NCBI GenBank assembly: GCA_008632985.1
Contig: QPGO01000135.1
Span: 62,001-126,000, forward strand
Reading direction: 5' to 3'
Source: Psammoneis japonica
Lineage: Eukaryota
Length of the DNA: 64,000 nt
The translations under genes were made by a program, and so were the position numbers. Under the pieces are notes generated by a model, which searched no databases, was not told the origin of the DNA, and was given only the letters and a program-made list of their open reading frames with translations. Positions 1-64,000 of this stretch are shown piece after piece. How positions within the stretch are numbered: position 1 is the first letter of the stretch; the number at the start of each line of letters is the position of its first letter.

Positions 1-49
1 AAAGGGTCATTTTTTCGCACGTGAGCGCACCTGAGTCTGGAACAAGTCC

Positions 50-1504
50 CACATTGCAGAAGATCCGGCGCCGATGGTTTGGTTCCTGAACAGAGCGGCA
101 CATCCACATGACTTTCTTGAATTGGCAAAAACATGTCGGTCCTCAAGCCCTCCGTGGCAGTGCGATCCGTCGCCACTGAGCACAAGTTCTCTGCTCAAGC
201 GAGCCAGCTCATCAAGTCTCGTTCGGCGATCAAACCACTTGATGGGCACCCGCACTTCCCCTCTGCATTCCTGGCCCCAAGCGTCATGCATCCATGAAAG
301 GAGCAACCTTTTTGTCAGGTGCCGTTTGCAGTGTGGGATGGGCAAGAGGTTGTGTGCCATCCGATCCAGATGCGCGAGCTTCTGTGGCTGCCGGGCTTCT
401 TGGAGCTGTCCATCGGCCGACTGGGTGTGCCAACAGAGCTGATTCTCATGCAAGGACTCCAACAAACACAGGAAATTGCAGCAGCCACCCATGTGACCAC
501 TGTTTTGTTTCATGCCAAGGCGCCATTGCACCACACTGTCCCAGTTGACCCAGGACAACAGAGCATCAACGCCGCCATTCCCGCCCCGGCTGCACTCACG
601 TTGGCGGCCACACCACTTGACACAGCAACAATTTTGTTTCTTCCATCAGATTGTGTGCTTGCCAGCTGCACCTTGTACAAAGCACATGCGCAACTTCGCT
701 TGCTGCCGTGCAATGAACCATGGTCAGCGGTCTTTTGGATCTTTGGTCTCCTGGCAGAGTGCCATCAATGGCAGGGGACATCAAAATCCTTGCATGTCTG
801 GATGGCATGACAAGTGTTGCCCTCGTGGGCTGCTTCTAAAAAATTGTTTTTGTGGAAGAGGCAGCACGTGTGGTGATGGCAAAGTTCTCTGTGGCAGTGG
901 GGTTGCCCCCGTTGATTGTGGTGGATGTGGGCTCACTCTTCACGGGCATCTTCATCCAGCTGTTCAAAATCATCCAAGTTCCAGTGTTGCCGGTGCTGCA
1001 AGAAAATCATTGGGTGGCACGCAATGAGCAGCTCCACTGACATTTAAACAAGGTGGTGTGCATCAATGTGGCCAACACATCGTCAATGGCATTGTGGAAG
1101 CAAGCAGCGCATTTCACCTTGTGCGCCTGGGGTGCATCGCCAACCAACATGATGGGTCTGCCCGGGTCAAATTGCGAGTGAGTTGAGGCTCAATTGTTGG
1201 TGCTGAAAGATTGAGTCTTCTTGTGCTGTGCTGCAGCCTCCATCAAGCATCTTCATTGTTGCAGCAGATGCCGCAGACTGCCGCCCTCATCACTCTTCAA
1301 AGCTCGCTTTGTGCTTGAGCTGAGTTCTGCACTTTGCCTGTTTTCCATTTCCTTTTCCCTTCTCAGCTTTGCTTTCCCTTCAGCCTCACCTTTTGGCCTT
1401 TGCCCACTGTCCACTGCCCAAACCCTGTCAAATTGACACACAATTTTTTGTTTGGCGGTGTCATTTTTTTGTCAGTTTGTCTGTGGGTGTTTCATTTCCA
1501 TGCT
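50..1504. repeat. Unclassified dispersed repeat (family A), background host for many insertions
   Basis: Near-identical modules recur at about 8727-10170, 21100-24449, 29729-30215, 31100-32220, 40150-40718 and 54600-55560; no domain recognised. Confidence 0.8.
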
Positions 1505-1509
1505 TGCCT

Positions 1510-1703
1510 TGACAGAATGCCGAAGGTCGACAGTGATGGAGGCATGAAAGACTCCCTAAAGTGCCAGGACTGTGACAACACGAGCACTGGCAGATGAGAA
1601 AGTGAGAAGCAGATCTCAGAGAGATCTGCTCGTCTATCCACATGGTCCAGCCATCATCCGCATCCAGTCTGTCCATCATGCGATGGGCACAGATGGGCTG
1701 ACA
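1510..1703 (-). repeat. 3' LTR of copia A
   Basis: Direct repeat of 8528-8721 (tgacagaatgccgaagg...gggctgaca), next to the PPT. Confidence 0.95.
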
Positions 1704-1880
1704 CCCTCCCCTGATCTGTGACATCTCAACACAGAGAACAGTGCAGATCAAACCAAAGAATGGGGATGATGTGAGGAAAAAATAGAGAGACTAGACACAG
1801 GACACGAGAAGTGTCCATGCCCAATGCGCCATCAAACAAGAGGGCAATGCGCAGCAGGGAGGCCACCGCAGAAAAAAATG

Positions 1881-2459
1881 TCAACAGCAGTGTCCCATCA
1901 TGCGTCGAGCGTGGCGAGCGTGTGGCACCCAGCCAAGGGCCTTGGTGAGGTCATCGCTGGGGTTGACAATGCCAGGAACATGTCTCGTGACAATCTTGCC
2001 CGCTTCCTTCCATTCTTGGATCGCAAAAAACTGAATCTCAATGTGACGGGATCGCTCAGTCGGGATCGAGTGATTGACAATCTTGATCGCCGATTCATTG
2101 TCAATGTACAACGGGGTTGGCTCTGTCTGAGGGAAGCCTGGGTCCTGTAGAACGTGACGAAGGCACAGGACATGCTTGGCAGCAGTGCCAGCAGCATGAA
2201 ATTCAGCTTCCGTAGAGCTCGCAGCGGCCACCGATTGGGTCTTGCACCGAAAAGACACAGCAGCACCAGCTAACATGCAAGCACAGCCAGTCGTAGAACG
2301 ATGGTTACGGAGGTCATTGCCACAAGCAGCATCCAAGAAAGCAATGAGTTGATGATCACACGCAGGACAAGGGAACGATGGTGAGGTCGGGTCCGGAGTG
2401 AGACGTTCGAAGGGGTGGGCGGGCAGTGTGGAGTCTCGGGTGGGCTTCCTGCAGTTCAA
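1881..2459 (-). pseudogene. pol: copia RNase H
   Basis: AFLDAA, RSTTG, SSTEAEF, IDNESAI, RHIEIQF, NPSDDLTKAL motifs. Confidence 0.92.
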
Positions 2460-2477
2460 TTCCCAATGTTTGGTGCG

Positions 2478-3326
2478 TCAAAGGCACTTGCATGTTCCTT
2501 TGAGCGCGTCACAGTGAACCACAGCAGGACAGGTCGAGAACTTGGATAGAGCAGTGATGGCACACCCAATGTCCAGTCGACAGACAACATGCGCATGCAA
2601 CAATTCGCCAAGAAGAGTTCGGCAGCCGAAACCAGCAGCTTGTTGTAGTTCCGCGTGCTCCGGGGTTCCTTCAGCTGGGCCAATGGTGTTGTGCAGTTCG
2701 CGAACAGAGTCAACAGGCAGTGGGGTGGCCTTGCAGTCGTCGTCAAGTTCCTCCTCCGTCGGTGTCGACCAACCATGCGAGGCACAAACCCGATCTACAC
2801 AGCTGTGAACAGCAGTGCCAATGGAGTCATTGCATTGATGAACATCCACACCATTGAATTCGTCAATCATGCCAAGACACTTGAACGGCGGAGAGGTTTC
2901 CGATTCCAATTGGAGAGCTTTGCCAATCTTGTCATAGATCTTGATCGCAATGGACTCTTCAGGACAAGCGAGAGAGAAATCATCAACCTGACGGAGGAGC
3001 AAGATCTTGTGTCCTTCAAAAGCAGCAGAGTAGATGCATTTGTCATGAGCAGTGTTGCGAAAAAGCAGGTTCACATCAGACAAAATACCGTTGATGTGCG
3101 TCTCCCAGAGCACGCCGGCTTCTGGGTGTCCTTGAAGTGCATGTTGCATCGGGAGCACCATGCTCCCATCCAAGTCAATGCCAAACCGAGCCTTGCACCA
3201 GGTTGCGCATGCCTCGTCCATGGCAACATGTGCGGGGTGTGACGGTCGTGGAGAGTGTGCACAGGCATCACGAGCATCCCCACCAAAGACAGGATGGCTC
3301 ATGGTCGCAGCAAGGGCAAAAAACAT
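2478..3326 (-). pseudogene. pol: copia reverse transcriptase (frameshifted)
   Basis: DARDACAH, ALQGHPEAG, DKCIY, LRQVDDF, LGELLH, RLDIG motifs of RVT_2. Confidence 0.9.
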
Positions 3327-3416
3327 GCGTTGGACAGGCTGCTCAACACAGGACGAGTGCGTCGAGTAGAGTCGATGTAGTGTCGACGCAGCACGGGGAG
3401 ATCCATCACAGCACTG

Positions 3417-6239
3417 TCAAGAGCGCCGTGTGCCATCATGCTTGAGGTCATGTTGCCAATGTGGACGAAGTGCGACAGCATCCTTGGGTCGTTTAATTGG
3501 TGCACCAAACATCCCCAACTCATGGAACTGGTCAAGTTGTTTGAATTCACCTGCATGCCATTCAGGCCACGTGTCCAACTTCTTGAGGCGATGGCGGGTG
3601 AAAGCACCCAAGGCTTGTTCCTCTGGAGTAACAGCGTGAGATGAGATGGCACAGATGTTGACCACACCATTGTCACAATCAACAAAGAACGGCGGAGGGA
3701 CATCGTCATCGTCCGTTTCGGAGAAATCAATGTCGGGGTGGCGGATGGCAGCAACAGCACGTGTGTCGGCGTTGGTGATTTCCGGAACATGCTCATCATC
3801 AGGATCAGGACTCGGTGCACACATGTTGTGTTCCATCAGCGCACGTTGTAGGGCTTGAGAGTCCAGGCGACGTTCCGGCGCGAATTCAATTTCAAAATGA
3901 GTCTTGCCAGAATCACAGACTTGCTGAAAACGTTTGACAGCCTCCTCTGCCGTGAATGTGGGATGATCATCGATCGATGCGATGCACGCACCCTTGACCT
4001 TGTTGCGGGTGGCCTTCAAAGAAGAGAAAAGACGTGCAGCAGGAGAACCACGCTTGATGTCAGAGACAAATGCTCGCCGATGGAGATCGTCCGTAGCCAA
4101 AGAAAGTCCAAATGTGGGATCAGTGAATGGTCCCTTCATCGTACGCTCAATGGTCTTGGCAAAAGGATTCCCATGAAAGTGGAATTCATCCATCATGGTT
4201 TCTTCAGTCTCGGCAGGTAAAGCCTTGCCATCTTGAGTGCGTTCCAAGTGAACCACATTTGGCGGAAGAGAGTCGTGGGGAAGATCATTCATGCCCTCAT
4301 CGTAGCGAATGTGCTTGGCAAGCTTGACACGCGATGTCTCAGCATCACACCAAAGAATGTTCTTGGCAGTGTCCGGAAGACAGCCTAAGAACATTCCCTT
4401 GCGAGAGACAGACCAAAATTTTGCTGGGCGGTGATTCGACGCACGCACCCACACTCGACAACCAAATGTACGAAAGTTCTTGAAATCATCCTTCCGACCA
4501 GTGGCGAGAGTGATCAGAGCAGCAGGTTGTCCACGGGATGGTGTGGTGTTGTTGATTCGAGTGAAATGATGAAAAGCATGGGGCCAGAATTTGATGGGCA
4601 AATCGGCACCGATTGGCATCGCCCGGATGGCATTGGCAACAGACAAATGACTGCGTTCCACTGGGCCACTCTGATTTGAAGCATCTTTTCCCGTGGGACG
4701 AATTGCACAATGAAAGTCATCCTCGAAGAGTCGCCAAACTTCTGGGTTCTGATGCAATTCACCTCCTTGATCCATGAATGCACATTCATCTGGACATTTT
4801 GGCGAGTGCTCTTCCAGAAAGTGGCGAATCCAATTCAAAGGGGTTGCCTTGGAGACACGAGTTGCACCATGGAGACGCTTCGTTTTATGATCATAAACGG
4901 CAATCCAACAAGTCTCGCCATTCAATCCAACACAGTCCTTGGTGCGCTCCGAGTTCTTGGAGCGTAGGCCAGAGAAGGAAAAATCAATTGTAAGGCCTTG
5001 GCATGGTTGGGTGGCAGTAAGAGCAGTGTTCGGACCGGCAGGTTCCTTCGTCTGCTTGGCTCGTTTGCATGTGGGACAAGTGTCGAGAGGAGAAGTTCCG
5101 TGGGCAAACTTGGGGACGCCATCAACATGTTCATGGGCATGACAAAGGTGGTGATCACTCGGATGACCAAGTCGCTGATGCCACAAAAGACGTTCCGTGT
5201 CAGCCTTGAGAGACTGGACAGGAATGTTCTTCTCAGCACACTTCTCGAAAGGAATGTCTTGATGGACACGGGGGATCAACTTGCGTTCAGCACGAAGAGC
5301 TTCATGTTGGTGGGTGCGACAAGTCTCAATCACACACGCAGAGACCGCTTCACACTCATCGGCAAAAGAAGGATCAGCAGTCTTGAGGCGCTCGACAGAT
5401 GCATCCAGTTCGTCGTTAGATTCCGGGAGAATGAGAGGGTGAGCAAAACATTTTCCATTGATCAATTTTCCATGAATGACAATGTCCTGACTCTTGCGCA
5501 ATCGGTGTCGTGCAACAAACTTGCAGGTGCCGAGATCATGGAACTTGAGAATGCAATCGACATTGCAATCTGCGCGACGAGAACCATTTTGACGAAGGAG
5601 GAGTCGCTCATTGACCAACGTAGATTGGATCTGTGGGTGGCAGTGTGCATGGACCTCAACACAGCCATCAGAGTTCTCTGCACGGATGCGAAGATGGCCG
5701 AATCCAACTGGGACAGCTTGGTGGCCAAGGGCCGGGTTGACGGCAAGGGGACAGGGATGGGACGGAGTGAAGTCTTGGCAGCGATGGAGGAGGTCACGGT
5801 CGCCTGCACACGCAATGTCGGCACCTGCACCCAACTGAGCACAACGTTCATTCAGAGCAAAGTTTGCCCCATTGACAGAACAAGTGGATTGCAGTGGTTC
5901 CGGCTCAGGTGAGTGATTCGCCTGGTGTGGATCGATCGGAGTAACACGAACAGAATTGACAGCAGCAAAACCGTCTTCAACAGCAATGTCATCACATGTG
6001 AGATCAATGTGTTCCTCAAAAACCGGTGTTTCTGGGTCTTCCCTCCCCTGTTCCAAAGGATCCAGAACATGAGCAGCATCAACGGAGGCTTCTTGAGGAG
6101 CAGGGTCATCATCGGGTAACGTGCTGGCATCAAATGACATCTTCGTGGAGGTGGAAGGGGTGGCATCCACATCAATCTGTGAGGAAAGAGGTGTTGCAGC
6201 GGTGGATGACGAGACGGTTAGTCCCTCTTTCAAGGTCAT
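3417..6239 (-). pseudogene. pol: copia pol: pre-integrase and integrase region
   Basis: LWHQRLGHP...CPTC HHCC region; IDFS, MDQGGE, VERSH DDE core; FRTFGCRVWV and KGMFLGC (Y>C) C-terminal motifs. Confidence 0.9.
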
Positions 6240-6483
6240 CCCGCTGACATTGGTCTTGTCTCGGTGAGGAGATAACGGGCAGCGTCGGAGATCCGAAACT
6301 AGCTGCGATGGCCCGATTGAAAATCCGAGGGCTGAGCACTAGACGGAGGCAGATTTTCAGGATTGTCATGATGAGGTGGGAGCAAACCTTGGGGTCCTTG
6401 GAACTCAGAAGCACGCACAGCTGCTTCCCATTTTAAAAATTGACAAAAATGGATGTGGAATCCCTTGATGTACGGGTCATTCT

Positions 6484-8349
6484 TCAGGACTGGACAGTCA
6501 TCAAATGATGCTCTCCAGAGCAGACAAGACATGGTTTCTTGGAGGCTTCATGCGGAGCAACTTTCAGTTTATAGACTGAAGCCGAGTGTGCATGGTGAAG
6601 GATTCGATCTTCGTCCATAGATGGGATCTCGAGTTCGTGTAATTCGTCGCAAAGAGCATCAAAGGTGTCCGGAGGTGGAGATTCTGCACCAGGATCTTCA
6701 GTGGTAGAGTCATCAACTGGTTCATGGAGGGGCATCTCAGGGATCTGGAGAGAGTTGACATTGGCAGGTGTGCGTCGCGTAGAAGCATCTGCTCGATTCC
6801 ATGTACGGCATGGGTTGGATTGCGTCGTACGAGTGGGAAGGGATGGGCCACCCGGTTGGCAGAGGAAATCAGAGAGAGTCTCGACAATCTGTGCATCCGT
6901 GTGCTTCTTCTGCACAGCTGGAGACTTCCGTTCATCTCTGGCAGCACGTGATAAGAACTTGGAGTACTTGGTGTTCTTGACAAAGACAGTCATCTCCCGT
7001 GGATCGTTCAACGTAGAGTCCGTGTCAAAAATGTAGGCATGTAGCTGCAGGAAATCATTGAAGATCATGTGGCAGTCCGTTGATGATCGATTGCCTTGGA
7101 TGGGGTGGGAATCAACAAGTCCAGCAGCATCATGATCAAAGGCAGGGTGATTCTCGTAGATGATCTGCTTTAGAGCCTTGCATCCGTTGCCGCAGCACGA
7201 TGCAACAATCCGATGACACTTGCTGTTCTTGGGGAACATGTCCGACTTGGAGAGGATTTTGTGGAGAGAACTCTGAGCTTCCTTGCAGTGGACGTACATG
7301 CGTTGAGGCAAGTCATCATCCTTGCCGTTGCCGATCTCAAAACCCTTCTCACCACCGTGATCCTCAGTGAAACACCACAGGGGATGCATGCAGTAACCTG
7401 AATCAAAGGCATGACGTTGGAGATTTTGGTGCCATGCTCGCATCCCAGGGGGAGAGTCGTCATGACATACAGGAGGTTCTCTGAACAGCATTTTCTGATC
7501 AGGAGTCGAGCTCATGATGAAAAGGGTGCCATCGTTAAGGATGACACGATCGGATGCATCAACACAGTGACGGAATCCATGGTCGCAAGGGACAAGAAAG
7601 CTCTGAAGAGTGACTTTTCCGTCTTCTTTGCGGTCGTAGCGTGCACGAACGTCTGCAGGAAGTGTGTTCGGATTGAAGAGGCATTTCGATGTTGCGGAAG
7701 ATGTGGCACTTCCAGATGTCTTAGCAGAAGCTGTAGAAGGCGGAGCATGGCTCGACGTGCATGCATTGAGTGCGGTTGCCAAGTCAGTCACAGTCAATGT
7801 AGCAGGTCCTGCAGGTTTCTGAGAAGAAGACGGAGGCTGCTGTTTCTTCTGGCAGGGCGTAAGAGAGAACTCGTTCCAATTGCGATAGTTCCACATCATG
7901 TCCGGATCAACATGCATGTGTTGGGTAGATGTGACAATGAACAGAGATTGTTCACCGTTCTGAAGATTCGTCTTGATCATCTTTGATAAGATCGGAGTCG
8001 TCAGGCAGACTGGACGAGGCCTTTGAGGGTCAAGAAGTCTGAACGGGGCTTGATCCACAATCGTCTTGATTGATTCTATATCCGTGGGATCAGCTGTGCA
8101 AGGTGGAAATGCTTCATGGATGAAACAATCGCGAAGCATGTCCGCAAAATCGTTCTTGGGTTGCGCATGCTCTGGATCGTCAAAAAATCGATCGAGATCA
8201 GTTGTGGAGTCTGCATGAACCGCACTCAGGCACTGATGTAGATGTGGTGTCGTTGCATGTGCCTCAAATTCGCAGCAGATCTCTGCAATTGACGCAGGAG
8301 CGGCTTTTGCAAGGTCGGGAGACGCCATGGTTTTAGTGGGTGGAGCCAT
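6484..8349 (-). pseudogene. gag: gag-like ORF of copia A
   Basis: 621-aa ORF just inside the 5' LTR ending in a degenerate Zn knuckle (CLVCSGEHH, continuing as FDDC in another frame). Confidence 0.7.
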
Positions 8350-8513
8350 TTTTGGTCATGCACGCGTGGAAATCTGGTGTGTTTCTACGGTCGTGAAAAA
8401 TGCCGGGAAAGCGAGACAAAAAGTTGTCAGATCAGACGATGAGGCTCGCTTGATCGGCTCACAAAACAAATGAATCGAGATGGAAAGCTTGGCACAGAGG
8501 TCTGTGGCACAGC

Positions 8514-8527
8514 GCACGGCCATGACC
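8514..8527 (-). promoter_or_regulatory. Putative primer-binding site, half-tRNA(iMet) type
   Basis: Minus strand GGTCATGGCC directly inside the 5' LTR; resembles the GGTTATG... internal-tRNA PBS of copia-type elements with TA>CA. Confidence 0.5.
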
Positions 8528-8721
8528 TGACAGAATGCCGAAGGTCGACAGTGACAGAGGCATGAAAGACTCCCTGAAGTGCCAGGACTGTGACAACACG
8601 AGTGCTGGTAGATGAGAAAGTGAGAAGCAGATCTCAGAGAGATCTGCTCGTCTGTCTGTGTGGTCTGGCCATCATCCGCATCCAGTCTGTCCATCATACG
8701 ACAGGTGCAGATGGGCTGACA
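8528..8721 (-). repeat. 5' LTR of copia A
   Basis: Direct repeat of 1510-1703, followed on + by TSD TGCCT. Confidence 0.95.
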
Positions 8722-11700
8722 TGCCTGACACTGATGCTTGGTGGTGTCACATTGTCCGTGCTCCCCTTTCCCATTTCCTTTTCCCTGCTCCCATTTGTCA
8801 TGTGAGGGAAGGCTTGATCAGCTGGGCTGCTTGTTTCAGCACTCAAATGCCAAGCATGGCGGCGGCCATCGAGGCTGGCCACATGATGGCGGTCATTGCA
8901 GCCTCTGCTGTGATCAAGCAGCTGCATCCCGGCAACACTGCAAAAGATCTGGCACCGATGGTTTGGTTCCTGGACAGAGCGGCCCACCCACATGACTTTC
9001 TTGAATTGGCAAAAACAAGTCGGTCCTCAAGCCCTCCACCGCAGCGCAATCTGTCGCCATGGAACACGAGCTCTCTGCCCAAGCGGGCCAACTCATCAAG
9101 TCTCGCTCGACGATCAGACCACTCGATCGGCACCCACACTTTTCCCCCACATTCCCAGCCCAAGTTTCATGCACCCATGAAAGGAGCAACCTTTTTGTCA
9201 GGTGCCGTTGGCAACGTGGGATGAGCAAGAGGCGGTGTGCCATCCGACCCAGATGCGCGAGCTTCTGTGGCTGCCAAGCTTCTTGGAAAATTGCAGTGCA
9301 AAACATGATGTGCTGTTCGGCCGGTGTGCTCTTGGTGGAGGTGGCTTTTGTTCTTTGGATGTGGAGCAGGGCACATCTCAATGCACACAGTTTCTCCGAC
9401 ACCGGCGCAGCTGTGGTCAGCTTCATGTTCTGCCATGCATTGCAGTGGCGTGGGTGCAGCTTCATCTGGGCACAGGCACCACTGCCTCACTCCGAATCCA
9501 AATGGCCCATGTCTTTGCAATCATTTTTGGCTTGAATCATTCCTGAGCCACCCAGTCAAGAGTGCCACGAAGCTCTGGTTTTCTGTCGTCAAGCCCAGGA
9601 AATGTTTGGTGATGCCAACAAACAGCAGCTCAACAACGCCGCCCTTGAAGCCAACAACGACTCTTCTGTTGTTTCAGACCAGTCAGCTCCTCTCTGAAGT
9701 TTCTTCCTTGCTTTGCTGCATTCTCCATCTGCGTCTTTCAAAGTGCACCTCATTTCTGCATTTTGTTTCTCTCTTTCAGTTTTGCAAACATCCACCAAAG
9801 TTTGTTTTGCACTTGAGCTGAGTTCTGTGCTTCACCCATTTCCCATTTCCCATTTTCCCTTCAGCCTCACCTTTTGGCCTTTGCCCGCTGTCCGCTGCCC
9901 AAACCCAGTCAAATTGACGCACAATTTTTTGTTTGGTGGTGTCATTTTTTTGTCAGTTTGTCTGTGGGTGTGTCATTTCCATGCTGACCTGACATTGATT
10001 TTTGTGCTTGGCAGTGTCATGTTGTCCGTGCTCCCCTTTCCCATTTCCTTTTCCCCGCTCCCATTTGTCATGTGAGGGGAGGCTTGATGAGCTGGGCTGC
10101 CCGGTTGTTTCAGCATTCAAGTGCCAAGCATGGCGATGGCCATCAAGTGAGGCCACATGATGGTCGTCATTGCTGACAGGATTTGAGCAAGATTTCAGTT
10201 TGTCGCGCACAATCATGTGTGCTCTCAGCTCCGGGCACACCACACGATGCAAATTGCTTTCAAGCCACATGGCTCGCAAGAACAACAACAGTGGCGCCGA
10301 CATCACGACACCAGTCTTTCGGCTCCTGCAACAGTCTCCACACGGAGACTCACCTGCCACTCAGACAGCAGCGAGGAGTCACTGTTTTCTTCCACCCAGT
10401 CATCTTCAACTTCTGTCAGATCAACAGTCTTGCTCATTCTTGCCCACTGAGCATTCATCATTGTCATCGAGAAATTTTTTGATCACGTGCACAGCTGGCG
10501 GTGGAAGTGCACATCTGCCTTCTTCGCTGCTGGATGCTGGATTAAATCCACACATTTGGTTTTGTCCAACACCTCCCATCATTGCATGTGTTTGTTCAAC
10601 GGACATTTGTTTGGTCAGGAATTCCCAAATTCTCAGAAATCTGAGATTCCAGATTCCCCGCAGCAGATTCTGCCCTGGTCAGCAGACAGACCAATCCATC
10701 TGTTCGCGCTCATGTGCGCACGACATGAGCCCTTGACTCTGGCCCTGCTTCGCACATGCCAAGTCCACCGCCTTGCATCTGCACCGGATTGCTGGTCTTC
10801 TGCAGTCCTGCAAGGTCCACGAAGACAACTGCAAGAGGAAGCAATTCGTGATTGCAGCCTGCGTTGGGGCGAGGGTGCAGTTCCCACGTTTGTTCGTCCC
10901 TCCACAGTGCCAAATTTGGCTGGCCTGATCGGGTCATCCAACCGACACAAAATGAGAACGGTTCGGAGGTCTTGTCCACCTCCAGCTGGCTTGTCAGCAG
11001 GGGTTTTTAACCCATTGCTCCACTCTCAAGCAACCCAAATTGTCACCAGCTGCGGGTTCGGATGTGCCGGCACAACTCTGCAGGCAAACGGGATGTCATG
11101 GCCCGGTGGCTTCTGACTTGCAAGATGGCTCAAGACTTCAAGTCAAGACTCAAGCCAAGTTTCAAGTTGTTTCAAGCTCACCTTCTGACTCTGGCCAGTC
11201 CCGACACTCACCCAGTTGCAACATGGTTCTGACCAGACAGCAACAAATCAATCCCATGCGTGACTTGAAACAAGGCATCAAACGCAACCCACTCACCTTC
11301 GCGCTTCTCAAGTCTGACAAACAGTGGCACATGTGGCACACCTCCATCATTGCACAGGCCCACTCCCATGAAGTTGACCGCGTTCTTGACATGAAGAACA
11401 AGCCCTCTGCAGCTGAGGACAAGGCCCTGTTTGATGAACAACAGAAGCACATGTTCATTGTGTTCGAATGCATCTTGCAGAGCGACAAAGGCAAGGCACT
11501 CTTTTGTGAACATGTTGGCTCCTCTGATGCTCAAGCGGTGTGTCGTGACCTGTCCAAGTGTGCCCTTGCTTCCACTCGCGCATCCCTGGAGTCCTCAACC
11601 CTTCTTGTGCACCTCACCACTGCTCATCTCGGTGATGGCACCTGGAAAGGATCCACTCGTGCCTTCACACTTCGCTGGCATGACCAGCTTTGCAAGCACA

Positions 11701-11935
11701 AAGCTCTCATCCTGGGCATGGACCATTTCTTGGCTGGCCAGAAATGTGTCATGCTTGAGAACTCTGTTCACCCTGTCAAAGAACTGCGCTTGGCAAAGAA
11801 TCAGGCCAATCAGTTTCGTGTGCAGAATGGCAAGGGCCTTTCTTGTGAGCAGTGGCATGGACTCCTGCTTTCTGCCGTGGCACAGCACGACAGCACATTT
11901 GCCCCCAAGACGGCTCCTTGTGCTCCGCACCGTGC

Positions 11936-12562
11936 CATCTGCGAACATGACCTGGCCCCCAACGACCCTGACGATGATGCATTCTTCAACATCAACAGTG
12001 ATGTTGATGTCATCCAAGCTCATGCTGCACAAACTCGCGGCAACTCCCTCACCAGGGAACAACGGCGTCGCATTCCGCCGGACCATCAGCACATTTGGGA
12101 CACCTTGCCCCAGCCCACCAAGGCCATCATTCTTGGCTTGCATGCTGCCCACACGGGCAACTGCCATGACTTGACGGCAGTCAACCTGCACGACCTCGGC
12201 ATTGGCAGCAATGGCGATGTCAACTTGTCCGCCAACACTCACAATCTTGCATCGGCCTCATCTGCGAACATGACCTGGCCCCCAATGACCCTGACGACAA
12301 TGCATTCTTCGACATCAACAGCGATGTTGACATCATCCAAGCTCATGCTGCGCAAACTCGTGGCAACTCCCTTGCCAGGGAACAACGGCATCACATTCCG
12401 CAGGGCCATCAACACATTTGGGACACCTTGCCCCAGCCCACCAAGGCCATCATTCTTGGCTTGCACGCTGCCCACATGGGCAACTGCCATGACTTGACGG
12501 CGGTCAACCTGCACCACCTCCGCATTGGCAGCAATGGCAATGTCAACTTGTCCGCCAACACT
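11936..12562 (+). repeat. Tandem duplication of about 320 bp within copia B gag
   Basis: catctgcgaacatgacctggccccc...tccgccaacact occurs at about 11936-12239 and again at 12259-12562. Confidence 0.85.
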
Positions 12563-12760
12563 GGGCCGCTCCAAAAAACACAAACCCATAAATGCACAAA
12601 TCTGTGTCTTTTTGACATAGATTTTTTTAGCTGTCCACCAGGCCGCCAATCTCGACATTTGTCAGAGCTCGAACCGTCGGAGGGAATCTTTCTTTTCACT
12701 CCGACAGAAATTTGAAAAAATGACTCGCACGGCTCTCTGCTCTAGCACCATTGTTGTCAT

Positions 12761-13989
12761 TTGTTTTTGTCGGTAGGAACGATGCTTGTCCCGCAAATCG
12801 CACTTCATTTTCTCATCACAGAGGAGTGCACAAGAAACCAGGATGAAGGCGTTTCATTCAGGAACATGTTGTCCATGGAAGGTCGGCACAGGCGTGACAA
12901 GCGTGTCCCACGTCCAAGTCTTCAGGACCCGAGTTCGTCCGCCTTTCGGCACATGCATGAATCTAACAACGACCAAGCTCTCATTTCCGTGGCGGGTTGC
13001 GATCATGATTCCTTTGAGGTTCTGTTGAAGATGTTTCAGCCATTTACGACAGACACACACCATACACCACCACTGGATTTATCGAGCAACTGCCCGAAAG
13101 GCCTGCAAGGCGTGGACGGCCACGTTCCCTGGACGCCATTGGATGCCTCGGGTTGGTGCTAACTTGGCATCGGACAAAAGGGGCTGTTTCTCGGTCTCTT
13201 TGCATGACATTTGGCCTTGTGAACACAGTCATGTCTGACTTTTTACAGTTTGGACGACGGGTGCTGCTTTTTGCTTTGCAAGATCATCCAGATGTGAAGA
13301 TAGAGATTCCATCAGCCGCAAGGACATTGGAATGTATCGCTGCAATAGAAGCAAAGCACCCTCATGCTGAAGGTGTTTGGGCTGCACTTGATGGACTGAA
13401 GTCACCCATGGAAGCCTCAGAGGATGACAGAACTCAGAACATGTTTTACAACGGATGGACGCATGGTCATCATTTGAATGGCACATTTCTTTTCAACGCG
13501 GAAGGGAAGATTCCCATTTGCAGCATCAATTCTCCTGGAGCATGGCACGACTCAATGCAAGCTGACCACGGCCTTGTCTGCCACAAGTGTGAGCAAGTGC
13601 ACAGGGAAACTGGAGCCAAGGCAGTGGTGGACTCTGCCTTTAATTTAGGTGACAAAGAGTGCTTCATCAAGTCATCTCAACAAGACGCCATGAATGCAGA
13701 AGACCTTCTTGTGGGCCGAGATGCCACGTCTGTTCGGCAGCTTTCTGAATGGGGAATGCGAGCCATTCAGGGAAGCAATCCGCGACTCACGGAAAAGATC
13801 ATGCATGAAGAACAGGGGGAGCGCAGGATCATAATTCATCTTGTGGTTCTGCTGCACAACTTTCGTGCTGCTCAAGTTGGCATGAATCAAATTACCAACG
13901 TGCACATGCCACAAATGTCGGTTGATGCTAATTGCATCTTAGATCAGTTTCGCCACGATAATGAAGAAGACCAAACCAACAAAAACTGA
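12761..13989 (+). pseudogene. Harbinger DDE transposase (DDE_Tnp_4-like), frameshifted near 13050
   Basis: WAALDGLK, FYNGWTHGH, PGAWHDS, VVDSAF, RQLSEWGMR, LLHNFR motifs. Confidence 0.88.
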
Positions 13990-14033
13990 GCTACAACAAT
14001 TAAATCCCAATCCTAATGACACACACTTGGTTT

Positions 14034-15085
14034 CTACTCGTCGTCGTCAGAGTTGTGGGAGGAGCGCATGTACGCCGTGATGGCACCAGCAATCACTCCC
14101 GTCAACATGTTGGTCATCTGACCACGCTGCTCATGCTCCTCCTGGCGACGCAAACGTTCTTCCTCCATGTGCATCTGATGCTGCATGATGGACATCTGAA
14201 AAAGTTCAGACATCTCACTGCTGGCGGGAGTTACAGTGCGCCTGCGATTGCCGGATGACACAAGAGGACGTGGGGTGCGGGTGCGCAAGCTGAAGGAATC
14301 GGCATCATGTCCTGCTGGTCCCCCACCACGAGGGATGCTGCATCCAGAACCGCCGACACCGCGTCCAGAACCGCCGACACCACGTGTAGAACCGCCGAAA
14401 CCGCGTGTAGAACCGCCGACACCGCGTCCACGCTCTTGTACACCGGCACCACGCTCTTGTACGCCACCACCATGATCCTCGTCCACGTTGGCACGTTGAG
14501 CCATGTTGGCGAGATTCGCCAGTTGCTCCAGAGGTGCACGGTTTTTTGACGGCGTGGCACAGCAGCTTGAGCACCCATGACATGCTCAAGGTCCTCATTG
14601 GGAAGGGGTGGCCTTTCAAACTCAGCCGCATCTTCCTCATCATCAGGCACATCAGGCGGAGGAAAATCATCTTCTTCAACTGGAGGAGCTGGCGGATCCT
14701 CAACTGGAGGAGCTGGCGGATCATCGTCGAGCACGCGGTCGACGTCAGTCAATTGACTGAATTCACCTGCATGAAGGTCAAACCTTTCCGTGCCATCACT
14801 GATGTCTGCCCTTTGGCTGATGGCATGCTTGACCCGTTTCGCAAGCTTGACATCAACTGGGCAGTTGGGATCACCTGTCTTGACTTTCTTGCGATGGAGC
14901 TGAGAAAACTTGCATCGGATCGATTCGACAGTGTGAACGTTGTCGCCATCATAATTGGTGTTGTGCTCATCGGCGACCTCATCCCACTCGTCCCCACCAA
15001 TGGGCAACCTGCGCATCATGATGTTGAGGAAGTGAATGTTCTCATCCCTCGAGCAGTTGGATGAGCGGCTCCGAGCTTGAGACAT
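14034..15085 (-). pseudogene. Harbinger accessory Myb/SANT-like (DUF6818-like) protein, frameshifted near 14530
   Basis: SNCSRDE...LPIGGDEWDEVADEH...ESIRCKFSQLH...TGDPNCP N-terminus, acidic Pro-rich linker, C-terminal coiled coil; lies inside the TIRs. Confidence 0.75.
14346..14471. repeat. 21-bp coding tandem repeat (six units, two types)
   Basis: agaaccgccgacaccgcgtcc-type x4 then acgctcttgtacaccggcacc-type x2; encodes GGSTRGV-like heptads on -. Confidence 0.9.
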
Positions 15086-15160
15086 GATGAAGATGATTGA
15101 GCTGCTGGCAGCACACGTCAGAAAAATATGGGAAAATCGAAACTTCAGAATGGACCTTAC

Positions 15161-15223
15161 AAAAATCCTGGCGCGGCCATCAGAAATCCTGGCGCGGCTC
15201 CCCAAAATTCTGGCGCGACTGGC
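15161..15223. repeat. Three 21-bp subterminal repeats upstream of the Harbinger accessory gene
   Basis: aaat(c/t)ctggcgcg core at 21-bp period. Confidence 0.75.
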
Positions 15224-16997
15224 AAACGGGCTCGTCATCGTTGTTCTGATGTCTCAGGGCCGCAAGAACAACATCTGCAACAGCTGTCGAAACAGTTGCA
15301 TGATGTCCTCGAAGTGATGACATCATCAGAATTTTTTTTTTAGATTTTGAGATTCCCTCGAGTTCATGTCACGAGACACAAACCTGGCAGACGTGACCTC
15401 ACATCTTCCAGATTCATGTAAAAAAGACATAAATCCATGTGCTCATGACCCAACAATTTCATGTCTTGTCAACATGAATTTATGTTTTTGTGTTTTCCGG
15501 AGCAACCCACTCACGATCTTGCATTGGCCTCTGCACAATCTGATGCCACAGCTGATGCAGCCAATGCTGACCCCATTCTGGCTCATCTCACCAGGTGCAA
15601 GCCTCTGCCACCCCGTGACTTGCAACGTCTCCTTGCACCTGAGCTGCCTCCTTCTGCCCATTCTGGAGAGAAACCCCCCAGATCTGTGCCTTCCGTCTGC
15701 TCCGACTTGAAGCCCGACAACACTGACAATGAGATCAATGGTCATGAACACCATCATGTCAACAACCACAATGTCATCTGCTCTGCCTTGACCCACAAAT
15801 CCACTCGCAAAGGCGCCCACGTGAATCGCGGTGCAAACAGTGGTGTTGCCGGTGATGATGTTCATGTCATTGCTCGCGCTGGTTGCCAGGTTGATGTCCA
15901 AGGTGTCCACAATCACCAGCTGGTCGACGTTGCCATTGTTGCTGCCGGTGGCGTCATCCACACACAACGTGGCCCCATCATCACCACCCTTCACCAGCAT
16001 GCCTGCACTGGAAAGGGCAAGACCATGCATTCTTGCAGTTGGCTTGAGCAGCACAAACATGACATCAACGATCGGTCCATCAAGGTCCCCAACGGTCTGC
16101 AGCGCATCACCACATTGATGGATGTGTCATCCCCATTGACATCAAAGGCGGCCTTCCGCACATCGCCATGCTCCCGCACACTGATGCCAAATGGGACACC
16201 TTGCCACACGTCGTCCTCACAGGTGATGACACTTGGGACCCATCTGTCCTCAACCACCAGCTTGCCGACAATGAGATGCATCATGATGCTGCATCTGACC
16301 TCCAGGCTGACCCGACTGCCAACCTCTTTGATGAGTTCGGCAACCATCACCACCATCATGTCATCAGCAATGCCATGCTTGTGGACTCCGTCCTTGATGA
16401 CCACCTGCTCCCGATGCCCGATTTCTTCTGCAAATGCCATGAGCATGAGATTGATCTAAAGGATCCTAACTTTGAGTCTCTGTGCCCTTGTTTTGGCTTT
16501 CTTCCAAAGGACACTGTCTGCCGCACTTTTGATTGCACGACACACAGCACGCACTTGAAAAAGGCGCGCAAGTCGCCCAACCCGGCTCTTGACGTCCACT
16601 GATGCAATGAACCCGTTGCCACCGACACGGTGCACTCTGACACCCCCGCTGTTGACTCCAGCTGCACCAGTGCCCAGCTCTTTGTTGGCACCAAATCCCT
16701 TGTCATGGACGTGTGCGGAGCCAAGACCGACAAGAATTTGTCAATGCGCTTGAAGACAACGTTCCCAATCGTGGTGCCCCGTCCAAGCTCATCAGCAACT
16801 GTGCTCAAGTTGAGATCAGCAACAAGGTCCTCGGCATCCTCTGTGCCCTTTTCATCCCCAGTTGGCAGAGCAAGCCTCATCAACAGCACCAGAGTTTTGC
16901 TGAACATTGCTGCCAAGCTGTGGAGACCATGGCCAACACCGCCGTGGATCGCTTCGGGTCCCCGGCTTGCACCTGGCCACTCGCCCTGATGTGCATG

Positions 16998-17229
16998 TGC
17001 AACACACAGCCACTTGTGAGAGCCAATGCATCACGGCAACGTGTTGCAGTTTAAATGTCACAAAGGTCATGACAAGGGTGACCTTTTGTCTGCATGCATG
17101 CTGCACCATGAATTCATGGCAGAGTGGTTCATTGTGCAACCATCAGGCAGAAGGCCAGGGGTTCGAAACCCTGAGTGGGAGTTGTCTGCAGCAACGTTGA
17201 TCACTGTCGAACGCGCAAAACTCTGCACA
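16998..17229 (+). mobile_element. Truncated TRIM (5' LTR plus tRNA-like segment)
   Basis: Matches 45848-46080 and sits at the same site in copia B integrase. Confidence 0.85.
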
Positions 17230-17343
17230 AAACAAAACCAAACATCTGTGTTTAAGGTGCTGCTGCGCTCCCGCCCCGCAACTCCGGCAACAAGCTAACC
17301 CACACCCCCAGTGCACCAACAGCGCGGCAGGGGCATGTGGCGA

Positions 17344-18360
17344 TCAGCTGGGGCTGGCATCGCCCTGGGGTGATGCCGCACTGAAACAACTTGCAATGGC
17401 TCTTGCACCTCCAACAGCAAGTTGTTTTGCTTCTTTGATGCTTGACTCAAATGTTGGTCTCACCACAGCTGGCCAATTACGAAGATGGTGTGTTGAGTGC
17501 GTCAAATGTTCTTCTGCCGAATCACACAGTCGTGCCTTGTCTTTCGTCAAGTGCTCATCCAATCGTGAACACATGGCCTTCACTTCAGCTTCGGCGTCAC
17601 GACGCTGGGAAGACTTCCATGTCTCGGCATCATGTCCATGGATGGCATCATTGTGGTCATCCCACAACTCCCGCAACTCCCGCTGCTGTTCCCAAATGCA
17701 GACACCTGTTGCAGCTGCCCAATCCAATCGCTTTTCTTGGTCTGAAAGGTTGTGGCAGACACCACTTGCCAACAAATGCGAAGTTTGCGTGATGTTCCAA
17801 GTCTTGGAAAAGCGTCCATTGAACAGTTGATGCCAACCCATCAACACCTGACTCTGGAATGCCATCACCACACTGCAATGAAAGTCATCGATGCAAAGCA
17901 TCTCGCCACAAAACCAAGCTTCAGTGGCAGAAAGCACAAGATCGCGCAAAGACAGAGATGTGTGAGTGTCGTCGCACTTCTTTGCAGGCCTTGCAGGAAT
18001 TTCCGACACCAAGCTTCGTTGTGTGGGCAGCAGAGAATGTGATCTCCATCCTCCATGGGATCTTGACAGTGAGTGCAACAGTCCGGGCATGCTGGATTGT
18101 GTCGGTGGACGATCTCATTTGTTGGAAGCAAGTCCTGCACAAGCTTGACCATGCTGACTTTTCATCGGATGTTGCGGGACATGAGCTCAGCATGTGCACC
18201 CCAATCAATGGAGTCAAAAACTGCATCCGACCAACCACATTTCTCTTTCATGCACCTGACCAGGGATGGGCTGGAAGCTTTGCATCAAATTGCTGGTTTG
18301 CACTTTGCCGACATCGTGGCTCCTCACAGGATCAAGCCAGTGTCACAGTGAGGCATTCAT
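17344..18360 (-). pseudogene. 3' fragment of RNase H-type LINE ORF2 (inverted)
   Basis: IDWGAH, CPDCCTHC..PMEDGDHILCC, Q..MGWHQLFNGRFSK, ELWDDHNDAIHG; homologous to 37500-38380. Confidence 0.75.
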
Positions 18361-19803
18361 GGCGCATGAAGAGTGTCACCTGCACAGTGACCCTGATGCT
18401 GTCCTGCCAGCCAATCTGCTCTTACACTCAGCCGTGCCGCCAAGGGCAGGGAGTCAACGGGCAGTGTGTCATCTTGATGTCCCTTGACCCAATGGACCGA
18501 GATGTCCGTGCCGCACTAACAGGGAGACAACTCAAATGTCTGCCTCATCCTGGATGATTCCGACTGGCCGCCCAAATCCTGTTGATCACACAGTTGCTTT
18601 GCTGGCATTGCTGAGCACATGGGCCACCAAATGACGTTCAAGATTCTTTCTGATGACACTCAGAATGTTCTCTGCCATTCCAATGTGCACTCTGCCTGTG
18701 AGATCCGTCTGCTCCAAGCCTGCGTCTTGATCCTCCTGATGAGAAATCTGCTGCACCCATCATTAAATCCCGGCATGACTCCAAGGATTTGCCGGATTCG
18801 CCAGATGGGGAGGCAATCAGGATGCCCAAAATGCCGGTCTTTGACCCCGAGGACATCATCGGACGTGCCTTCCTCATGAAGCCACAAGAGGATGGACAAC
18901 GCCACAGAGCCCACATCATCAAAGCCATTGAGGACCATGACTGGAAAATTGGAGGCAATCTTGAACTGGTCAAGTTCATTTGCTCCACCAACAATGACGA
19001 ATGTGAGGAAGTCCCAGCCTGCAACAATGTCGTGCACCACATCAAGCAAGAAGAGGAGGACACCACCCTCTGGAAGTTCCAGTGCATCGCATCACACGAA
19101 GGACCATTGCCACCCCATGATCCCTCCTGAAAAGGCTCAAGCCACAACGTCATGCTTGAATGGGAGAGTGGGGAGATCACATCCAAACCCCTTGCCGTCA
19201 TTGCCAATGATGATCCCATCAACAAGCCAAGTTGCGCTCCTTTTGAAATGCGCCACGATGCAAGTGTGGGTGTGAAGTGCCGCAGGACTGCAAGCATGCC
19301 TTGGCCCTCGATGAGCGCAACGGCAGCTGCAAGTGGGGAGGTGCAACGGACCTCGAGATGACTCAGCTTGATGAGCATGAGTTCTTCCATGACTGCAGAC
19401 ATTGCAAAGATTCCAGCACTCCGCTGGGACACAAGAAGATCTGGGTGCATCTTGTCTGCGATGTCAAACATGATGGACAGCACAAAGCAAGGCTTGTTGC
19501 TGATGGACACCTCACAGACGTGCCCGTCGACAGTGTCTGTTCCAGAGCAGTGTCTCTTCGCGGCCTGCGAATGATGATCTTCCTGGCCGAACTCAACAAA
19601 CTGGAGACTTGGGCCACCAACAATGGGAGTGCCTCTCTTGAAGCTGCGACCAAGGAGAAACTGTGCATTGCAGCAGGCCCTGAATTCGGCGAGCTGGAAG
19701 GACACATCCTTGTCATCCACAAGGCCTTGTGCCGACTCTGCAGCTCTGGCCTCAGATGGCATGAACGCTTTGCCGATTGCTTGCATGCTGAAGGCTTCTT
19801 CCC

Positions 19804-20198
19804 GACGCGTTCCAGCCCTAGGTGGGAGCTCGTAGCACTGACGTGTGACACAAATAATTTTTATCATCCGTCGTATGTTTCGCACGTAGATTTCTACGTG
19901 TGACATTTAAAAAAATTGTCCAGACTCGCTGTTTTGCGAAGCCCCAGACGTTTTACATAATGAATTTATAGAAACAACAATGCGCCAGTTACATTCTTCA
20001 ATGTCTGAAGAATGTAACTGGCCAAGTAAAAAATGATGTACTTCAATCATGGGCGAGTTTGTGCATTCGCAAAATTGCCTCATTTTCTGTTGGCGATCAT
20101 TGACATTTTAATTGCCGAATAATTTTACTACGGAGCTTGCACGTAGAAGTCTACGGGCCCAATGTCACACGGATTCCCACCTGCGTCTGGAACGCGTC
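19804..20198. mobile_element. MITE, TpA-retaining copy
   Basis: TIR GACGCGTTCCAG...CTGGAACGCGTC; 4-bp TSD TCCC; inserted in copia RT (empty site at 20331-20350). Confidence 0.93.
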
Positions 20199-20602
20199 TC
20201 CCGTGCAAGCCAAACCCAAATGGTTCATTTGCAACGTAGGATGAGCAAGAGGTGGCGCGCCATCCGACCCAGATGCACAAGCTTCTGGGCCTTGTGCAGA
20301 CTCCGCAGCTCTGGCCTCAGATGGCATGAAGGCTTCTTCCCATGCAAAGCCAAACCCAACATCTGGCTGCACAGGAATGGTCCGTTTGCAACGTGGGATG
20401 AGCAAGAGGTGGCGCACCATCCGACCAAGATGCGCGAGCTTCTGCAGCTGTCGGGCTTCTCAGAATTGTCCATCAGCCCGCTGGGTTGGCCACCTCAGCC
20501 AATTTTCATGCAAGGGCTCCAACGAACACTGGCAATTGCAGCGATTGCCCATGTGATCACTGTTTTGTTTCATGCCAAGGCACCATCGCACCCCGCTGTC
20601 CC

Positions 20603-20998
20603 GACGCGTTCCAGCTCTGGGTGGGACCTCGCACTGCTGAGTTGCGACACAATCATTTTTTGTCATCCATTGCATGTTTCGCGTGCACATTTCTGTGTGT
20701 TCTGTTGTAAAAAATTGTTCCACGCTGCCTGTTTTGCGAAGCCAAATGCTTTCTGTTGTGCACATCTGTGACAACAAAAATGCACTGGGCGTGTTCTTTG
20801 GCGACTGAAGAATGTGCCCAGACACACTGCAAAGAATGTGCTTCAAGTGTTGAGGAGGAGATGCGTTCGCAAAATTGACTCTGTTTCTGTTGGCGATCAT
20901 TGACACATGCATTGCTTGACAATTTTACTGTGGAGCTTGCATGCAGAATTCTGCAGGCCCAATGTCACAAAAAGTCCCACCTGGGGCTGGAACCCTTC
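20603..20998. mobile_element. MITE
   Basis: Same TIR family; TSD TCCC; empty site at 32141-32155. Confidence 0.9.
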
Positions 20999-21002
20999 TC
21001 CC

Positions 21003-24000
21003 AGTTGATCCAGGACACCAGAACATCGGCGCTGCTGCTCCCACCCTGGCCTCAATCACTTCCACCACTTCAGGCTTTTCATCTGCCCAGATGATGTCAT
21101 TCCTGAGCCACTCAGTCAAGAGTGCCATGAAGCTCTGGTTTTTTGTCGTCAAGCCCAGGAAATGTTTGGTGATGCCAACAAACAGCAGCTCAACAAAGCC
21201 GCCCTTGAAGCCAACGACGACTCTTCTGTTGTTTCAGGCCAGTCAGCTGCTCTCTGAAGTTTCTTCCTTGCTTTGCTGCATTCTCCGTCTGCATCTTTCA
21301 CAGTGCACCTCATTTCTGCATTTTGTTTCTCTCTTTCAGTTTTGCAAACATTCGCCAAAGTTTGTTTTGCACTTGAGCTGAGTTCTGTGCTTCACCCATT
21401 TCCCATTTCCCATTTTCCCTTCAGCCTCACCTTTTGGCCTTTGCTTGCTGTCCACTGCCCGAACCCTGTCAAATTGACACACAATTTTTTGTTTGGCGGT
21501 GTCATGTTTTTGTGTCAGTTTGTCTGTGGGTGTGTCATTTCCATGCTGACCTGACATTGATTTTTGTGCTTGGCAGTGTCATGTTGTCCGTGCCCCCCTT
21601 TCCCATTTCCTTTTCCCCGCTCCCATTTGTCATGAGAGGGGAGGCTTGATCAGCTGGGCTGCTCGTTTCAGCACTCAAATGCCAAGCATGGCAGCAGCCA
21701 TCAAGGCCGGCCACATGATGATCGTCATTGCAGCCTCTGCTGCAATCAAGCATCTGCACCCCGGCCACAACGCAGAAGATCCGGTGCCAATGGTTTGGTT
21801 CCTGGACAGAGCGGCACATCCACATGACTTTCTTGAATTGGCAAAAACATGTCGGTCCTCAAGCCCTCCGTGGCAGCGCAATCCGTCGCCACTGAGCACA
21901 ATTTCTCTGCCAAAGCGAGCCAGCTCATCAAGTCTCGTTCGGCGATCAAACCACTTGATGGGCACCCGCACTTCCCCTCTGCATTCCTGGCCCCAAGTGT
22001 CGTGCATTCATGAAAGGAACAACCTTTTTGTCAGGTGCCGTTTGCAGTGTGGGATGGGCAAGAGGTTGTGTGCCATCCGATCCAGATGCGCGAGCTTCTG
22101 TGGCTGCCGGGCTTCTTGGAGCTGTCCATCGGCCGATTGGGTGTGCCAACAGAGCTGACTCTCATGCAAGGACTCCAACAAGCACTGGAAATTGCAGCAG
22201 CCACCCATGTGACCACTGTTTTGTTTCATGCCAAGGTGCCATTGCACCACGCTGTCCCAGTTGACCCAGGACAACAGAGCATCAACACCGCCATTCCCGC
22301 CCCGGCTGCACTCACGTTGGCGGCCACACCGCTTGACACAGCAACAATGTTGTTTCTTCCATCGGATTGTTTGCTTGCCAGCTGTGCCATGTACAAAGCA
22401 CATGAGCAACTTCACTTGCTGCCATGCAATGAACCATGGTCAGCGGTCTTTTAGATTTTTGGTCTCCTGGCAGAGTGCCATCAATGGCAGGGGACATCAA
22501 AATCCTTGCATGTCTGGATGGCATGACAAGTGTTGCCCTCGTGGGCTGCTTCTAAAAAATTGTTTTTTTGGAAGAGGCAGCACGTGTGGTGACAGCAAAG
22601 TTCTCTGTGGCGGCGGGGTTGCCCCGGTTGATTGTGGCGGATGCGGGCTCACTCTTTGCGGGCATCTTTGCCCAGCTGTTCGAAATCATCCAAGTTCCAG
22701 TGTTGCCAGTGCTGCAAGAAAATCATCGGGTGGCATGCAATGAGCAGCTCAACTGACATTTAAACAAGTTGGTGTGTGTCAATGTGGCCAACACATTGTC
22801 AATGGCATTGTGGAAGCAAGCAGCGCATTTCACCTTTTGCGCCTGGGGTGCATCGCCAACCAACACAATGGATCTGCCCGGATCGAATTGCGAGTGAGTT
22901 GAGGCTCAATTGTTGGTGCTGACAGATTGAGTCTTCTTGTGCCGCACTGCAGCCTCCATCAAGCATCTTCATTGTTGTGGCAGATGCCGCAGACTGTGGT
23001 CCTCATCACTCGTCAAAGCTCACTTTGTGCTTGAGCTGAGTTCTGCACTTTGCCCATTTTCCATTTCCTTTTCCCTTCTTGGCTTTGCTTTCCCTTCAGC
23101 CTCACCTTTTGGCCTTTGCCCACTGTCCACTGCCCGAACCCTGTCAAATTGACACACAATTTTTTGTTTGGCCATGTCATTTTTTTTGTCAGTTTGTCTG
23201 CAGGTGTGTCATTTCCATGCTGACCTGACATTGATTTTTGTGCTTGGTGGTGTCACATTGTCCATGCTCCCCTTTCCCATTTCCTTTTCCCCGCTCCTGT
23301 TTGTCATGTGAGGGAAGGCTTGATCAGCTGGGCTGCTTGTTTCAGCACTCAAATGCCAAGCATTGTGGCGGCCATCGAGGCTGGCCACATGATGGTGGTC
23401 ATTGCAGCCTCTGCTGCGATCACGCAGCTGCGCCCCGGCGACATTGCAGAAGATCCGTTTGTCTGTGGGTGTGTCATTTCCATGTTGACCTGACATTGAT
23501 TTTTGTGCTTGGCAGTGTCATGCTGTCCGTGCCCCCTTTCCCATTGCCTTTTCCCCGCTCCCACTTGTCATGTGAGGGGAGGCTTCATCAGCTGGGCTGC
23601 TTGTTTCAGCACTCAAATGCCAAGCATGGCAGCAGCCATCAAGGCCGGCCACATGATGGCCATCATTGCATCCTCTGCTGCAATCAAGCAGCTGCAACCC
23701 GGAGACATTGCAGAAGATCGGGCCCCGATGGTTTGGTTCCTGGACAGAGCGGCACACCCACATGACTTTCTTGAATTGGCAAAAACATGTCGGTCCTCAA
23801 GCCCTCTGCGGCAGCGCGATCCGTCGCCACCAAACACAAGTTCTCTGCTCAAGCGAGCCAGCTCATCAAGTCTCACTTGGCGATCAAACCACTCGATGGG
23901 CACCTGCGCTTCCCCTCTGCATTCCTGGCCCCAAGTGTCATGCATTCATGAAAGGAACAACCTTTTTGTCAGGTGCCGTTTGCAGTGTGGGATGGGCAAG

Positions 24001-24449
24001 AGGTTGTGTGCCACCCGATCCAGATGCGCAAGCTTCTGTGGCTGCCGGGCTTCTTGGAGCTGTCCATCGGCCGATTGGGTGTGCCAACAGAGCTGATTCT
24101 CATGCAAGGACTCCAACAAGCACTGGAAATTGCAGCAGCCACCCATGTGACCACTGTTTTGTTTCATGCCAAGGCGCCATTGCACCACGCTGTCCCAGTT
24201 GACCCAGGACAACAGAGCATCATCGCCGCCATTCCCGCCCCGGCTGCACTCACGTTGGCAGCCATGCCACTTGACACAGCAACAATGTTGTTTCTTCCGT
24301 CGGATTGTGTGCTTGCCAGATGCACCTTGTACAAAGCACATGTGCAACTTTGCTTGCTGCCACGCAATGAACCATGGTCAGCGGTCTTTTGGATTTTTGG
24401 TCTCCTGGCAGCGTGCCATCAATGGCAGGGGACACCAAAATCCTTGCAC
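21003..24449. repeat. Tandem and rearranged copies of repeat family A
   Basis: 21775-23220 and 23715-24449 repeat the 60-1500 block; the ccatgctgacctgacattgattttt module occurs at about 21541, 23215 and 23480. Confidence 0.8.
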
Positions 24450-24880
24450 TGCCCTGTGCATGTGCCAGGCGCTGAAAAAGAAGATGTGTTACGACTTTGT
24501 CGTTGTGAAAATTATGAGCTGGTTTAGAGCAGAGAAAATGGGATCGTGTGAACAGGGAATCTTGCCAAATCCCTGTTGTTCGCATTTGGATCGCATCAAA
24601 TCGATCGTGCATTCGCATCATGGATCGTGCGAATCAAGCCATCACGCGCCATGCACGAGTGATGTCATCGTGTGGAATCACGCTACCATCGTGGGCCAGA
24701 CGACGGGCTAGTGTGCTTCACACGGATGCTCTCTTAGCATCCTTCTGGAATTGCCTGAGACCTAGAGCCACGCCCTCCTGTGGTCGTGCTTCCCAGGTGC
24801 GTGTCAACAATGCTACGTTGCCACGTGCAAGAGGCTCACACACGGTCTCACCGTGTTGTCCAGCAGCGAGGCACACTGCA
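24450..24880 (-). repeat. 3' LTR of gypsy
   Basis: Direct repeat of 29315-29724. Confidence 0.93.
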
Positions 24881-24919
24881 CACTCCCCCATGATCAGGGC
24901 CGTTAAGTGACAGGATGTC

Positions 24920-27900
24920 TCACTGGTGATGGGGTACAATCTGCCGTAGATTGCACGCATCTGTCAGCGCTCCATTCTGGACATGCAACGTGCCGTTGTC
25001 ACACACACGGACAACTCTGGCGGGTCCTGCACAGCTGTCAGAACCGCACTTAGAGGATTGTTCCTGTTTGACAAGCACCAATTGCCCTGCGGTACATTGA
25101 TGCTCCTTGCGTTTCTGATTTTCACGCTTGTTGTTTAAGTGGATGAGCTTCTGCTTTCTGGTTTCTATGTGCTTCCACTTGGCACGATGGGCAATGGATA
25201 AAACCGCATCGCGTCCGAAGACCAGTTGCATGGGACTTGCACGCGTGGTCACATGTGCTGTAGCTCTAATGGCGAAGGCTGCTGCGGAGAGGATGCCACT
25301 CCATGGGTCATCTTCGTCCAGTTCCACACCCTGTGCTGAAAAGGAATGCACCATGTTACCAAGTGTCTGGTGTGCACGTTCCACTGTGGCATTCACCTGT
25401 GGATTCCGTTTGCTCATGGGTTTCTTCAAAATCCCGTGGTCATTTTTAATCATCTGGCTAAATTCTGCCATAAATTCTGTCCCACGGTCATAAACCACCT
25501 GGGTTGGCCACGGACATCTGCGTGGCCACATTTGTTCCACGACGTTTGCTGCGACGTCTGCGCGTTTCATGGACACTTCTTTAATCTCGAACCACCCGGT
25601 TGCTGGGTCAATCATTGTGACTGCCCACAATTGCAAAGTGTCCTTTCCGCGTCTTTGAATTTTGTGTGGCCCTGTCATGTCTGTGCACAGAGTCTCCCAT
25701 GGAATTATCTCTGCGACCTTTTCTGGCAGCTTCCCATGACGCTGCGTTCGGCGTTTTGTCTTCTGGCATCGATCGCACTCAACGCACGTAGAATGCACCG
25801 TAGACCTCATGCTGGGCCAACAGAAGTGCTGGGCAATGGATGTTTCCGCACGTGTCTCACCTGGATGACACAGTGTCTCGTGGTGCCATTCAGTTAGCGG
25901 AACCTGCAATGACTGTGGTGCTGCGATTTTGTCCTTATGACAGATTAACTGTCGTGATGACCCTCCCCCACGACACGCGCGAATGGAGCAGTCGGACGAG
26001 TCCTTGGCTCGTAAGAGCAGGTGCTTGTCCTTTTGTTGTGCTTTTTGAATGCGCTTGAAGCTAATGGGCAGAGACATCTCATCTTGCGCGTCTGCATTAA
26101 AAGCTTCATGCAAAGGACGACTCAATGGAGTGTCTTTTACATCCGGATTGGCCTCGGAAGGCAAGCTGGGTGTCAGTCGAAGGCGGCTAAGAGCGTCAGC
26201 GACTGGGCCATGGGTGCCCTTAACATGGCGTAATTCGGGACCGCATTCTTCGCATGTCAACCGCCAGCGCATGACGCGCTCGGCATTGAATGCTTTGCAC
26301 GTAAGATTTTTATGATCAGCACATGCAATCACACGATGACCAAGGAGAATCGTTCGAAATTCTTTCAACGTCTCCACAATGGCAAGTGATTCTCTCTCCG
26401 TTGTTGTGTGATTTAATTGCGCACTGTCAAGCTTTCTGCTGTAAAAGGCGACAGGTTCATTGTCTTGGGATGTGACTGCTCCCAATTGATGTTTAGAGGC
26501 ATCGGCGTGCATCTCAAAGGGTTCATTAAAATCAGGATGTGATGACAAAACATCATCCGATGTCACCCGTTTAACGGTTTCGAACGCCTCGTCTTCAACA
26601 GACGTCCACTCCCACTTGACAGTCTCGCTTGCGAGTCGTGTTGGCGGAGCCAAGACTTCAGAGCATCTAATCCACATGTCACAGCAGCAGTTCACCATGC
26701 CAACAAATGAGCGCAGGTCGCGTTTGTTGGTTGGGGTCGCGATTGCTTAATGGCGTTGACTTTGTTGGGTGTTGGTCGCACTCCGTCTCTGTCAACCAGA
26801 CAACCCAAGTGCTCTAATTGGGTTTCACAGAAGTGAGATTTAGCTGAGTTAACTTTTAGTCCTGCTTTCTGGACCCTCAATGAAACTTCTTCAAGTTTGT
26901 TGAGGTGATCTTCACAGGTGCCTTTCGTCATGACGAGAAGGTCATCTAAGTGCGTTCGAACGAACGACAGATCTTCAAACAAGCCTGACATGCGTTCTTG
27001 GAAAATGTCTGGCGAATTGCGTGATCCCATGGGCAATGCCTGCATCTCACACTTGCCCCACGGGAAGATGAGCGTGCAGAGCTTCTTGCTGTCAGCATCC
27101 AATCGGATGTGATGACAGCCCACATTTAGATCCAGCGATGTGGCCCACACAAAGCCTTCGAGCCAAGCAGCATGTCTTGGGTGTGAGGAATCGGATGAGG
27201 CAATCGCTTGATCCGTTTGTTCAGCTCTCTGAAATCATTAATGAAGCGTGCCGTTAAATCCTTCTTCGGTGTGATAAATGATGGAGCTGCCCATTGGGAT
27301 CGGTTGACGCGTTTGAGAACACCGATGCGCACCAGGCGTTCTATTTCTTTACGTAGCGTAGCTTCGTACGCACGAGGCACTTTATACGGACGAGCGTGGC
27401 ATGGTTCTACACCCTCCTTAAGTTGGATATGGTAGGGTTCTCCCTTCCATTCTCCTAACGTCCCATCAAATAAAGACTCATGGCGTTTCAATAGTGCCAA
27501 AAGGTCATTTTGTTGAACTATAGAAAGTTTTATTGCCCCTCGCGTTATGTCCTCGAGGCAGGCCGGCGCGTACTTAGCGTCTAAAATACGCGAAATCCGG
27601 TCGGTTTCCGAAGATAAGGCTTCTGGATCTTGAAGATAGAAGGAGGTTTCTACCGTAGCATCTACGTGCCTCATTGGTACTTCTCCATTGACTAATGGCC
27701 ACTCTATCATCTGTTTAGAGAAGACAATATCAATGCCTTGTGTCTCCAGAATGTCACGTCCAATAATCATATCGTACTTGCCCAACTTTCCGTTGTGTAC
27801 GTGGACGGTATGTTTAAGTTCTCCAGTTTCGGACAATTCTGGTAACCGAAATTTAACGGTGCAGTCGTTAGACGTGCTGAACGAGCCTGCTACCGTAGTC

Positions 27901-28139
27901 CAGTTTGTCTCAGCCGTTGAATGGCTTCGTAGACGTTTACAGTGTCGACTGTCGAGTAGAGCACTGCTGGCGCCACTGTCTAGCAGTGCCTTGATGGTTT
28001 GAGTCTTGCCCTTGCCATGTTTGGCATTCATGGCTGTGAACAAGATTGGAGTGAGATGAGTCTTTTTAACTCGTTTGCGGGATTGGCCTGCAACACGTGT
28101 ACGATGGTAATTCAGTTGTTCATTTGTACATTCATCCAA
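24920..28139 (-). pseudogene. pol: gypsy pol (PR-RT-RNase H-IN), frameshifted
   Basis: ALLDSGAS protease; WAAPSF, DFRELNK, LPMG, VRTHLDDLL RT; HADASK, ERESLAIV, DHKNL RNase H; HPG...C..C, DMTGP, DRGTEF, VERAH integrase. Confidence 0.95.
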
Positions 28140-28175
28140 TGTGTTAAAACCACCTGCATCATGTCGGCCCCCTTC

Positions 28176-29255
28176 TCAGGCGTCCGAATCTTCGGAATCA
28201 CTCAAGTTGAGGTCGCGGAAGTGATTGAGCTCCTCCTCGCGTGCCTTGCGCTTTTTCTGAGCGTTGGCAAAGAACTCCTCGACCTTCGATCCGATGAGAG
28301 TGTCAATGTCTTCCTCATTCCGAGGTTTTGCATTGGGCTTGCTGCCTCCATTGTTGGAATGTCCAGTCTTGACACGTTTCACGTGGTGCTTGAGCTGATG
28401 GCAATCCTCCGTGTGATGTCCACAGTTAGTCCCGTGCAGCATGCACGACTTCTGGGTGTTCCGTTGGGTCGTGATCAACGACTCAGGATTGTCCGTTCTA
28501 CGTCCCCGCTTGCGTGGAACCTCAGCATGTTGGTCCTGGTTACCTTCGGCAAGCTCGACCTGCTCGATGTGCTCGCAGAACTGCATAAATTCGGCGACAG
28601 CATGCGCCAACGGGTCAAAATTCTGCAGTGTCATGAACTTCTGCCATGCGTTCGGCACACCGCACTCGAACATGTCGCATGGTTCATCATCAGGCAATGG
28701 TGCCAGGTGCTTCTCCATCCTCCGTCACGGGTGGAAACTGAGAGACACAGCCGTTAATTTCAACAGCCCTCGCGACGCAGTCACGAGTGGAAACCTCTGC
28801 GGGCTTGCGCATGAAGCGCCTCAGATGACGCTTCTGCAACAGCACCGCCCCATGTGGGAAGATACTTTCCTTTAGCTTCGCGACGCATGCTGCGTGCGCA
28901 GCATTGGTTTGGGGTGCCTGCTTGTCAGCGGCATTGTCAAATGACGTCAGAGCATCGCCCTGCAGCAGGTCACGCACAAGGGCAAATTTCGCTGGCCCAG
29001 TCGTGATGTTTTGTCCTTCGTGCATGCAATCCACGTTGCGCAGAAAGATCAGGAGTGTCTCGCATGTAGCCATGGAAAGGTGCGGAATGCCCATCTCGTG
29101 TGTTGGACCACCCGGATCAGTGGGGTTGTTGCGCAGCTTGAACGTCTGGCACTCGCCCTGCTGCAGCTCTTTCTTCTCCGGCCGTGCGAACGGAATCGGC
29201 GGCTCAACCTGCTTCTTCATGGTCGTTTTAAGATTTGTCGGTCCCACCAACATTT
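28176..29255 (-). pseudogene. gag: gypsy gag, frameshifted near 28720
   Basis: QKRHLRRFMRKP, GVPNAWQ, CMLHGTNCGHHTEDC knuckle-like motif; lies upstream of pol. Confidence 0.8.
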
Positions 29256-29314
29256 CGTAGTTTCGTTTCTGTAGATTTCGTTGCCTCGCACAACATGCGG
29301 GAGCAATGTCACTG

Positions 29315-29724
29315 TGCCCCATGTGTGCACTGGGCGCTGAAAAAGAAGATGTGTTACGACTTTGTCGTTGTGAAAATTATGAGCTAGTTTAGAGTAGAGA
29401 AAATGGGATCATGTGAACAGGGAATCTTGCCAAATCCCTGTTCGTTCGCATTTGGATCGCATCAAATCGATCGTGCATTCGCATTGTGGATCGTGCGAAT
29501 CAAGCCATCACGCGCCATGCACGAGTGATGTCATCGTGTGGAATCACGCTGCCATCGTGGGCCAGACGACGGGCCAGTGTGCTTCACACGGATGCTCTCT
29601 TGGCATCCTTCTGGAATTGCCTGAGACCTAGAGCCACGCCCTCCTGTGGTCGTGCTTCCCAGGTGCGTGTTGACATGGCTCACACACGGTCTCACCGTGT
29701 TGTCCAGCAGCGAGGCATGCTGCA
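29315..29724 (-). repeat. 5' LTR of gypsy
   Basis: Direct repeat of 24450-24880 with a ~20-bp deletion near 29675. Confidence 0.93.
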
Positions 29725-30565
29725 GCATGTCTGGATGGCATGACAAGTGTTGCCCTTGTGGACTGCTTCTAAAAATTGTTTTTGTGGAAGAGGCAGCACG
29801 TGTTGTGACAGCAAAGTTCTCTGTGGCGGCGGGGTTGCCCCAGTTGATTGTGGCAGATGCGGGCTTGCTCTTTGCAGGCATCTTTGTCCAGCTGTTTGAA
29901 ATCATCCAAGTTCCAGTGTCGCCAGTGCTGCAAGAAAATCATCAGGTGGCGTGCAATCAGCAGCTCAACTGACATTTAAACAAGGTGGTGTGCATCAATG
30001 TGGCCAACACGTCGTCAATGGCATTGTGGAAGCAAGCAGTGCATTTCACCTTGTGCGCCTGGGGTGCATCACCAACCAACATGACGGATCTGCCCGGATC
30101 AAATTGCGAGTGAGTTGAGGCTCAATTGTTGGTGCTGACAGATTGAGTCTTCTTGTGCCGCACTGCAGCCTCCATCAAGCATCTTCATTGTTGCGGCAGA
30201 TGCCGCAGACTGCATCAAATGCTGCGGTCCCAATCATGACATTTAATTTCCCACGAGGTTGGAAAAAAATGGGCCATCATGGTCACTGAAAGCTGCGGCC
30301 ATTTTGGCTGTTTGTTGGCTCAAATTTGCTCTGTTTGTTTTGCTCAAAAGCCATTGATGTGATCATTTTTAAACAAAATGTCAACAATGTTGAACAACGC
30401 ACAAAACACTGATTTTTTGTGCAAAAACGGGCATGAGCATGCCACCCAAAAAGTCTGGAACAAGCGGGTGGCATGGACACGAGATTTCTCCAAATGAATT
30501 CAGAGCTTGCAGAGGCACCGGTCAAGCAATGGTCAGGGTTCCTCCCCCAAGGCAGTTGGAAGAAA

Positions 30566-30822
30566 GATGGGCTCCAGTGCAAGTTTGCCAAGCAATGAAA
30601 ATGCAAATGACTGCCAACAGAAAAAGAGGCAATTTTGCGAACGTGTCTCCTCCTTCACACTTGGAGCACATCATCAACAGCTTGCCTGGGTGCACTCTGC
30701 AGACACCAAAGAACACATCCAGTGCACACAGAAATGTGCACATGCGACATGCAACGCAATCTAAAAAACCATTGATGTCACATTGCAGCAGTGCAAGGTC
30801 CCACCTGCAGCTGGAGCACATT
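30566..30822. mobile_element. MITE, internally deleted
   Basis: Degenerate TIRs; TSD GAAA; same insertion site as 55913-56226. Confidence 0.8.
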
Positions 30823-33800
30823 GAAAGCAGAGCCTGGTGCGGAGCGGGCATTTGAGCTGATGGAAAGCATGTGGAGCGATGATCCTCCGGATGACAGATT
30901 GGAAGAATCCAGCAACAAAGAAGAGCCGCAATCCCAGCAGGATGACAAACAGATTCAGAAGAGCAGGTCATGGATGACCTGGACAGTGAATCTGATGACA
31001 AGCTTCCCGGCAACAAACTGCGCCAAGCATGAGCCTGCAAATTGGCTCCTCAAGGCTGTCTTTCAGATGTGGTTTGACCACAGCAACCCAACTCATGATC
31101 CGCAACGAAGCCAGCGACGACTCTTCTGTTGCTTCAGACTTGCCAGCTCCTCTCTGAAGTGTTTTCCTTGCTTTGCTGCATTTTCCATCTGCGTCTTTCA
31201 CAGTGCACTTCATTTTTGCATTTTGTTTCTCTCTTTCAGTTTTGCAAACATTCGCCCAAGTTGCTTTGTGCTTGAGCTGAGTTCTGCACTTCGCCCATTT
31301 TCCATTTCTTTTCCCTTCTTCTCTTTGCTTTCCCTTCAGCCTCACCTTTTGGCCTTTGCCTGCTGTCCACTGCCCCAACCCTGTCAAATTGACACACAAT
31401 TTTTTGTTTGGCGGTGTCATTTTTTTGTCAGTTTGTCTGTGGGTGTGTCATTTCCATGCTGACCTGAAATTTGATTTTTGTGCTTGGTGGCGTCACATTG
31501 TCCGTGCTCCCCTTTCCCATTTCCTTTTCCCCGCTCCCATTTGTCATGTGAGGGAAGGCTTGATCAGCTGGGCTGCTTGTTTCAGCGCTCAAATGCCAAG
31601 CATGGTGGCCGCCATTGAGGCTGGCTGCACAACGGTGGTCATTGCAGCCTTTGCTGCGATCAAGCAGCTGCGCCCCGGCGACATTGCAGAAGATCCGGTG
31701 CTGATGGTTTGGTTCCTGGACAGAGCAGCCCACCCACATGACTTTCTTGAATTGGCAAAAACAAGTCGGTCCTCAAGCCCTCCACCGCAGCGCAATCCCT
31801 CGCCATGGAACACGAGCTCTCTGCCCAAGCGGGCCAACTCATCAAGTCTCTCTCGGCGATCAGACCACTCGATGGGCACCCACACTTTTCCCCCACATTC
31901 CCAGCCCAAGTGTCATGCATCCATGAAAGGAGCAACTTGGGATGAGCAAGAGGCGGAGTGCCATCTGATCCAGATGCGTGAGCTTCTGTGGCTGCCAAGC
32001 TTTTTGGAGTTGTCCATTGGCCAGTTGGGCATTCTGCCTGAGCCGACTCTCTTGCAAAGACTCCAGAGAATGCCGGCAATTGCAGCAGTTGCCCATGTGA
32101 CCACTGCTGTGTTTCTCGCCAAGGCACCATCGCACCACACTGTCCCAGTTGATCCAGGACAGCAGAACACCAACGCTGTCATTCCCACCCTGGCCTCAAT
32201 CACTTCCACCACTCCAGGCTTTTCATCTGCCCAGATGACTTCATTGGGGCATTGCAAGTCTCCTGCAGGTGCAAAGAAAATGCAATGTTCAGCGCTGAAG
32301 AAAAAGAGCAATGATGTTGCTTTGTTTCTTCAATCGTGCCCGCTTGATTGACAAGAAGCTTGGATGCATTGCTTTGTGTGCCACTTGTCTTCCATGTCTT
32401 GCAATCTTTGGAACAATTGCTTCTTGCCAAAGGAGCTGTTGGAGATCCAGCGGAAAGCAGTGTGCACGATTTTTGCAAAGTGTGGGTGCAATCGCAGTGC
32501 GAAACGTGATGCACTGTTCGGCCCGTGTGCTCTTGGTGGAGGTGGCTTTCGTGCATTGGATGTGGAGCAGGGCACATCACAATGCATGCAGTTTCTCCGA
32601 CACTGGTGCGGCTGTGGTCAGCCTCATGTTCTGTCATGCATTGCAGTGGCATGGGCACAGCTTCAACTGGGCACAGGCATCAGCTTCTTGCAGGATGTTC
32701 AGTCCAAACTGCCTCACTCCAAATCCAAATGGCTGATGTCTTTGCAATCATTTTTGGCTCGAATCAATGCCTTGTTTGCCTTGGACAATGTGGGTGTTTC
32801 ACCTCTTCAATGTGATGATGATCAGTGCATCATGGATGTTGTCCTCAAGTCTGGAAAATTTTCTGACAAGGAGATCCGATTGCACCTCAATGTGCTTGCG
32901 GTTTCCGATGTCACTCTCCCTGATGGTCAATCCCCAGACGACTTCAAATTGGCAGGTGAGCAATCGCTTTTCAGCAGTTGTTCATCACTCAACCCAGTGG
33001 AGCAGCAACCCCCTCTGTTCGGGTGTGGAAGCAGTGTCATCGTGCATGTGCACTCTTGTGTGAGGACGACTCTTCTGAACTGAAGTGTCCTTTGGGACAA
33101 TGGGTCCCAGCTGCCACCAAAATGCACGTGCTGTTCCCAGCTTGTTTCGAACCAAGTGAACAGTTCTTGTGCATTCGATCAGATCTCGGCTGTGATGTCT
33201 GTTCAATCAAAGACAGATGCACGGAATCCTTGCATCAATTGGAGGCTGTTCCAGATTTGTCTCCATTGGCATCTCCCGTCATGGTCGACGCTGCCAATGA
33301 TGGCAGATGGCATCTGCAGTGCCCTGTGCAAAAACAGGGTCTAAGTGCTTGGTCGAAAGAGGTTGACAATTCGTGTGTTGTGAAAATTATAAGATCACTT
33401 TATTTAGAGTGCAAATGCGTGATGGTGTCTTTTTCCAAGAAACAAGAATTCTTGTCACACAACAAGTCATTGGAAAGACTTAAGCACAAGTCTTTTGCAA
33501 CACTTGTTGACACTCATGCGGAGCCAATTTGCAGGCTCATGCTCGGCACTGCGCACATCCTGCGCAGACCCTTCATGCAAGGTGAGTCACGCACGCGATG
33601 GCCAGTTGCGCCGGTCTCAGTCGTGTGGGTCCCTCCTGCAGCCTGTCGCAGGTCTCGCACCAGGAGTCGTGTTTTCTGCAACATGCTTCTGCGGGATCAG
33701 CGTTGCTGCGGACAGCCTGCAGATGCAGGAAAGTGGCATCATCGGCGGCCACGGCAGGGATGCCCACTGCACTCGCCCCTGTGACAAGGTCGTGCGAGTG

Positions 33801-34054
33801 ACAGAAGGGTCCCACTGCTGGAAAAGGACATTTTTTGTTGTGTCCAAAAAACCAGCACACCTTCTCGTACACGAAGGATGACATTTTCATTGACTTGAAC
33901 AAATGTGGCTGGCCCTGCACAACAGTTGTCGGTGCCACCATTTGTCCGTTGTTCATGCTCAATTCTCACGCATGTCAGTTGAGCGGAGTGTTTTCTGATT
34001 TCTGTCCGAGACTTGCCTCCACTTGTTGCAAAAGGCAACAGACAATCTTGCATC

Positions 34055-34443
34055 AATGGGTTCCAGTCCCAGGTGGGACTTTTTGTGACATTTGCCCCGC
34101 AGAATTCTACGTACGAGCTCTGCAGTTCGTACTCTGGTCAATGGACACATTTGTCTTCGACATAAAACAGACAGCCAAGTTTGTGGCACATGCATCTCTG
34201 TTCGTACTCGAAGTTTTGGACAATGCGCCTGCCCTGCGCCATTCTTAAGACACTCGAGAATGGCGCAGAAGAAAAAAACATTAAAAGTTGTTGAATGGAT
34301 TGCCTGACAATTGTGCTATAAAATGAAGCAAAATTTCGCCAAAATCACGTAGAAATGCACGTGCGCGACATGTGACGCGATTCAAAAAACTGTCGATGTC
34401 ACAGTTCAGCAGTGCGAGGTCCCACCTAGACCTGGAATGCATC
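34055..34443. mobile_element. MITE
   Basis: TIR family as 19804; TSD CATC. Confidence 0.9.
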
Positions 34444-36452
34444 CATCACGTCCGAAGACCAACTGCATTGGAGTTGCCTTGGCAGTGGTCTGCACAATTG
34501 CACGTGCCGTACAGCAAAGGTCGTGGCAGAAAGTTTCAGTCCAAGGGTCGTCTTCGTCTAGCTCCATGTTCTTGTGCTTGGAGCACTGTGTCAAGAACGC
34601 GCGCATGCGGCAGTGTCAAGTTTCCAATCGTCTGATGCACGCGTTCCACCATGGAATTCGACCTGGGCAAAAAAAAAAAGAAAAAAAGGTGGCGCATCGA
34701 CACGCGTGCAGAGTTGATCAGGCTCTACATTCTGTCATGGCAACACCCATTCTGTCTTTGACAGGCAAAGCAAAATTTTTGCTCGTGTCACATTCTTTCA
34801 CCTTCACGAAAGAACGCATCAAATTCGCACTTGAGTGGCGGGCTTTTCGTCACAAAGCTCTTTTTTGCGCCAGTTCAGGTTTTTTTTTTTGAAGTTTACA
34901 TGCCTTTTTCGACATTTTTGAATTTTTCCGGGCATTTTGTAACTTTGACAATTTGCAGCCGAAGTGTCATGTCCTTGTTCGGCGTTTGAAAACGGCACTC
35001 TTTCTTTCCATTTGTTGAGCAATGGTCTGCAGTCCATGAGCGGTCAAGTGCTCTCATCACATGACGTCTCGTTCAGCACTTCTTACACAAAAGCAATGTG
35101 CAGCAGAGGAGAGCACATGTTGTGCTCGTGTGTGCATGCTTTTCTCGCATGATGGGTTTTTCCGTTCAAACCTTCGAGCGTTGTGTCAATTAACGTCTCG
35201 CACCCAAATGTCAGCGCATGCAGTCATTCTTGCTGCGCATCATTCTTTGCATGTGCAGGCCTTTCGTCTGACGTGCCATTCGGCCTTTTTCTTTTTACGT
35301 GGCAGACAGTGTCTTTGCTGCTGTGCGGTCATTCTCACATTCAAGTGTAAACAAATGACGTGTGCACAATGACAGTGTGCACAGAATCAACCACATCATG
35401 CAGAATGACATGAGCATCAGCTCTAAGGCCATTTGTGGGCCTTGCAGAAATGTCATGTCTGTTCTGCGTCCCAGAGACGTGGAAAACACACCACAGGCAG
35501 TGTCACAAGTCATTTTCTGTTGACACTTTGTCTTGGGCCTTTTGGCACATCTAAACTGCCATTCTCGTGTAGTTTGCAGTGCTGCCTTCTTGGCAGTCAT
35601 CGGTGTCAGCATCTTTCTCACCGGCATTGAACAAATTTAGAACAAGATTCTCAAATCGCTCACGAAATGCGACATCTGCGGTTTTCGTGTCAGGCGCATT
35701 GAATCTTGGAGTTCTCATCTTGTGCTGACACATGCAGAGAGAGCCATTTTTGACAAGATCACTTCTCTCATCATTCGGCAGCGCTTGCAGCGCATCACCG
35801 CCATTGTCAATCGCTGAAAGTTCTGAAAAACACTCGCACGCGTTCTTGCCGCACGATTGCCATTTTGGCGACTTTTTGCTTTCTGCTGTCCTCCCAAGGA
35901 AACAGTCATAGAGAACAGGACAATGACATTCTGTTGTGTCCCGCTCTTCTCTGCAGAACGGCTGACAGTCATGGCCAGTTAAATGAAGGGCATTCTTGCA
36001 CTCACTGAGAGTGACGTTGCCATGCCCTGTTCAAAAATGGGGTCTGAGCACTTGGTCGAAAGAGGTTGATAATTCGTGTGTTGTGAAAATTGTGAGATTA
36101 ATTTGTTTAGAGTACAAATGCGCGATGGTGTCTTTTTCCAAGAAACAAGAATTCTTGTCATGCAACAAGTCATTGGAAAGACTTGGCGCGCACAGCCCGC
36201 GAAAACTGCGCGCGACAACCACCCCTTGTTCGCATGACTGCATCAACTGTGTGACATCCACTTCCTTGCTCAAGCACAAGTCTTTTGCAACACTTGTTGA
36301 CACTCATGCGGAGCCAATTCACAGGCTCACACTCGGCACTGCGTGCATCCTGCGCAGACCCTTCATGCGAGGTGAGTCACGCACGCGATGGCCAGTCGCG
36401 CCGGTCTCAGTCGTGTGGGTCACTCCTGCAGCCTGTCGCGGGTCTCGTACTA

Positions 36453-36689
36453 CCCTGATCATCATAGAAAATCTGCACTCCAGATTTTGGTTTAAAACAG
36501 GTGCAGATTTTCAAGGCTTCCGGAGAAATGGGTGCAGATTCTCAAAAAGCACAGATTTTCATTGATTTGGCTAAAACTGGCTTTGGATTTTCTCAGATTT
36601 GAAGAACCCCTTCCAGGCAGGCCTGGCGTGTTCTACGTGCATCCTGCGCACATTTGCACTGGGGTGCAGATTCCAGATTTCCGTTCAGG
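36453..36689. mobile_element. Small insertion with imperfect inverted ends inside an LTR
   Basis: Absent from paralogous LTRs (33660, 42795); subterminal inverted aatctgcactccag and ctggggtgcagatt. Confidence 0.6.
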
Positions 36690-38545
36690 AGTCGTGTTTT
36701 CTGCAACACGCTTCTGCAGGATCAGTGTCGCTATGGACAGCCACAGACGCAGGAAAGTGGCATCATCGGCAGCCACGGCAGGGATGCCTGCTGCAGCAGT
36801 CTTCCTTCTCCCTTGTCTCCATCCCTCCTGCCCTTCCCTTCTCTGGTGAATTTGTCAAATGGGTCCAGTCTTCACCCAAATGGGAACCTGCCTTGTTTTG
36901 TGATCTGCCTTTGGTTGGACGTCAGCTGTTGGTGGGGTCTTTCTGGTGGATTGTGCTGGTCCAGCATTTGGATTTCACCCTTCGTCTTGCCATGCAGAAG
37001 TGCACGGCTTCCTTTTGGTGGTGCAATTCCTCCTTCGTGTGATGGAATTCTGCAACTGGATCTTCCCACTTGACGTTGACTGTCACTGTGACAACTCTTC
37101 CTTGGTGCGCAACATCAAGAACTTCAAGGCCTTGCCCCCACATCCTGATGATGTTGACAAGGTTCATCATGAACATGATTGTTGGCTGTGGCACCATGTT
37201 TCCAACACCTTGGCTCCTGATTGGGATGCCCTCCATGAATTTTTTGTCTCCATGAAGCAGGTGCATGACCTGCAAAACGACGGCTTGTCTGGCACACCAG
37301 CACAACTCACCTGGGTTAAAGGGCATCAAGACGATGCCATCCCATGCAAAAACTCATCCCTTCCAACCAAGCTGAAAGTTCATGCAGATGAGTTGGCCAC
37401 CCAATTCCAAGGCATGCACAATGGTGACACCTCCACTGTTCCTTGCATGCCCAACTGCTCCACATTGCTGAACATTTGAGAGGGCTCCCTCACCTCCAAA
37501 TTCAAGACAGTCCTTCGATGCGAAGCATCCAGCCCAGCCCTTGTGCAGCGTGTGAAAGACAAACGCGGGTGGACCGATGCTGTGCTTCAGTCGATCGATT
37601 GGCGAGTGCATTCAAAGCTCATGTCTCGGAACATTGGGCACCAGGTGAGCACCGTCAAATTGGTTCAGGATCTTCTTCCAATGAATGAAATTGTGTGCCG
37701 GTGCAATCCCACACATCCAGATTGTTGTGTTCATTGTCAACACCCTTCAGAGGATCAAGATCACATCCTTCGTTGCCCTCACAATGAGGCTTGGAGACGC
37801 AAATTTCTACAAGGTCTTGGGAGGAAATGCAATGATGTCAACGCTTCTCCGGCTTTGTGGGACATGCTCCTGTGCTCTTCAGAAGGATGGTTTTGAGAGG
37901 AAATGCCACACATTGAGGAAATCCATTGCAGCGCTCAATCAGCATTTCGCTCTCAAGAAAGCATTGGTTGGAGACACGTTTTTGGCGGTGGGTTTTCCAC
38001 TTCATGGAGTGCAACACAGCAGTCACACCTGTTGGCTGCTGGTGGTTTTCACTCCTTGTCAGATGGGGAGAAGCAACTTGACTGGGCGGCAACTGTCGGC
38101 GGTTTTGTGTGGTCACAGTGGTGGGAATTGTGGGACTTGCACAATGATGCCGTGCATGGGCATGACTCGGAAACACAGAAATCTTTGCAACGACAAGACG
38201 CAGAAGCTGCCATGTGGGAAATGTGTTCCAGGGCAGATGAGCACTTGGCCAAAGACAGGTTGCAACTTCTTGATTCGGCAGATGAGCATTTCACTCACTC
38301 TGCTCATCAGATGCAAAATTGGCAGGCATGCGTTCTGTTGCCAGCTGCTTCATTTGGCATCATCTTCAGGTGATGCCGTTGCAGGCCAATGGTTGCATGC
38401 TCCTGCCGCACAGTGTGTGTTGGGGGTGTGGGTTGGCTTGTTGCCGGAGTTGCAGGGTGGAAGCATGGCAGCACTTAAAACACAGATGTTGGGTTTCCTT
38501 TTGTTGTCAAGCCCTGGAAATGTTTGGCGATGCCAACAAACAGCA

Positions 38546-40143
38546 GATGCATTCCAGCCCCAGGCGGGACTCCGTGTGACATTGGGCCCACAGAACTCTG
38601 CGTGCGAGCTTTGCAGCACGAGAACTCAAGTGGGCGCACCGGAGTTTTTGGCCCGTTCACTTTCTACGTGGCCTGGTGCAACCCACATCTGTGCAGATTC
38701 AGTGCATTTTGCCCTGCAGAACAGTTTTTGGGAGTGTTTTCTGGCTCACGGCTCAAAACAACATGCAAAACAACACGGACAATGGTGTTTCACTGATTTG
38801 AAAAATGCGATTGTCTCTGAGGTTGGAATCTGTGCACTCTCAACGGAATTTGGCACGTCACATCACAAGATGGGAGATGAGCTTGAGAATGTCCAGGTTC
38901 ATGTGGGCAGATCATGGTGAAATTTTGAACTGAAAATTGGTGTTGACACCACCGGTTTTGTTGCATCAACACGCAACTCATGCATCACCATTCATGCTGT
39001 GCATTTCGTTGAGCACTTGCACGTTCACATTCGTTCAACTGACACACATGTTGTCTTTCCTCATTGTTGTTTTGTTCTGCAGGGTCTCCCTTGCCATGAG
39101 CCATCCCTGAGAGACAAATGCTTGCTTTGAGTGTCACTTCTGCTTTGCAATGGCCATGGCAGTCTGACGACAAGTCCAAGTCACAGATGCAGCATCAGGA
39201 TGACTTCATGAACCGCGGCAATTGTGAAGGGCTGGATTGTTTCTTTGTTCTATGAGGTGGTTTACAAGCTGGAAATGTGTGACTTGATTGCCTGCATTGT
39301 CAGCCAATGCAACAAATTTAGAGGTGACAGGCAATGCACCATGCACAAACAATGAACCAAGCCTCAAAAGCACAGCAGGCCAGCCAGAGAGTTTACGCCA
39401 ATGGGAAGAACTGGCTTTGCTGTTTGTCACAGGACAGCAGATTTTGTTTCATTGGGGCAACAAGTCTCCATCATTGCTCTAGAGTGACCAGCATTGGTTT
39501 GGCCACTGCAGCCTTCATGCATGCCTGCCTCTTGACAATCTGTTTTGTTCTGAGATTGTGCAACAAAAACCTTTGTTTACAATGTTCCATCATGAGAGAG
39601 AGCTTTTCAGCTTTCCTTGGCCCTTTGGAGTGATCAGGTGAGTGAAAGAGGAGCCAACAGAAAGACACTGATGAAGACAATGAACAACACCATTTTGATG
39701 CACTGTCGTCTGGTGGTGTCATTGATGGAGTGCCGTGCTTTCTGTTTTGCACCGCTGCTGTGTGGGAATGTGCGTGCTTGGCTCTCGGGTGGTTCCTGCG
39801 CAAAAAGTGCACCAGGCTGTCTCCGGACCGCCCTCTCAATTGATGGACACATTTGTCTTCAACATCAAATGAACGGCCAAGTTTGTGGTGCAATTGTGCC
39901 TCTTGCCAGTCAACATTTTTGCAAATTTGCCTGCCCCACGCGACTCTCAAGACATTGTAGAATCGTGCTGCAACAAAAAATGTCAAAAGTTTGTGGATGG
40001 ATCACTCAACAAGTGTGCCATCAAATGACACAAAATATCAAAAAATCATGTGGAAATCTGTGTGCACGACATGCAACGTGATTCAAAAACCATCAATGTC
40101 ACAGTTCAGCAGTGCGAGGTGCCACCCAGACCTGGAAGGCGCC
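38546..40143. mobile_element. MITE split by a nested 1.2-kb element
   Basis: Left part 38546-38631, right part 39834-40143; TSD AGCA; same right junction recurs at 62836. Confidence 0.8.
38632..39833. mobile_element. Degenerate TIR DNA transposon, possibly Merlin/IS1595-like
   Basis: Imperfect TIR gggcgcaccggag and ctccggaccgccc; candidate 8-bp TSD actcaagt/tctcaatt (6/8); no clear transposase motif left. Confidence 0.45.
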
Positions 40144-41902
40144 AGCAGTTCAAGAATGCCGCCCTTGAAGCCAGCGACGACTCTTCTGTTGTTTCAGACC
40201 TGGCAGCTCCTCTCTGAAGTGTCTTCATTGCTTTGCTGCACTCTCTGTCTGCATCTTTCACAGTGCACTTCATTTCTGCATTTTGTTTCTCTCTTTCAGT
40301 TTTGCAAACATTCGCCAAAGTTCGCCCCGCGCTTGGGCTGAGCTCTGCACTTTGCCCATTTCCCATTTCCCAAATCTTTTTCCCTTCTTAGCTTTGCTTT
40401 CCCTTCAGCCTCACCTTTTGGCCTTTGCCCGCTGTCCACTGCCCAAACCCAGTCAAATTGACGCACAATTTTTTGTTTGGTGGTGTCATGTTTTTTGTCA
40501 GTTTGTCTGTGGGTGTGTCATTTCCATGCTGACCTGACATTGATTTTTGTGCTTGGCAGTGTCATGTTGTCCGTGCTCCCCTTTCCCATTTCGTTTTCCC
40601 CGCTCCCATTTGTCATGTGAGGGGAGGCTTGATCATCTGGGCTGCCCGGTTGTTTCAGCGTTCAAGTGCCAAGCATGGCAGCGGCCATCGAGGCTGGCCA
40701 AATGATGGTCGTCATTGCTGACAGGATTTGAACAAGATTTCAGTTTGTCGCACACAATCATGTGTGCTCTTGGCTCCGGGCACACCGCATGATGCAAATT
40801 GCTTTCCAGCCACATGGCTCACAAGAACAACAACAGTGGCGCCGACATCACGACACCAGTCTTTCGGCTCCTGCAACAGTCTCTGCACGGAGACTCACCC
40901 GCCAATCAGACAGCAGTGAGGAGTCGCTGTTTTCTTCCACCCAGTCATCTTCAATTTCTGTCAGATCAACAGCCTTGCTCATTCTTGTCCACTGAGCATT
41001 CATCATTGTCATCGAGAAATTTTTTGATGGCGCACACAGCTGGCAGTGGAAGCACACATCTGTCTTCTTCGTTGCTGGATGCTGGATTAAATCCACACAT
41101 TTGGTTTTGTCCAACACCTCCCATCATTGCATGTGTTTGTTCAATGGATGTTTGTTTGGTCAGGAATTCCCGAATTCTCAGAAATCTGAGATTCTGGATT
41201 CTCCGCAGTGGATTCTGCCCTGGTTGGCAGACAGACCAATCCATCCGCTCATGCTCATGTGCGCACGACATGAGCTCTTGACTCTGGCCCTGCTTCGCAC
41301 ATGCCAAGTCCACTGCCTCGAATCTGTGCCAGATTGCTGGTCTTCTGCAGTCCTGCAATTTCCGCGAAGACAACTGCGAGAGGAAGCAATTCGTGATTGC
41401 AGCCTGTGTTGGGGTGAGGGTGCAGTTCCCGTGTTTGTTCGTCCCTCCAAAGTGCCAAATTTGGCCGGCCTGATCGGGTCATCCAACCGACACAAAATGA
41501 GAACGGTTCAGGGGTCTTGTCCACCTCCAGCTGGCTTGTCAGAAGGGGTTTTTAACCCGTTGCTCCACTCTCAAGCAACCCAAAGCATCGCCAGCTGCGG
41601 GTTCGGATGTGCCGGCACAACTCTGCACACCGGATGGGAAGCTTGGCACTCAACTGCGAACGGGATGTCATGGCCCGGCAGCTTCTGACTTGCAAGATGG
41701 TTCAAGACTTCAAGTCAAGACTCAAGCCAAGTTTCAAGTTGTTTCAAGCTCACCTTCCGACTCTTGCCAGTCCCGACACTCACCCAGTTGCAACATGGTT
41801 CTGACCAGACAGCAACAAATTGATGGCCTTGAGCACATCCTTGGTGCTGTTCTGAATCAAGCCGCAGACAGTCCACTGCGCTCTGCTCTCAACATTGACG
41901 GA

Positions 41903-42259
41903 GATGGGTTCCAGCCCCAGGTGGGACTCCATGTGACATTGGGCCCGCAGAATTCTACGTGCGAGCTCCGCAGCAAATTTACACTGTGATGAAAATGCAC
42001 ATGATCACCAACAGAAAAAGAGGCAATTTTATGAACGCATCTCCTCCTTCATGCTTGGAGCACATCATTGACATTTTGCCCAGGCACATTCTTCAGACAT
42101 TCAAGAATGCACCCAGATCATTTTTATTCTCATGAGTGCGAAACAATTTTGTAGAACACAACATGCAGAAATGCACGTGCACGACATGCAACGCGATCCA
42201 AAAAACTGTTGATGTCACAGTGCAGCAGTGCGAGGTCCCACCCAGAGCTGGAGCACATC
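41903..42259. mobile_element. MITE
   Basis: TIR family; TSD CGGA. Confidence 0.88.
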
Positions 42260-42465
42260 CGGAACTGACTCGCATCAGGACCTCTTTGCTTTTACTCCGA
42301 TGCAGCTGGATGCCCTTGTTTGCATCAACGGCACCAATCAAATGCCCTTGCCACGTGGCTGCAAAGCACAGACAGCTGCGCTGATTGGCCTGCACACGGC
42401 AAAAGTGTGCGGCAGCACCAATGTCAGCAACAACCCCCAATTGTTCACACACGAGGAGTTCACCG

Positions 42466-42906
42466 TGACCCATGCAGGAACAGGGCATGAGTGCTTGGGC
42501 AGATGTTTGGTGTGTTGTGAAAATTATGAGACTGTTTCACTTAGAGCACAAATGCGCAATGGTGTTCTTTTTTTGAAACCAGAATTCTTGTTGCACAACA
42601 AGTCATTGGAAAGACTTGAGCACAAGTCTTTTGCAACATTTGTTGATGTTGACGCGGAGCCAATCCAAAGGCTCACACTCGGTGCTGTGTGACTCCTACG
42701 CAGTCCCTTCGTGCAAGGCAAGTCTCTTGCACGATGGCCAGTCGTGCCGGTCTCGGTTGCATGGAACTCCTGTAGCCTGTCGCAGGTCTCGTGCCAGGAG
42801 TCGCATTGTCTTGTCACGTGCTTCTGCGGGATCAGCGTCACCACGGACAGCCTGCAGACGCAGGAAAGTGGCATCATCAGCGGCCACGGTGGGGATGCCC
42901 ACTGCA
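42466..42906. mobile_element. Solo LTR of the 33320-36795 family
   Basis: TG...CA; homologous to 33320-33771; 4-bp TSD ACCG/ACTG. Confidence 0.8.
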
Positions 42907-45167
42907 ACTGACTTTCATGTCAGTCCTGAGCATGCAGCGTCCCTCTCCATGGGCACAGCACCTTCTGCCCCCATTCTTGGCTTGTTGCCACCCAAACCAC
43001 ATGACCCCATGCGTGACTTGAAACAAGGCATCAAACGTGACCCACTCACCTTCGCGCTTCTCAAGTCTGACAAACAGTGGCACACGTGGCACACCTCCAT
43101 CATTGCACAGGCCCGCTCCCAGGAAGTTGACTGCACTCTCGATCTGAAGCACAAGCCCTCTGCAGCTGAGGACAAGGCCCTGTTCGACGAACAACAGAAG
43201 CACATGTTCATTGTGTTCGAATGCATCTTGCAGAGTGACAAAGGCAAGGCACTCTTTCGTGAACATGTTGGCTCCTCTGATGCTCAAGCGGTGTGTCATG
43301 ACCAGTCCAAGTGCGCCCTTGCTTCCACTCACGCATCCCTGGAGTCCTCAACCCTTCTTGTGCACCTCACCACTGCTCACCTCGGTGATGGCACCTGGAA
43401 AGGATCCACTCATGCCTTCACACTTCACTGGCACAACCAGCTTCACAAGCACAAAGCTCTCATCCTGGGCACCGACCATTTCTTGGCTGGCCAGAAACAT
43501 GTCATGCTTGAGAACTCCGTTCACCCTGTCAAAGAACTGCACTTGGCAGAGAAAATCAGGCCAATCAGAAGGGCCTTTCTTGTGAGCAGTGCCATGGACT
43601 CCTGCTTTCTGCCGTGGCACAGCATGACAGCACGTTTGCCCCCAAGATGGCTCCTTGTGCTCCGTGCCGTGTGCACGTGCCATCTGCGAACATGACCTGG
43701 CCCCCCCGACGACCCTGATGACAATGCATTCTTTGACATCAACAGTGATGTTGACGTCATCCAAGCTCATGCTGTGCAAACTCGTGGCAACTCCCTCGCC
43801 CGGGAACAATGGCGTCGCATTTCGCTGGACCATCAGCACATTTGGGACACCTTGCCCCAGCCCACCAAGGCCATCATTCTTGACTCGCACACCGCCCACA
43901 CGGGCAACTGCCATAACTTGACGGTGGTCAACCTGCACGACCTCCGCATTGGCAGCGATGGCGATGTCAACTTGTCTGCCAACACTCACGATCTTGCATC
44001 ATGAGCCTTCACACAATCCAATGCTGCAGCCAATGCCAACCCCATTCTGGCTCATCTCACCAGGCGCAAGCCTCTGCCACCCGGCAACTTGCGACGTCTC
44101 CTTGCACCTGAACGGCCTCCTTCCGCCCGTTCTGGAGAGAAACCCTCCGGATCTGTGCCTTCCGTCTGCTCCGACGCGAAGCCCGACGACACTGACATTG
44201 AGATCAATGGTCATGAACACGATCATGTCAAAAACCACAATGTCGTCTGCTCTGCCTCGACCCACAAATCCACTCGCAAAGGCGCCCACGTGAATCGCCT
44301 GTGATGATGTTCATGTCATTGCTTGCACTGGTCGCCAGGTTGACGTCCAAGGTGTTGACAATCACCAGCTGCTCGACACTCCAATTGTCGCTGCTGGTGG
44401 TGTCATCCACACACAATGTGGCCCCGTCATCACCACTCTTCACTGGCACGCCTGCACTGGAAAGGGCAAGACCATGCATTCTTGCGGTCAACTTCTGTGG
44501 CACAAACATGACGTCAACAATCAGCCCATCAAGGTCCCCAATGGTCTGCAGTGCATCACCGCATTGATGGATGTGTCATCCCCATTGACATCAAAGGCGG
44601 CCTTCCACACATTGCCATGCTCCCACACACTGATGCCAAATGGGACACCTTGCCACATGTCATCCTCACAGGTGATGACACTTGGGACCCATCTACCATT
44701 GACCACCAGCTCGCCGACAATGAGATGTGGCATGATGCCGCATCTGACCTCCAGGCCGACCCGACTGCCAACCTCTTTGACAAGTTCGGCAACCATCGCC
44801 ACTGTCATGTCGTCAACAATGCCATGCTTGTGGACTCCGCCCATGATGACCACCTGCTCCCAATGTCCGATTTCTTCTGCAAATGCCATGAGCACGAGAT
44901 CAATCAAAAGGATCCCAACTTTGAGTCTCTGCGCCCTTGTTTTGGCTTTCTTCTGAAGGACACTGTCCACCACACTTTTGATTGCACGACACACAGCATG
45001 CACTTGAAAAAGGTGCACAAGTCGCCCAACCCGGCTCTCAATGTCCACCAACGCAACGAACCCGTTGCCACTGACACAGTGCACTCAGACTCCCCAGCTG
45101 TTGACTCGAGCTGCACCAGTGCCCAGCTCTTTGTTGGCACCAAATCCCTTGTCACGGACGTGAACAG

Positions 45168-45564
45168 GACGCGCTCCAGCTCCAGGTGGGACCTCGTGCT
45201 GCTGCACTGTGACATCAACAATTTTTTTGATCGCGTCGCATGTCGCGCACGTGCATTTCTACGTGTCACATTCTACGAAATTGTTTCATGCTCCCTGTTT
45301 TGCAAAGCCAAAGGCTTTCTATTTTTAACATTTGTGAGAATGAAAATGCACTGGGCACATTCTTTGATGTCTGAAGAACACACCCGGGCAAACTGTCAAT
45401 GATGTGCTCCAAGCATGGAGGAGGAGATGCGTCAGCAAAATTGCCTCTTTTTCTGTTGGCGATCATTTGCATTTTCATTGCAGCACAAATTTGCTACAGA
45501 GCTCACACGTGCAATTTTGTGGGCCCAACGTCACACGGAATCCCACCTGGGACTGGAACCTGTT
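45168..45564. mobile_element. MITE
   Basis: TIR family; diverged TSD ACAG/ATGG; empty site at about 16710. Confidence 0.85.
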
Positions 45565-45847
45565 ATGGAGCCAAGACCGACAAGAATTTGTCAACACACT
45601 TGAAGACAACATTCGCAATCGTGGTGCCCTGCCCAAGCTCATCAGCAACCGTGCTCAAGTTGAGATCAGCAACAAGGTCCTTGGCATCCTCCGTGCCCTC
45701 TTCATCCCCAGTTGGCAGAGCAAGCCTCATCAACAGCACCAGAAGTTTGCTGGACATTGCTGCCAAACTGTGAAGACCATGGCCAACACTGCCATGGATC
45801 GCTTCGGGTCTCCGGCTTGCACCTGGCCACTCGCCCTGATGTGCATG

Positions 45848-46293
45848 TGCAACACACAGCCACTTGTGAGAGCCAATGCATCACAGTGACGTGTTGCAGT
45901 TTAAATGTCACAAAGGTCATGACAAGGGTGACCTTTTGTCTGCATGCATGCTGCGCCATGAATTCATGGCGGTGCAGTTCATTGCGCCACCACAAGGCAG
46001 AAGGCCAGGGGTTCGAAACCCTGAGTGGGAGTTGTCTGCAGCAACGTTGATCACTGTCGAACGTGTGAAACTCTACACAAGTTCTGCACGTTCCTTTGCA
46101 TGCACCCACACTGTTCCATCAAAAACACGTTCAGTGTCTTGTCAATTAGTGAGAGCCGCAAGGACGCGTGACACATGGGGAGGAGTGCAACACACAGCTG
46201 CTTGTAAGAGCCAATGCATCACGGCGACGTGTTGCAGTTTAAATGTCACAAAGGTCGTGACAAAAACAACCTTTTGTCTGTGTGCATGCTGCA
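45848..46293 (+). mobile_element. TRIM (mini LTR element) with internal tRNA-like sequence
   Basis: 108-bp LTRs 45848-45955 and 46186-46293; PPT ggggaggag; 4-bp TSD CATG. Confidence 0.92.
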
Positions 46294-47018
46294 CATGTGC
46301 TTTGTGCTCAGCCACACGGCATCTGCCAAGCTCCACTGGCATGCCCCCACTGAAGTGCTGCCCGGCTCTGCTCCCGACATCAGCCCGCTCCTTCATTTTC
46401 AATGGTGGGAACCCGCACGCTGTCACCTGGATGACTCCGACTGGCTGCCCGAATCCCGTGAATTGTGTGGTTGCTTTGCTGGCATTGCTGAACACATGGG
46501 CCACCAAATGACGTTTAAGATTCTTTCTGATGACACTCAGAATGTTCTCTGCCATTCTAACGTGTGTTCTGCCCGTGATCCGTCTGCTCCAAACCAGCGT
46601 TTTGATCCTCCTGATGAGAAATCTGCTGCACCCGGCATTAAATCCCGGCACGACTCCAAGGATTTGCCAGATTCACCAGATGGGGAGGCAATCAGGATGC
46701 CCAAAACGCCGTTCTTTGACCCCAAGGACATCATTGGATGTGCCTTCCTCATGAAGCCACAAGAGGATGGACAGTGCCACAGAGCCTGCATCATCAAAGC
46801 CATTGAGATCATGACTGGAAAATTGGAGGCAATCTTGAACTGGTCAAGTTCATTTGCTCCATCGACAATGACGAATGTGAGGAAGTCCCAGCCTGCAACA
46901 ACGTCATGCACCACATCAAGCAAGAAGAGGAGGACACCACCCTCTGGAAGTTCTGATGCATCGCATCACACGAAGGACCATTGCGACCCCATGATCCCTC
47001 CTGGAAAGGCTCAAGCCA

Positions 47019-47296
47019 TGACAGGATTTGAACAGGATTTAGGTGCGCGCGACATGTTGCGCGCTGTTTAGTTTGCCGCACACAGTTTTGTGTGCTCTTT
47101 AGTTCCACGCGTACGCGCGCGATGTGGTTTGCTTTCGAGCCACACGGCTAACAAGAATGATGACAGTGGCCCAATCACACCGACTTGCACGTCTTTTGGC
47201 TCCTGCAACGGTCTCTGAGCGGAGACTCATCTGCTGTTTAGACAGCAGCAAGGAGTCATTGTTTGAATTCTTGCCATTTGCCTTCAATTTCTGTCA
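47019..47296 (+). repeat. 5' LTR of copia C
   Basis: Direct repeat of 53518-53795. Confidence 0.95.
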
Positions 47297-48231
47297 GATT
47301 GACAGTCTTGCTCATTGTCAACCCATTGAGCAACCGCCATCGTCGTGTTGATTTTCCGATGACACCATTTCAATTCTGCGTGGACCTCCGCACATGTTCT
47401 ACATGCGTTGGCAAGTCCCGTGGCATTCAATGCCAGGCATCGGCAGGAATTTAACGCAACCGTCCAGTCTCCTTGCTGCTGGATGTCTGGATTGATTGTG
47501 CTGCCTTTTTCGCTGAAGACATGCATTCAACGGTTGCATCCAAGTCCACCCTTGATCCTCATCCCTTGACACACCCATTCAACGGTTAACGGTCAAGAAC
47601 CCTGCACATTCAAGGATCTTTGTGGCTGAAGACATGTGCATGTGCACATCTTCACGGCCAAGGACTTGAACCCACTCTTTGGACTGCGGCTTTGCCACCA
47701 CTCTACAAGCACGCTGAGTCTGTTGTGCCTGATCTACCCCGGACTGCTGGTGCTCCACAGTTCTGCCAGGTCCACAAGGATGACTGTGAGAGCAAGCAGC
47801 CGTGATTACAGCCTGCTTTGGGGCGAGGGTGTTTTCCCGCGTTTGTTCGTTCGTCCACAGCGCCTGATGCCTGCATCAACTGGCCAGCCTGATCGGGAAA
47901 TCCAACCGACACAAAACAAGAACGGTTCGGGGGTCTTGTCCACCTCTAGTCAGCTCACCTGCAGGGGTTTACAACCCGCTGCTCTGCTCGCAAGCAACCC
48001 AAAGCGCCACCAGCTGCGGGTTCGGACGTGCCGGCACAACTCTGCGGACCGGATGGGAAGTTTAGCACTTGACAACGAACGGGATGCCACAGCCTGGCGA
48101 CTTCTGATTTTAAGATAGTTCAAGACCTCAAGTCAAGTCTGTTTCAAGTCAAGTCCATTTTCACTCAAGTTTCAAGTCTGCCTCCACATCCCAACAAGAA
48201 TCGCTTGCCCTGACACCGTCATTTGTCTACC

Positions 48232-51200
48232 ATGGTTCTTGCTCGTCAGCAACAAACCGATGGTTTCGAGCACGTTGTTGGAACCGTGCTTGCCCAAGAT
48301 GCTGGAAGCCCTCTTCGTTTGGCTTTGACCCATGATGGCACGGACTCGCACCAAGAACTGTTTTTTCACGTTCATGCCTTCTCAAATCGACTCGCTCGAG
48401 TACGACAACGGCACCAATGTGATCCCATTGCCCCGAGGTTATAAGAACATGTTAGCAGCTCTAGTTAGTCTGCACATTGTCAAAGCACACAAAGGCCTTG
48501 ATGTTGCCAATGACTCCTCATTGTTCACGCATGATGAGTTCCTTGCCTGCCGCCTCAGTCCCGACTGCATGTCTTCTGTGTCTGTCGGCAGCTCACCTCT
48601 TGCACCTCCGCATGTCACCAACCCAACCAAGGCACGCGACCCAGTGCGAGATTTCAAGTGAGGCATCAAGCGTGATCCCACTGCTTTCACGGCTCTCAAA
48701 TCTGACAAGCAGTGGCACACTTGGCACACCTCACTTGTGGCACAAGCCCGTGCCCAAGACGTCGAGTGCATTCTAGACTCATCGTACAAACTGACCAGCC
48801 CCGAAGACAAACTGCTCTTTGCTGAACAGCAAAAGTGCATGTTCGCCGTCTTCGAACGCATCCTTCTCACTGACAAGGGCAAAGCTTTCATTCGCGAAAA
48901 TGTGGGGTCTTCTGATGCCCAGACCATCTGCCGCGCCTTGTCTGAGTGTGCACTCGCCTCCACCAGTGCATCTGTCGAGTCCTCCACCTTGCTCACGCAC
49001 CTCACCACCGCATGCCTTGGTGATGGCACTTGGAAAGGTCCGACCCACGGGTTCATCCTTCATTGGCAGGATCAGTTGCGCAAGCACGAGGCACTCATCC
49101 TGGCCAGTGACCACTTCTCTGAAGGACAGAAGCGTGTCATGCTCGAGAATGCCGCACATCCTGTTGAGGAACTCCGCGCTGTCAAGAAACAAGCGGATCA
49201 ACATCGCACGCAGAGTGGCAAGAGCCTCACATGCAATCAACATTGTGGCTTGCTCCTCTCTGCGGCAGCTCAATGCGACAGCACGTTTCAACCCAAGACG
49301 ACCCCTCCAGCTCCTTGCTGTGCCACACACGCACACGACGTCTGCTCCGAGGAACCATCCGACGATGTGTTCTATGACATCGATGGCGACATTGACATCC
49401 TTCAGGCCAACGCTGCCTGCACCCGCGGTCCCAGCCTCACCGGCGACCAATGGAAACGTCTCCCTCCCAACCACCAACGGATTTGGGATTCGTTGCCCCA
49501 TTCCTCCAAGGCGATCATCCTTGAGCATTCTCGTCCGCCTCCTCACAACCCACGAGCCGGCAACTGGCACGAGTCCATTGTGGTCAACCTTCACGACCGA
49601 CGACTTGGGAGTGATGGTGATGTCAACTTGTCCGCCACGACTCTTGCTGACTCTGGTGATCCCACCCCGACTGGGGATGCCACTTCAGACAATCCCATTC
49701 TGGCGCATCTCACCAAGCGCAGGCCACTGCCACCCGGTGATCTGCAATGCCCATTGTCCCCTAACCAAGCCCCCAAAGCTGGTCGACCGGGCCCATCCGC
49801 CGCTCCCTCTGCCTCGCCCACTCCTCCAGACGACATGGAACTTGATGGCCGCACTTGCCGCTGCGTCAACAACCACAATGTCATTTGTTCTGCCTCCGCT
49901 CATCGCTCCACACGCACTGGTGCTCTAGTCGATCGTGGAGCCAACGGCGGCATTGCTGGCGACGACGTTCGCGTCATTGCACGCACCTCTTGCCAAGTCG
50001 ACGTTCAGGGCATTGACGACCATCAATTGGTGGACATCCCCATTGTCACCGCTGGTGCGGTCATAGAGACACAGCGTGGTCCCGTCATTGCCATCCTCCA
50101 TCAGCACGCACACACGGGAAAGGGCAAGACCATTCATTCCTGTGGCCAGCTCGAATGGTGCAAACACGATGTCAACGATCGCTCTGTCAAGGTGCCCAAC
50201 GGCTTGCAGTGTGTCGCCACACCTGATGGCCATGTCATCCCAATTGACATCAAGGGTGGCTTGCCTTGTGTTGCCATGCGGCCCTGCACTGACGATGAAT
50301 GGGACACCCTGCCACATGTCATCCTCACCGGCGATGACACATGGGACCCTTCCGTCCTCGATCACTCTATCACTGACGACGACCAGTGGTACGACGCGAT
50401 CTCGGACCCACAGGACGATCCCACTGCCAACCCATTTGACGAGTGCGGCAACTACCGTCACCGTGTCGTTGTCAACAAGGCCATCATGTCCGCCTCCTTG
50501 TCTGCCGATCACGCGTCCGCCCTCGATGACCACCTCATTCCGAATGAAGACGTCTTCTACGAGTGTCATCTACATGCGATTGACCCCAAGGACGGCGACG
50601 TTCCGCCTCCGGAGCGCAATGTGCAGCCCACGGACCCCCCCTGCGAGTCTCTTCGGCCCTGCTTTGGTTTCCAACCTGCGACACGGTTGTCGTACTTTCG
50701 ACTGCACCACGCAATGCGCCCGCATGCCCGCCGGTATGCACCTTAAGAAGGCCTACAAATCACCCAACCCCGCCCTTAATGTGCACTGCTGCAACGAGCC
50801 TGTCGCCACTGACACCGTTTGTGCCGACACCCCGGCCATTGACTCTGGTTGCACCAGTGCCCAACTGTTTGTTGGTGCCAAGTCTACTGTCACTGATGTC
50901 TACGGCACCAAAACGGACAAAGAGTTTGTCAACACACTCGAGGATCAGATCCGTGAGTGTGGTGCTCCATCCAAACTCATTGGCAACCGTGCTCAAGTTG
51001 AGATCAGCAACAAGGTGCTCGGGATTCTATGAGCCCTCTTTGTCTCCAGCTGGCAAAGCGAGCCTCACCAGCAACACCAAAACTTTGCCGAACGTCGATG
51101 CCAGACCGTGAAGTGCATGGCAAACACCGTCATGGACCGTTTCGGTTTGCCTGCCCACACATGGCTGCTGGCGCTCATGTGCGTGTGCTTCATGCTCAAC

Positions 51201-53496
51201 CATGCAGCATCCCCACATCTCCACTGGCGCATGCCCCTCGAGACTCTCACTGGCTCCACCCCAGACATCAGCCCATTGCTTCACTTTCACTGGTGGGAAC
51301 CCGTGTGCTTCCACCTCGATGACTCCGATTGGCCGTCCGAATCCCGTGAGTTGCGTGGACACTTTGTTGGGATTGCTGAGCAAGTCGGCCACCAGATGAC
51401 CTTTAAGATTCTTTCTGACGACACTCAGAAGATCCTCTGCCGGTCCAATGTACGTTCCGCTGCTGCCGATCCTTCCGTTCGCAACCTGCATCTTGATCCT
51501 CCTGATGGGGAGCCACCTGAACCCATCATCAAATCTCGCCATGACGACAACCCCGTCGATTCACCTGATGGGGAGATCAGGACACCCAAGATGCCAGTTT
51601 TTGATCCGCAAGACATCATCGGACGCACCTTCCTCATGCAGCCACAAGAGGACGGACAACGCCACAGAGCTCGCATCGTCAAGGCAATCGAAGATCACGA
51701 CTGGAAAGTGAATGGCAACCCCAAGCTCACTAAGTTCATCTGCTCTGTCAACAATGACGAATGCGAGGAAGTCCTTGCCTGCACCTCGCTGCAAGTGTGG
51801 ATGCGAAGTTCCCCGGAACTACAAACACGCCATGTCACCAGACAAATGCAACGGCAACCGCAAATGGGGAGATGCAACTAATCTCGAGATGGACCAACTC
51901 GATGAATGCGAAGTCTTTCATGACTGCGGGCCCTCTGAGTCTTCCACTCCTCCTGCGGGACACAAGAAGATCCGAGTGCACCTGGTGTGCGACGTGAAAC
52001 ACGACGGCCGCCACAAGGCACGACTTGTAGCCGATGGACACCTCACAGACGCACCTGTTGACAGTGTCCACTCCGGAGCAGTCTCCCTTTGTGGCCTTCG
52101 GCTGATGATTTTCCTGGCCAAACTCAATGAGTTGGAGACATGGGCCACCGACATTGGCAATGCCCACCTTGAAGCCACCACCAAGGAGAAGCTGTACATT
52201 GCAGCTGGACCCGAATTTGGCAAACTCGAAGGCCACATTCTTGTCATCCACAAGGCCCTGTGTGGACTGCGCAGCTCCGGCCTCCACTGGCATGAGCGCT
52301 TCGCCAACTGCCTGCGAGCTGAAGGTTTCTTCCCCTGCCGTGCCAAACCCGACATTTGGATGTGCAGGAACGGCGACCACTGCGAATGTGTTGCCGTTTG
52401 TGTGGATGACCTCGCCATTGCCATGAAGGACCCTCAATCTTTCGTCGATGCTCTCACGGAAAAGTGCAAGTTTAAGCTCAAGGGTGCGGGACCGATTGAG
52501 TTCCATCTAGGCTGCGACTTTTCCCGGGATCCTGACAGCACCTTGTGCCTGTCTCCGCGCAAGTGCATCGAACGCATGGTTGACAGCTGCACACGACTGT
52601 TTGGAGAGAAACCTGCCACCAACGCCCTGTCCCCTCTGGAGAAGGGTGACCACCCCGAACTGGACACTTCCGAACTGCTGGGGCCCGATGGCATTCAACA
52701 GTTCCAGTCTCTTGTTGGTTCCCTCCAATGGGCAGTGTCCTTTGGTCAAATTGACGTTGCCACGGCCGTCATGTCACTCTCTAGCTTCCGAGCTGTGCCC
52801 CGTCAAGGCCACTTGGATCATGCCAAATGTGTCTGTGGGCACCTCTCCAAGATGCGACACGGCTCTCTCCGCGTTCGCACGGAAGAACCCAACTGTTTGG
52901 ATCTCCCTGCACCGGCCCATGAATGGATGCATTCCGTGTGCGGCAAAGCAGAGGAGATGATCCCAAAGGACGCTCCACCGCCCCTTGGCAAGTTTGTCAC
53001 TGCCACCCACTACGTCCATGCAAACTTGCATCATTGCATGCTCACCGGACGCTCTGTCATGGGAATGCTCCACTTCCTCAACAAATTCCCGGCTGATTGG
53101 TTCTCTAAGAAGCAAGCCACCGTGGAGACTGCGACCTGCGGGTCTGAATTTGTTGCCGCAAGGACTTGTGTCGAACAGATTGTTGACCTGTGCATCACCC
53201 TGCGCCACCTTGGCGTCCCGATCCGTGACATTGGTTGCATGTTTGGTGACAACAAGTTGGTTGTAGACAGTGCCACCATCCCGCACTCCAAGTTACACAA
53301 GCGACACACCGCACTGTCGTTCCACCGTGTGTGTGAGGCAATTGCCTCTGGTTGCCTTGAGCTCCACTTCATCGAAGGCTCCCGCAACCCTGCTGACATT
53401 CTCAGCAACATTGGGGTCACTCCCAAGTGTGGGACCTTCTCCGCCCCCTCATGTTCTGGAACTTCATTCCATCCAAAGTCGAATCTGTTTCTGTGA
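48232..53496 (+). pseudogene. pol: gag-pol of copia C (multiple stops and frameshifts)
   Basis: LVDRGANGG protease; VATDT, SEPHQQHQNFAERRC integrase; HKARLVADG, DIGNAHL, VAVCVDDL RT; TCGSEF, GDNK, NPADILS RNase H. Confidence 0.93.
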
Positions 53497-53517
53497 CTCC
53501 TCAAGCAAACTGGGGAG

Positions 53518-53795
53518 TGACAGGATTTGAGCAGGATTTAGGTGCGCACGACACGTCGCGCGCTGTTTAGTTTGCCGCGCACAGTTTTGTGTGCTCTTTA
53601 GTTCCGCGCGTGCATGCGCGATGTAGTTTGCTTTCAAGCCACATGGCTCACAAGAATGACAACAGTGGCCCCATTGTGCCAACTTGCACGTCTTTTGGCT
53701 CCTGCAACGGTCTCTGAGCGGAGACTCATCTGCTGTTTAGACAGCAGCAAGGAGTTGTTGTTTGAATTCTTGCCATTTGCCTTCAATTTCTGTCA
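53518..53795 (+). repeat. 3' LTR of copia C
   Basis: Direct repeat of 47019-47296, preceded by the PPT. Confidence 0.95.
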
Positions 53796-55912
53796 AGCTG
53801 CAATGTCATGCTTGAACAGGAGATTGGGGAGATCACATCCAAACCCCTTGCCGTCATCACCAAGGACAATCCCGTCACATGTGCCATCTGCCCACATTGG
53901 CATGGCCTCCTTGAAACCGAAGGATGGAGGCATTTTTGCAAGATGGCCCCATGTCAGAAGAAGATGTTCCGCATGGCCAACCAAGCCAAGTTGCGCTCCT
54001 TTCGCACTGCGCCACGATGCAAGTGCAGGTGTGAAGTGCCACGGGACTGGAAGCATGCCTTGGCCCTCGATGAGCGCAACGGCAGCTGCAATTGGGGAGA
54101 TGCAACGGACCTCAAGATGACTCAGCTTGATGAGCACGAGGTCTTCCACGACTGCGGACATTGCAAAGACTCCAGTTCCCCACTGCGACACAAGAAGATC
54201 TGGGTGCATCTTGTCTGTGACGTCAAACATGATGGACGGCACAAAGCAAGGCTTGTTGCCGATGGACACCTCACAGACGTGCCCGTCAACAGTGTCTGTT
54301 CCGGAGCAGTGTCTCTTTGCGGCCTGTGAATGATGATCTTCCTGGCTGAACTCAACAAACTGGAGACTTGGGCCACCAACATTGGGAACACCTGTCTTGA
54401 AGCTGCGGCCAAGGAGAAATTGTGCATTGCAGCAGGCCCTGAATCTGGCAAGCTGGAAGGACACATCCTTGTCATCCACAAGGCCTTGTGCAGACTCCAC
54501 AGCTCTGGCCTCAGATGGCATGAACGATTTGCCGATTGCTTGCGTGCTGAAGGCTTCTTCCCATGCAAAGCCAAACCCGACATCTGGCTGTGCAGGAATG
54601 GTCCATTTGCAATGTGGGATGAGCAAGAGGTGGCATGCCATCCAACCCAGATGCACGAGCTTCTGCAGCTGTTGGGCTTCTCAGAATTGTCCGTCAGCCC
54701 GCTGGGTTGGCCACCTCAGCAAATTTTTGTGCAAGGGCTCCAACGAACACTGGCAATTGCAGCAACTGCCCATGTGATCACTGTTTTGTTTCATGCCAAG
54801 GCACCATTGCACCATGCTGTCCCAGTTGACCCAGGACAACAGAGCATCAACGCCGCTGTTCCCACTCCGGCTGCACTCACATTGGTGCCCACACCACTTG
54901 ACTCAGCAACAATGTTGTTTCTTCCATCGGATTGTGTGCTTGCCAGCTGCACCTTGTACAAAGCACATGTGCAACTTTGCTTGCTGCCATGCAATGAACC
55001 ATGGTCAGTGATCTTTTGGATTTTTGGTCTCCTGGCAGCATGCCATCAATGCAGGTGACATCAAAATCCTTGCATGTCTGGATGGCATGACAAGTGTTGC
55101 CCTCATGGGCTGCTTCTAAAAAATTGTTTTTGTGGAAGAGGCAGCACGTGTGGTGACAGCAAAGTTCTCTGTGGCGGTGGGGTTGCCCCGGTTGATTGTG
55201 GCAGATGTGGGCTCACTCTTTGCGGGCATCTTCGCCCAGCTGTTCGAAATCATCCAAGTTCCAGTGTTGCCAGTGCTGCAAGAAAATCATCGGGTGGCAT
55301 GCAATGAGCAGCTCCACTGACATTTAAACAAGGTGGTGTGCGTCAATGTGGCCAACACATCGTCAATGGCATTGTGGAAGCAAGCAGTGCATTTCAACTT
55401 GTGTGCCTGGGGTGCATCACCAACCCACATGACGGATCTGCCAGGATCAAATTGCGAGTGAGTTGAGGCTCAATTGTTGGTGCTGACAGATTGAGTCTTC
55501 TTGTGCCGCACTGCAGCCTCCATCAAGCATCTTCATTGTTTTGGCAGATGCCTCAGTCTGCGTCAAATGCTGCGGTCCTCATCATGACATTTAATTTCCC
55601 GCAAGGTTGAAAAAAGTGGGCCGTCATGGTCGCTGAAAGCCGCGGCCATTTTGGCTGTTTGTTGGTTCACATTTGCTCTGTTTGTTTTGCTCAAAAGCCA
55701 TTGATGTGATCATTTTTTAACAAAATGTCAACAATGTTGAACAAGGCACAAAACACTCATTTTTTGTGAAAAACGGGCATGAGCGTGCCACCCAAAAAGT
55801 CTGGAACAAGTCCGGTGGCATGGACACAAGATTTCTCTGAATGCATTCAGAGCTTGCAGAGGCACCGCTCAAGCGATGGTCAGGGTTCCTCCCCCAAGGC
55901 AGTTGGAAGAAA

Positions 55913-56226
55913 GATGGCCTCCAGTCCTGGGTGGGACTCTGTGTGACATTTCACCTGTGGAGTTCTGCGTGCCAGCTCCGCAGCAAGTTTGCCAAGCAAT
56001 GAAAATGCAAATGACCGCCAACAAAAAAAGAGGCAATTTTGCGAACGTGTCTCCTCCTTCACACTTGGAGCACATCATCAACAGCTTGCCTGGGTGCACT
56101 CTGCAGATGCCAAAGAACACATCCAGTGCACACAGAAATGTGCACATGCGACATGCAACACAATCCAAAAAACCATTGATGTCACAGTGCAGCAGCGCAA
56201 GGTCACACCTGCAGCTGGAGCAGGTT
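55913..56226. mobile_element. MITE
   Basis: Degenerate TIRs; TSD GAAA. Confidence 0.8.
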
Positions 56227-57700
56227 GAAAGCAGAGCCTGATGCGGAGCAGGCATTTGTTCCCATGGAAAGCATGTGGAGCGATGATCCTCCAGACAACA
56301 GCTTGGAAGAATCCAGCAACAAAGAAGAGCCACAAACCCAGCAGGATGACAAACGAGATACAGAAGAGCAGGTCATGGATGACCTGGACAGCAAATCTGA
56401 TGACAAGCTTCCCGGCAACAACGAGGCCGCTCCCCTCTGTCATCTCATGCAGCGCACCTGTCTGCAGCGGCGGTCTTCTGCAAACTTTACAAGCTGACAG
56501 CTGGCTTGATGACCAAGATGTTCTTTGTGGCTTGTCAACCAAAAGAAGCCATGTCACCAGCTCTGCGAATGGCACAAGCATGTTGGCCTGAGTCCAACCC
56601 ACACCACGCAACCAACCATGGAACACACACCATTCAGTGGTGGCGCCAACACTTCCAAGATGTGTGCGCCAAGTCTGTGATTGGCAGTCGACTTTGGCCG
56701 AGTGCAACAAAGCAACAAGCTGAAACAGGCACCCCCACCGTGGCTGCCGATGATGCCGCTTTCCCGCGTCTGCAGGCTGTCCACACCGATGCTGATCCTG
56801 CAGAAGCATGTGTTGGAAAATGCAGCTCCCAGTGCAAGACCTGTGACAGGTTGCAGGAGTGACCCACACAACTGGACTGGCGTGGCTGGCCATCGTGCAA
56901 GCAACTCACCTTGCATGAAGGGTCTGCACAGGATGCAAACAGTGCCAAGCATGAGCCTGCAAATTGGCTCCTCAAGGCTGTCTTTCAGATGTGGTTTGAC
57001 CACAGCAACCCAACTCATGATCAGCAACGAAGCCAGCAACAACTCTTCTGTTGCTTCAGACTTGCCAGCTCCTCTCTGAAGTGTTTTCCTTGCTTTGCTG
57101 CATTCTCCATCTGCGCCTTTCACAGTGCACTTCATTTTTGCATTTTGTTTCTCTCTTTCAGTTTTGCAAACATTCGCCGAAGTTCACTTTGTGCTTGAGC
57201 TGAGTTCTGCACTTTGCCCATTTTCCATTTCCCTTCTTAGCTTTGCTTTCACTTCAGCCTTGCCTTTGGGCCTTTGCCTGCTGTCCACTGCCCGAACCCT
57301 GTCAAATTGACACACAAGCATGCTGCCTGAGCCGACTCTCATGCAAAGACTCCAGCAAATGCCAGCAATTGCAGCGGTTGCCCATGTGACCACTGCTTTG
57401 TTTCTTGCCAAAACCATCGCACCACACTGTCCCAGTTGATCCAGGACAGCAGAACACCAACGCTGCCATTCCCACCCCGGCCTCAATCACTTCCGCCACT
57501 TCAGGCTTTTCATCTGCCCAGATGACTTCATTGGGGCATTGCAAGTCTCCTGCAGGTGCACAGAAAACACAATGTTCAGCGCTGAAGAAAAAGAGTGATG
57601 ATGTTGCTTTGCTTCTTTGATTGTGCCCGCTTGATCAACATGAAGCTTGGGCGCATTGCTTTGTGCGCCACTTGTCTTCCATGTCTTGCAATCTTCAGAA

Positions 57701-58096
57701 GATGGGTTCCAATCCCAGGTGGGACTTTTTGTGACATTGGGCGCATAGAATTCTGCGTGTGAGCTCCGCAGTAAAATTGTTGAGCAATGAAAATGTGAAT
57801 GATCGCTGACAGAAATAGAGGCAATTTTACGAACGCATCTCCTCCTCCAAATTTGAAGCACGTCATTTGTGGTTTGCCCGGGTGTGTTCTTCAGACATTA
57901 AAGAATGTGCCCAGTGCATTTTTGTTGTCACAAATGTAGAAAACAGAAAGCCTTTGGCTTCACAAAAGAGGCAGTGTGGAACAATTTTTTACAATGGAAC
58001 ACGCAGAAATGTGCGTGCAAAACATGCAAGGGATGACAAAAAACAATCATGTCACAGTCCAGCAGTGCGAGGTCCCACCTGGAGCTGGAACGCGTC
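57701..58096. mobile_element. MITE
   Basis: TIR family; TSD AGAA. Confidence 0.9.
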
Positions 58097-58955
58097 AGAA
58101 CACTTGCTTCTTGCCAAAGGAGCTGTTGGAGATCCAGTGGAAAGCAATGCGCATGATTGTCGTGAAGTGTGGGTGCAATCGCAGTGCAAAACGTGGTGCA
58201 CCATTCAGCCCGTGTACTCTTGGTGGAGGTGGCTTTTGTTTGTTGGATGTGGAGCAGGGCACATCCCAATGCATGCAGTTTCTCCAACACTGGTGCGGCT
58301 GTGGTCAGCCTCATGTTCTGTCATGCATTGCAGTGGCATGGGCGCAGCTTCAACTGGGCACAGGCATCAGCTTCTTGCAGGATGTTCAGCCCAAACTGCC
58401 TCACTCCGAGTCCAAATGGCTGGTGTCTTTGCAATCATTTTTGGCTCGAATCAACGCCTTGTTTGCCTTGGACAATGTGGTCAGCCTCATGTTCTGTCAT
58501 GCATTGCAGTGGCATGGGTGCAGTTTCAGTTGGGCACAGGTGTCAGCTTCTTGCAGGATGTTCAGCCCAAACTGCCTCACTCTGAGTCCAAATGGCCCAT
58601 GTCTTTGCGATCATTTTTGGCTGGAATCAATGCCTTGTTTGACTTGGACAATGTGGGTGTTTTGCCTCTTCAATGTGATGATCAGCGCATCATGGATGTC
58701 GTCCTCAAGTCTGGCAAATTTTCTGACAAGGAGATCCGGTGGACAAACTGCTGTCGATTGCACCTCAATGTGCTTGTGGTTTCTGATGTCACTCTCCCCC
58801 GATGGTCAATCCCCAGACGACTTCAAATTGGCAGGTGAGCCATTGCTTTTCAGCTGTTGTTCGTAACTCAACCCAGTGGAGCAGCAATTCCCGTCTGCTC
58901 GGGTGTGGAAGCAGTGGCATCGTGCGTGTGCACTCTTGTGCGAGGATGACTCTTC

Positions 58956-59403
58956 TGCAATGTGCAGCCACCAATGAGAGTCAATGCATCACGGCGACGT
59001 GTTGCAGCCTTTAAATGTCACAAAGGGCATGACAAAAATGACCTTTTGTCTGCATGCATGCTGCACCATGAATTCACAGCAGAGTGGTTCATCGCAACCA
59101 TTGGGCAGGAGGCCAGGGGTTCGAAACCCTGAGTGGGAGTTGTCTGCAGCAACGTTGATCACTGTCGAACGTGCAAAACTCTGTGCAGTTCTGTGTGTTC
59201 CTTCAACACGCACCCACACTGTTCTGCCAAAACCGTGCAGTGTCAGCACACGCCAGCAAAGAGCCGCATGGACGCGTGGCACATGGGGAGGAGTGCAGTG
59301 CGCAGCTGCCAATGAGAGCCAGCGCATCACGGCGACGTGTCACAGCCTTTAAATGTCACAAAGGGCGTGACAAAAACAACCTTTTGTCTGCATGCATGCT
59401 GCA
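58956..59403 (+). mobile_element. TRIM with internal tRNA-like sequence
   Basis: ~110-bp LTRs; PPT ggggaggag; TSD CTTC; empty site at 33068-33085. Confidence 0.92.
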
Positions 59404-60084
59404 CTTCTGAACTGAAATGTCCTTTGGGACAATGGGTCACCAAAATGCACGTGTTGTTCCCAGCTTGTTTCAAACCAAGTGAACAGTTCTTGTGCATTTG
59501 ATCAGATCTCGGCTGTGGTGTCTGTTCAATCAAGGACGGATGCACGGAATCCTTGTGCCAATTCGAGGCCATTCCAGATTTGCATCCATCGGCATCTCCC
59601 ATCATGGTTGACACTGACAACAATGGCAGATGGCATCTGCAGTCTTCCTTCTCCCTTGTCTCCATCCCTCCTGCCCTTCCCTTCTCTGGCAAATTTGTTG
59701 AGTGGGTCCAGTCTTTGCCCAAATGGGAACCTGCCTTGTTTTGTAATCTGACATTGCATGTTTTGGTGTTTGAACTGGCGGAGTCATTGTCGCAGGTTCG
59801 TGTGATGGTTGGAAGTGATGGCTCAGTGGTGCAGCACAACGGCACCTTTGGTTGGACGTCAGCTGTTGGCGGGGTCTTTCTGGTGGATTGTGCTGGTCCA
59901 GCATTTGGATTTCGCCCTTCGTCTTGCTGCGCAGAAGTGCGCAGCTTCCTTTTGGTGGTGTGATTCCTCCTTCATGTGATGGAATTCTGTGACCAGATCT
60001 TCCCACTTGACGTTGATTGTCACTGTGACAACTCTTCCTTGGTGCACTACATCAAGAACTTTGAGGCCTTGCCCCCACATCCTG

Positions 60085-60473
60085 GATGTGTTCCAGGTCC
60101 AGGTGGGACCTCGCACTGCTGAACTGTGACATCGACAGTTTTTTGAATTGCGTTGCATGTCGCGCACGTGCATTTCCACATGATTTTGGCAAAATTTTGC
60201 ATCATTTCACAGTGCAATCAACAGGCAATCCATTCAACAACTTTTAACATTTTTTTCTTCTGTGCCGTTCTTGAGTGTCTTAAGAATGGCACAGGGCAGG
60301 CGCATTGTCCAAAACTTCAAGCACCAACAGAGACATGTGCAGTGCAAACTTGGCCGATTCATTTTGTGTCAAAGACAAACATGTCCATTGACCAGAGTAC
60401 GAACTGCAGAGCTCGCACGTGGAATTCTGTGGGGCAAATGTCACAAAAGGCCCACATGGGGCTGGAGCCCGTC
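60085..60473. mobile_element. MITE
   Basis: TIR family; TSD CCTG. Confidence 0.88.
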
Positions 60474-60898
60474 CCTGACAATGTTTCCAACACCTTGGCT
60501 CCTGATTGGGATGTCCTCCATGAAATTTTGGTCTCCATGAAGCAGGCGCATGACCTGCAAAACAACGGATTGTCTGGCACACCAGCACAACTCACCTGGG
60601 TTAAAGGGCATCAAGACGATGCCATCCCATGCAAAAACTCATCCCTTCCTGCCAAACTGAACGTTCGTGCAGATGAGTTGGCCACCCGATTCCAAGGCAT
60701 GCACGATGGTGACACCTCTGCTGTTCCTTGCATGCCCAACTGCCCTGCACTGCTGAACATTGGAGAGGGCTCCCTTGCCTCCAAATTCAAGACAGTCCTT
60801 TGATGCAAAGCATCCAGCCCAGCCCTTGTGCAGCATGTGAAAGACAAGTGCGGGTGGACCGAAGCTGTGTTTCAGTCGATTGATTGGCAAGTGCATTT

Positions 60899-61288
60899 GA
60901 TGGGTTCCAGTCCCAGGTGGGACTCCGTGTGACATTGGGCCCACAGAATTCTGCGTGCAAGCTCCGCAGTGCGAGAATTTAACCAACGGACACATTTGTC
61001 TTCAACATCAAATAAACGGCCAAGTTTGTGGTGCAATTGTGCCTCTTGCCACTCGACATTTTTGCAAATGCGCCTGCCCTGCGCGATTCTTAAGACATTG
61101 TAGAATCGCGCTGTAACAAAAAATGTCAAAAGTTGTTGGATGGATCGCTCAATGAGTGCACCACAAAATGACACAAAATTTCACAAAAGTCTTGTACAAT
61201 TCTACGTGTGCAACATGCGGTGCGATCCAAAAAACTGTCGATGTCACAGTTCAGCAGCACGAGGTCCCACCTGGAGCTGGAACGCATC
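60899..61288. mobile_element. MITE
   Basis: TIR family; TSD ATTT. Confidence 0.9.
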
Positions 61289-61917
61289 ATTTGAAGCTCA
61301 TGTCTCTGAACATTGGGCACCAGGTGAGCACCATCAAATTGGTTCAGGATCTTCTTCCGATGAATGAAATTGTGCACTGGTGCAATCCCACATGTCCCCA
61401 TTGTTGTGTTCGTTGTCAACACAATTCAGAGGATCAAGATCACATCCTTCATTGCCCTCACAATGAGGCTTGGAGATGCAAATTTCTGCAAGGTTTTGGG
61501 AGGAAATGCAATGATGTCAACACTTCTCCGGCTTTGCGGGACATGCTCCTGTGCTCTTTAGAAGGATGGTTTTGAGAGGAAATGCCACACATTGAGGAAA
61601 TCCATGCAGCGCTCAATCAGCATTTCACTCTCAAGAAAGCATCGGTTGGAGACACTTTTTTAGTGGTGGGTTTTCCACTTCATGGAATGCAACACAGCGG
61701 TCACACCTGTTGGCTGCCAGTGTTTTTTCACTCCTTGTCAGATGGGGAGAAGCGACTTGACTGGGTGGCGACTGTCGGTGGTTTTGTGTGGTCACAGTGG
61801 TGGGAATTGTGGGACTTGCACAATGAAGCCGTGCATGGGCATGACTCGGAAACACGGAAATCTTTACAACAACGAGGTGCAGAAGCTGCCGTGTGGGAAA
61901 TGTTTTCCAAGGCGGAT

Positions 61918-62307
61918 GACGTGTTCCAGGTCCAGGTGGGACCTCGCACTGCTGAACTGTGACATCGACAGTTTTTTGAATCACGTCGCATGTTGCGCAC
62001 GCAGATTTCTACGAGATTTTTTTGACATTTTGTGTCATTTTGTGGCACACTCATTGAGCAATCCGTCCAACTGCTTTTGACATTTTTTGTTGCAGCGCGA
62101 TTCTACAATGTCTTAAGAATCATGTGGGGCAGGCACTTTTGCAAAAACATCGAGTGGCAAGAGGCACAATTGTGCCACAAACTTGGCCGTTTGTTTGATG
62201 TTGAAGACAAATGTGTCCACTGATTAAATTCTCGCACTGCGGAGCTCACAAGCAGAATTCCACGGGCCCAATCTCACACGGAGTCCCACCCAGGGCTGGA
62301 AGGTGCC
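61918..62307. mobile_element. MITE
   Basis: TIR family; TSD GGAT/AGAT. Confidence 0.85.
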
Positions 62308-62486
62308 AGATGAGCACTTGGCTGAAGACAGGTTGCAACTTCTTGATTCAGCAGATGAGCATCTCACTCACTCTGCTCATCTGATGCAAAATTGGTTGGC
62401 TGCAGTGAAGCCCATGTTCAAGTCCAGCTTGTGGGAAGCCAAACGGCTGGCCATGAGAAGCACGTGTTCTGTTGCCAGCTGCTTTG

Positions 62487-62836
62487 GTTTGCAGAATTCT
62501 GCGTGCGAGCTCCGCAGCACAAGAGTTTGATTGATGGACACATTTGTCTTCAACATCAAATGAACGGCCAAGTTTGTGGTGCAATTGAACCTCTTGCCAC
62601 TCAACGTTTTTGCAAATGCGCCTGCCCCATGCGATTCTCAAGACATTGTAGAATCGTGCTGCAACAAAAAATGTCAAAAGTTTTTGGACAGATCACTCAA
62701 CAAGTGTGCCGTTAAATGACACAAAATGTCGAAAAAATCACGTGGAAATCTGTGTGCGCGTCATGCGACGTGATTCAAAAAACCGTTGATGTCACAGTTC
62801 AGCAGTGCGAGGTCCCACCCAGACCTGGAACGCATC
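62487..62836. mobile_element. MITE truncated at one end
   Basis: Right TIR ctggaacgcatc followed by AGCA; same junction as 40143. Confidence 0.8.
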
Positions 62837-62876
62837 AGCAGTTCAAAAACACCACCCTTGAAGCCAGCAATGACTC

Positions 62877-63323
62877 TGCAGCATGCATGCAGACAAAAGG
62901 TTATTTTTGTCACGCCCTTTGTGACATTTAAAGGCTGCAACACGTCGCTGTGATGCATTGACTCTCATCAGTGGCTGCATGTTGCACTCCTCCCCATGTG
63001 TCACGCGTCCATGCGGCTCTTTGCCAACGTGTGCTGACACTGCACAGTTTTGGCAGAACAGTGTGGGCACGTGCAAAGGAACACACAGAACTGCACAGAG
63101 TTTCATGCGTTCGACAGTGATCAACGTTGCTGCAGACAACTCCCACTCAGGGTTTCGAACCCCTGGCCTCCTGCCCAATGGTTGCGATGAACCACTCCAC
63201 TGTGAATTCACAATGCAGCATGCATGCAGACAAAAGGTCATTTTTGTCACACCCTTTGTGACATTTAAAGGCTGCAACACTTCGCCGTGATACATTGACT
63301 CTTGTTGGCAGCTGCACTTTGCA
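62877..63323 (-). mobile_element. TRIM with internal tRNA-like sequence (inverted)
   Basis: Reverse complement of 58956-59403; TSD ACTC. Confidence 0.92.
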
Positions 63324-63469
63324 ACTCCTCTGTTGTTTCAGACCTGGCGGCTCCTCTCTGAAGTGTCTTCGTTGCTTTGCTTCACTCTCCATCTGCATCT
63401 TTCACAGTGCACTTCATTTCTGCATTTTGTTTCTCTTTCAGTTTTGCAAACATTCGCCAAAGTTTGCTT

Positions 63470-63859
63470 GACGCGTTCCAGGTCTAGGTGGGACCTCGCA
63501 CTGCTGAACTGTGACATCGACAGTTTTTTGAATCACGTCGCATGTCGCGCATGCAGATTTCTGTGTGATTTTTTCAACATTTTGTGTCATTTTACGGTGC
63601 ACTTGTTGAGCAATCCATCCAAAAACTTTTGACATTTGTTGTCACAGCGCGATTCTACAATGTCTTAAGAATCGCGCAGGGCAGGTGCATTTGCAAAAAC
63701 GTCGAGTGGCAAGAGGCACAATTGCACCACAAACTTGGCCGTTTGTTTGATGTTGAAGACAAATGTGTCCATCAATTAAATTCTCGTGCTACGGAGCTCG
63801 CACGCAGAATTCTGCGGGCCCAATGTCACACGGAGTCCCACCTGGGGCTGGAATGCGTC
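63470..63859. mobile_element. MITE, followed by part of another copy running to the window end
   Basis: gacgcgttccag...ctggaatgcgtc; TSD not clean. Confidence 0.85.
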
Positions 63860-64000
63860 GGTTTTTTGAATCGCGTCGCATGTCGCGCATGTGCATTTCT
63901 ACGTGATTTTGGTGAAATTTTGCATCATTTTATGGTGCAATTATCAGGCGATCCATTCAACAACTTTTAATGGTTTTTTCTTCCACGCCATTCTCGAGTG

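Follow-up and report, generated by a model that had tools for sequence, protein, structure and literature searches.

A transposon region almost free of TpA

The locus raises the question of why a long stretch of repeats has lost nearly all of its TpA dinucleotides, and by which process. The window, which is the whole 64,000-nt stretch of DNA analyzed here, contains 490 TA dinucleotides versus about 3750 expected, an observed/expected ratio (O/E) of 0.13, while the O/E values of TG, CA, and CG are 1.59, 1.65, and 0.63, respectively. An earlier sequence-only reading had noticed that TpA is rare and TG and CA are abundant, and the counts (0.13 vs. about 1.6) agree with it. The values for AT, AA, and TT are about 1.0–1.17 (AA, 1.17), that is, without depletion, and there is thus no general drive from AT to GC. 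In 2-kb bins, the TA O/E spans 0.02–0.55, and 63 of 64 1-kb windows have a TA O/E of 0.43 or less. Pfam domains in the 223 open reading frames (ORFs) of at least 110 aa were transposon-derived only, and no host gene was found in the 64-kb window by this search. The features of the region are as follows.

1..64000, no strand assigned: nested transposon/repeat region in which TpA is almost completely lost and TG/CA are in excess (dinucleotide O/E, Pfam)
1505..8726, minus strand: copia-type LTR retrotransposon (RVT_2, gag_pre-integrs, and SH3_retrovirus domains)
1510-1703 and 8528-8721, minus strand: LTRs of this copia element (LTR alignment)
1505-1509 and 8722-8726: its perfect 5-bp target-site duplication, TGCCT
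12746..15253, no strand assigned: Harbinger/PIF-type DNA transposon remnant (Pfam)
13018-13989, plus strand: DDE_Tnp_4 transposase ORF of the Harbinger remnant (Pfam)
14231-15253, minus strand: DUF6818 ORF of the Harbinger remnant (Pfam)
24450..29724, minus strand: gypsy-type LTR retrotransposon, inserted in another repeat (RVT_1, RNase H, and integrase domains)
about 24450-24880 and 29310-29724, minus strand: LTRs of the gypsy element (LTR pair)
22485-22535 and 770-815: empty-site paralogs of the gypsy insertion
27200..28000, minus strand: unmutated patch in the gypsy element, protease/N-terminal reverse transcriptase (RT) region (TA O/E)
33320..36450, plus strand: direct-repeat (LTR-like) pair flanking a short element, with arms at 33320-33660 and 36023-36450
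47014..53800, plus strand: copia-type LTR retrotransposon (RVT_2)
47019-47296 and 53518-53795, plus strand: LTRs of this copia element (LTR pair)

The suggestion that all repeats were affected applies nearly everywhere but fails for the patch of about 800 nt in the gypsy element, where TA is normal (O/E, 0.8–1.04), CG O/E is 0.77–1.56, and the GC content is 43–50%. Of the seven Tyr sites in this patch, five still read Tyr, versus 2 of 34 downstream. The element has about 200 copies, and the patch might be a polishing artefact.

Tyrosine codons replaced by cysteine and histidine codons

The direction of change was read from columns in which public homologs hold Tyr (at least 70% of at least 20 homologs for gypsy and copia; a softer threshold of at least 30% for Harbinger). 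Among 28 such columns in gypsy, 22 carried Cys or His (11 each), four kept Tyr, and two had other residues, while the control residues were largely kept (F, 24/27; W, 18/19; H, 12/12; G, 36/36). In copia, Cys or His occupied 41 of 65 columns (33 and 8, respectively) and Tyr only two, with F kept at 34/43, H at 44/51, and P at 58/61. The 15 soft columns of Harbinger contained eight His, two Cys, three Tyr, and two Phe (10/15 Cys or His); in total, three Tyr were observed versus 15 expected from 150 homologs. The direction of change is therefore TA to TG/CA: relatives hold Tyr where the window has Cys or His, which substantiates the proposed polarity from TAY to TGY/CAY and makes the replacement quantitative in all three element types. 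When at least two copia copies of the window covered a Tyr position (21 positions), eight positions were mixed TG/CA and three were TA/TG, which points to TA having been converted separately in each copy.

All seven peptide motifs quoted by the sequence-only reading were present at the positions it gave (motif check).

52378-52410, plus strand: HCECVAVCVDD, copia RT
26941-26961, minus strand: VRTHLDD, gypsy RT
27100-27120, minus strand: GCHHIRL, gypsy
27046-27060, minus strand: WGKCE, gypsy
4380-4400, minus strand: KGMFLGC, copia
13795-13812, plus strand: KIMHEE, Harbinger
13849-13866, plus strand: LLHNFR, Harbinger

Catalytic motifs are indeed destroyed, for example YxDD, which reads VCVDD in the first of these. 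As a separate observation, metagenome contigs and database proteins bear the same Tyr-to-Cys/His scar.

CpG decay in the same DNA

A second, slower process is present in the same DNA, namely the decay of CpG to TpG/CpA that is expected from cytosine methylation. In 92 copia columns of Arg, 33 had changed to Cys (13), His (12), Gln (5), Trp (2), or a stop codon (1), and CG O/E correlated with TA O/E across the window (r = 0.71). Together with the CG O/E of 0.63, these results could suggest that CpG methylation decay, GC-biased gene conversion, or compositional selection alone explains the excess of TG and CA. However, CpG decay can neither remove TA nor turn TAY into TGY or CAY, AA, TT, and AT show no depletion, and one LTR pair had 11 TpA events and no CpG event with six CpG sites shared. 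The chance that such processes suffice is negligible. The inability of CpG deamination and of fungal RIP to produce the Tyr replacements had been pointed out by the earlier reading, rightly.

Changes in inserted genomic DNA

Four LTR-type pairs with 1204 aligned nt were compared, and 39 of 60 substitution events were at TpA sites (CA|TG, 20; TA|TG, 13; TA|CA, 6). The remainder comprised 13 CpG-type events, one other transition, six transversions, and one other double change; TA was shared at nine sites and CG at 58. By arithmetic on these counts, the changed lineages amount to at least 59/96 for TpA, 13/142 for CpG, and about 9/1932 for other sites, which corresponds to a TpA rate about 200 times the background and about 10 times that of CpG. 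The expected excess of TpA changes over other transitions was thus evident, with only 1/60 events being a transition outside TpA and CpG. In the pair of the 1505..8726 copia element, all 11 events were TA-type (TA|TG, 3; TA|CA, 1; CA|TG, 7), and the six shared CpG sites were all intact, with no CpG event. TA-type, CpG-type, and transversion events numbered 8, 1, and 1 in the gypsy pair and 15, 4, and 3 in the 33320..36450 direct-repeat pair, and the 47014..53800 copia pair had six TA-type, eight CpG-type, and four other events. A CA|TG pair could in principle come from a CpG ancestor, which was estimated to hold for fewer than one of the 20 in the LTR pairs.

The two copies of the target-site duplication of the 47014..53800 copia element, AGCCA (left) and AGCTG (right), show a CA|TG split, and this change lies in flanking sequence generated by the integration. 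The changes date from after insertion and took place in genomic DNA. Part of the differences between LTRs could come from reverse-transcription intermediates, but the split duplication (one site) and the Harbinger remnant argue against these as the sole source.

Action on both strands, as had been claimed, was confirmed. The gypsy outcomes were balanced (14 Cys and 14 His) and formed 17 runs versus 15 ± 2.6 expected, that is, without strand runs. The skew of copia to Cys (C:H, 33:8) and of Harbinger to His (H:C, 8:2) implies that local strand asymmetry exists, with the copies not being independent of each other.

These patterns bear on several candidate processes. Error-prone synthesis of the Pol eta type at WA motifs, one of the mechanisms offered earlier, would change A to G at both TA and AA; AA O/E is 1.17 and transitions outside TpA and CpG were 1/60, and we rejected it. 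We also rejected pre-integration editing of one strand restricted to retroelements, given the affected Harbinger remnant, the split duplication, and the gypsy balance of 14 to 14. To our knowledge, ADARs occur in animals only. A route in which an ADAR-like enzyme edits A to I in retroelement transcripts, and the changes become fixed when these are reverse-transcribed and re-inserted, would suit a window in which most elements are retrotransposons, and ADAR favours a 5' U (according to bioRxiv 10.64898/2026.01.13.699255). Yet the DNA transposon shows the same Tyr loss, the LTRs of single insertions differ almost solely at TpA, the target-site duplication is split, and both gypsy strands are equally affected, so that this route is highly improbable. 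Changes on both strands without runs, in a DNA transposon as well, are taken to exclude RNA editing, Pol eta-type synthesis, and CpG decay alone.

Age of the depletion

The TA O/E climbed with summed read depth (Spearman +0.68, 30 bins): older low-copy remnants are essentially TA-free, and the young, abundant gypsy family is partly converted. In repeat families with at least three copies in the window, CpG-type columns (CA|CG, 77; CG|TG, 71; CA|CG|TG, 61) outnumbered TpA columns (TA|TG, 11; CA|TA, 7; CA|TA|TG, 8), with 83 further CA|TG columns being ambiguous. As the variation within families is mostly CpG-type, much of the TpA loss is older than the latest duplications, and mutated DNA has been recopied.

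Read support and targeting

TA-poor sequence recurred in unitigs of the public run X1 at single-copy depth (54–111). The X1 unitigs of 488 and 304 nt had no mismatches to the window, and six X1 unitig segments contained nine TA versus about 119 expected. X1 may be the window's own source sample and its platform is unrecorded, so the match is not an independent confirmation. A metagenome contig from a separate record (L001) had the same bias, with a TA O/E of 0.20. A sequencing, base-calling, or polishing artefact at a modified base would gain from the unrecorded platform of X1, from its possible role as the source of the assembly, and from the unmutated patch, which could stem from polishing with reads of other copies. 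Such an artefact is very unlikely considering that unitigs of single-copy depth match TA-poor stretches exactly, that copies differ at the same site, one having TG and another CA, that TA is called normally within 27200-28000, and that the metagenome contig comes from another record.

We also considered an untargeted, genome-wide bias by which all neutral DNA loses TpA and repeats are merely unconstrained. The entire 64 kb is depleted, including unclassified sequence and the target-site duplication, which fits this explanation. Against it stand the 800-nt patch of normal TA within a depleted gypsy element and TA-bearing copies of the same gypsy in the reads; other genomic copies in X1 had TA where the window has TG or CA in 7 of the 40 differences listed (423 in total). 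A rate about 200-fold above background at every TpA would also place a very heavy load on host Tyr, Ile, Leu, and Val codons, and a preprint describes the process as local in Bigelowiella natans (bioRxiv 10.64898/2026.01.13.699255). We regard a genome-wide bias as quite unlikely.

Comparison with known systems

RIP in fungi requires duplication and operates before meiosis. It resembles the window in being a dinucleotide-specific transition hypermutation that riddles transposons and wrecks reading frames, but its chemistry and direction are opposite: the window loses TpA and gains CpA and TpG, whereas RIP changes C:G to T:A, mostly CpA to TpA, and so makes TpA (PMC2621366). With the direction reversed, we rejected RIP as the cause. 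The depletion in the window also follows age, not copy number, and an element of about 200 copies has an untouched patch. In animals, APOBEC3 and ADAR target RNA or the intermediates of reverse transcription, and their marks fall on one strand. They share with the window clustered, deaminase-type transitions that disable retroelements, and ADAR likewise prefers a 5' U/T; the window differs in that a DNA transposon and flanking DNA are affected, equally on both strands and after integration.

The earlier statement that no described system has this signature does not stand. Hypermutation of TpA to TpG/CpA has been reported in B. natans, where two viral insertions had acquired 231 new mutations, of which 230 were A>G/T>C; each of these lay at TpA, and the rate was about 1000-fold that of the genome (Mettrop et al., bioRxiv 10.64898/2026.01.13.699255). 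The same source finds an enrichment of DDE transposase and reverse transcriptase domains among TpA-poor predicted genes and proposes an ADAT2-like deaminase (ADAT2 homolog) as the candidate. The dinucleotide, the two products, the use of both strands, a rate orders of magnitude above background, and DDE transposase and reverse transcriptase domains in TpA-poor sequences are shared with the window. Here, too, almost only A:T to G:C transitions were found (39/60 events TA-type, with 13 CpG-type and eight other; 11/11 TA-type in the cleanest pair), the hypermutation is restricted to TpA and gives TpG and CpA, and its rate is about 200-fold that of other sites; CG to TG/CA changes typical of methylated CpG accompany it (13/60 LTR events and 33/92 copia Arg columns). 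The B. natans events, as described there, arose de novo in mutation-accumulation lines, and the giant-virus and virophage insertions are partly depleted (Rho_TpA 0.45). In contrast, the window is a near-saturated historical record over 64 kb of LTR and DNA transposons with CpG decay alongside, dated by LTR pairs and target-site duplications.

Proposed mechanism

The repeats of the window have undergone TpA-specific transition hypermutation. We infer that its targets are probably silenced, foreign, or repeated sequences, as opposed to the genome as a whole, and that it is probably the same phenomenon as that seen de novo in B. natans. TA becomes TG or CA when one of the two A:T pairs of this palindromic site is replaced by G:C. 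The target is the double-stranded genomic DNA of inserted elements, changed site by site on a random strand. LTR retrotransposons, the DNA transposon, and unclassified repeats are all affected, as is the flanking target-site duplication of at least one element. With the loss of Tyr codons (YxDD to CxDD), the elements are inactivated.

The agent may be a DNA adenine deaminase converting A to inosine, which is read as G, a proposal that we hold with somewhat less than even confidence; a TadA/ADAT2-like enzyme would be the likeliest family. TadA/ADAT2 and the TadA-derived adenine base editors deaminate an A that follows U or T, and evolved TadA acts on DNA. Their tRNA substrate presents A34 after the invariant U33, a context shared with the window that would explain the strict 5'-T requirement. 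We know of no natural TadA/ADAT enzyme that hypermutates chromosomal repeats. The A to G change named by the earlier reading fits all counts, but a T to C change on the opposite strand yields identical products: TpA is palindromic, and A>G is thus indistinguishable from T>C. The same DNA-level process could therefore run via thymine, with the T of TpA modified or misrepaired and replaced by C. For example, T could be hydroxylated to 5-hydroxymethyluracil (5hmU) by a TET/JBP-type enzyme, so that TA becomes CA or, when the opposite strand is changed, TG. Every Tyr-column and LTR-pair count fits T>C equally, and the nearest-neighbour effects at TpA are symmetric and do not discriminate. In dinoflagellates, TpA and TpC are enriched for 5hmU, and some eukaryotes reportedly have TET/JBP genes linked to transposons, both of which favor the thymine route. 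Counting against it, we know of no efficient pathway from modified T to C, and a 5'-T requirement is natural for TadA/ADAT-type enzymes. Adenine deamination is also preferred by Mettrop et al. (bioRxiv 10.64898/2026.01.13.699255). On balance, the thymine route is unlikely.

Significance

Regions such as this one yield long spurious ORFs because stop codons lose TA, and the pseudo-proteins they give, free of Tyr and rich in Cys and His, contaminate protein databases. The standard examples of a host mutating its parasites are fungal RIP and, in animals, APOBEC/ADAR editing. An editor that acts on chromosomal DNA and changes A:T to G:C specifically at TpA would add a third type, so far represented by one preprint. 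The window is an independent and far more complete record, in which transposons of all classes were affected after insertion. It adds the rate relative to background and to CpG, the action on both strands without processive runs, and the continued copying of mutated DNA. A natural DNA adenine deaminase that strictly requires a 5' T, should the enzyme prove to be one, would be of interest to base editing. It is possible, albeit doubtful, that the window represents a second lineage, independent of the chlorarachniophyte of the preprint, in which a TpA-specific DNA editor serves as a general RIP-like defence that saturates every transposon class beside cytosine methylation. As the scar also occurs in metagenome contigs and database proteins, such a system could be widespread among protists, and, if so, a comparison of genomes that bear the scar with genomes that lack it could reveal the enzyme.

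TpA depletion in a nest of transposons

The window contains 490 TA dinucleotides compared with about 3750 predicted from base composition, an observed/expected ratio (O/E) of 0.13, with TG at 1.59, CA at 1.65 and CG at 0.63. AA, TT, AT and the other dinucleotides ranged from 0.86 to 1.17, and these whole-window values bear out the earlier claim, made from sequence alone, that TpA is scarce and TG and CA plentiful. TA O/E was at most 0.43 in 63 of 64 1-kb windows, and across these windows it was correlated with TG/CA at r = −0.77 and with CG at r = 0.71. General GC-biased conversion would deplete AA, TT and AT too, all three of which were normal, and fungal RIP runs in the opposite direction. 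CpG decay is present, yet it cannot remove TA.

The window consists of nested transposons, comprising at least two copia elements, one gypsy element, one Harbinger-type DNA transposon and many unclassified repeats with 75–94% identity. The features analyzed were as follows.

1505–8726, minus strand, copia element with 194-nt LTRs and a perfect 5-bp target-site duplication, TGCCT
12746–15253, Harbinger remnant; 13018–15253 has the two-gene layout usual for Harbinger, the second ORF matching DUF6818
24450–29724, minus strand, gypsy element
33320–36450, plus strand, LTR-like pair
47014–53800, plus strand, copia element

The DUF6818 ORF would fit the Myb-like partner protein of Harbinger/PIF elements. 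DUF6818 clusters in the ESM Atlas are mostly from Oomycota, a weak lead to the taxon, and the relatives retrieved for gypsy, copia and DUF6818 were metagenome proteins. A Pfam comparison of 223 ORFs of at least 110 aa and 24 longer ones yielded transposon domains and DUF6818 alone, and no host genes; tRNA and Rfam scans of the window gave no match. Long open frames crowd all six frames (223 of at least 110 aa, 30 of at least 250 aa) because TAA and TAG have been lost, and gene callers would over-predict in the window.

Conversion of conserved Tyr codons

The direction of change was read from tblastn alignments of the window to 120 public gypsy and 120 copia polyproteins (50–66% identical) and 150 Harbinger transposases. 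A Tyr column was one with Tyr in at least 70% of at least 20 relatives for gypsy and copia, or in at least 30% for Harbinger.

Residues in the window at Tyr columns, and control columns kept
Gypsy, 28 Tyr columns: C 11, H 11, Y 4, other 2; controls F 24/27, W 18/19, H 12/12, G 36/36, R 32/37
Copia (all window copies), 65 Tyr columns: C 33, H 8, W 7, Y 2, other 15; controls F 34/43, H 44/51, P 58/61
Harbinger, 15 Tyr columns: H 8, C 2, Y 3, F 2 (Tyr expected 15, observed 3)

Replacement of Tyr by Cys and His, which had been noticed in seven peptide motifs (all seven were located at their positions), was thus seen at conserved Tyr columns in gypsy, copia and Harbinger alike. Reverse changes, from His, Cys, Gln or Trp to Arg, were rare in gypsy and copia, at no more than one per class. 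One and the same Tyr codon could appear as TGY, CAY or retained TAY in different window copies; among 21 Tyr positions present in at least two copies, TG and CA were mixed at 8 and TA and TG at 3. TAY was therefore the ancestral codon, and the copies were converted independently of one another. TGG (Trp) recurred at conserved Tyr columns, with 7 cases in window copia copies and 4 and 2 in L001 and L002, two metagenome contigs with copia relatives; this either needs an extra third-base change after TAY to TGY or is a lineage-specific Trp.

Changes in LTR pairs after integration

The two LTRs of an integrating element are identical. We counted TA/TG, TA/CA and CA/TG differences between copies as TA-type events. 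The LTRs of copia 1505–8726 differed by 11 events (CA/TG 7, TA/TG 3, TA/CA 1) and no others, with six shared CpG intact. In the gypsy element, whose insertion was proved by two empty-site paralogs, there were 8 TA-type events, 1 CpG-type event and 1 transversion. The corresponding counts (TA-type, CpG-type, other) were 6, 8 and 4 for copia 47014–53800 and 15, 4 and 3 for the LTR-like pair. The two copies of the target-site duplication of copia 47014–53800 are AGCCA and AGCTG, a CA/TG split indicating that flanking DNA was changed as well, because the second copy has existed only since integration.

The four pairs, pooled over 1204 aligned nt, yielded 39 TA-type and 13 CpG-type events plus 8 others; the members of a pair had TA in common at 9 sites and CG at 58. 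Ignoring invisible concordant changes, we calculated that at least 59 of 96 TpA lineages had changed, 13 of 142 CpG lineages and about 9 of 1932 other site-lineages, corresponding to rates of about 200 and 20 times that of ordinary sites (reference rate 1) for TpA and CpG, respectively. TpA thus changed about 10 times faster than CpG. In pairwise comparisons, 371 of 698 adjacent double differences were CA/TG, but such pairwise counts alone are no proof, because a CpG ancestor yields an identical pair; we therefore used protein-polarized and LTR-based counts instead. With a CpG change probability of about 0.09, fewer than 1 of the 20 CA/TG differences in the LTRs would be expected from a CpG ancestor.

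Pol eta-type synthesis at WA motifs, listed as a candidate by the sequence-only reading, would affect AA, and only 1 of the 60 LTR events was a transition outside TpA and CpG, so it was set aside. Both strands were changed (gypsy Cys 14, His 14 with a softer column set). Neither the Harbinger element nor the split target-site duplication nor this strand symmetry can be accounted for by RNA editing ahead of reverse transcription. The change is specific to TpA, symmetric and post-integration, and it took place in DNA.

Character of the process

Strand-coordinated runs, predicted for processive single-strand deamination, were not found (17 outcome runs compared with 15 ± 2.6 expected), which speaks for many independent single-site events over one processive pass on single-stranded DNA. 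The remaining TAs were scarcest in ATAT and GTAT/ATAC and most frequent in TTAA. Read from the adenine side, this tentatively suggests a 3ʹ neighbor order of T > G ≈ C > A, which depends on the ancestral context frequencies.

We compared depletion with abundance, using unitigs (short assembled pieces) from the coded public sequencing run X1. TA O/E was higher where the matching unitigs summed to greater depth (Spearman +0.68, 30 bins); the abundant gypsy family was the least converted and low-copy relics were TA-free, so that depletion increases with age and does not follow copy number. In families with at least three copies, current variation was mainly CpG-type and many TG/CA were common to the copies: already mutated DNA was copied onward. 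For repeat families at 20001–40000, summed depth was 10,000–54,000 compared with about 60 for unique sequence, which means that some families number hundreds of copies. Within the otherwise converted gypsy element (about 200 copies), 800 nt at 27200–28000 had normal TpA and CpG and retained Tyr at 5 of 7 sites, compared with 2 of 34 downstream. This patch may stem from recombination with an intact copy, from a mutator acting in tracts or from a polishing artefact.

CpG decay accompanied the loss of TpA. In copia, Arg was replaced by Cys, His, Gln, Trp or a stop at 33 of 92 columns, and CpG to TpG/CpA decay was also found in the LTR pair 47019/53518; CG O/E tracked TA O/E. A rate about 20 times background in LTR pairs implies cytosine methylation of the window repeats. 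CpG methylation is present in Bigelowiella natans, so that species, a relative of it or a different protist may be the source of the window. In contrast to the CpG decay seen here, Phytophthora reportedly lacks 5mC (PMC6211444).

Support from reads and other records

TA-poor stretches of the window were matched by X1 unitigs at depth 54–111, two of them (488 and 304 nt) without mismatch, and six matched segments held 9 TA compared with about 119 expected. When differences between other X1 copies and the window were sorted by kind, 349 of 414 were transitions, and at 7 of the 40 differences listed, TG/CA in the window corresponded to TA in X1 copies. This agreement supports a real sequence but is not independent proof, as X1 is possibly the assembly's own sample; coverage of the window by two further coded runs, X2 and X3, was next to nil.

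A metagenome scan with the copia protein returned only two short, distant loci. L001, a separate record of 1703 nt with a copia 47% identical, had O/E of 0.20 for TA, 1.49 for TG and 1.35 for CA, and C 5, H 2, W 4 and Y 2 at 16 conserved Tyr columns; L002 (1–1021) was milder, with TA O/E of 0.54. Judging from these contigs, other environmental eukaryotes may bear a scar of this kind. Four public database proteins, the Harbinger relatives P0276, P0306 and P0346 and the copia relative P0218, have 0–0.9% Tyr and raised Cys/His (P0276: Y 0, C 6.2%, H 5.0%), and are probably translations of similarly hypermutated copies.

Candidate mechanism and relation to Bigelowiella natans

We infer that the process targets DNA that is silent and foreign. 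As a guess, the agent could be a TadA/ADAT2-like DNA adenine deaminase. In the tRNA substrate of ADAT2/TadA, A34 is always preceded by U33, which would supply the 5ʹ-T rule for free. Because TpA is palindromic, sequence counts alone cannot separate this adenine route from thymine-side chemistry, an explanation that we consider unlikely.

The sequence-only reading knew of no described system, and here it was overtaken. Full-text searches for TpA to TpG/CpA hypermutation gave a single match, the preprint of Mettrop et al. (bioRxiv 10.64898/2026.01.13.699255), which reports the signature in B. natans and already proposes the mechanism that reading had favored, an ADAT2-like adenine deaminase; PMC2873906, judged by its abstract, was unrelated. 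According to the preprint, 231 of 302 new mutations in B. natans mutation-accumulation lines lay inside one giant-virus and one virophage insertion. Of these 231, 230 were A>G or T>C changes, every one of them at a TpA, and the rate was about 1000 times that of the genome. The preprint also describes 324 predicted genes nearly without TpA, among which DDE endonuclease and reverse transcriptase domains are over-represented.

Compared with B. natans, the window offers a saturated record on ordinary transposons, dated by LTRs and target-site duplications. Both the record and its dating are new, as are the rate relative to CpG, the absence of strand runs and the CpG decay alongside. The feature is real, strong and rare, of a kind known since 2026 from one preprint; the window adds a new and far more complete example, possibly in a lineage other than B. 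natans.

Follow-up and report, generated by a model that had tools for sequence, protein, structure and literature searches.

Background

At one locus in the 64,000-nucleotide window of Psammoneis japonica DNA analysed here (contig QPGO01000135.1, positions 62,001 to 126,000), a copia-type LTR element, designated copia C, is flanked by AGCCA on its left and AGCTG on its right. This raises the question of whether the two five-base sequences are copies of one target-site duplication and, if so, which letters stood at the variable dinucleotide when the element landed. A first-pass annotation had proposed that both copies began as AGCTA and that lesions in genomic DNA, on either strand, turned one TA into CA and the other into TG. 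Here we show that the two sequences are copies of a normal 5-bp target-site duplication left by a nested Ty1/copia insertion and that they diverged in genomic DNA after integration, and we weigh the possible starting states against the record of TpA loss in the surrounding transposons.

A process of the proposed kind has been described in the chlorarachniophyte Bigelowiella natans, where integrated viral DNA undergoes TpA-specific hypermutation to TpG or CpA, depending on the strand (bioRxiv 10.64898/2026.01.13.699255). As that preprint presents it, the process was seen live in mutation-accumulation lines, on single-copy giant-virus and virophage inserts; its long-term footprint is TpA depletion with enrichment of CpA and TpG (Rho TpA 0.45); reverse transcriptase and DDE endonuclease domains are over-represented among coding sequences poor in TpA; and the agent proposed for the signature is an adenine deaminase that prefers a 5' T (10.64898/2026.01.13.699255). 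RIP of Neurospora and other ascomycetes is named both there and in PMC9998398, the latter also calling the RID-related diatom DNMT4 a protein of unknown function. Our literature search turned up no report of TpA erasure in diatoms.

A nested copia element and its target site

Copia C (47019-53795, plus strand) carries direct LTRs of 278 nt with the TG..CA ends of the Ty1/copia type (TGACAG...CTGTCA). The 5' LTR (47019..47296) and the 3' LTR (53518..53795), the latter directly preceded by the purine run GGGGAG, are 91.7% identical, their 23 substitutions comprising 13 A/G, 8 C/T and 2 A/C. The internal region (47297..53517) holds a decayed gag-pol that is colinear by tblastn with a relative of 1881 aa (residues 63-1853 map to 48413-53406) and that includes a copia-type reverse transcriptase (Pfam RVT_2, E 1.6e-20); the best named relative of the copia element comes from a diatom. 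Copia C has lost the domain homologous to its own target site through an internal deletion near 51779-51783, where read contigs show loose ends (51779/51783).

The element interrupts an older copia, host copy 2, likewise on the plus strand. Its left part (40719..47018) runs from the 5' LTR, which starts at 40719, through a gag-pol with other nested inserts, and its right part (53796..54665) begins at the start of the reverse transcriptase and is truncated. A paralogue, host copy 1 (10174..20287, plus strand), has other nested inserts and lacks copia C. The host copies are 88-93% identical and, because they share both the junction ...GTCGTCATTGC|TGACAGG and the same 3' truncation, are DNA duplicates of one single insertion.

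Comparison with host copy 1 delimits the scar. The left copy, AGCCA (47014..47018), sits immediately 5' of the LTR start TGACAGG and matches in every base 19140-19144 of the paralogue, where a single AGCCA marks the empty site in the context GGCTCA AGCCA CAACGTCATGCTTGAATGG. The right copy, AGCTG (53796..53800), directly follows the 3' LTR end ...CTGTCA (53795) and continues as CAATGTCATGCTTGAA, which aligns to 19145 onward. All three five-base sequences read in the plus orientation. Since LTR-LTR homology stops at 53795 and host homology restarts in the next five bases, 3/5 of which match the empty site, those bases are a true duplicate and no chance match. The flanks and the empty site that the first-pass annotation had reported are thus both present. 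The empty-site frame translates as GSS-H-NVMLEW, with CAC at the variable codon x (19143-19145), that is, with the same CA as the left scar copy, a point of which the annotation had made no use.

Read contigs covering 46500-54300 come from one sample in four runs and are possibly the source of the assembly itself. Differing letters at 47014-47018 or 53796-53800 were absent among the 40 of 418 matches listed, which neither confirms nor contradicts the assembled letters. A contig joint from 47016 to 53956 (side 21) was rejected as an empty allele, the intervening letters not being known. Other insertions in the window with reciprocal empty sites were surveyed as well, namely a Harbinger element, a gypsy element and inserts at 41821-43005 and 45163-45566, the last two not delimited. 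A matching 3-base overlap is present at the Harbinger insert, and the gypsy element probably has GCATG on both sides; these inserts yielded no second mismatched pair.

The codon at the insertion site in relatives

The first-pass annotation had expected Tyr at codon x and had asked for an alignment of the host pol to its relatives, naming Arg (CGC) there or at the empty site as the outcome that would speak against it. The residue is Tyr in 91 of 135 aligned stretches, the others being W (20), H (8), F (7), I (4), C (3), N (1) and V (1); Arg occurs in none, and the empty site reads CAC. On the strength of these residues TAC is the deep ancestral codon, and the expected Tyr is borne out. That TA was still there when copia C landed is a less certain matter, given the CAC of the empty site and the history of the host copies described below.

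Erasure of TpA across the window

Window-wide, the observed/expected ratio is 0.13 for TA, 1.65 for CA and 1.59 for TG, a profile other than that of fungal RIP (TpA up, CpA and TpG down), and TA lies at or below 0.55 in all 32 bins of 2 kb. Conserved W, H, Q and F codons are kept (35/37 for W, 47/52 for H) while conserved Tyr codons have become TGY or CAY, with TG the product 39 times and CA 18 times. Copia C retains TAC at 4 of its 34 conserved Tyr codons and has TGY at 17 and CAY at 8. Neither host copy retains any Tyr: in host copy 1 (n=22) Cys stands at 8 and His at 6, and in host copy 2 (n=17) Cys at 8 and His at 4.

Two elements serve as controls. In the LTR pair of the gypsy-type element (24463..29724, minus strand; Pfam RT_RNaseH, Integrase_H2C2, rve), differences are TA/TG at 3 sites, TA/CA at 2, CA/TG at 3 and CG/CA at 1; TA-type sites hold 11/12 transition differences, and 25 CpGs are intact in both LTRs. 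The PIF/Harbinger-type DNA transposon nested in host copy 1 (12563..15507, plus strand; Pfam DDE_Tnp_4) has no RNA stage. It has CAY or TGY at 7/10 conserved Tyr codons (CAY 5, TGY 2, TAC 2, CCG 1) and keeps 16/19 conserved Arg. Because the gypsy LTRs differ by both TA/TG and TA/CA, and because a DNA transposon is hit, TpA erasure in this window acts after integration, on DNA and on either strand. These two elements are cleaner witnesses of the process than the scar. A Pfam scan of 13 long ORFs in the window found domains in 7, six of transposon type and one DUF6818 within the Harbinger insert, and none in 6.

ADAR-like RNA editing fixed by retrotransposition would leave sense-strand A-to-G changes only, in retroelements only and identical in both LTRs. 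It is rejected, since Tyr codons went to TG as well as to CA, TA sites differ between the LTRs of a single element and a DNA transposon is affected. A context rule deciding between TG and CA was likewise rejected: at homologous Tyr codons, host and copia C have the same outcome in 7 cases and different outcomes in 4, and neither the preceding nor the following base separates the outcomes.

Timing of TA loss in the host copies

The host copies share the same TG or CA product at 16/17 conserved Tyr codons, a concordance with a reckoned probability of about 3e-4 under independent decay. Because of these common products, most host TAs must have been lost before the host duplication, and hence before copia C landed. 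Some demonstrably outlived the duplication. One Tyr codon is discordant (16992 TGC, 46292 CAC), the pair 16590/45039 has a TA witness, and at 10226 (CA) and 40771 (TG) both copia C LTRs read TTTAG. Transversions number 2 in 278 between the copia C LTRs and 75 in 5737 between the host copies, so that the LTR pair is roughly half as diverged; a TA standing at the scar at insertion would therefore have had to survive a further interval after the duplication.

Third copies show where CA/TG mismatches come from. Among 38 host CA/TG pairs with an outgroup, the witness was CG in 15 and TA in 1; 18 had only CA or TG, which decay in the outgroup could explain. Across the window, where a mixed site had a third copy, that copy bore CG in 46 cases and TA in one. 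A homogeneous two-state model was rejected, predicting about 37 CA/TG pairs between the host copies (56 seen) and about 149 window-wide (333 seen); we do not take this excess as proof of TA ancestry, as pooled ages and uneven methylation also inflate it. Of 140 copy-sites at conserved codons for H, Q, W or C, 5 have a swapped dinucleotide and none an intermediate. Verified two-step swaps at codons that were never TA or CG include Q 16040 (TGG vs CAA/CAG) and, at a distance of 21 nt from the right scar copy, W 53817 (CAG vs TGG).

State of the scar at insertion

The scar copies diverged after integration whatever their starting letters, and the earlier conclusion that the lesion is post-integration, with editing of copia C RNA or cDNA excluded for this site, stands on that ground. 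As to the letters themselves, we favour AGCTA on both sides at insertion, followed by CA on the left and TG on the right, at slightly better than an even chance; this and the gradings that follow are rough, resting on small counts and an assumed constant rate. The variable dinucleotide descends from the family-conserved TAC of the older host element. In this sequence of events, this TA, in the relatively resistant context cTAc, would have been among the few left in the host when copia C landed. The same context surrounds all five Tyr codons of copia C that are still TAC at a looser threshold. The TpA-erasing process, with its A:T-to-G:C changes at TpA on one or the other strand of duplex DNA, would then have turned the left copy into CA and the right into TG, and the paralogue in host copy 1 would independently have become CA. 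The enzyme may be an adenine deaminase with a 5'-T preference, as proposed for another alga. Survival of this particular TA until insertion is favoured by a modest margin. The rarity that two-step changes between CA and TG seem to have overall may support it; against it, plain parsimony from the CAC empty site gives CA at insertion, with 2 changes vs 3, and the TA had to last the further interval described above.

A tangible though distinctly less probable history is that CA was already present, with AGCCA on both sides, and that two successive changes afterwards took the right copy from CA to TG, either through TA (an ordinary C>T, then fast TA>TG) or through CG (A>G, then CpG decay to TG). 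The left copy and the empty site both read CA, the 16/17 common Tyr products in copies of one insertion point to decay before duplication, and two-step swaps are documented at conserved Gln and Trp codons, including the one beside the right scar. This history nevertheless requires two hits in one copy. Swaps that CG or TA ancestry leaves unexplained amount to at most about a dozen among ~1000 shared host CA/TG sites, well under 1% per copy, and host TAs that survived the duplication are demonstrated.

We regard as very improbable that AGCCG stood at insertion and that methylated cytosines on opposite strands were deaminated, giving CA on the left and TG on the right, which the first-pass annotation had kept as its formal alternative. 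These elements do undergo CpG decay (CG o/e 0.63): the copia C LTRs have 10 CG/TG or CG/CA differences vs 12 shared CpGs, one CA/TG pair between them reads CG in the LTR of host copy 2, and third-copy witnesses are mostly CG (46 vs 1 window-wide, 15 vs 1 between the host copies). At codon x, however, Arg is found in 0/135 relatives against 91 with Tyr, the empty site is CAC, and an ancestral CG would need an extra slow step (CA>CG in a decayed Tyr codon) plus three separate decay events, including that of the paralogue.

Finally, the mismatch is highly unlikely to reflect faulty assembly or consensus calling in a high-copy repeat, gene conversion by a different copy of the host family, or imprecise duplication at integration: both families are multi-copy in the read set and contigs of many copies pile up here, but both differences are transitions of the window's dominant type, and the LTR ends and host homology are sharply delimited.

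The scar is thus a weak witness, and a single site cannot fix the letters present at insertion. Because its ancestral state is not fixed, the part of the earlier claim that placed lesions on either strand goes beyond what this site can establish, although the gypsy LTR pair and the DNA transposon do show it for the window.

Comparison with known mutation processes

As in Bigelowiella natans (Mettrop et al.), only TpA is hit, the products are TpG or CpA by strand, and the target is inserted foreign DNA at the DNA level, so far as the preprint describes the process. Changes confined to TpA are seen here in the gypsy LTRs and the conserved Tyr codons, and their post-integration origin on either strand in the LTR pairs and the DNA transposon. 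Unlike the live chlorarachniophyte lines of the preprint, the window gives its signal through transposon fossils, and erasure is far fuller (TA o/e 0.13 vs the mild Rho TpA of 0.45 given there).

Like RIP, the process in the window leaves densely packed transitions at particular dinucleotides, on both strands of duplex DNA, and these kill inserted or repeated sequence. The chemistry is opposite: RIP prefers CpA and converts it to TpA, whereas here TpA is destroyed and CpA and TpG pile up. CpG methylation-deamination decay, active in copia C and the host copies, also yields TG and CA, so that a CA/TG pair may come from either process; it leaves unexplained the loss of Tyr codons and the gypsy pair with its intact CpGs. 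The scar itself behaves like those of other old LTR retrotransposons, a 5-bp Ty1/copia duplication drifting apart after integration as LTRs do; unlike in ordinary scar divergence, both differences fall within one dinucleotide of hypermutable type and not at random positions.

Implications

A diverged insertion scar alone is routine; the worth of this one lies in adding a small piece of evidence for a TpA-specific DNA mutation process, of which the only published description to date is the 2026 preprint on Bigelowiella natans. The locus also carries cautions. Paralogues duplicated from decayed copies fail to give the state of the active element at an "empty site", and a family consensus fails to give the state at insertion. 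Ages dated from LTR divergence in this genome will come out too high unless TA- and CG-type sites are excluded.

We consider it evenly balanced whether the two scar copies record a TpA mutator acting on opposite strands of host DNA beside a fresh insertion. If they do, the mutator would mark a chromosomal domain, or spread from a new element into its flanks, and would not read the element's own sequence. The TpA process would then operate in a second, unrelated algal lineage, where it would erase nearly all TpA in transposons.

Results

TpA is depleted throughout the window, where the observed/expected ratios are 0.13 for TA, 1.65 for CA, 1.59 for TG and 0.63 for CG, and TA is low in 32 of 32 bins of 2 kb (range 0.02-0.55). 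The depletion is also seen at codons with Tyr in 70% or more of three or more long relatives. The 34 such codons of copia C, a Ty1/copia-type LTR element at 47019-53795, now read TGY (17), CAY (8), TAC (4), Phe (3) and Trp (2). No Tyr is left at such codons in either copy of the older host copia element: host copy 1 (10174-20287) has Cys at 8 and His at 6 of 22 codons, and host copy 2 (40719-47018 and 53796-54665), in which copia C is nested, has Cys at 8 and His at 4 of 17. At the same threshold Trp was kept at 35/37 positions, His at 47/52 and Arg, scored as the CG dinucleotide, at 52/98; since Tyr codons are nearly gone while about half of these Arg codons persist, TA loss is more complete than CpG loss. 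A background process that erases TpA, giving TG or CA, is thus real in this window. The TpA sites that survive are non-random in context, TTAA, CTAC/GTAG and TTAG/CTAA being the commonest and ATAT (6 of 490) and ATAC/GTAT (13 of 490) the rarest. Together with the cTAc context of all five Tyr codons still reading TAC in copia C (5/5 at a looser threshold), this suggests that the mutator may discriminate by flanking base.

Two other elements show that the change occurs in DNA. A gypsy-type LTR element, identified by its Pfam domains at 24463-29724 on the minus strand, looks as if caught half-way through TpA erasure: its LTRs differ at three TA/TG, two TA/CA, three CA/TG and one CG/CA sites, so that TA-type sites hold 11 of the 12 transition differences, and 25 CpGs are intact in both LTRs. 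Because CpG is untouched there, the CA/TG pairs can hardly derive from CG. The element has TA and CG ratios of 0.40 and 0.93, a 22-nt deletion in its right-hand LTR, and probably GCATG as target-site duplication at both ends. A PIF/Harbinger-type DNA transposon (12563-15507), nested in host copy 1, was compared with 82 relatives. Its ten conserved Tyr codons read CAY (5), TGY (2), TAC (2) and CCG (1), and other conserved codons were kept at 16/19 (Arg), 4/4 (His), 6/6 (Gln) and 4/5 (Trp); Tyr codons are mostly erased, Arg codons almost intact. The gypsy pair and the Harbinger codons both show that already integrated DNA is altered, and that the change runs in both directions. The transposon has terminal inverted repeats GGGYYGCTCC, a 3-base overlap at its target and a DUF6818 reading frame on the opposite strand (14231-15253). 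Decayed Tyr codons favor TG over CA in copia C (19:8) and host copy 1 (11:6), and CA over TG (5 vs 2) in the Harbinger reading frame at 12770-13960, a contrast in small numbers that may be an effect of strand or transcription.

The two host copies both lie in the same older repeat and start with an identical junction, GTCGTCATTGC followed by TGACAGG at 10173/10174 and 40718/40719; their pol also breaks off at one shared point. At 21731 and 31645 the repeat is uninterrupted and reads CATTGC/AGCCT. The shared 5' junction and 3' truncation therefore mark them as DNA duplicates of one insertion rather than independent insertions. After four rows were dropped from the Tyr comparison (TTT/TTT; a junction codon; TTT/TGC beside a deletion; TCT/TGT), 16 of the 17 remaining conserved Tyr codons carried the same decay product in both copies, one of them (19128/47002) possibly a Trp in this family; the exception is 16992 TGC vs 46292 CAC. 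By our own reckoning such agreement has a chance of ~3e-4 under independent decay, whereas host and copia C share the product at 7 homologous Tyr codons and have different ones at 4, as independence predicts. Most host Tyr codons had therefore already been lost by the time of the duplication, which in turn predates the entry of copia C into copy 2; a ~10-kb segment was thus duplicated in an already decayed state. The copies later took different nested inserts. Among these is a ~400-nt element with inverted ends (GACGCG..CCAG / CTGG..CGCGTC) that looks like a miniature DNA transposon; it was inserted several times in the window (19804-20199, 20603-20994 and 45163-45566; in inverted orientation at 41907-42260 and 57700-58096), including one insertion per host copy, at differing positions.

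Copia C has 278-nt LTRs (47019-47296 and 53518-53795; 91.7% identical), an RVT_2 domain in its internal part and colinearity with copia polyproteins. Its scar is a normal 5-bp copia target-site duplication with two adjacent mismatches, CA vs TG: AGCCA (47014-47018) adjoins the LTR start TGACAGG, and AGCTG (53796-53800) directly follows the LTR end CTGTCA, with host sequence resuming beyond. Host copy 1 retains the uninterrupted site as a single AGCCA (19140-19144), read in frame as GSS-H-NVMLEW. The first-pass annotation had described scar and flanks correctly to the base. Copia C itself lacks, at 51779-51783, ~100 codons present in relatives and other family copies, including KGS-Y-NV..EWE, the motif of its own insertion target in the host; read contigs from other family copies diverge from the window at this point.

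The site region of host copy 1 (176 aa, its one stop as X) was searched against 1.84 billion representative proteins, giving 1491 matches at E <= 0.001; the best named relative is from the diatom Cylindrotheca closterium. Realignment of the best 150 of the 1491 yielded 155 stretches, of which 135 span x, the host codon at the variable dinucleotide. Tyr stands at x in 91 of these, followed by W (20), H (8), F (7), I (4), C (3), N (1) and V (1), and Arg in 0 of 135. Tyr is the deep ancestral residue, as the annotation had expected, and the Arg that the annotation named as its refuting outcome does not occur among these stretches. The few relatives in which x is His or Cys (P0014, P0030, P0066) are Tyr-poor as a whole (1.5-2.4%) and have much His and Cys, so environmental contigs may hold copies with similar decay.

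Reads from one sample (four runs), aligned at 90% likeness and covering part of 46500-54300, show the copia C family to be high-copy. Among the 40 best-supported of 418 read differences, 18 have TG or CA in the window and CG in the reads, and two have TA in the window and TG in other copies; the scar positions are absent from these 40, and the scar letters are neither confirmed nor contradicted.

Discussion

The annotation had taken the scar as proof that TA at x was hit after integration on either strand. The ancestral Tyr stands; that TA was still intact when copia C inserted is only about half likely, a shade better than even on rough numbers combined, with ranges overlapping those of the next reading. 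Survival of TA until then is favored because some host TAs outlasted the duplication (the discordant Tyr codon; 16590/45039, a pair that has a TA witness; and 10226 CA / 40771 TG, a place at which TTTAG stands in both LTRs of copia C) and because the retained copia C codons share the context of x. Transversions (2 in 278 for the copia C LTR pair vs 75 in 5737 for the host pair) make copia C about half as old as the duplication.

Possible, though doubtful, is that x was already CA and the right copy took two later hits. Plain parsimony points this way, since the left scar copy has the same CA as the empty site (CAC), and such swaps do occur at codons with neither TA nor CG in their past: Gln 16040 (TGG vs CAA/CAG) and, 21 nt from the right scar, a Trp conserved in 6/6 long relatives, TGG at 19161-19163 and CAG in host copy 2 at 53817-53819, a two-step change from TG to CA. 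The dinucleotide is swapped at 5 of 140 copy-sites with a conserved H, Q, W or C codon, but over all sites the rate looks lower, with 56 differing CA/TG pairs against ~1000 CA or TG sites common to the host copies. Where an outgroup was available (n=38), these pairs had a CG witness in 15 cases, a TA witness in 1, CA/TG only in 18, for which decay in the outgroup can account, and other states in 4. Assembly error or gene conversion takes what probability the other readings leave. CpG decay from CG at x would be the better blind guess, given 46 CG witnesses against 1 TA witness (54 neither) window-wide at mixed CA/TG sites for which a third copy exists, but it seems very unlikely here, as no relative among the 135 stretches has Arg and CG would require one additional slow step followed by three separate decay events. 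The scar site itself cannot decide the state at insertion.

A comparable process has been described in Bigelowiella natans in a 2026 preprint (bioRxiv 10.64898/2026.01.13.699255). Of 302 new mutations in mutation-accumulation lines, 231 lie in two viral regions integrated in that genome; 230 of these are A>G or T>C, and the preprint places every one of the 230 at a TpA site. Coding sequences with low TpA show an enrichment of RT and DDE domains there, and the authors propose an ADAT2-like deaminase. For diatoms our literature search found no report of TpA erasure; a paper on diatom DNA methyltransferases lists a RID-related DNMT4 with function unknown (PMC9998398). The scar is not needed to establish post-integration TA loss on both strands, for which the gypsy pair and the Harbinger transposon are better evidence in the same window, and it adds little beyond the TpA process already described.
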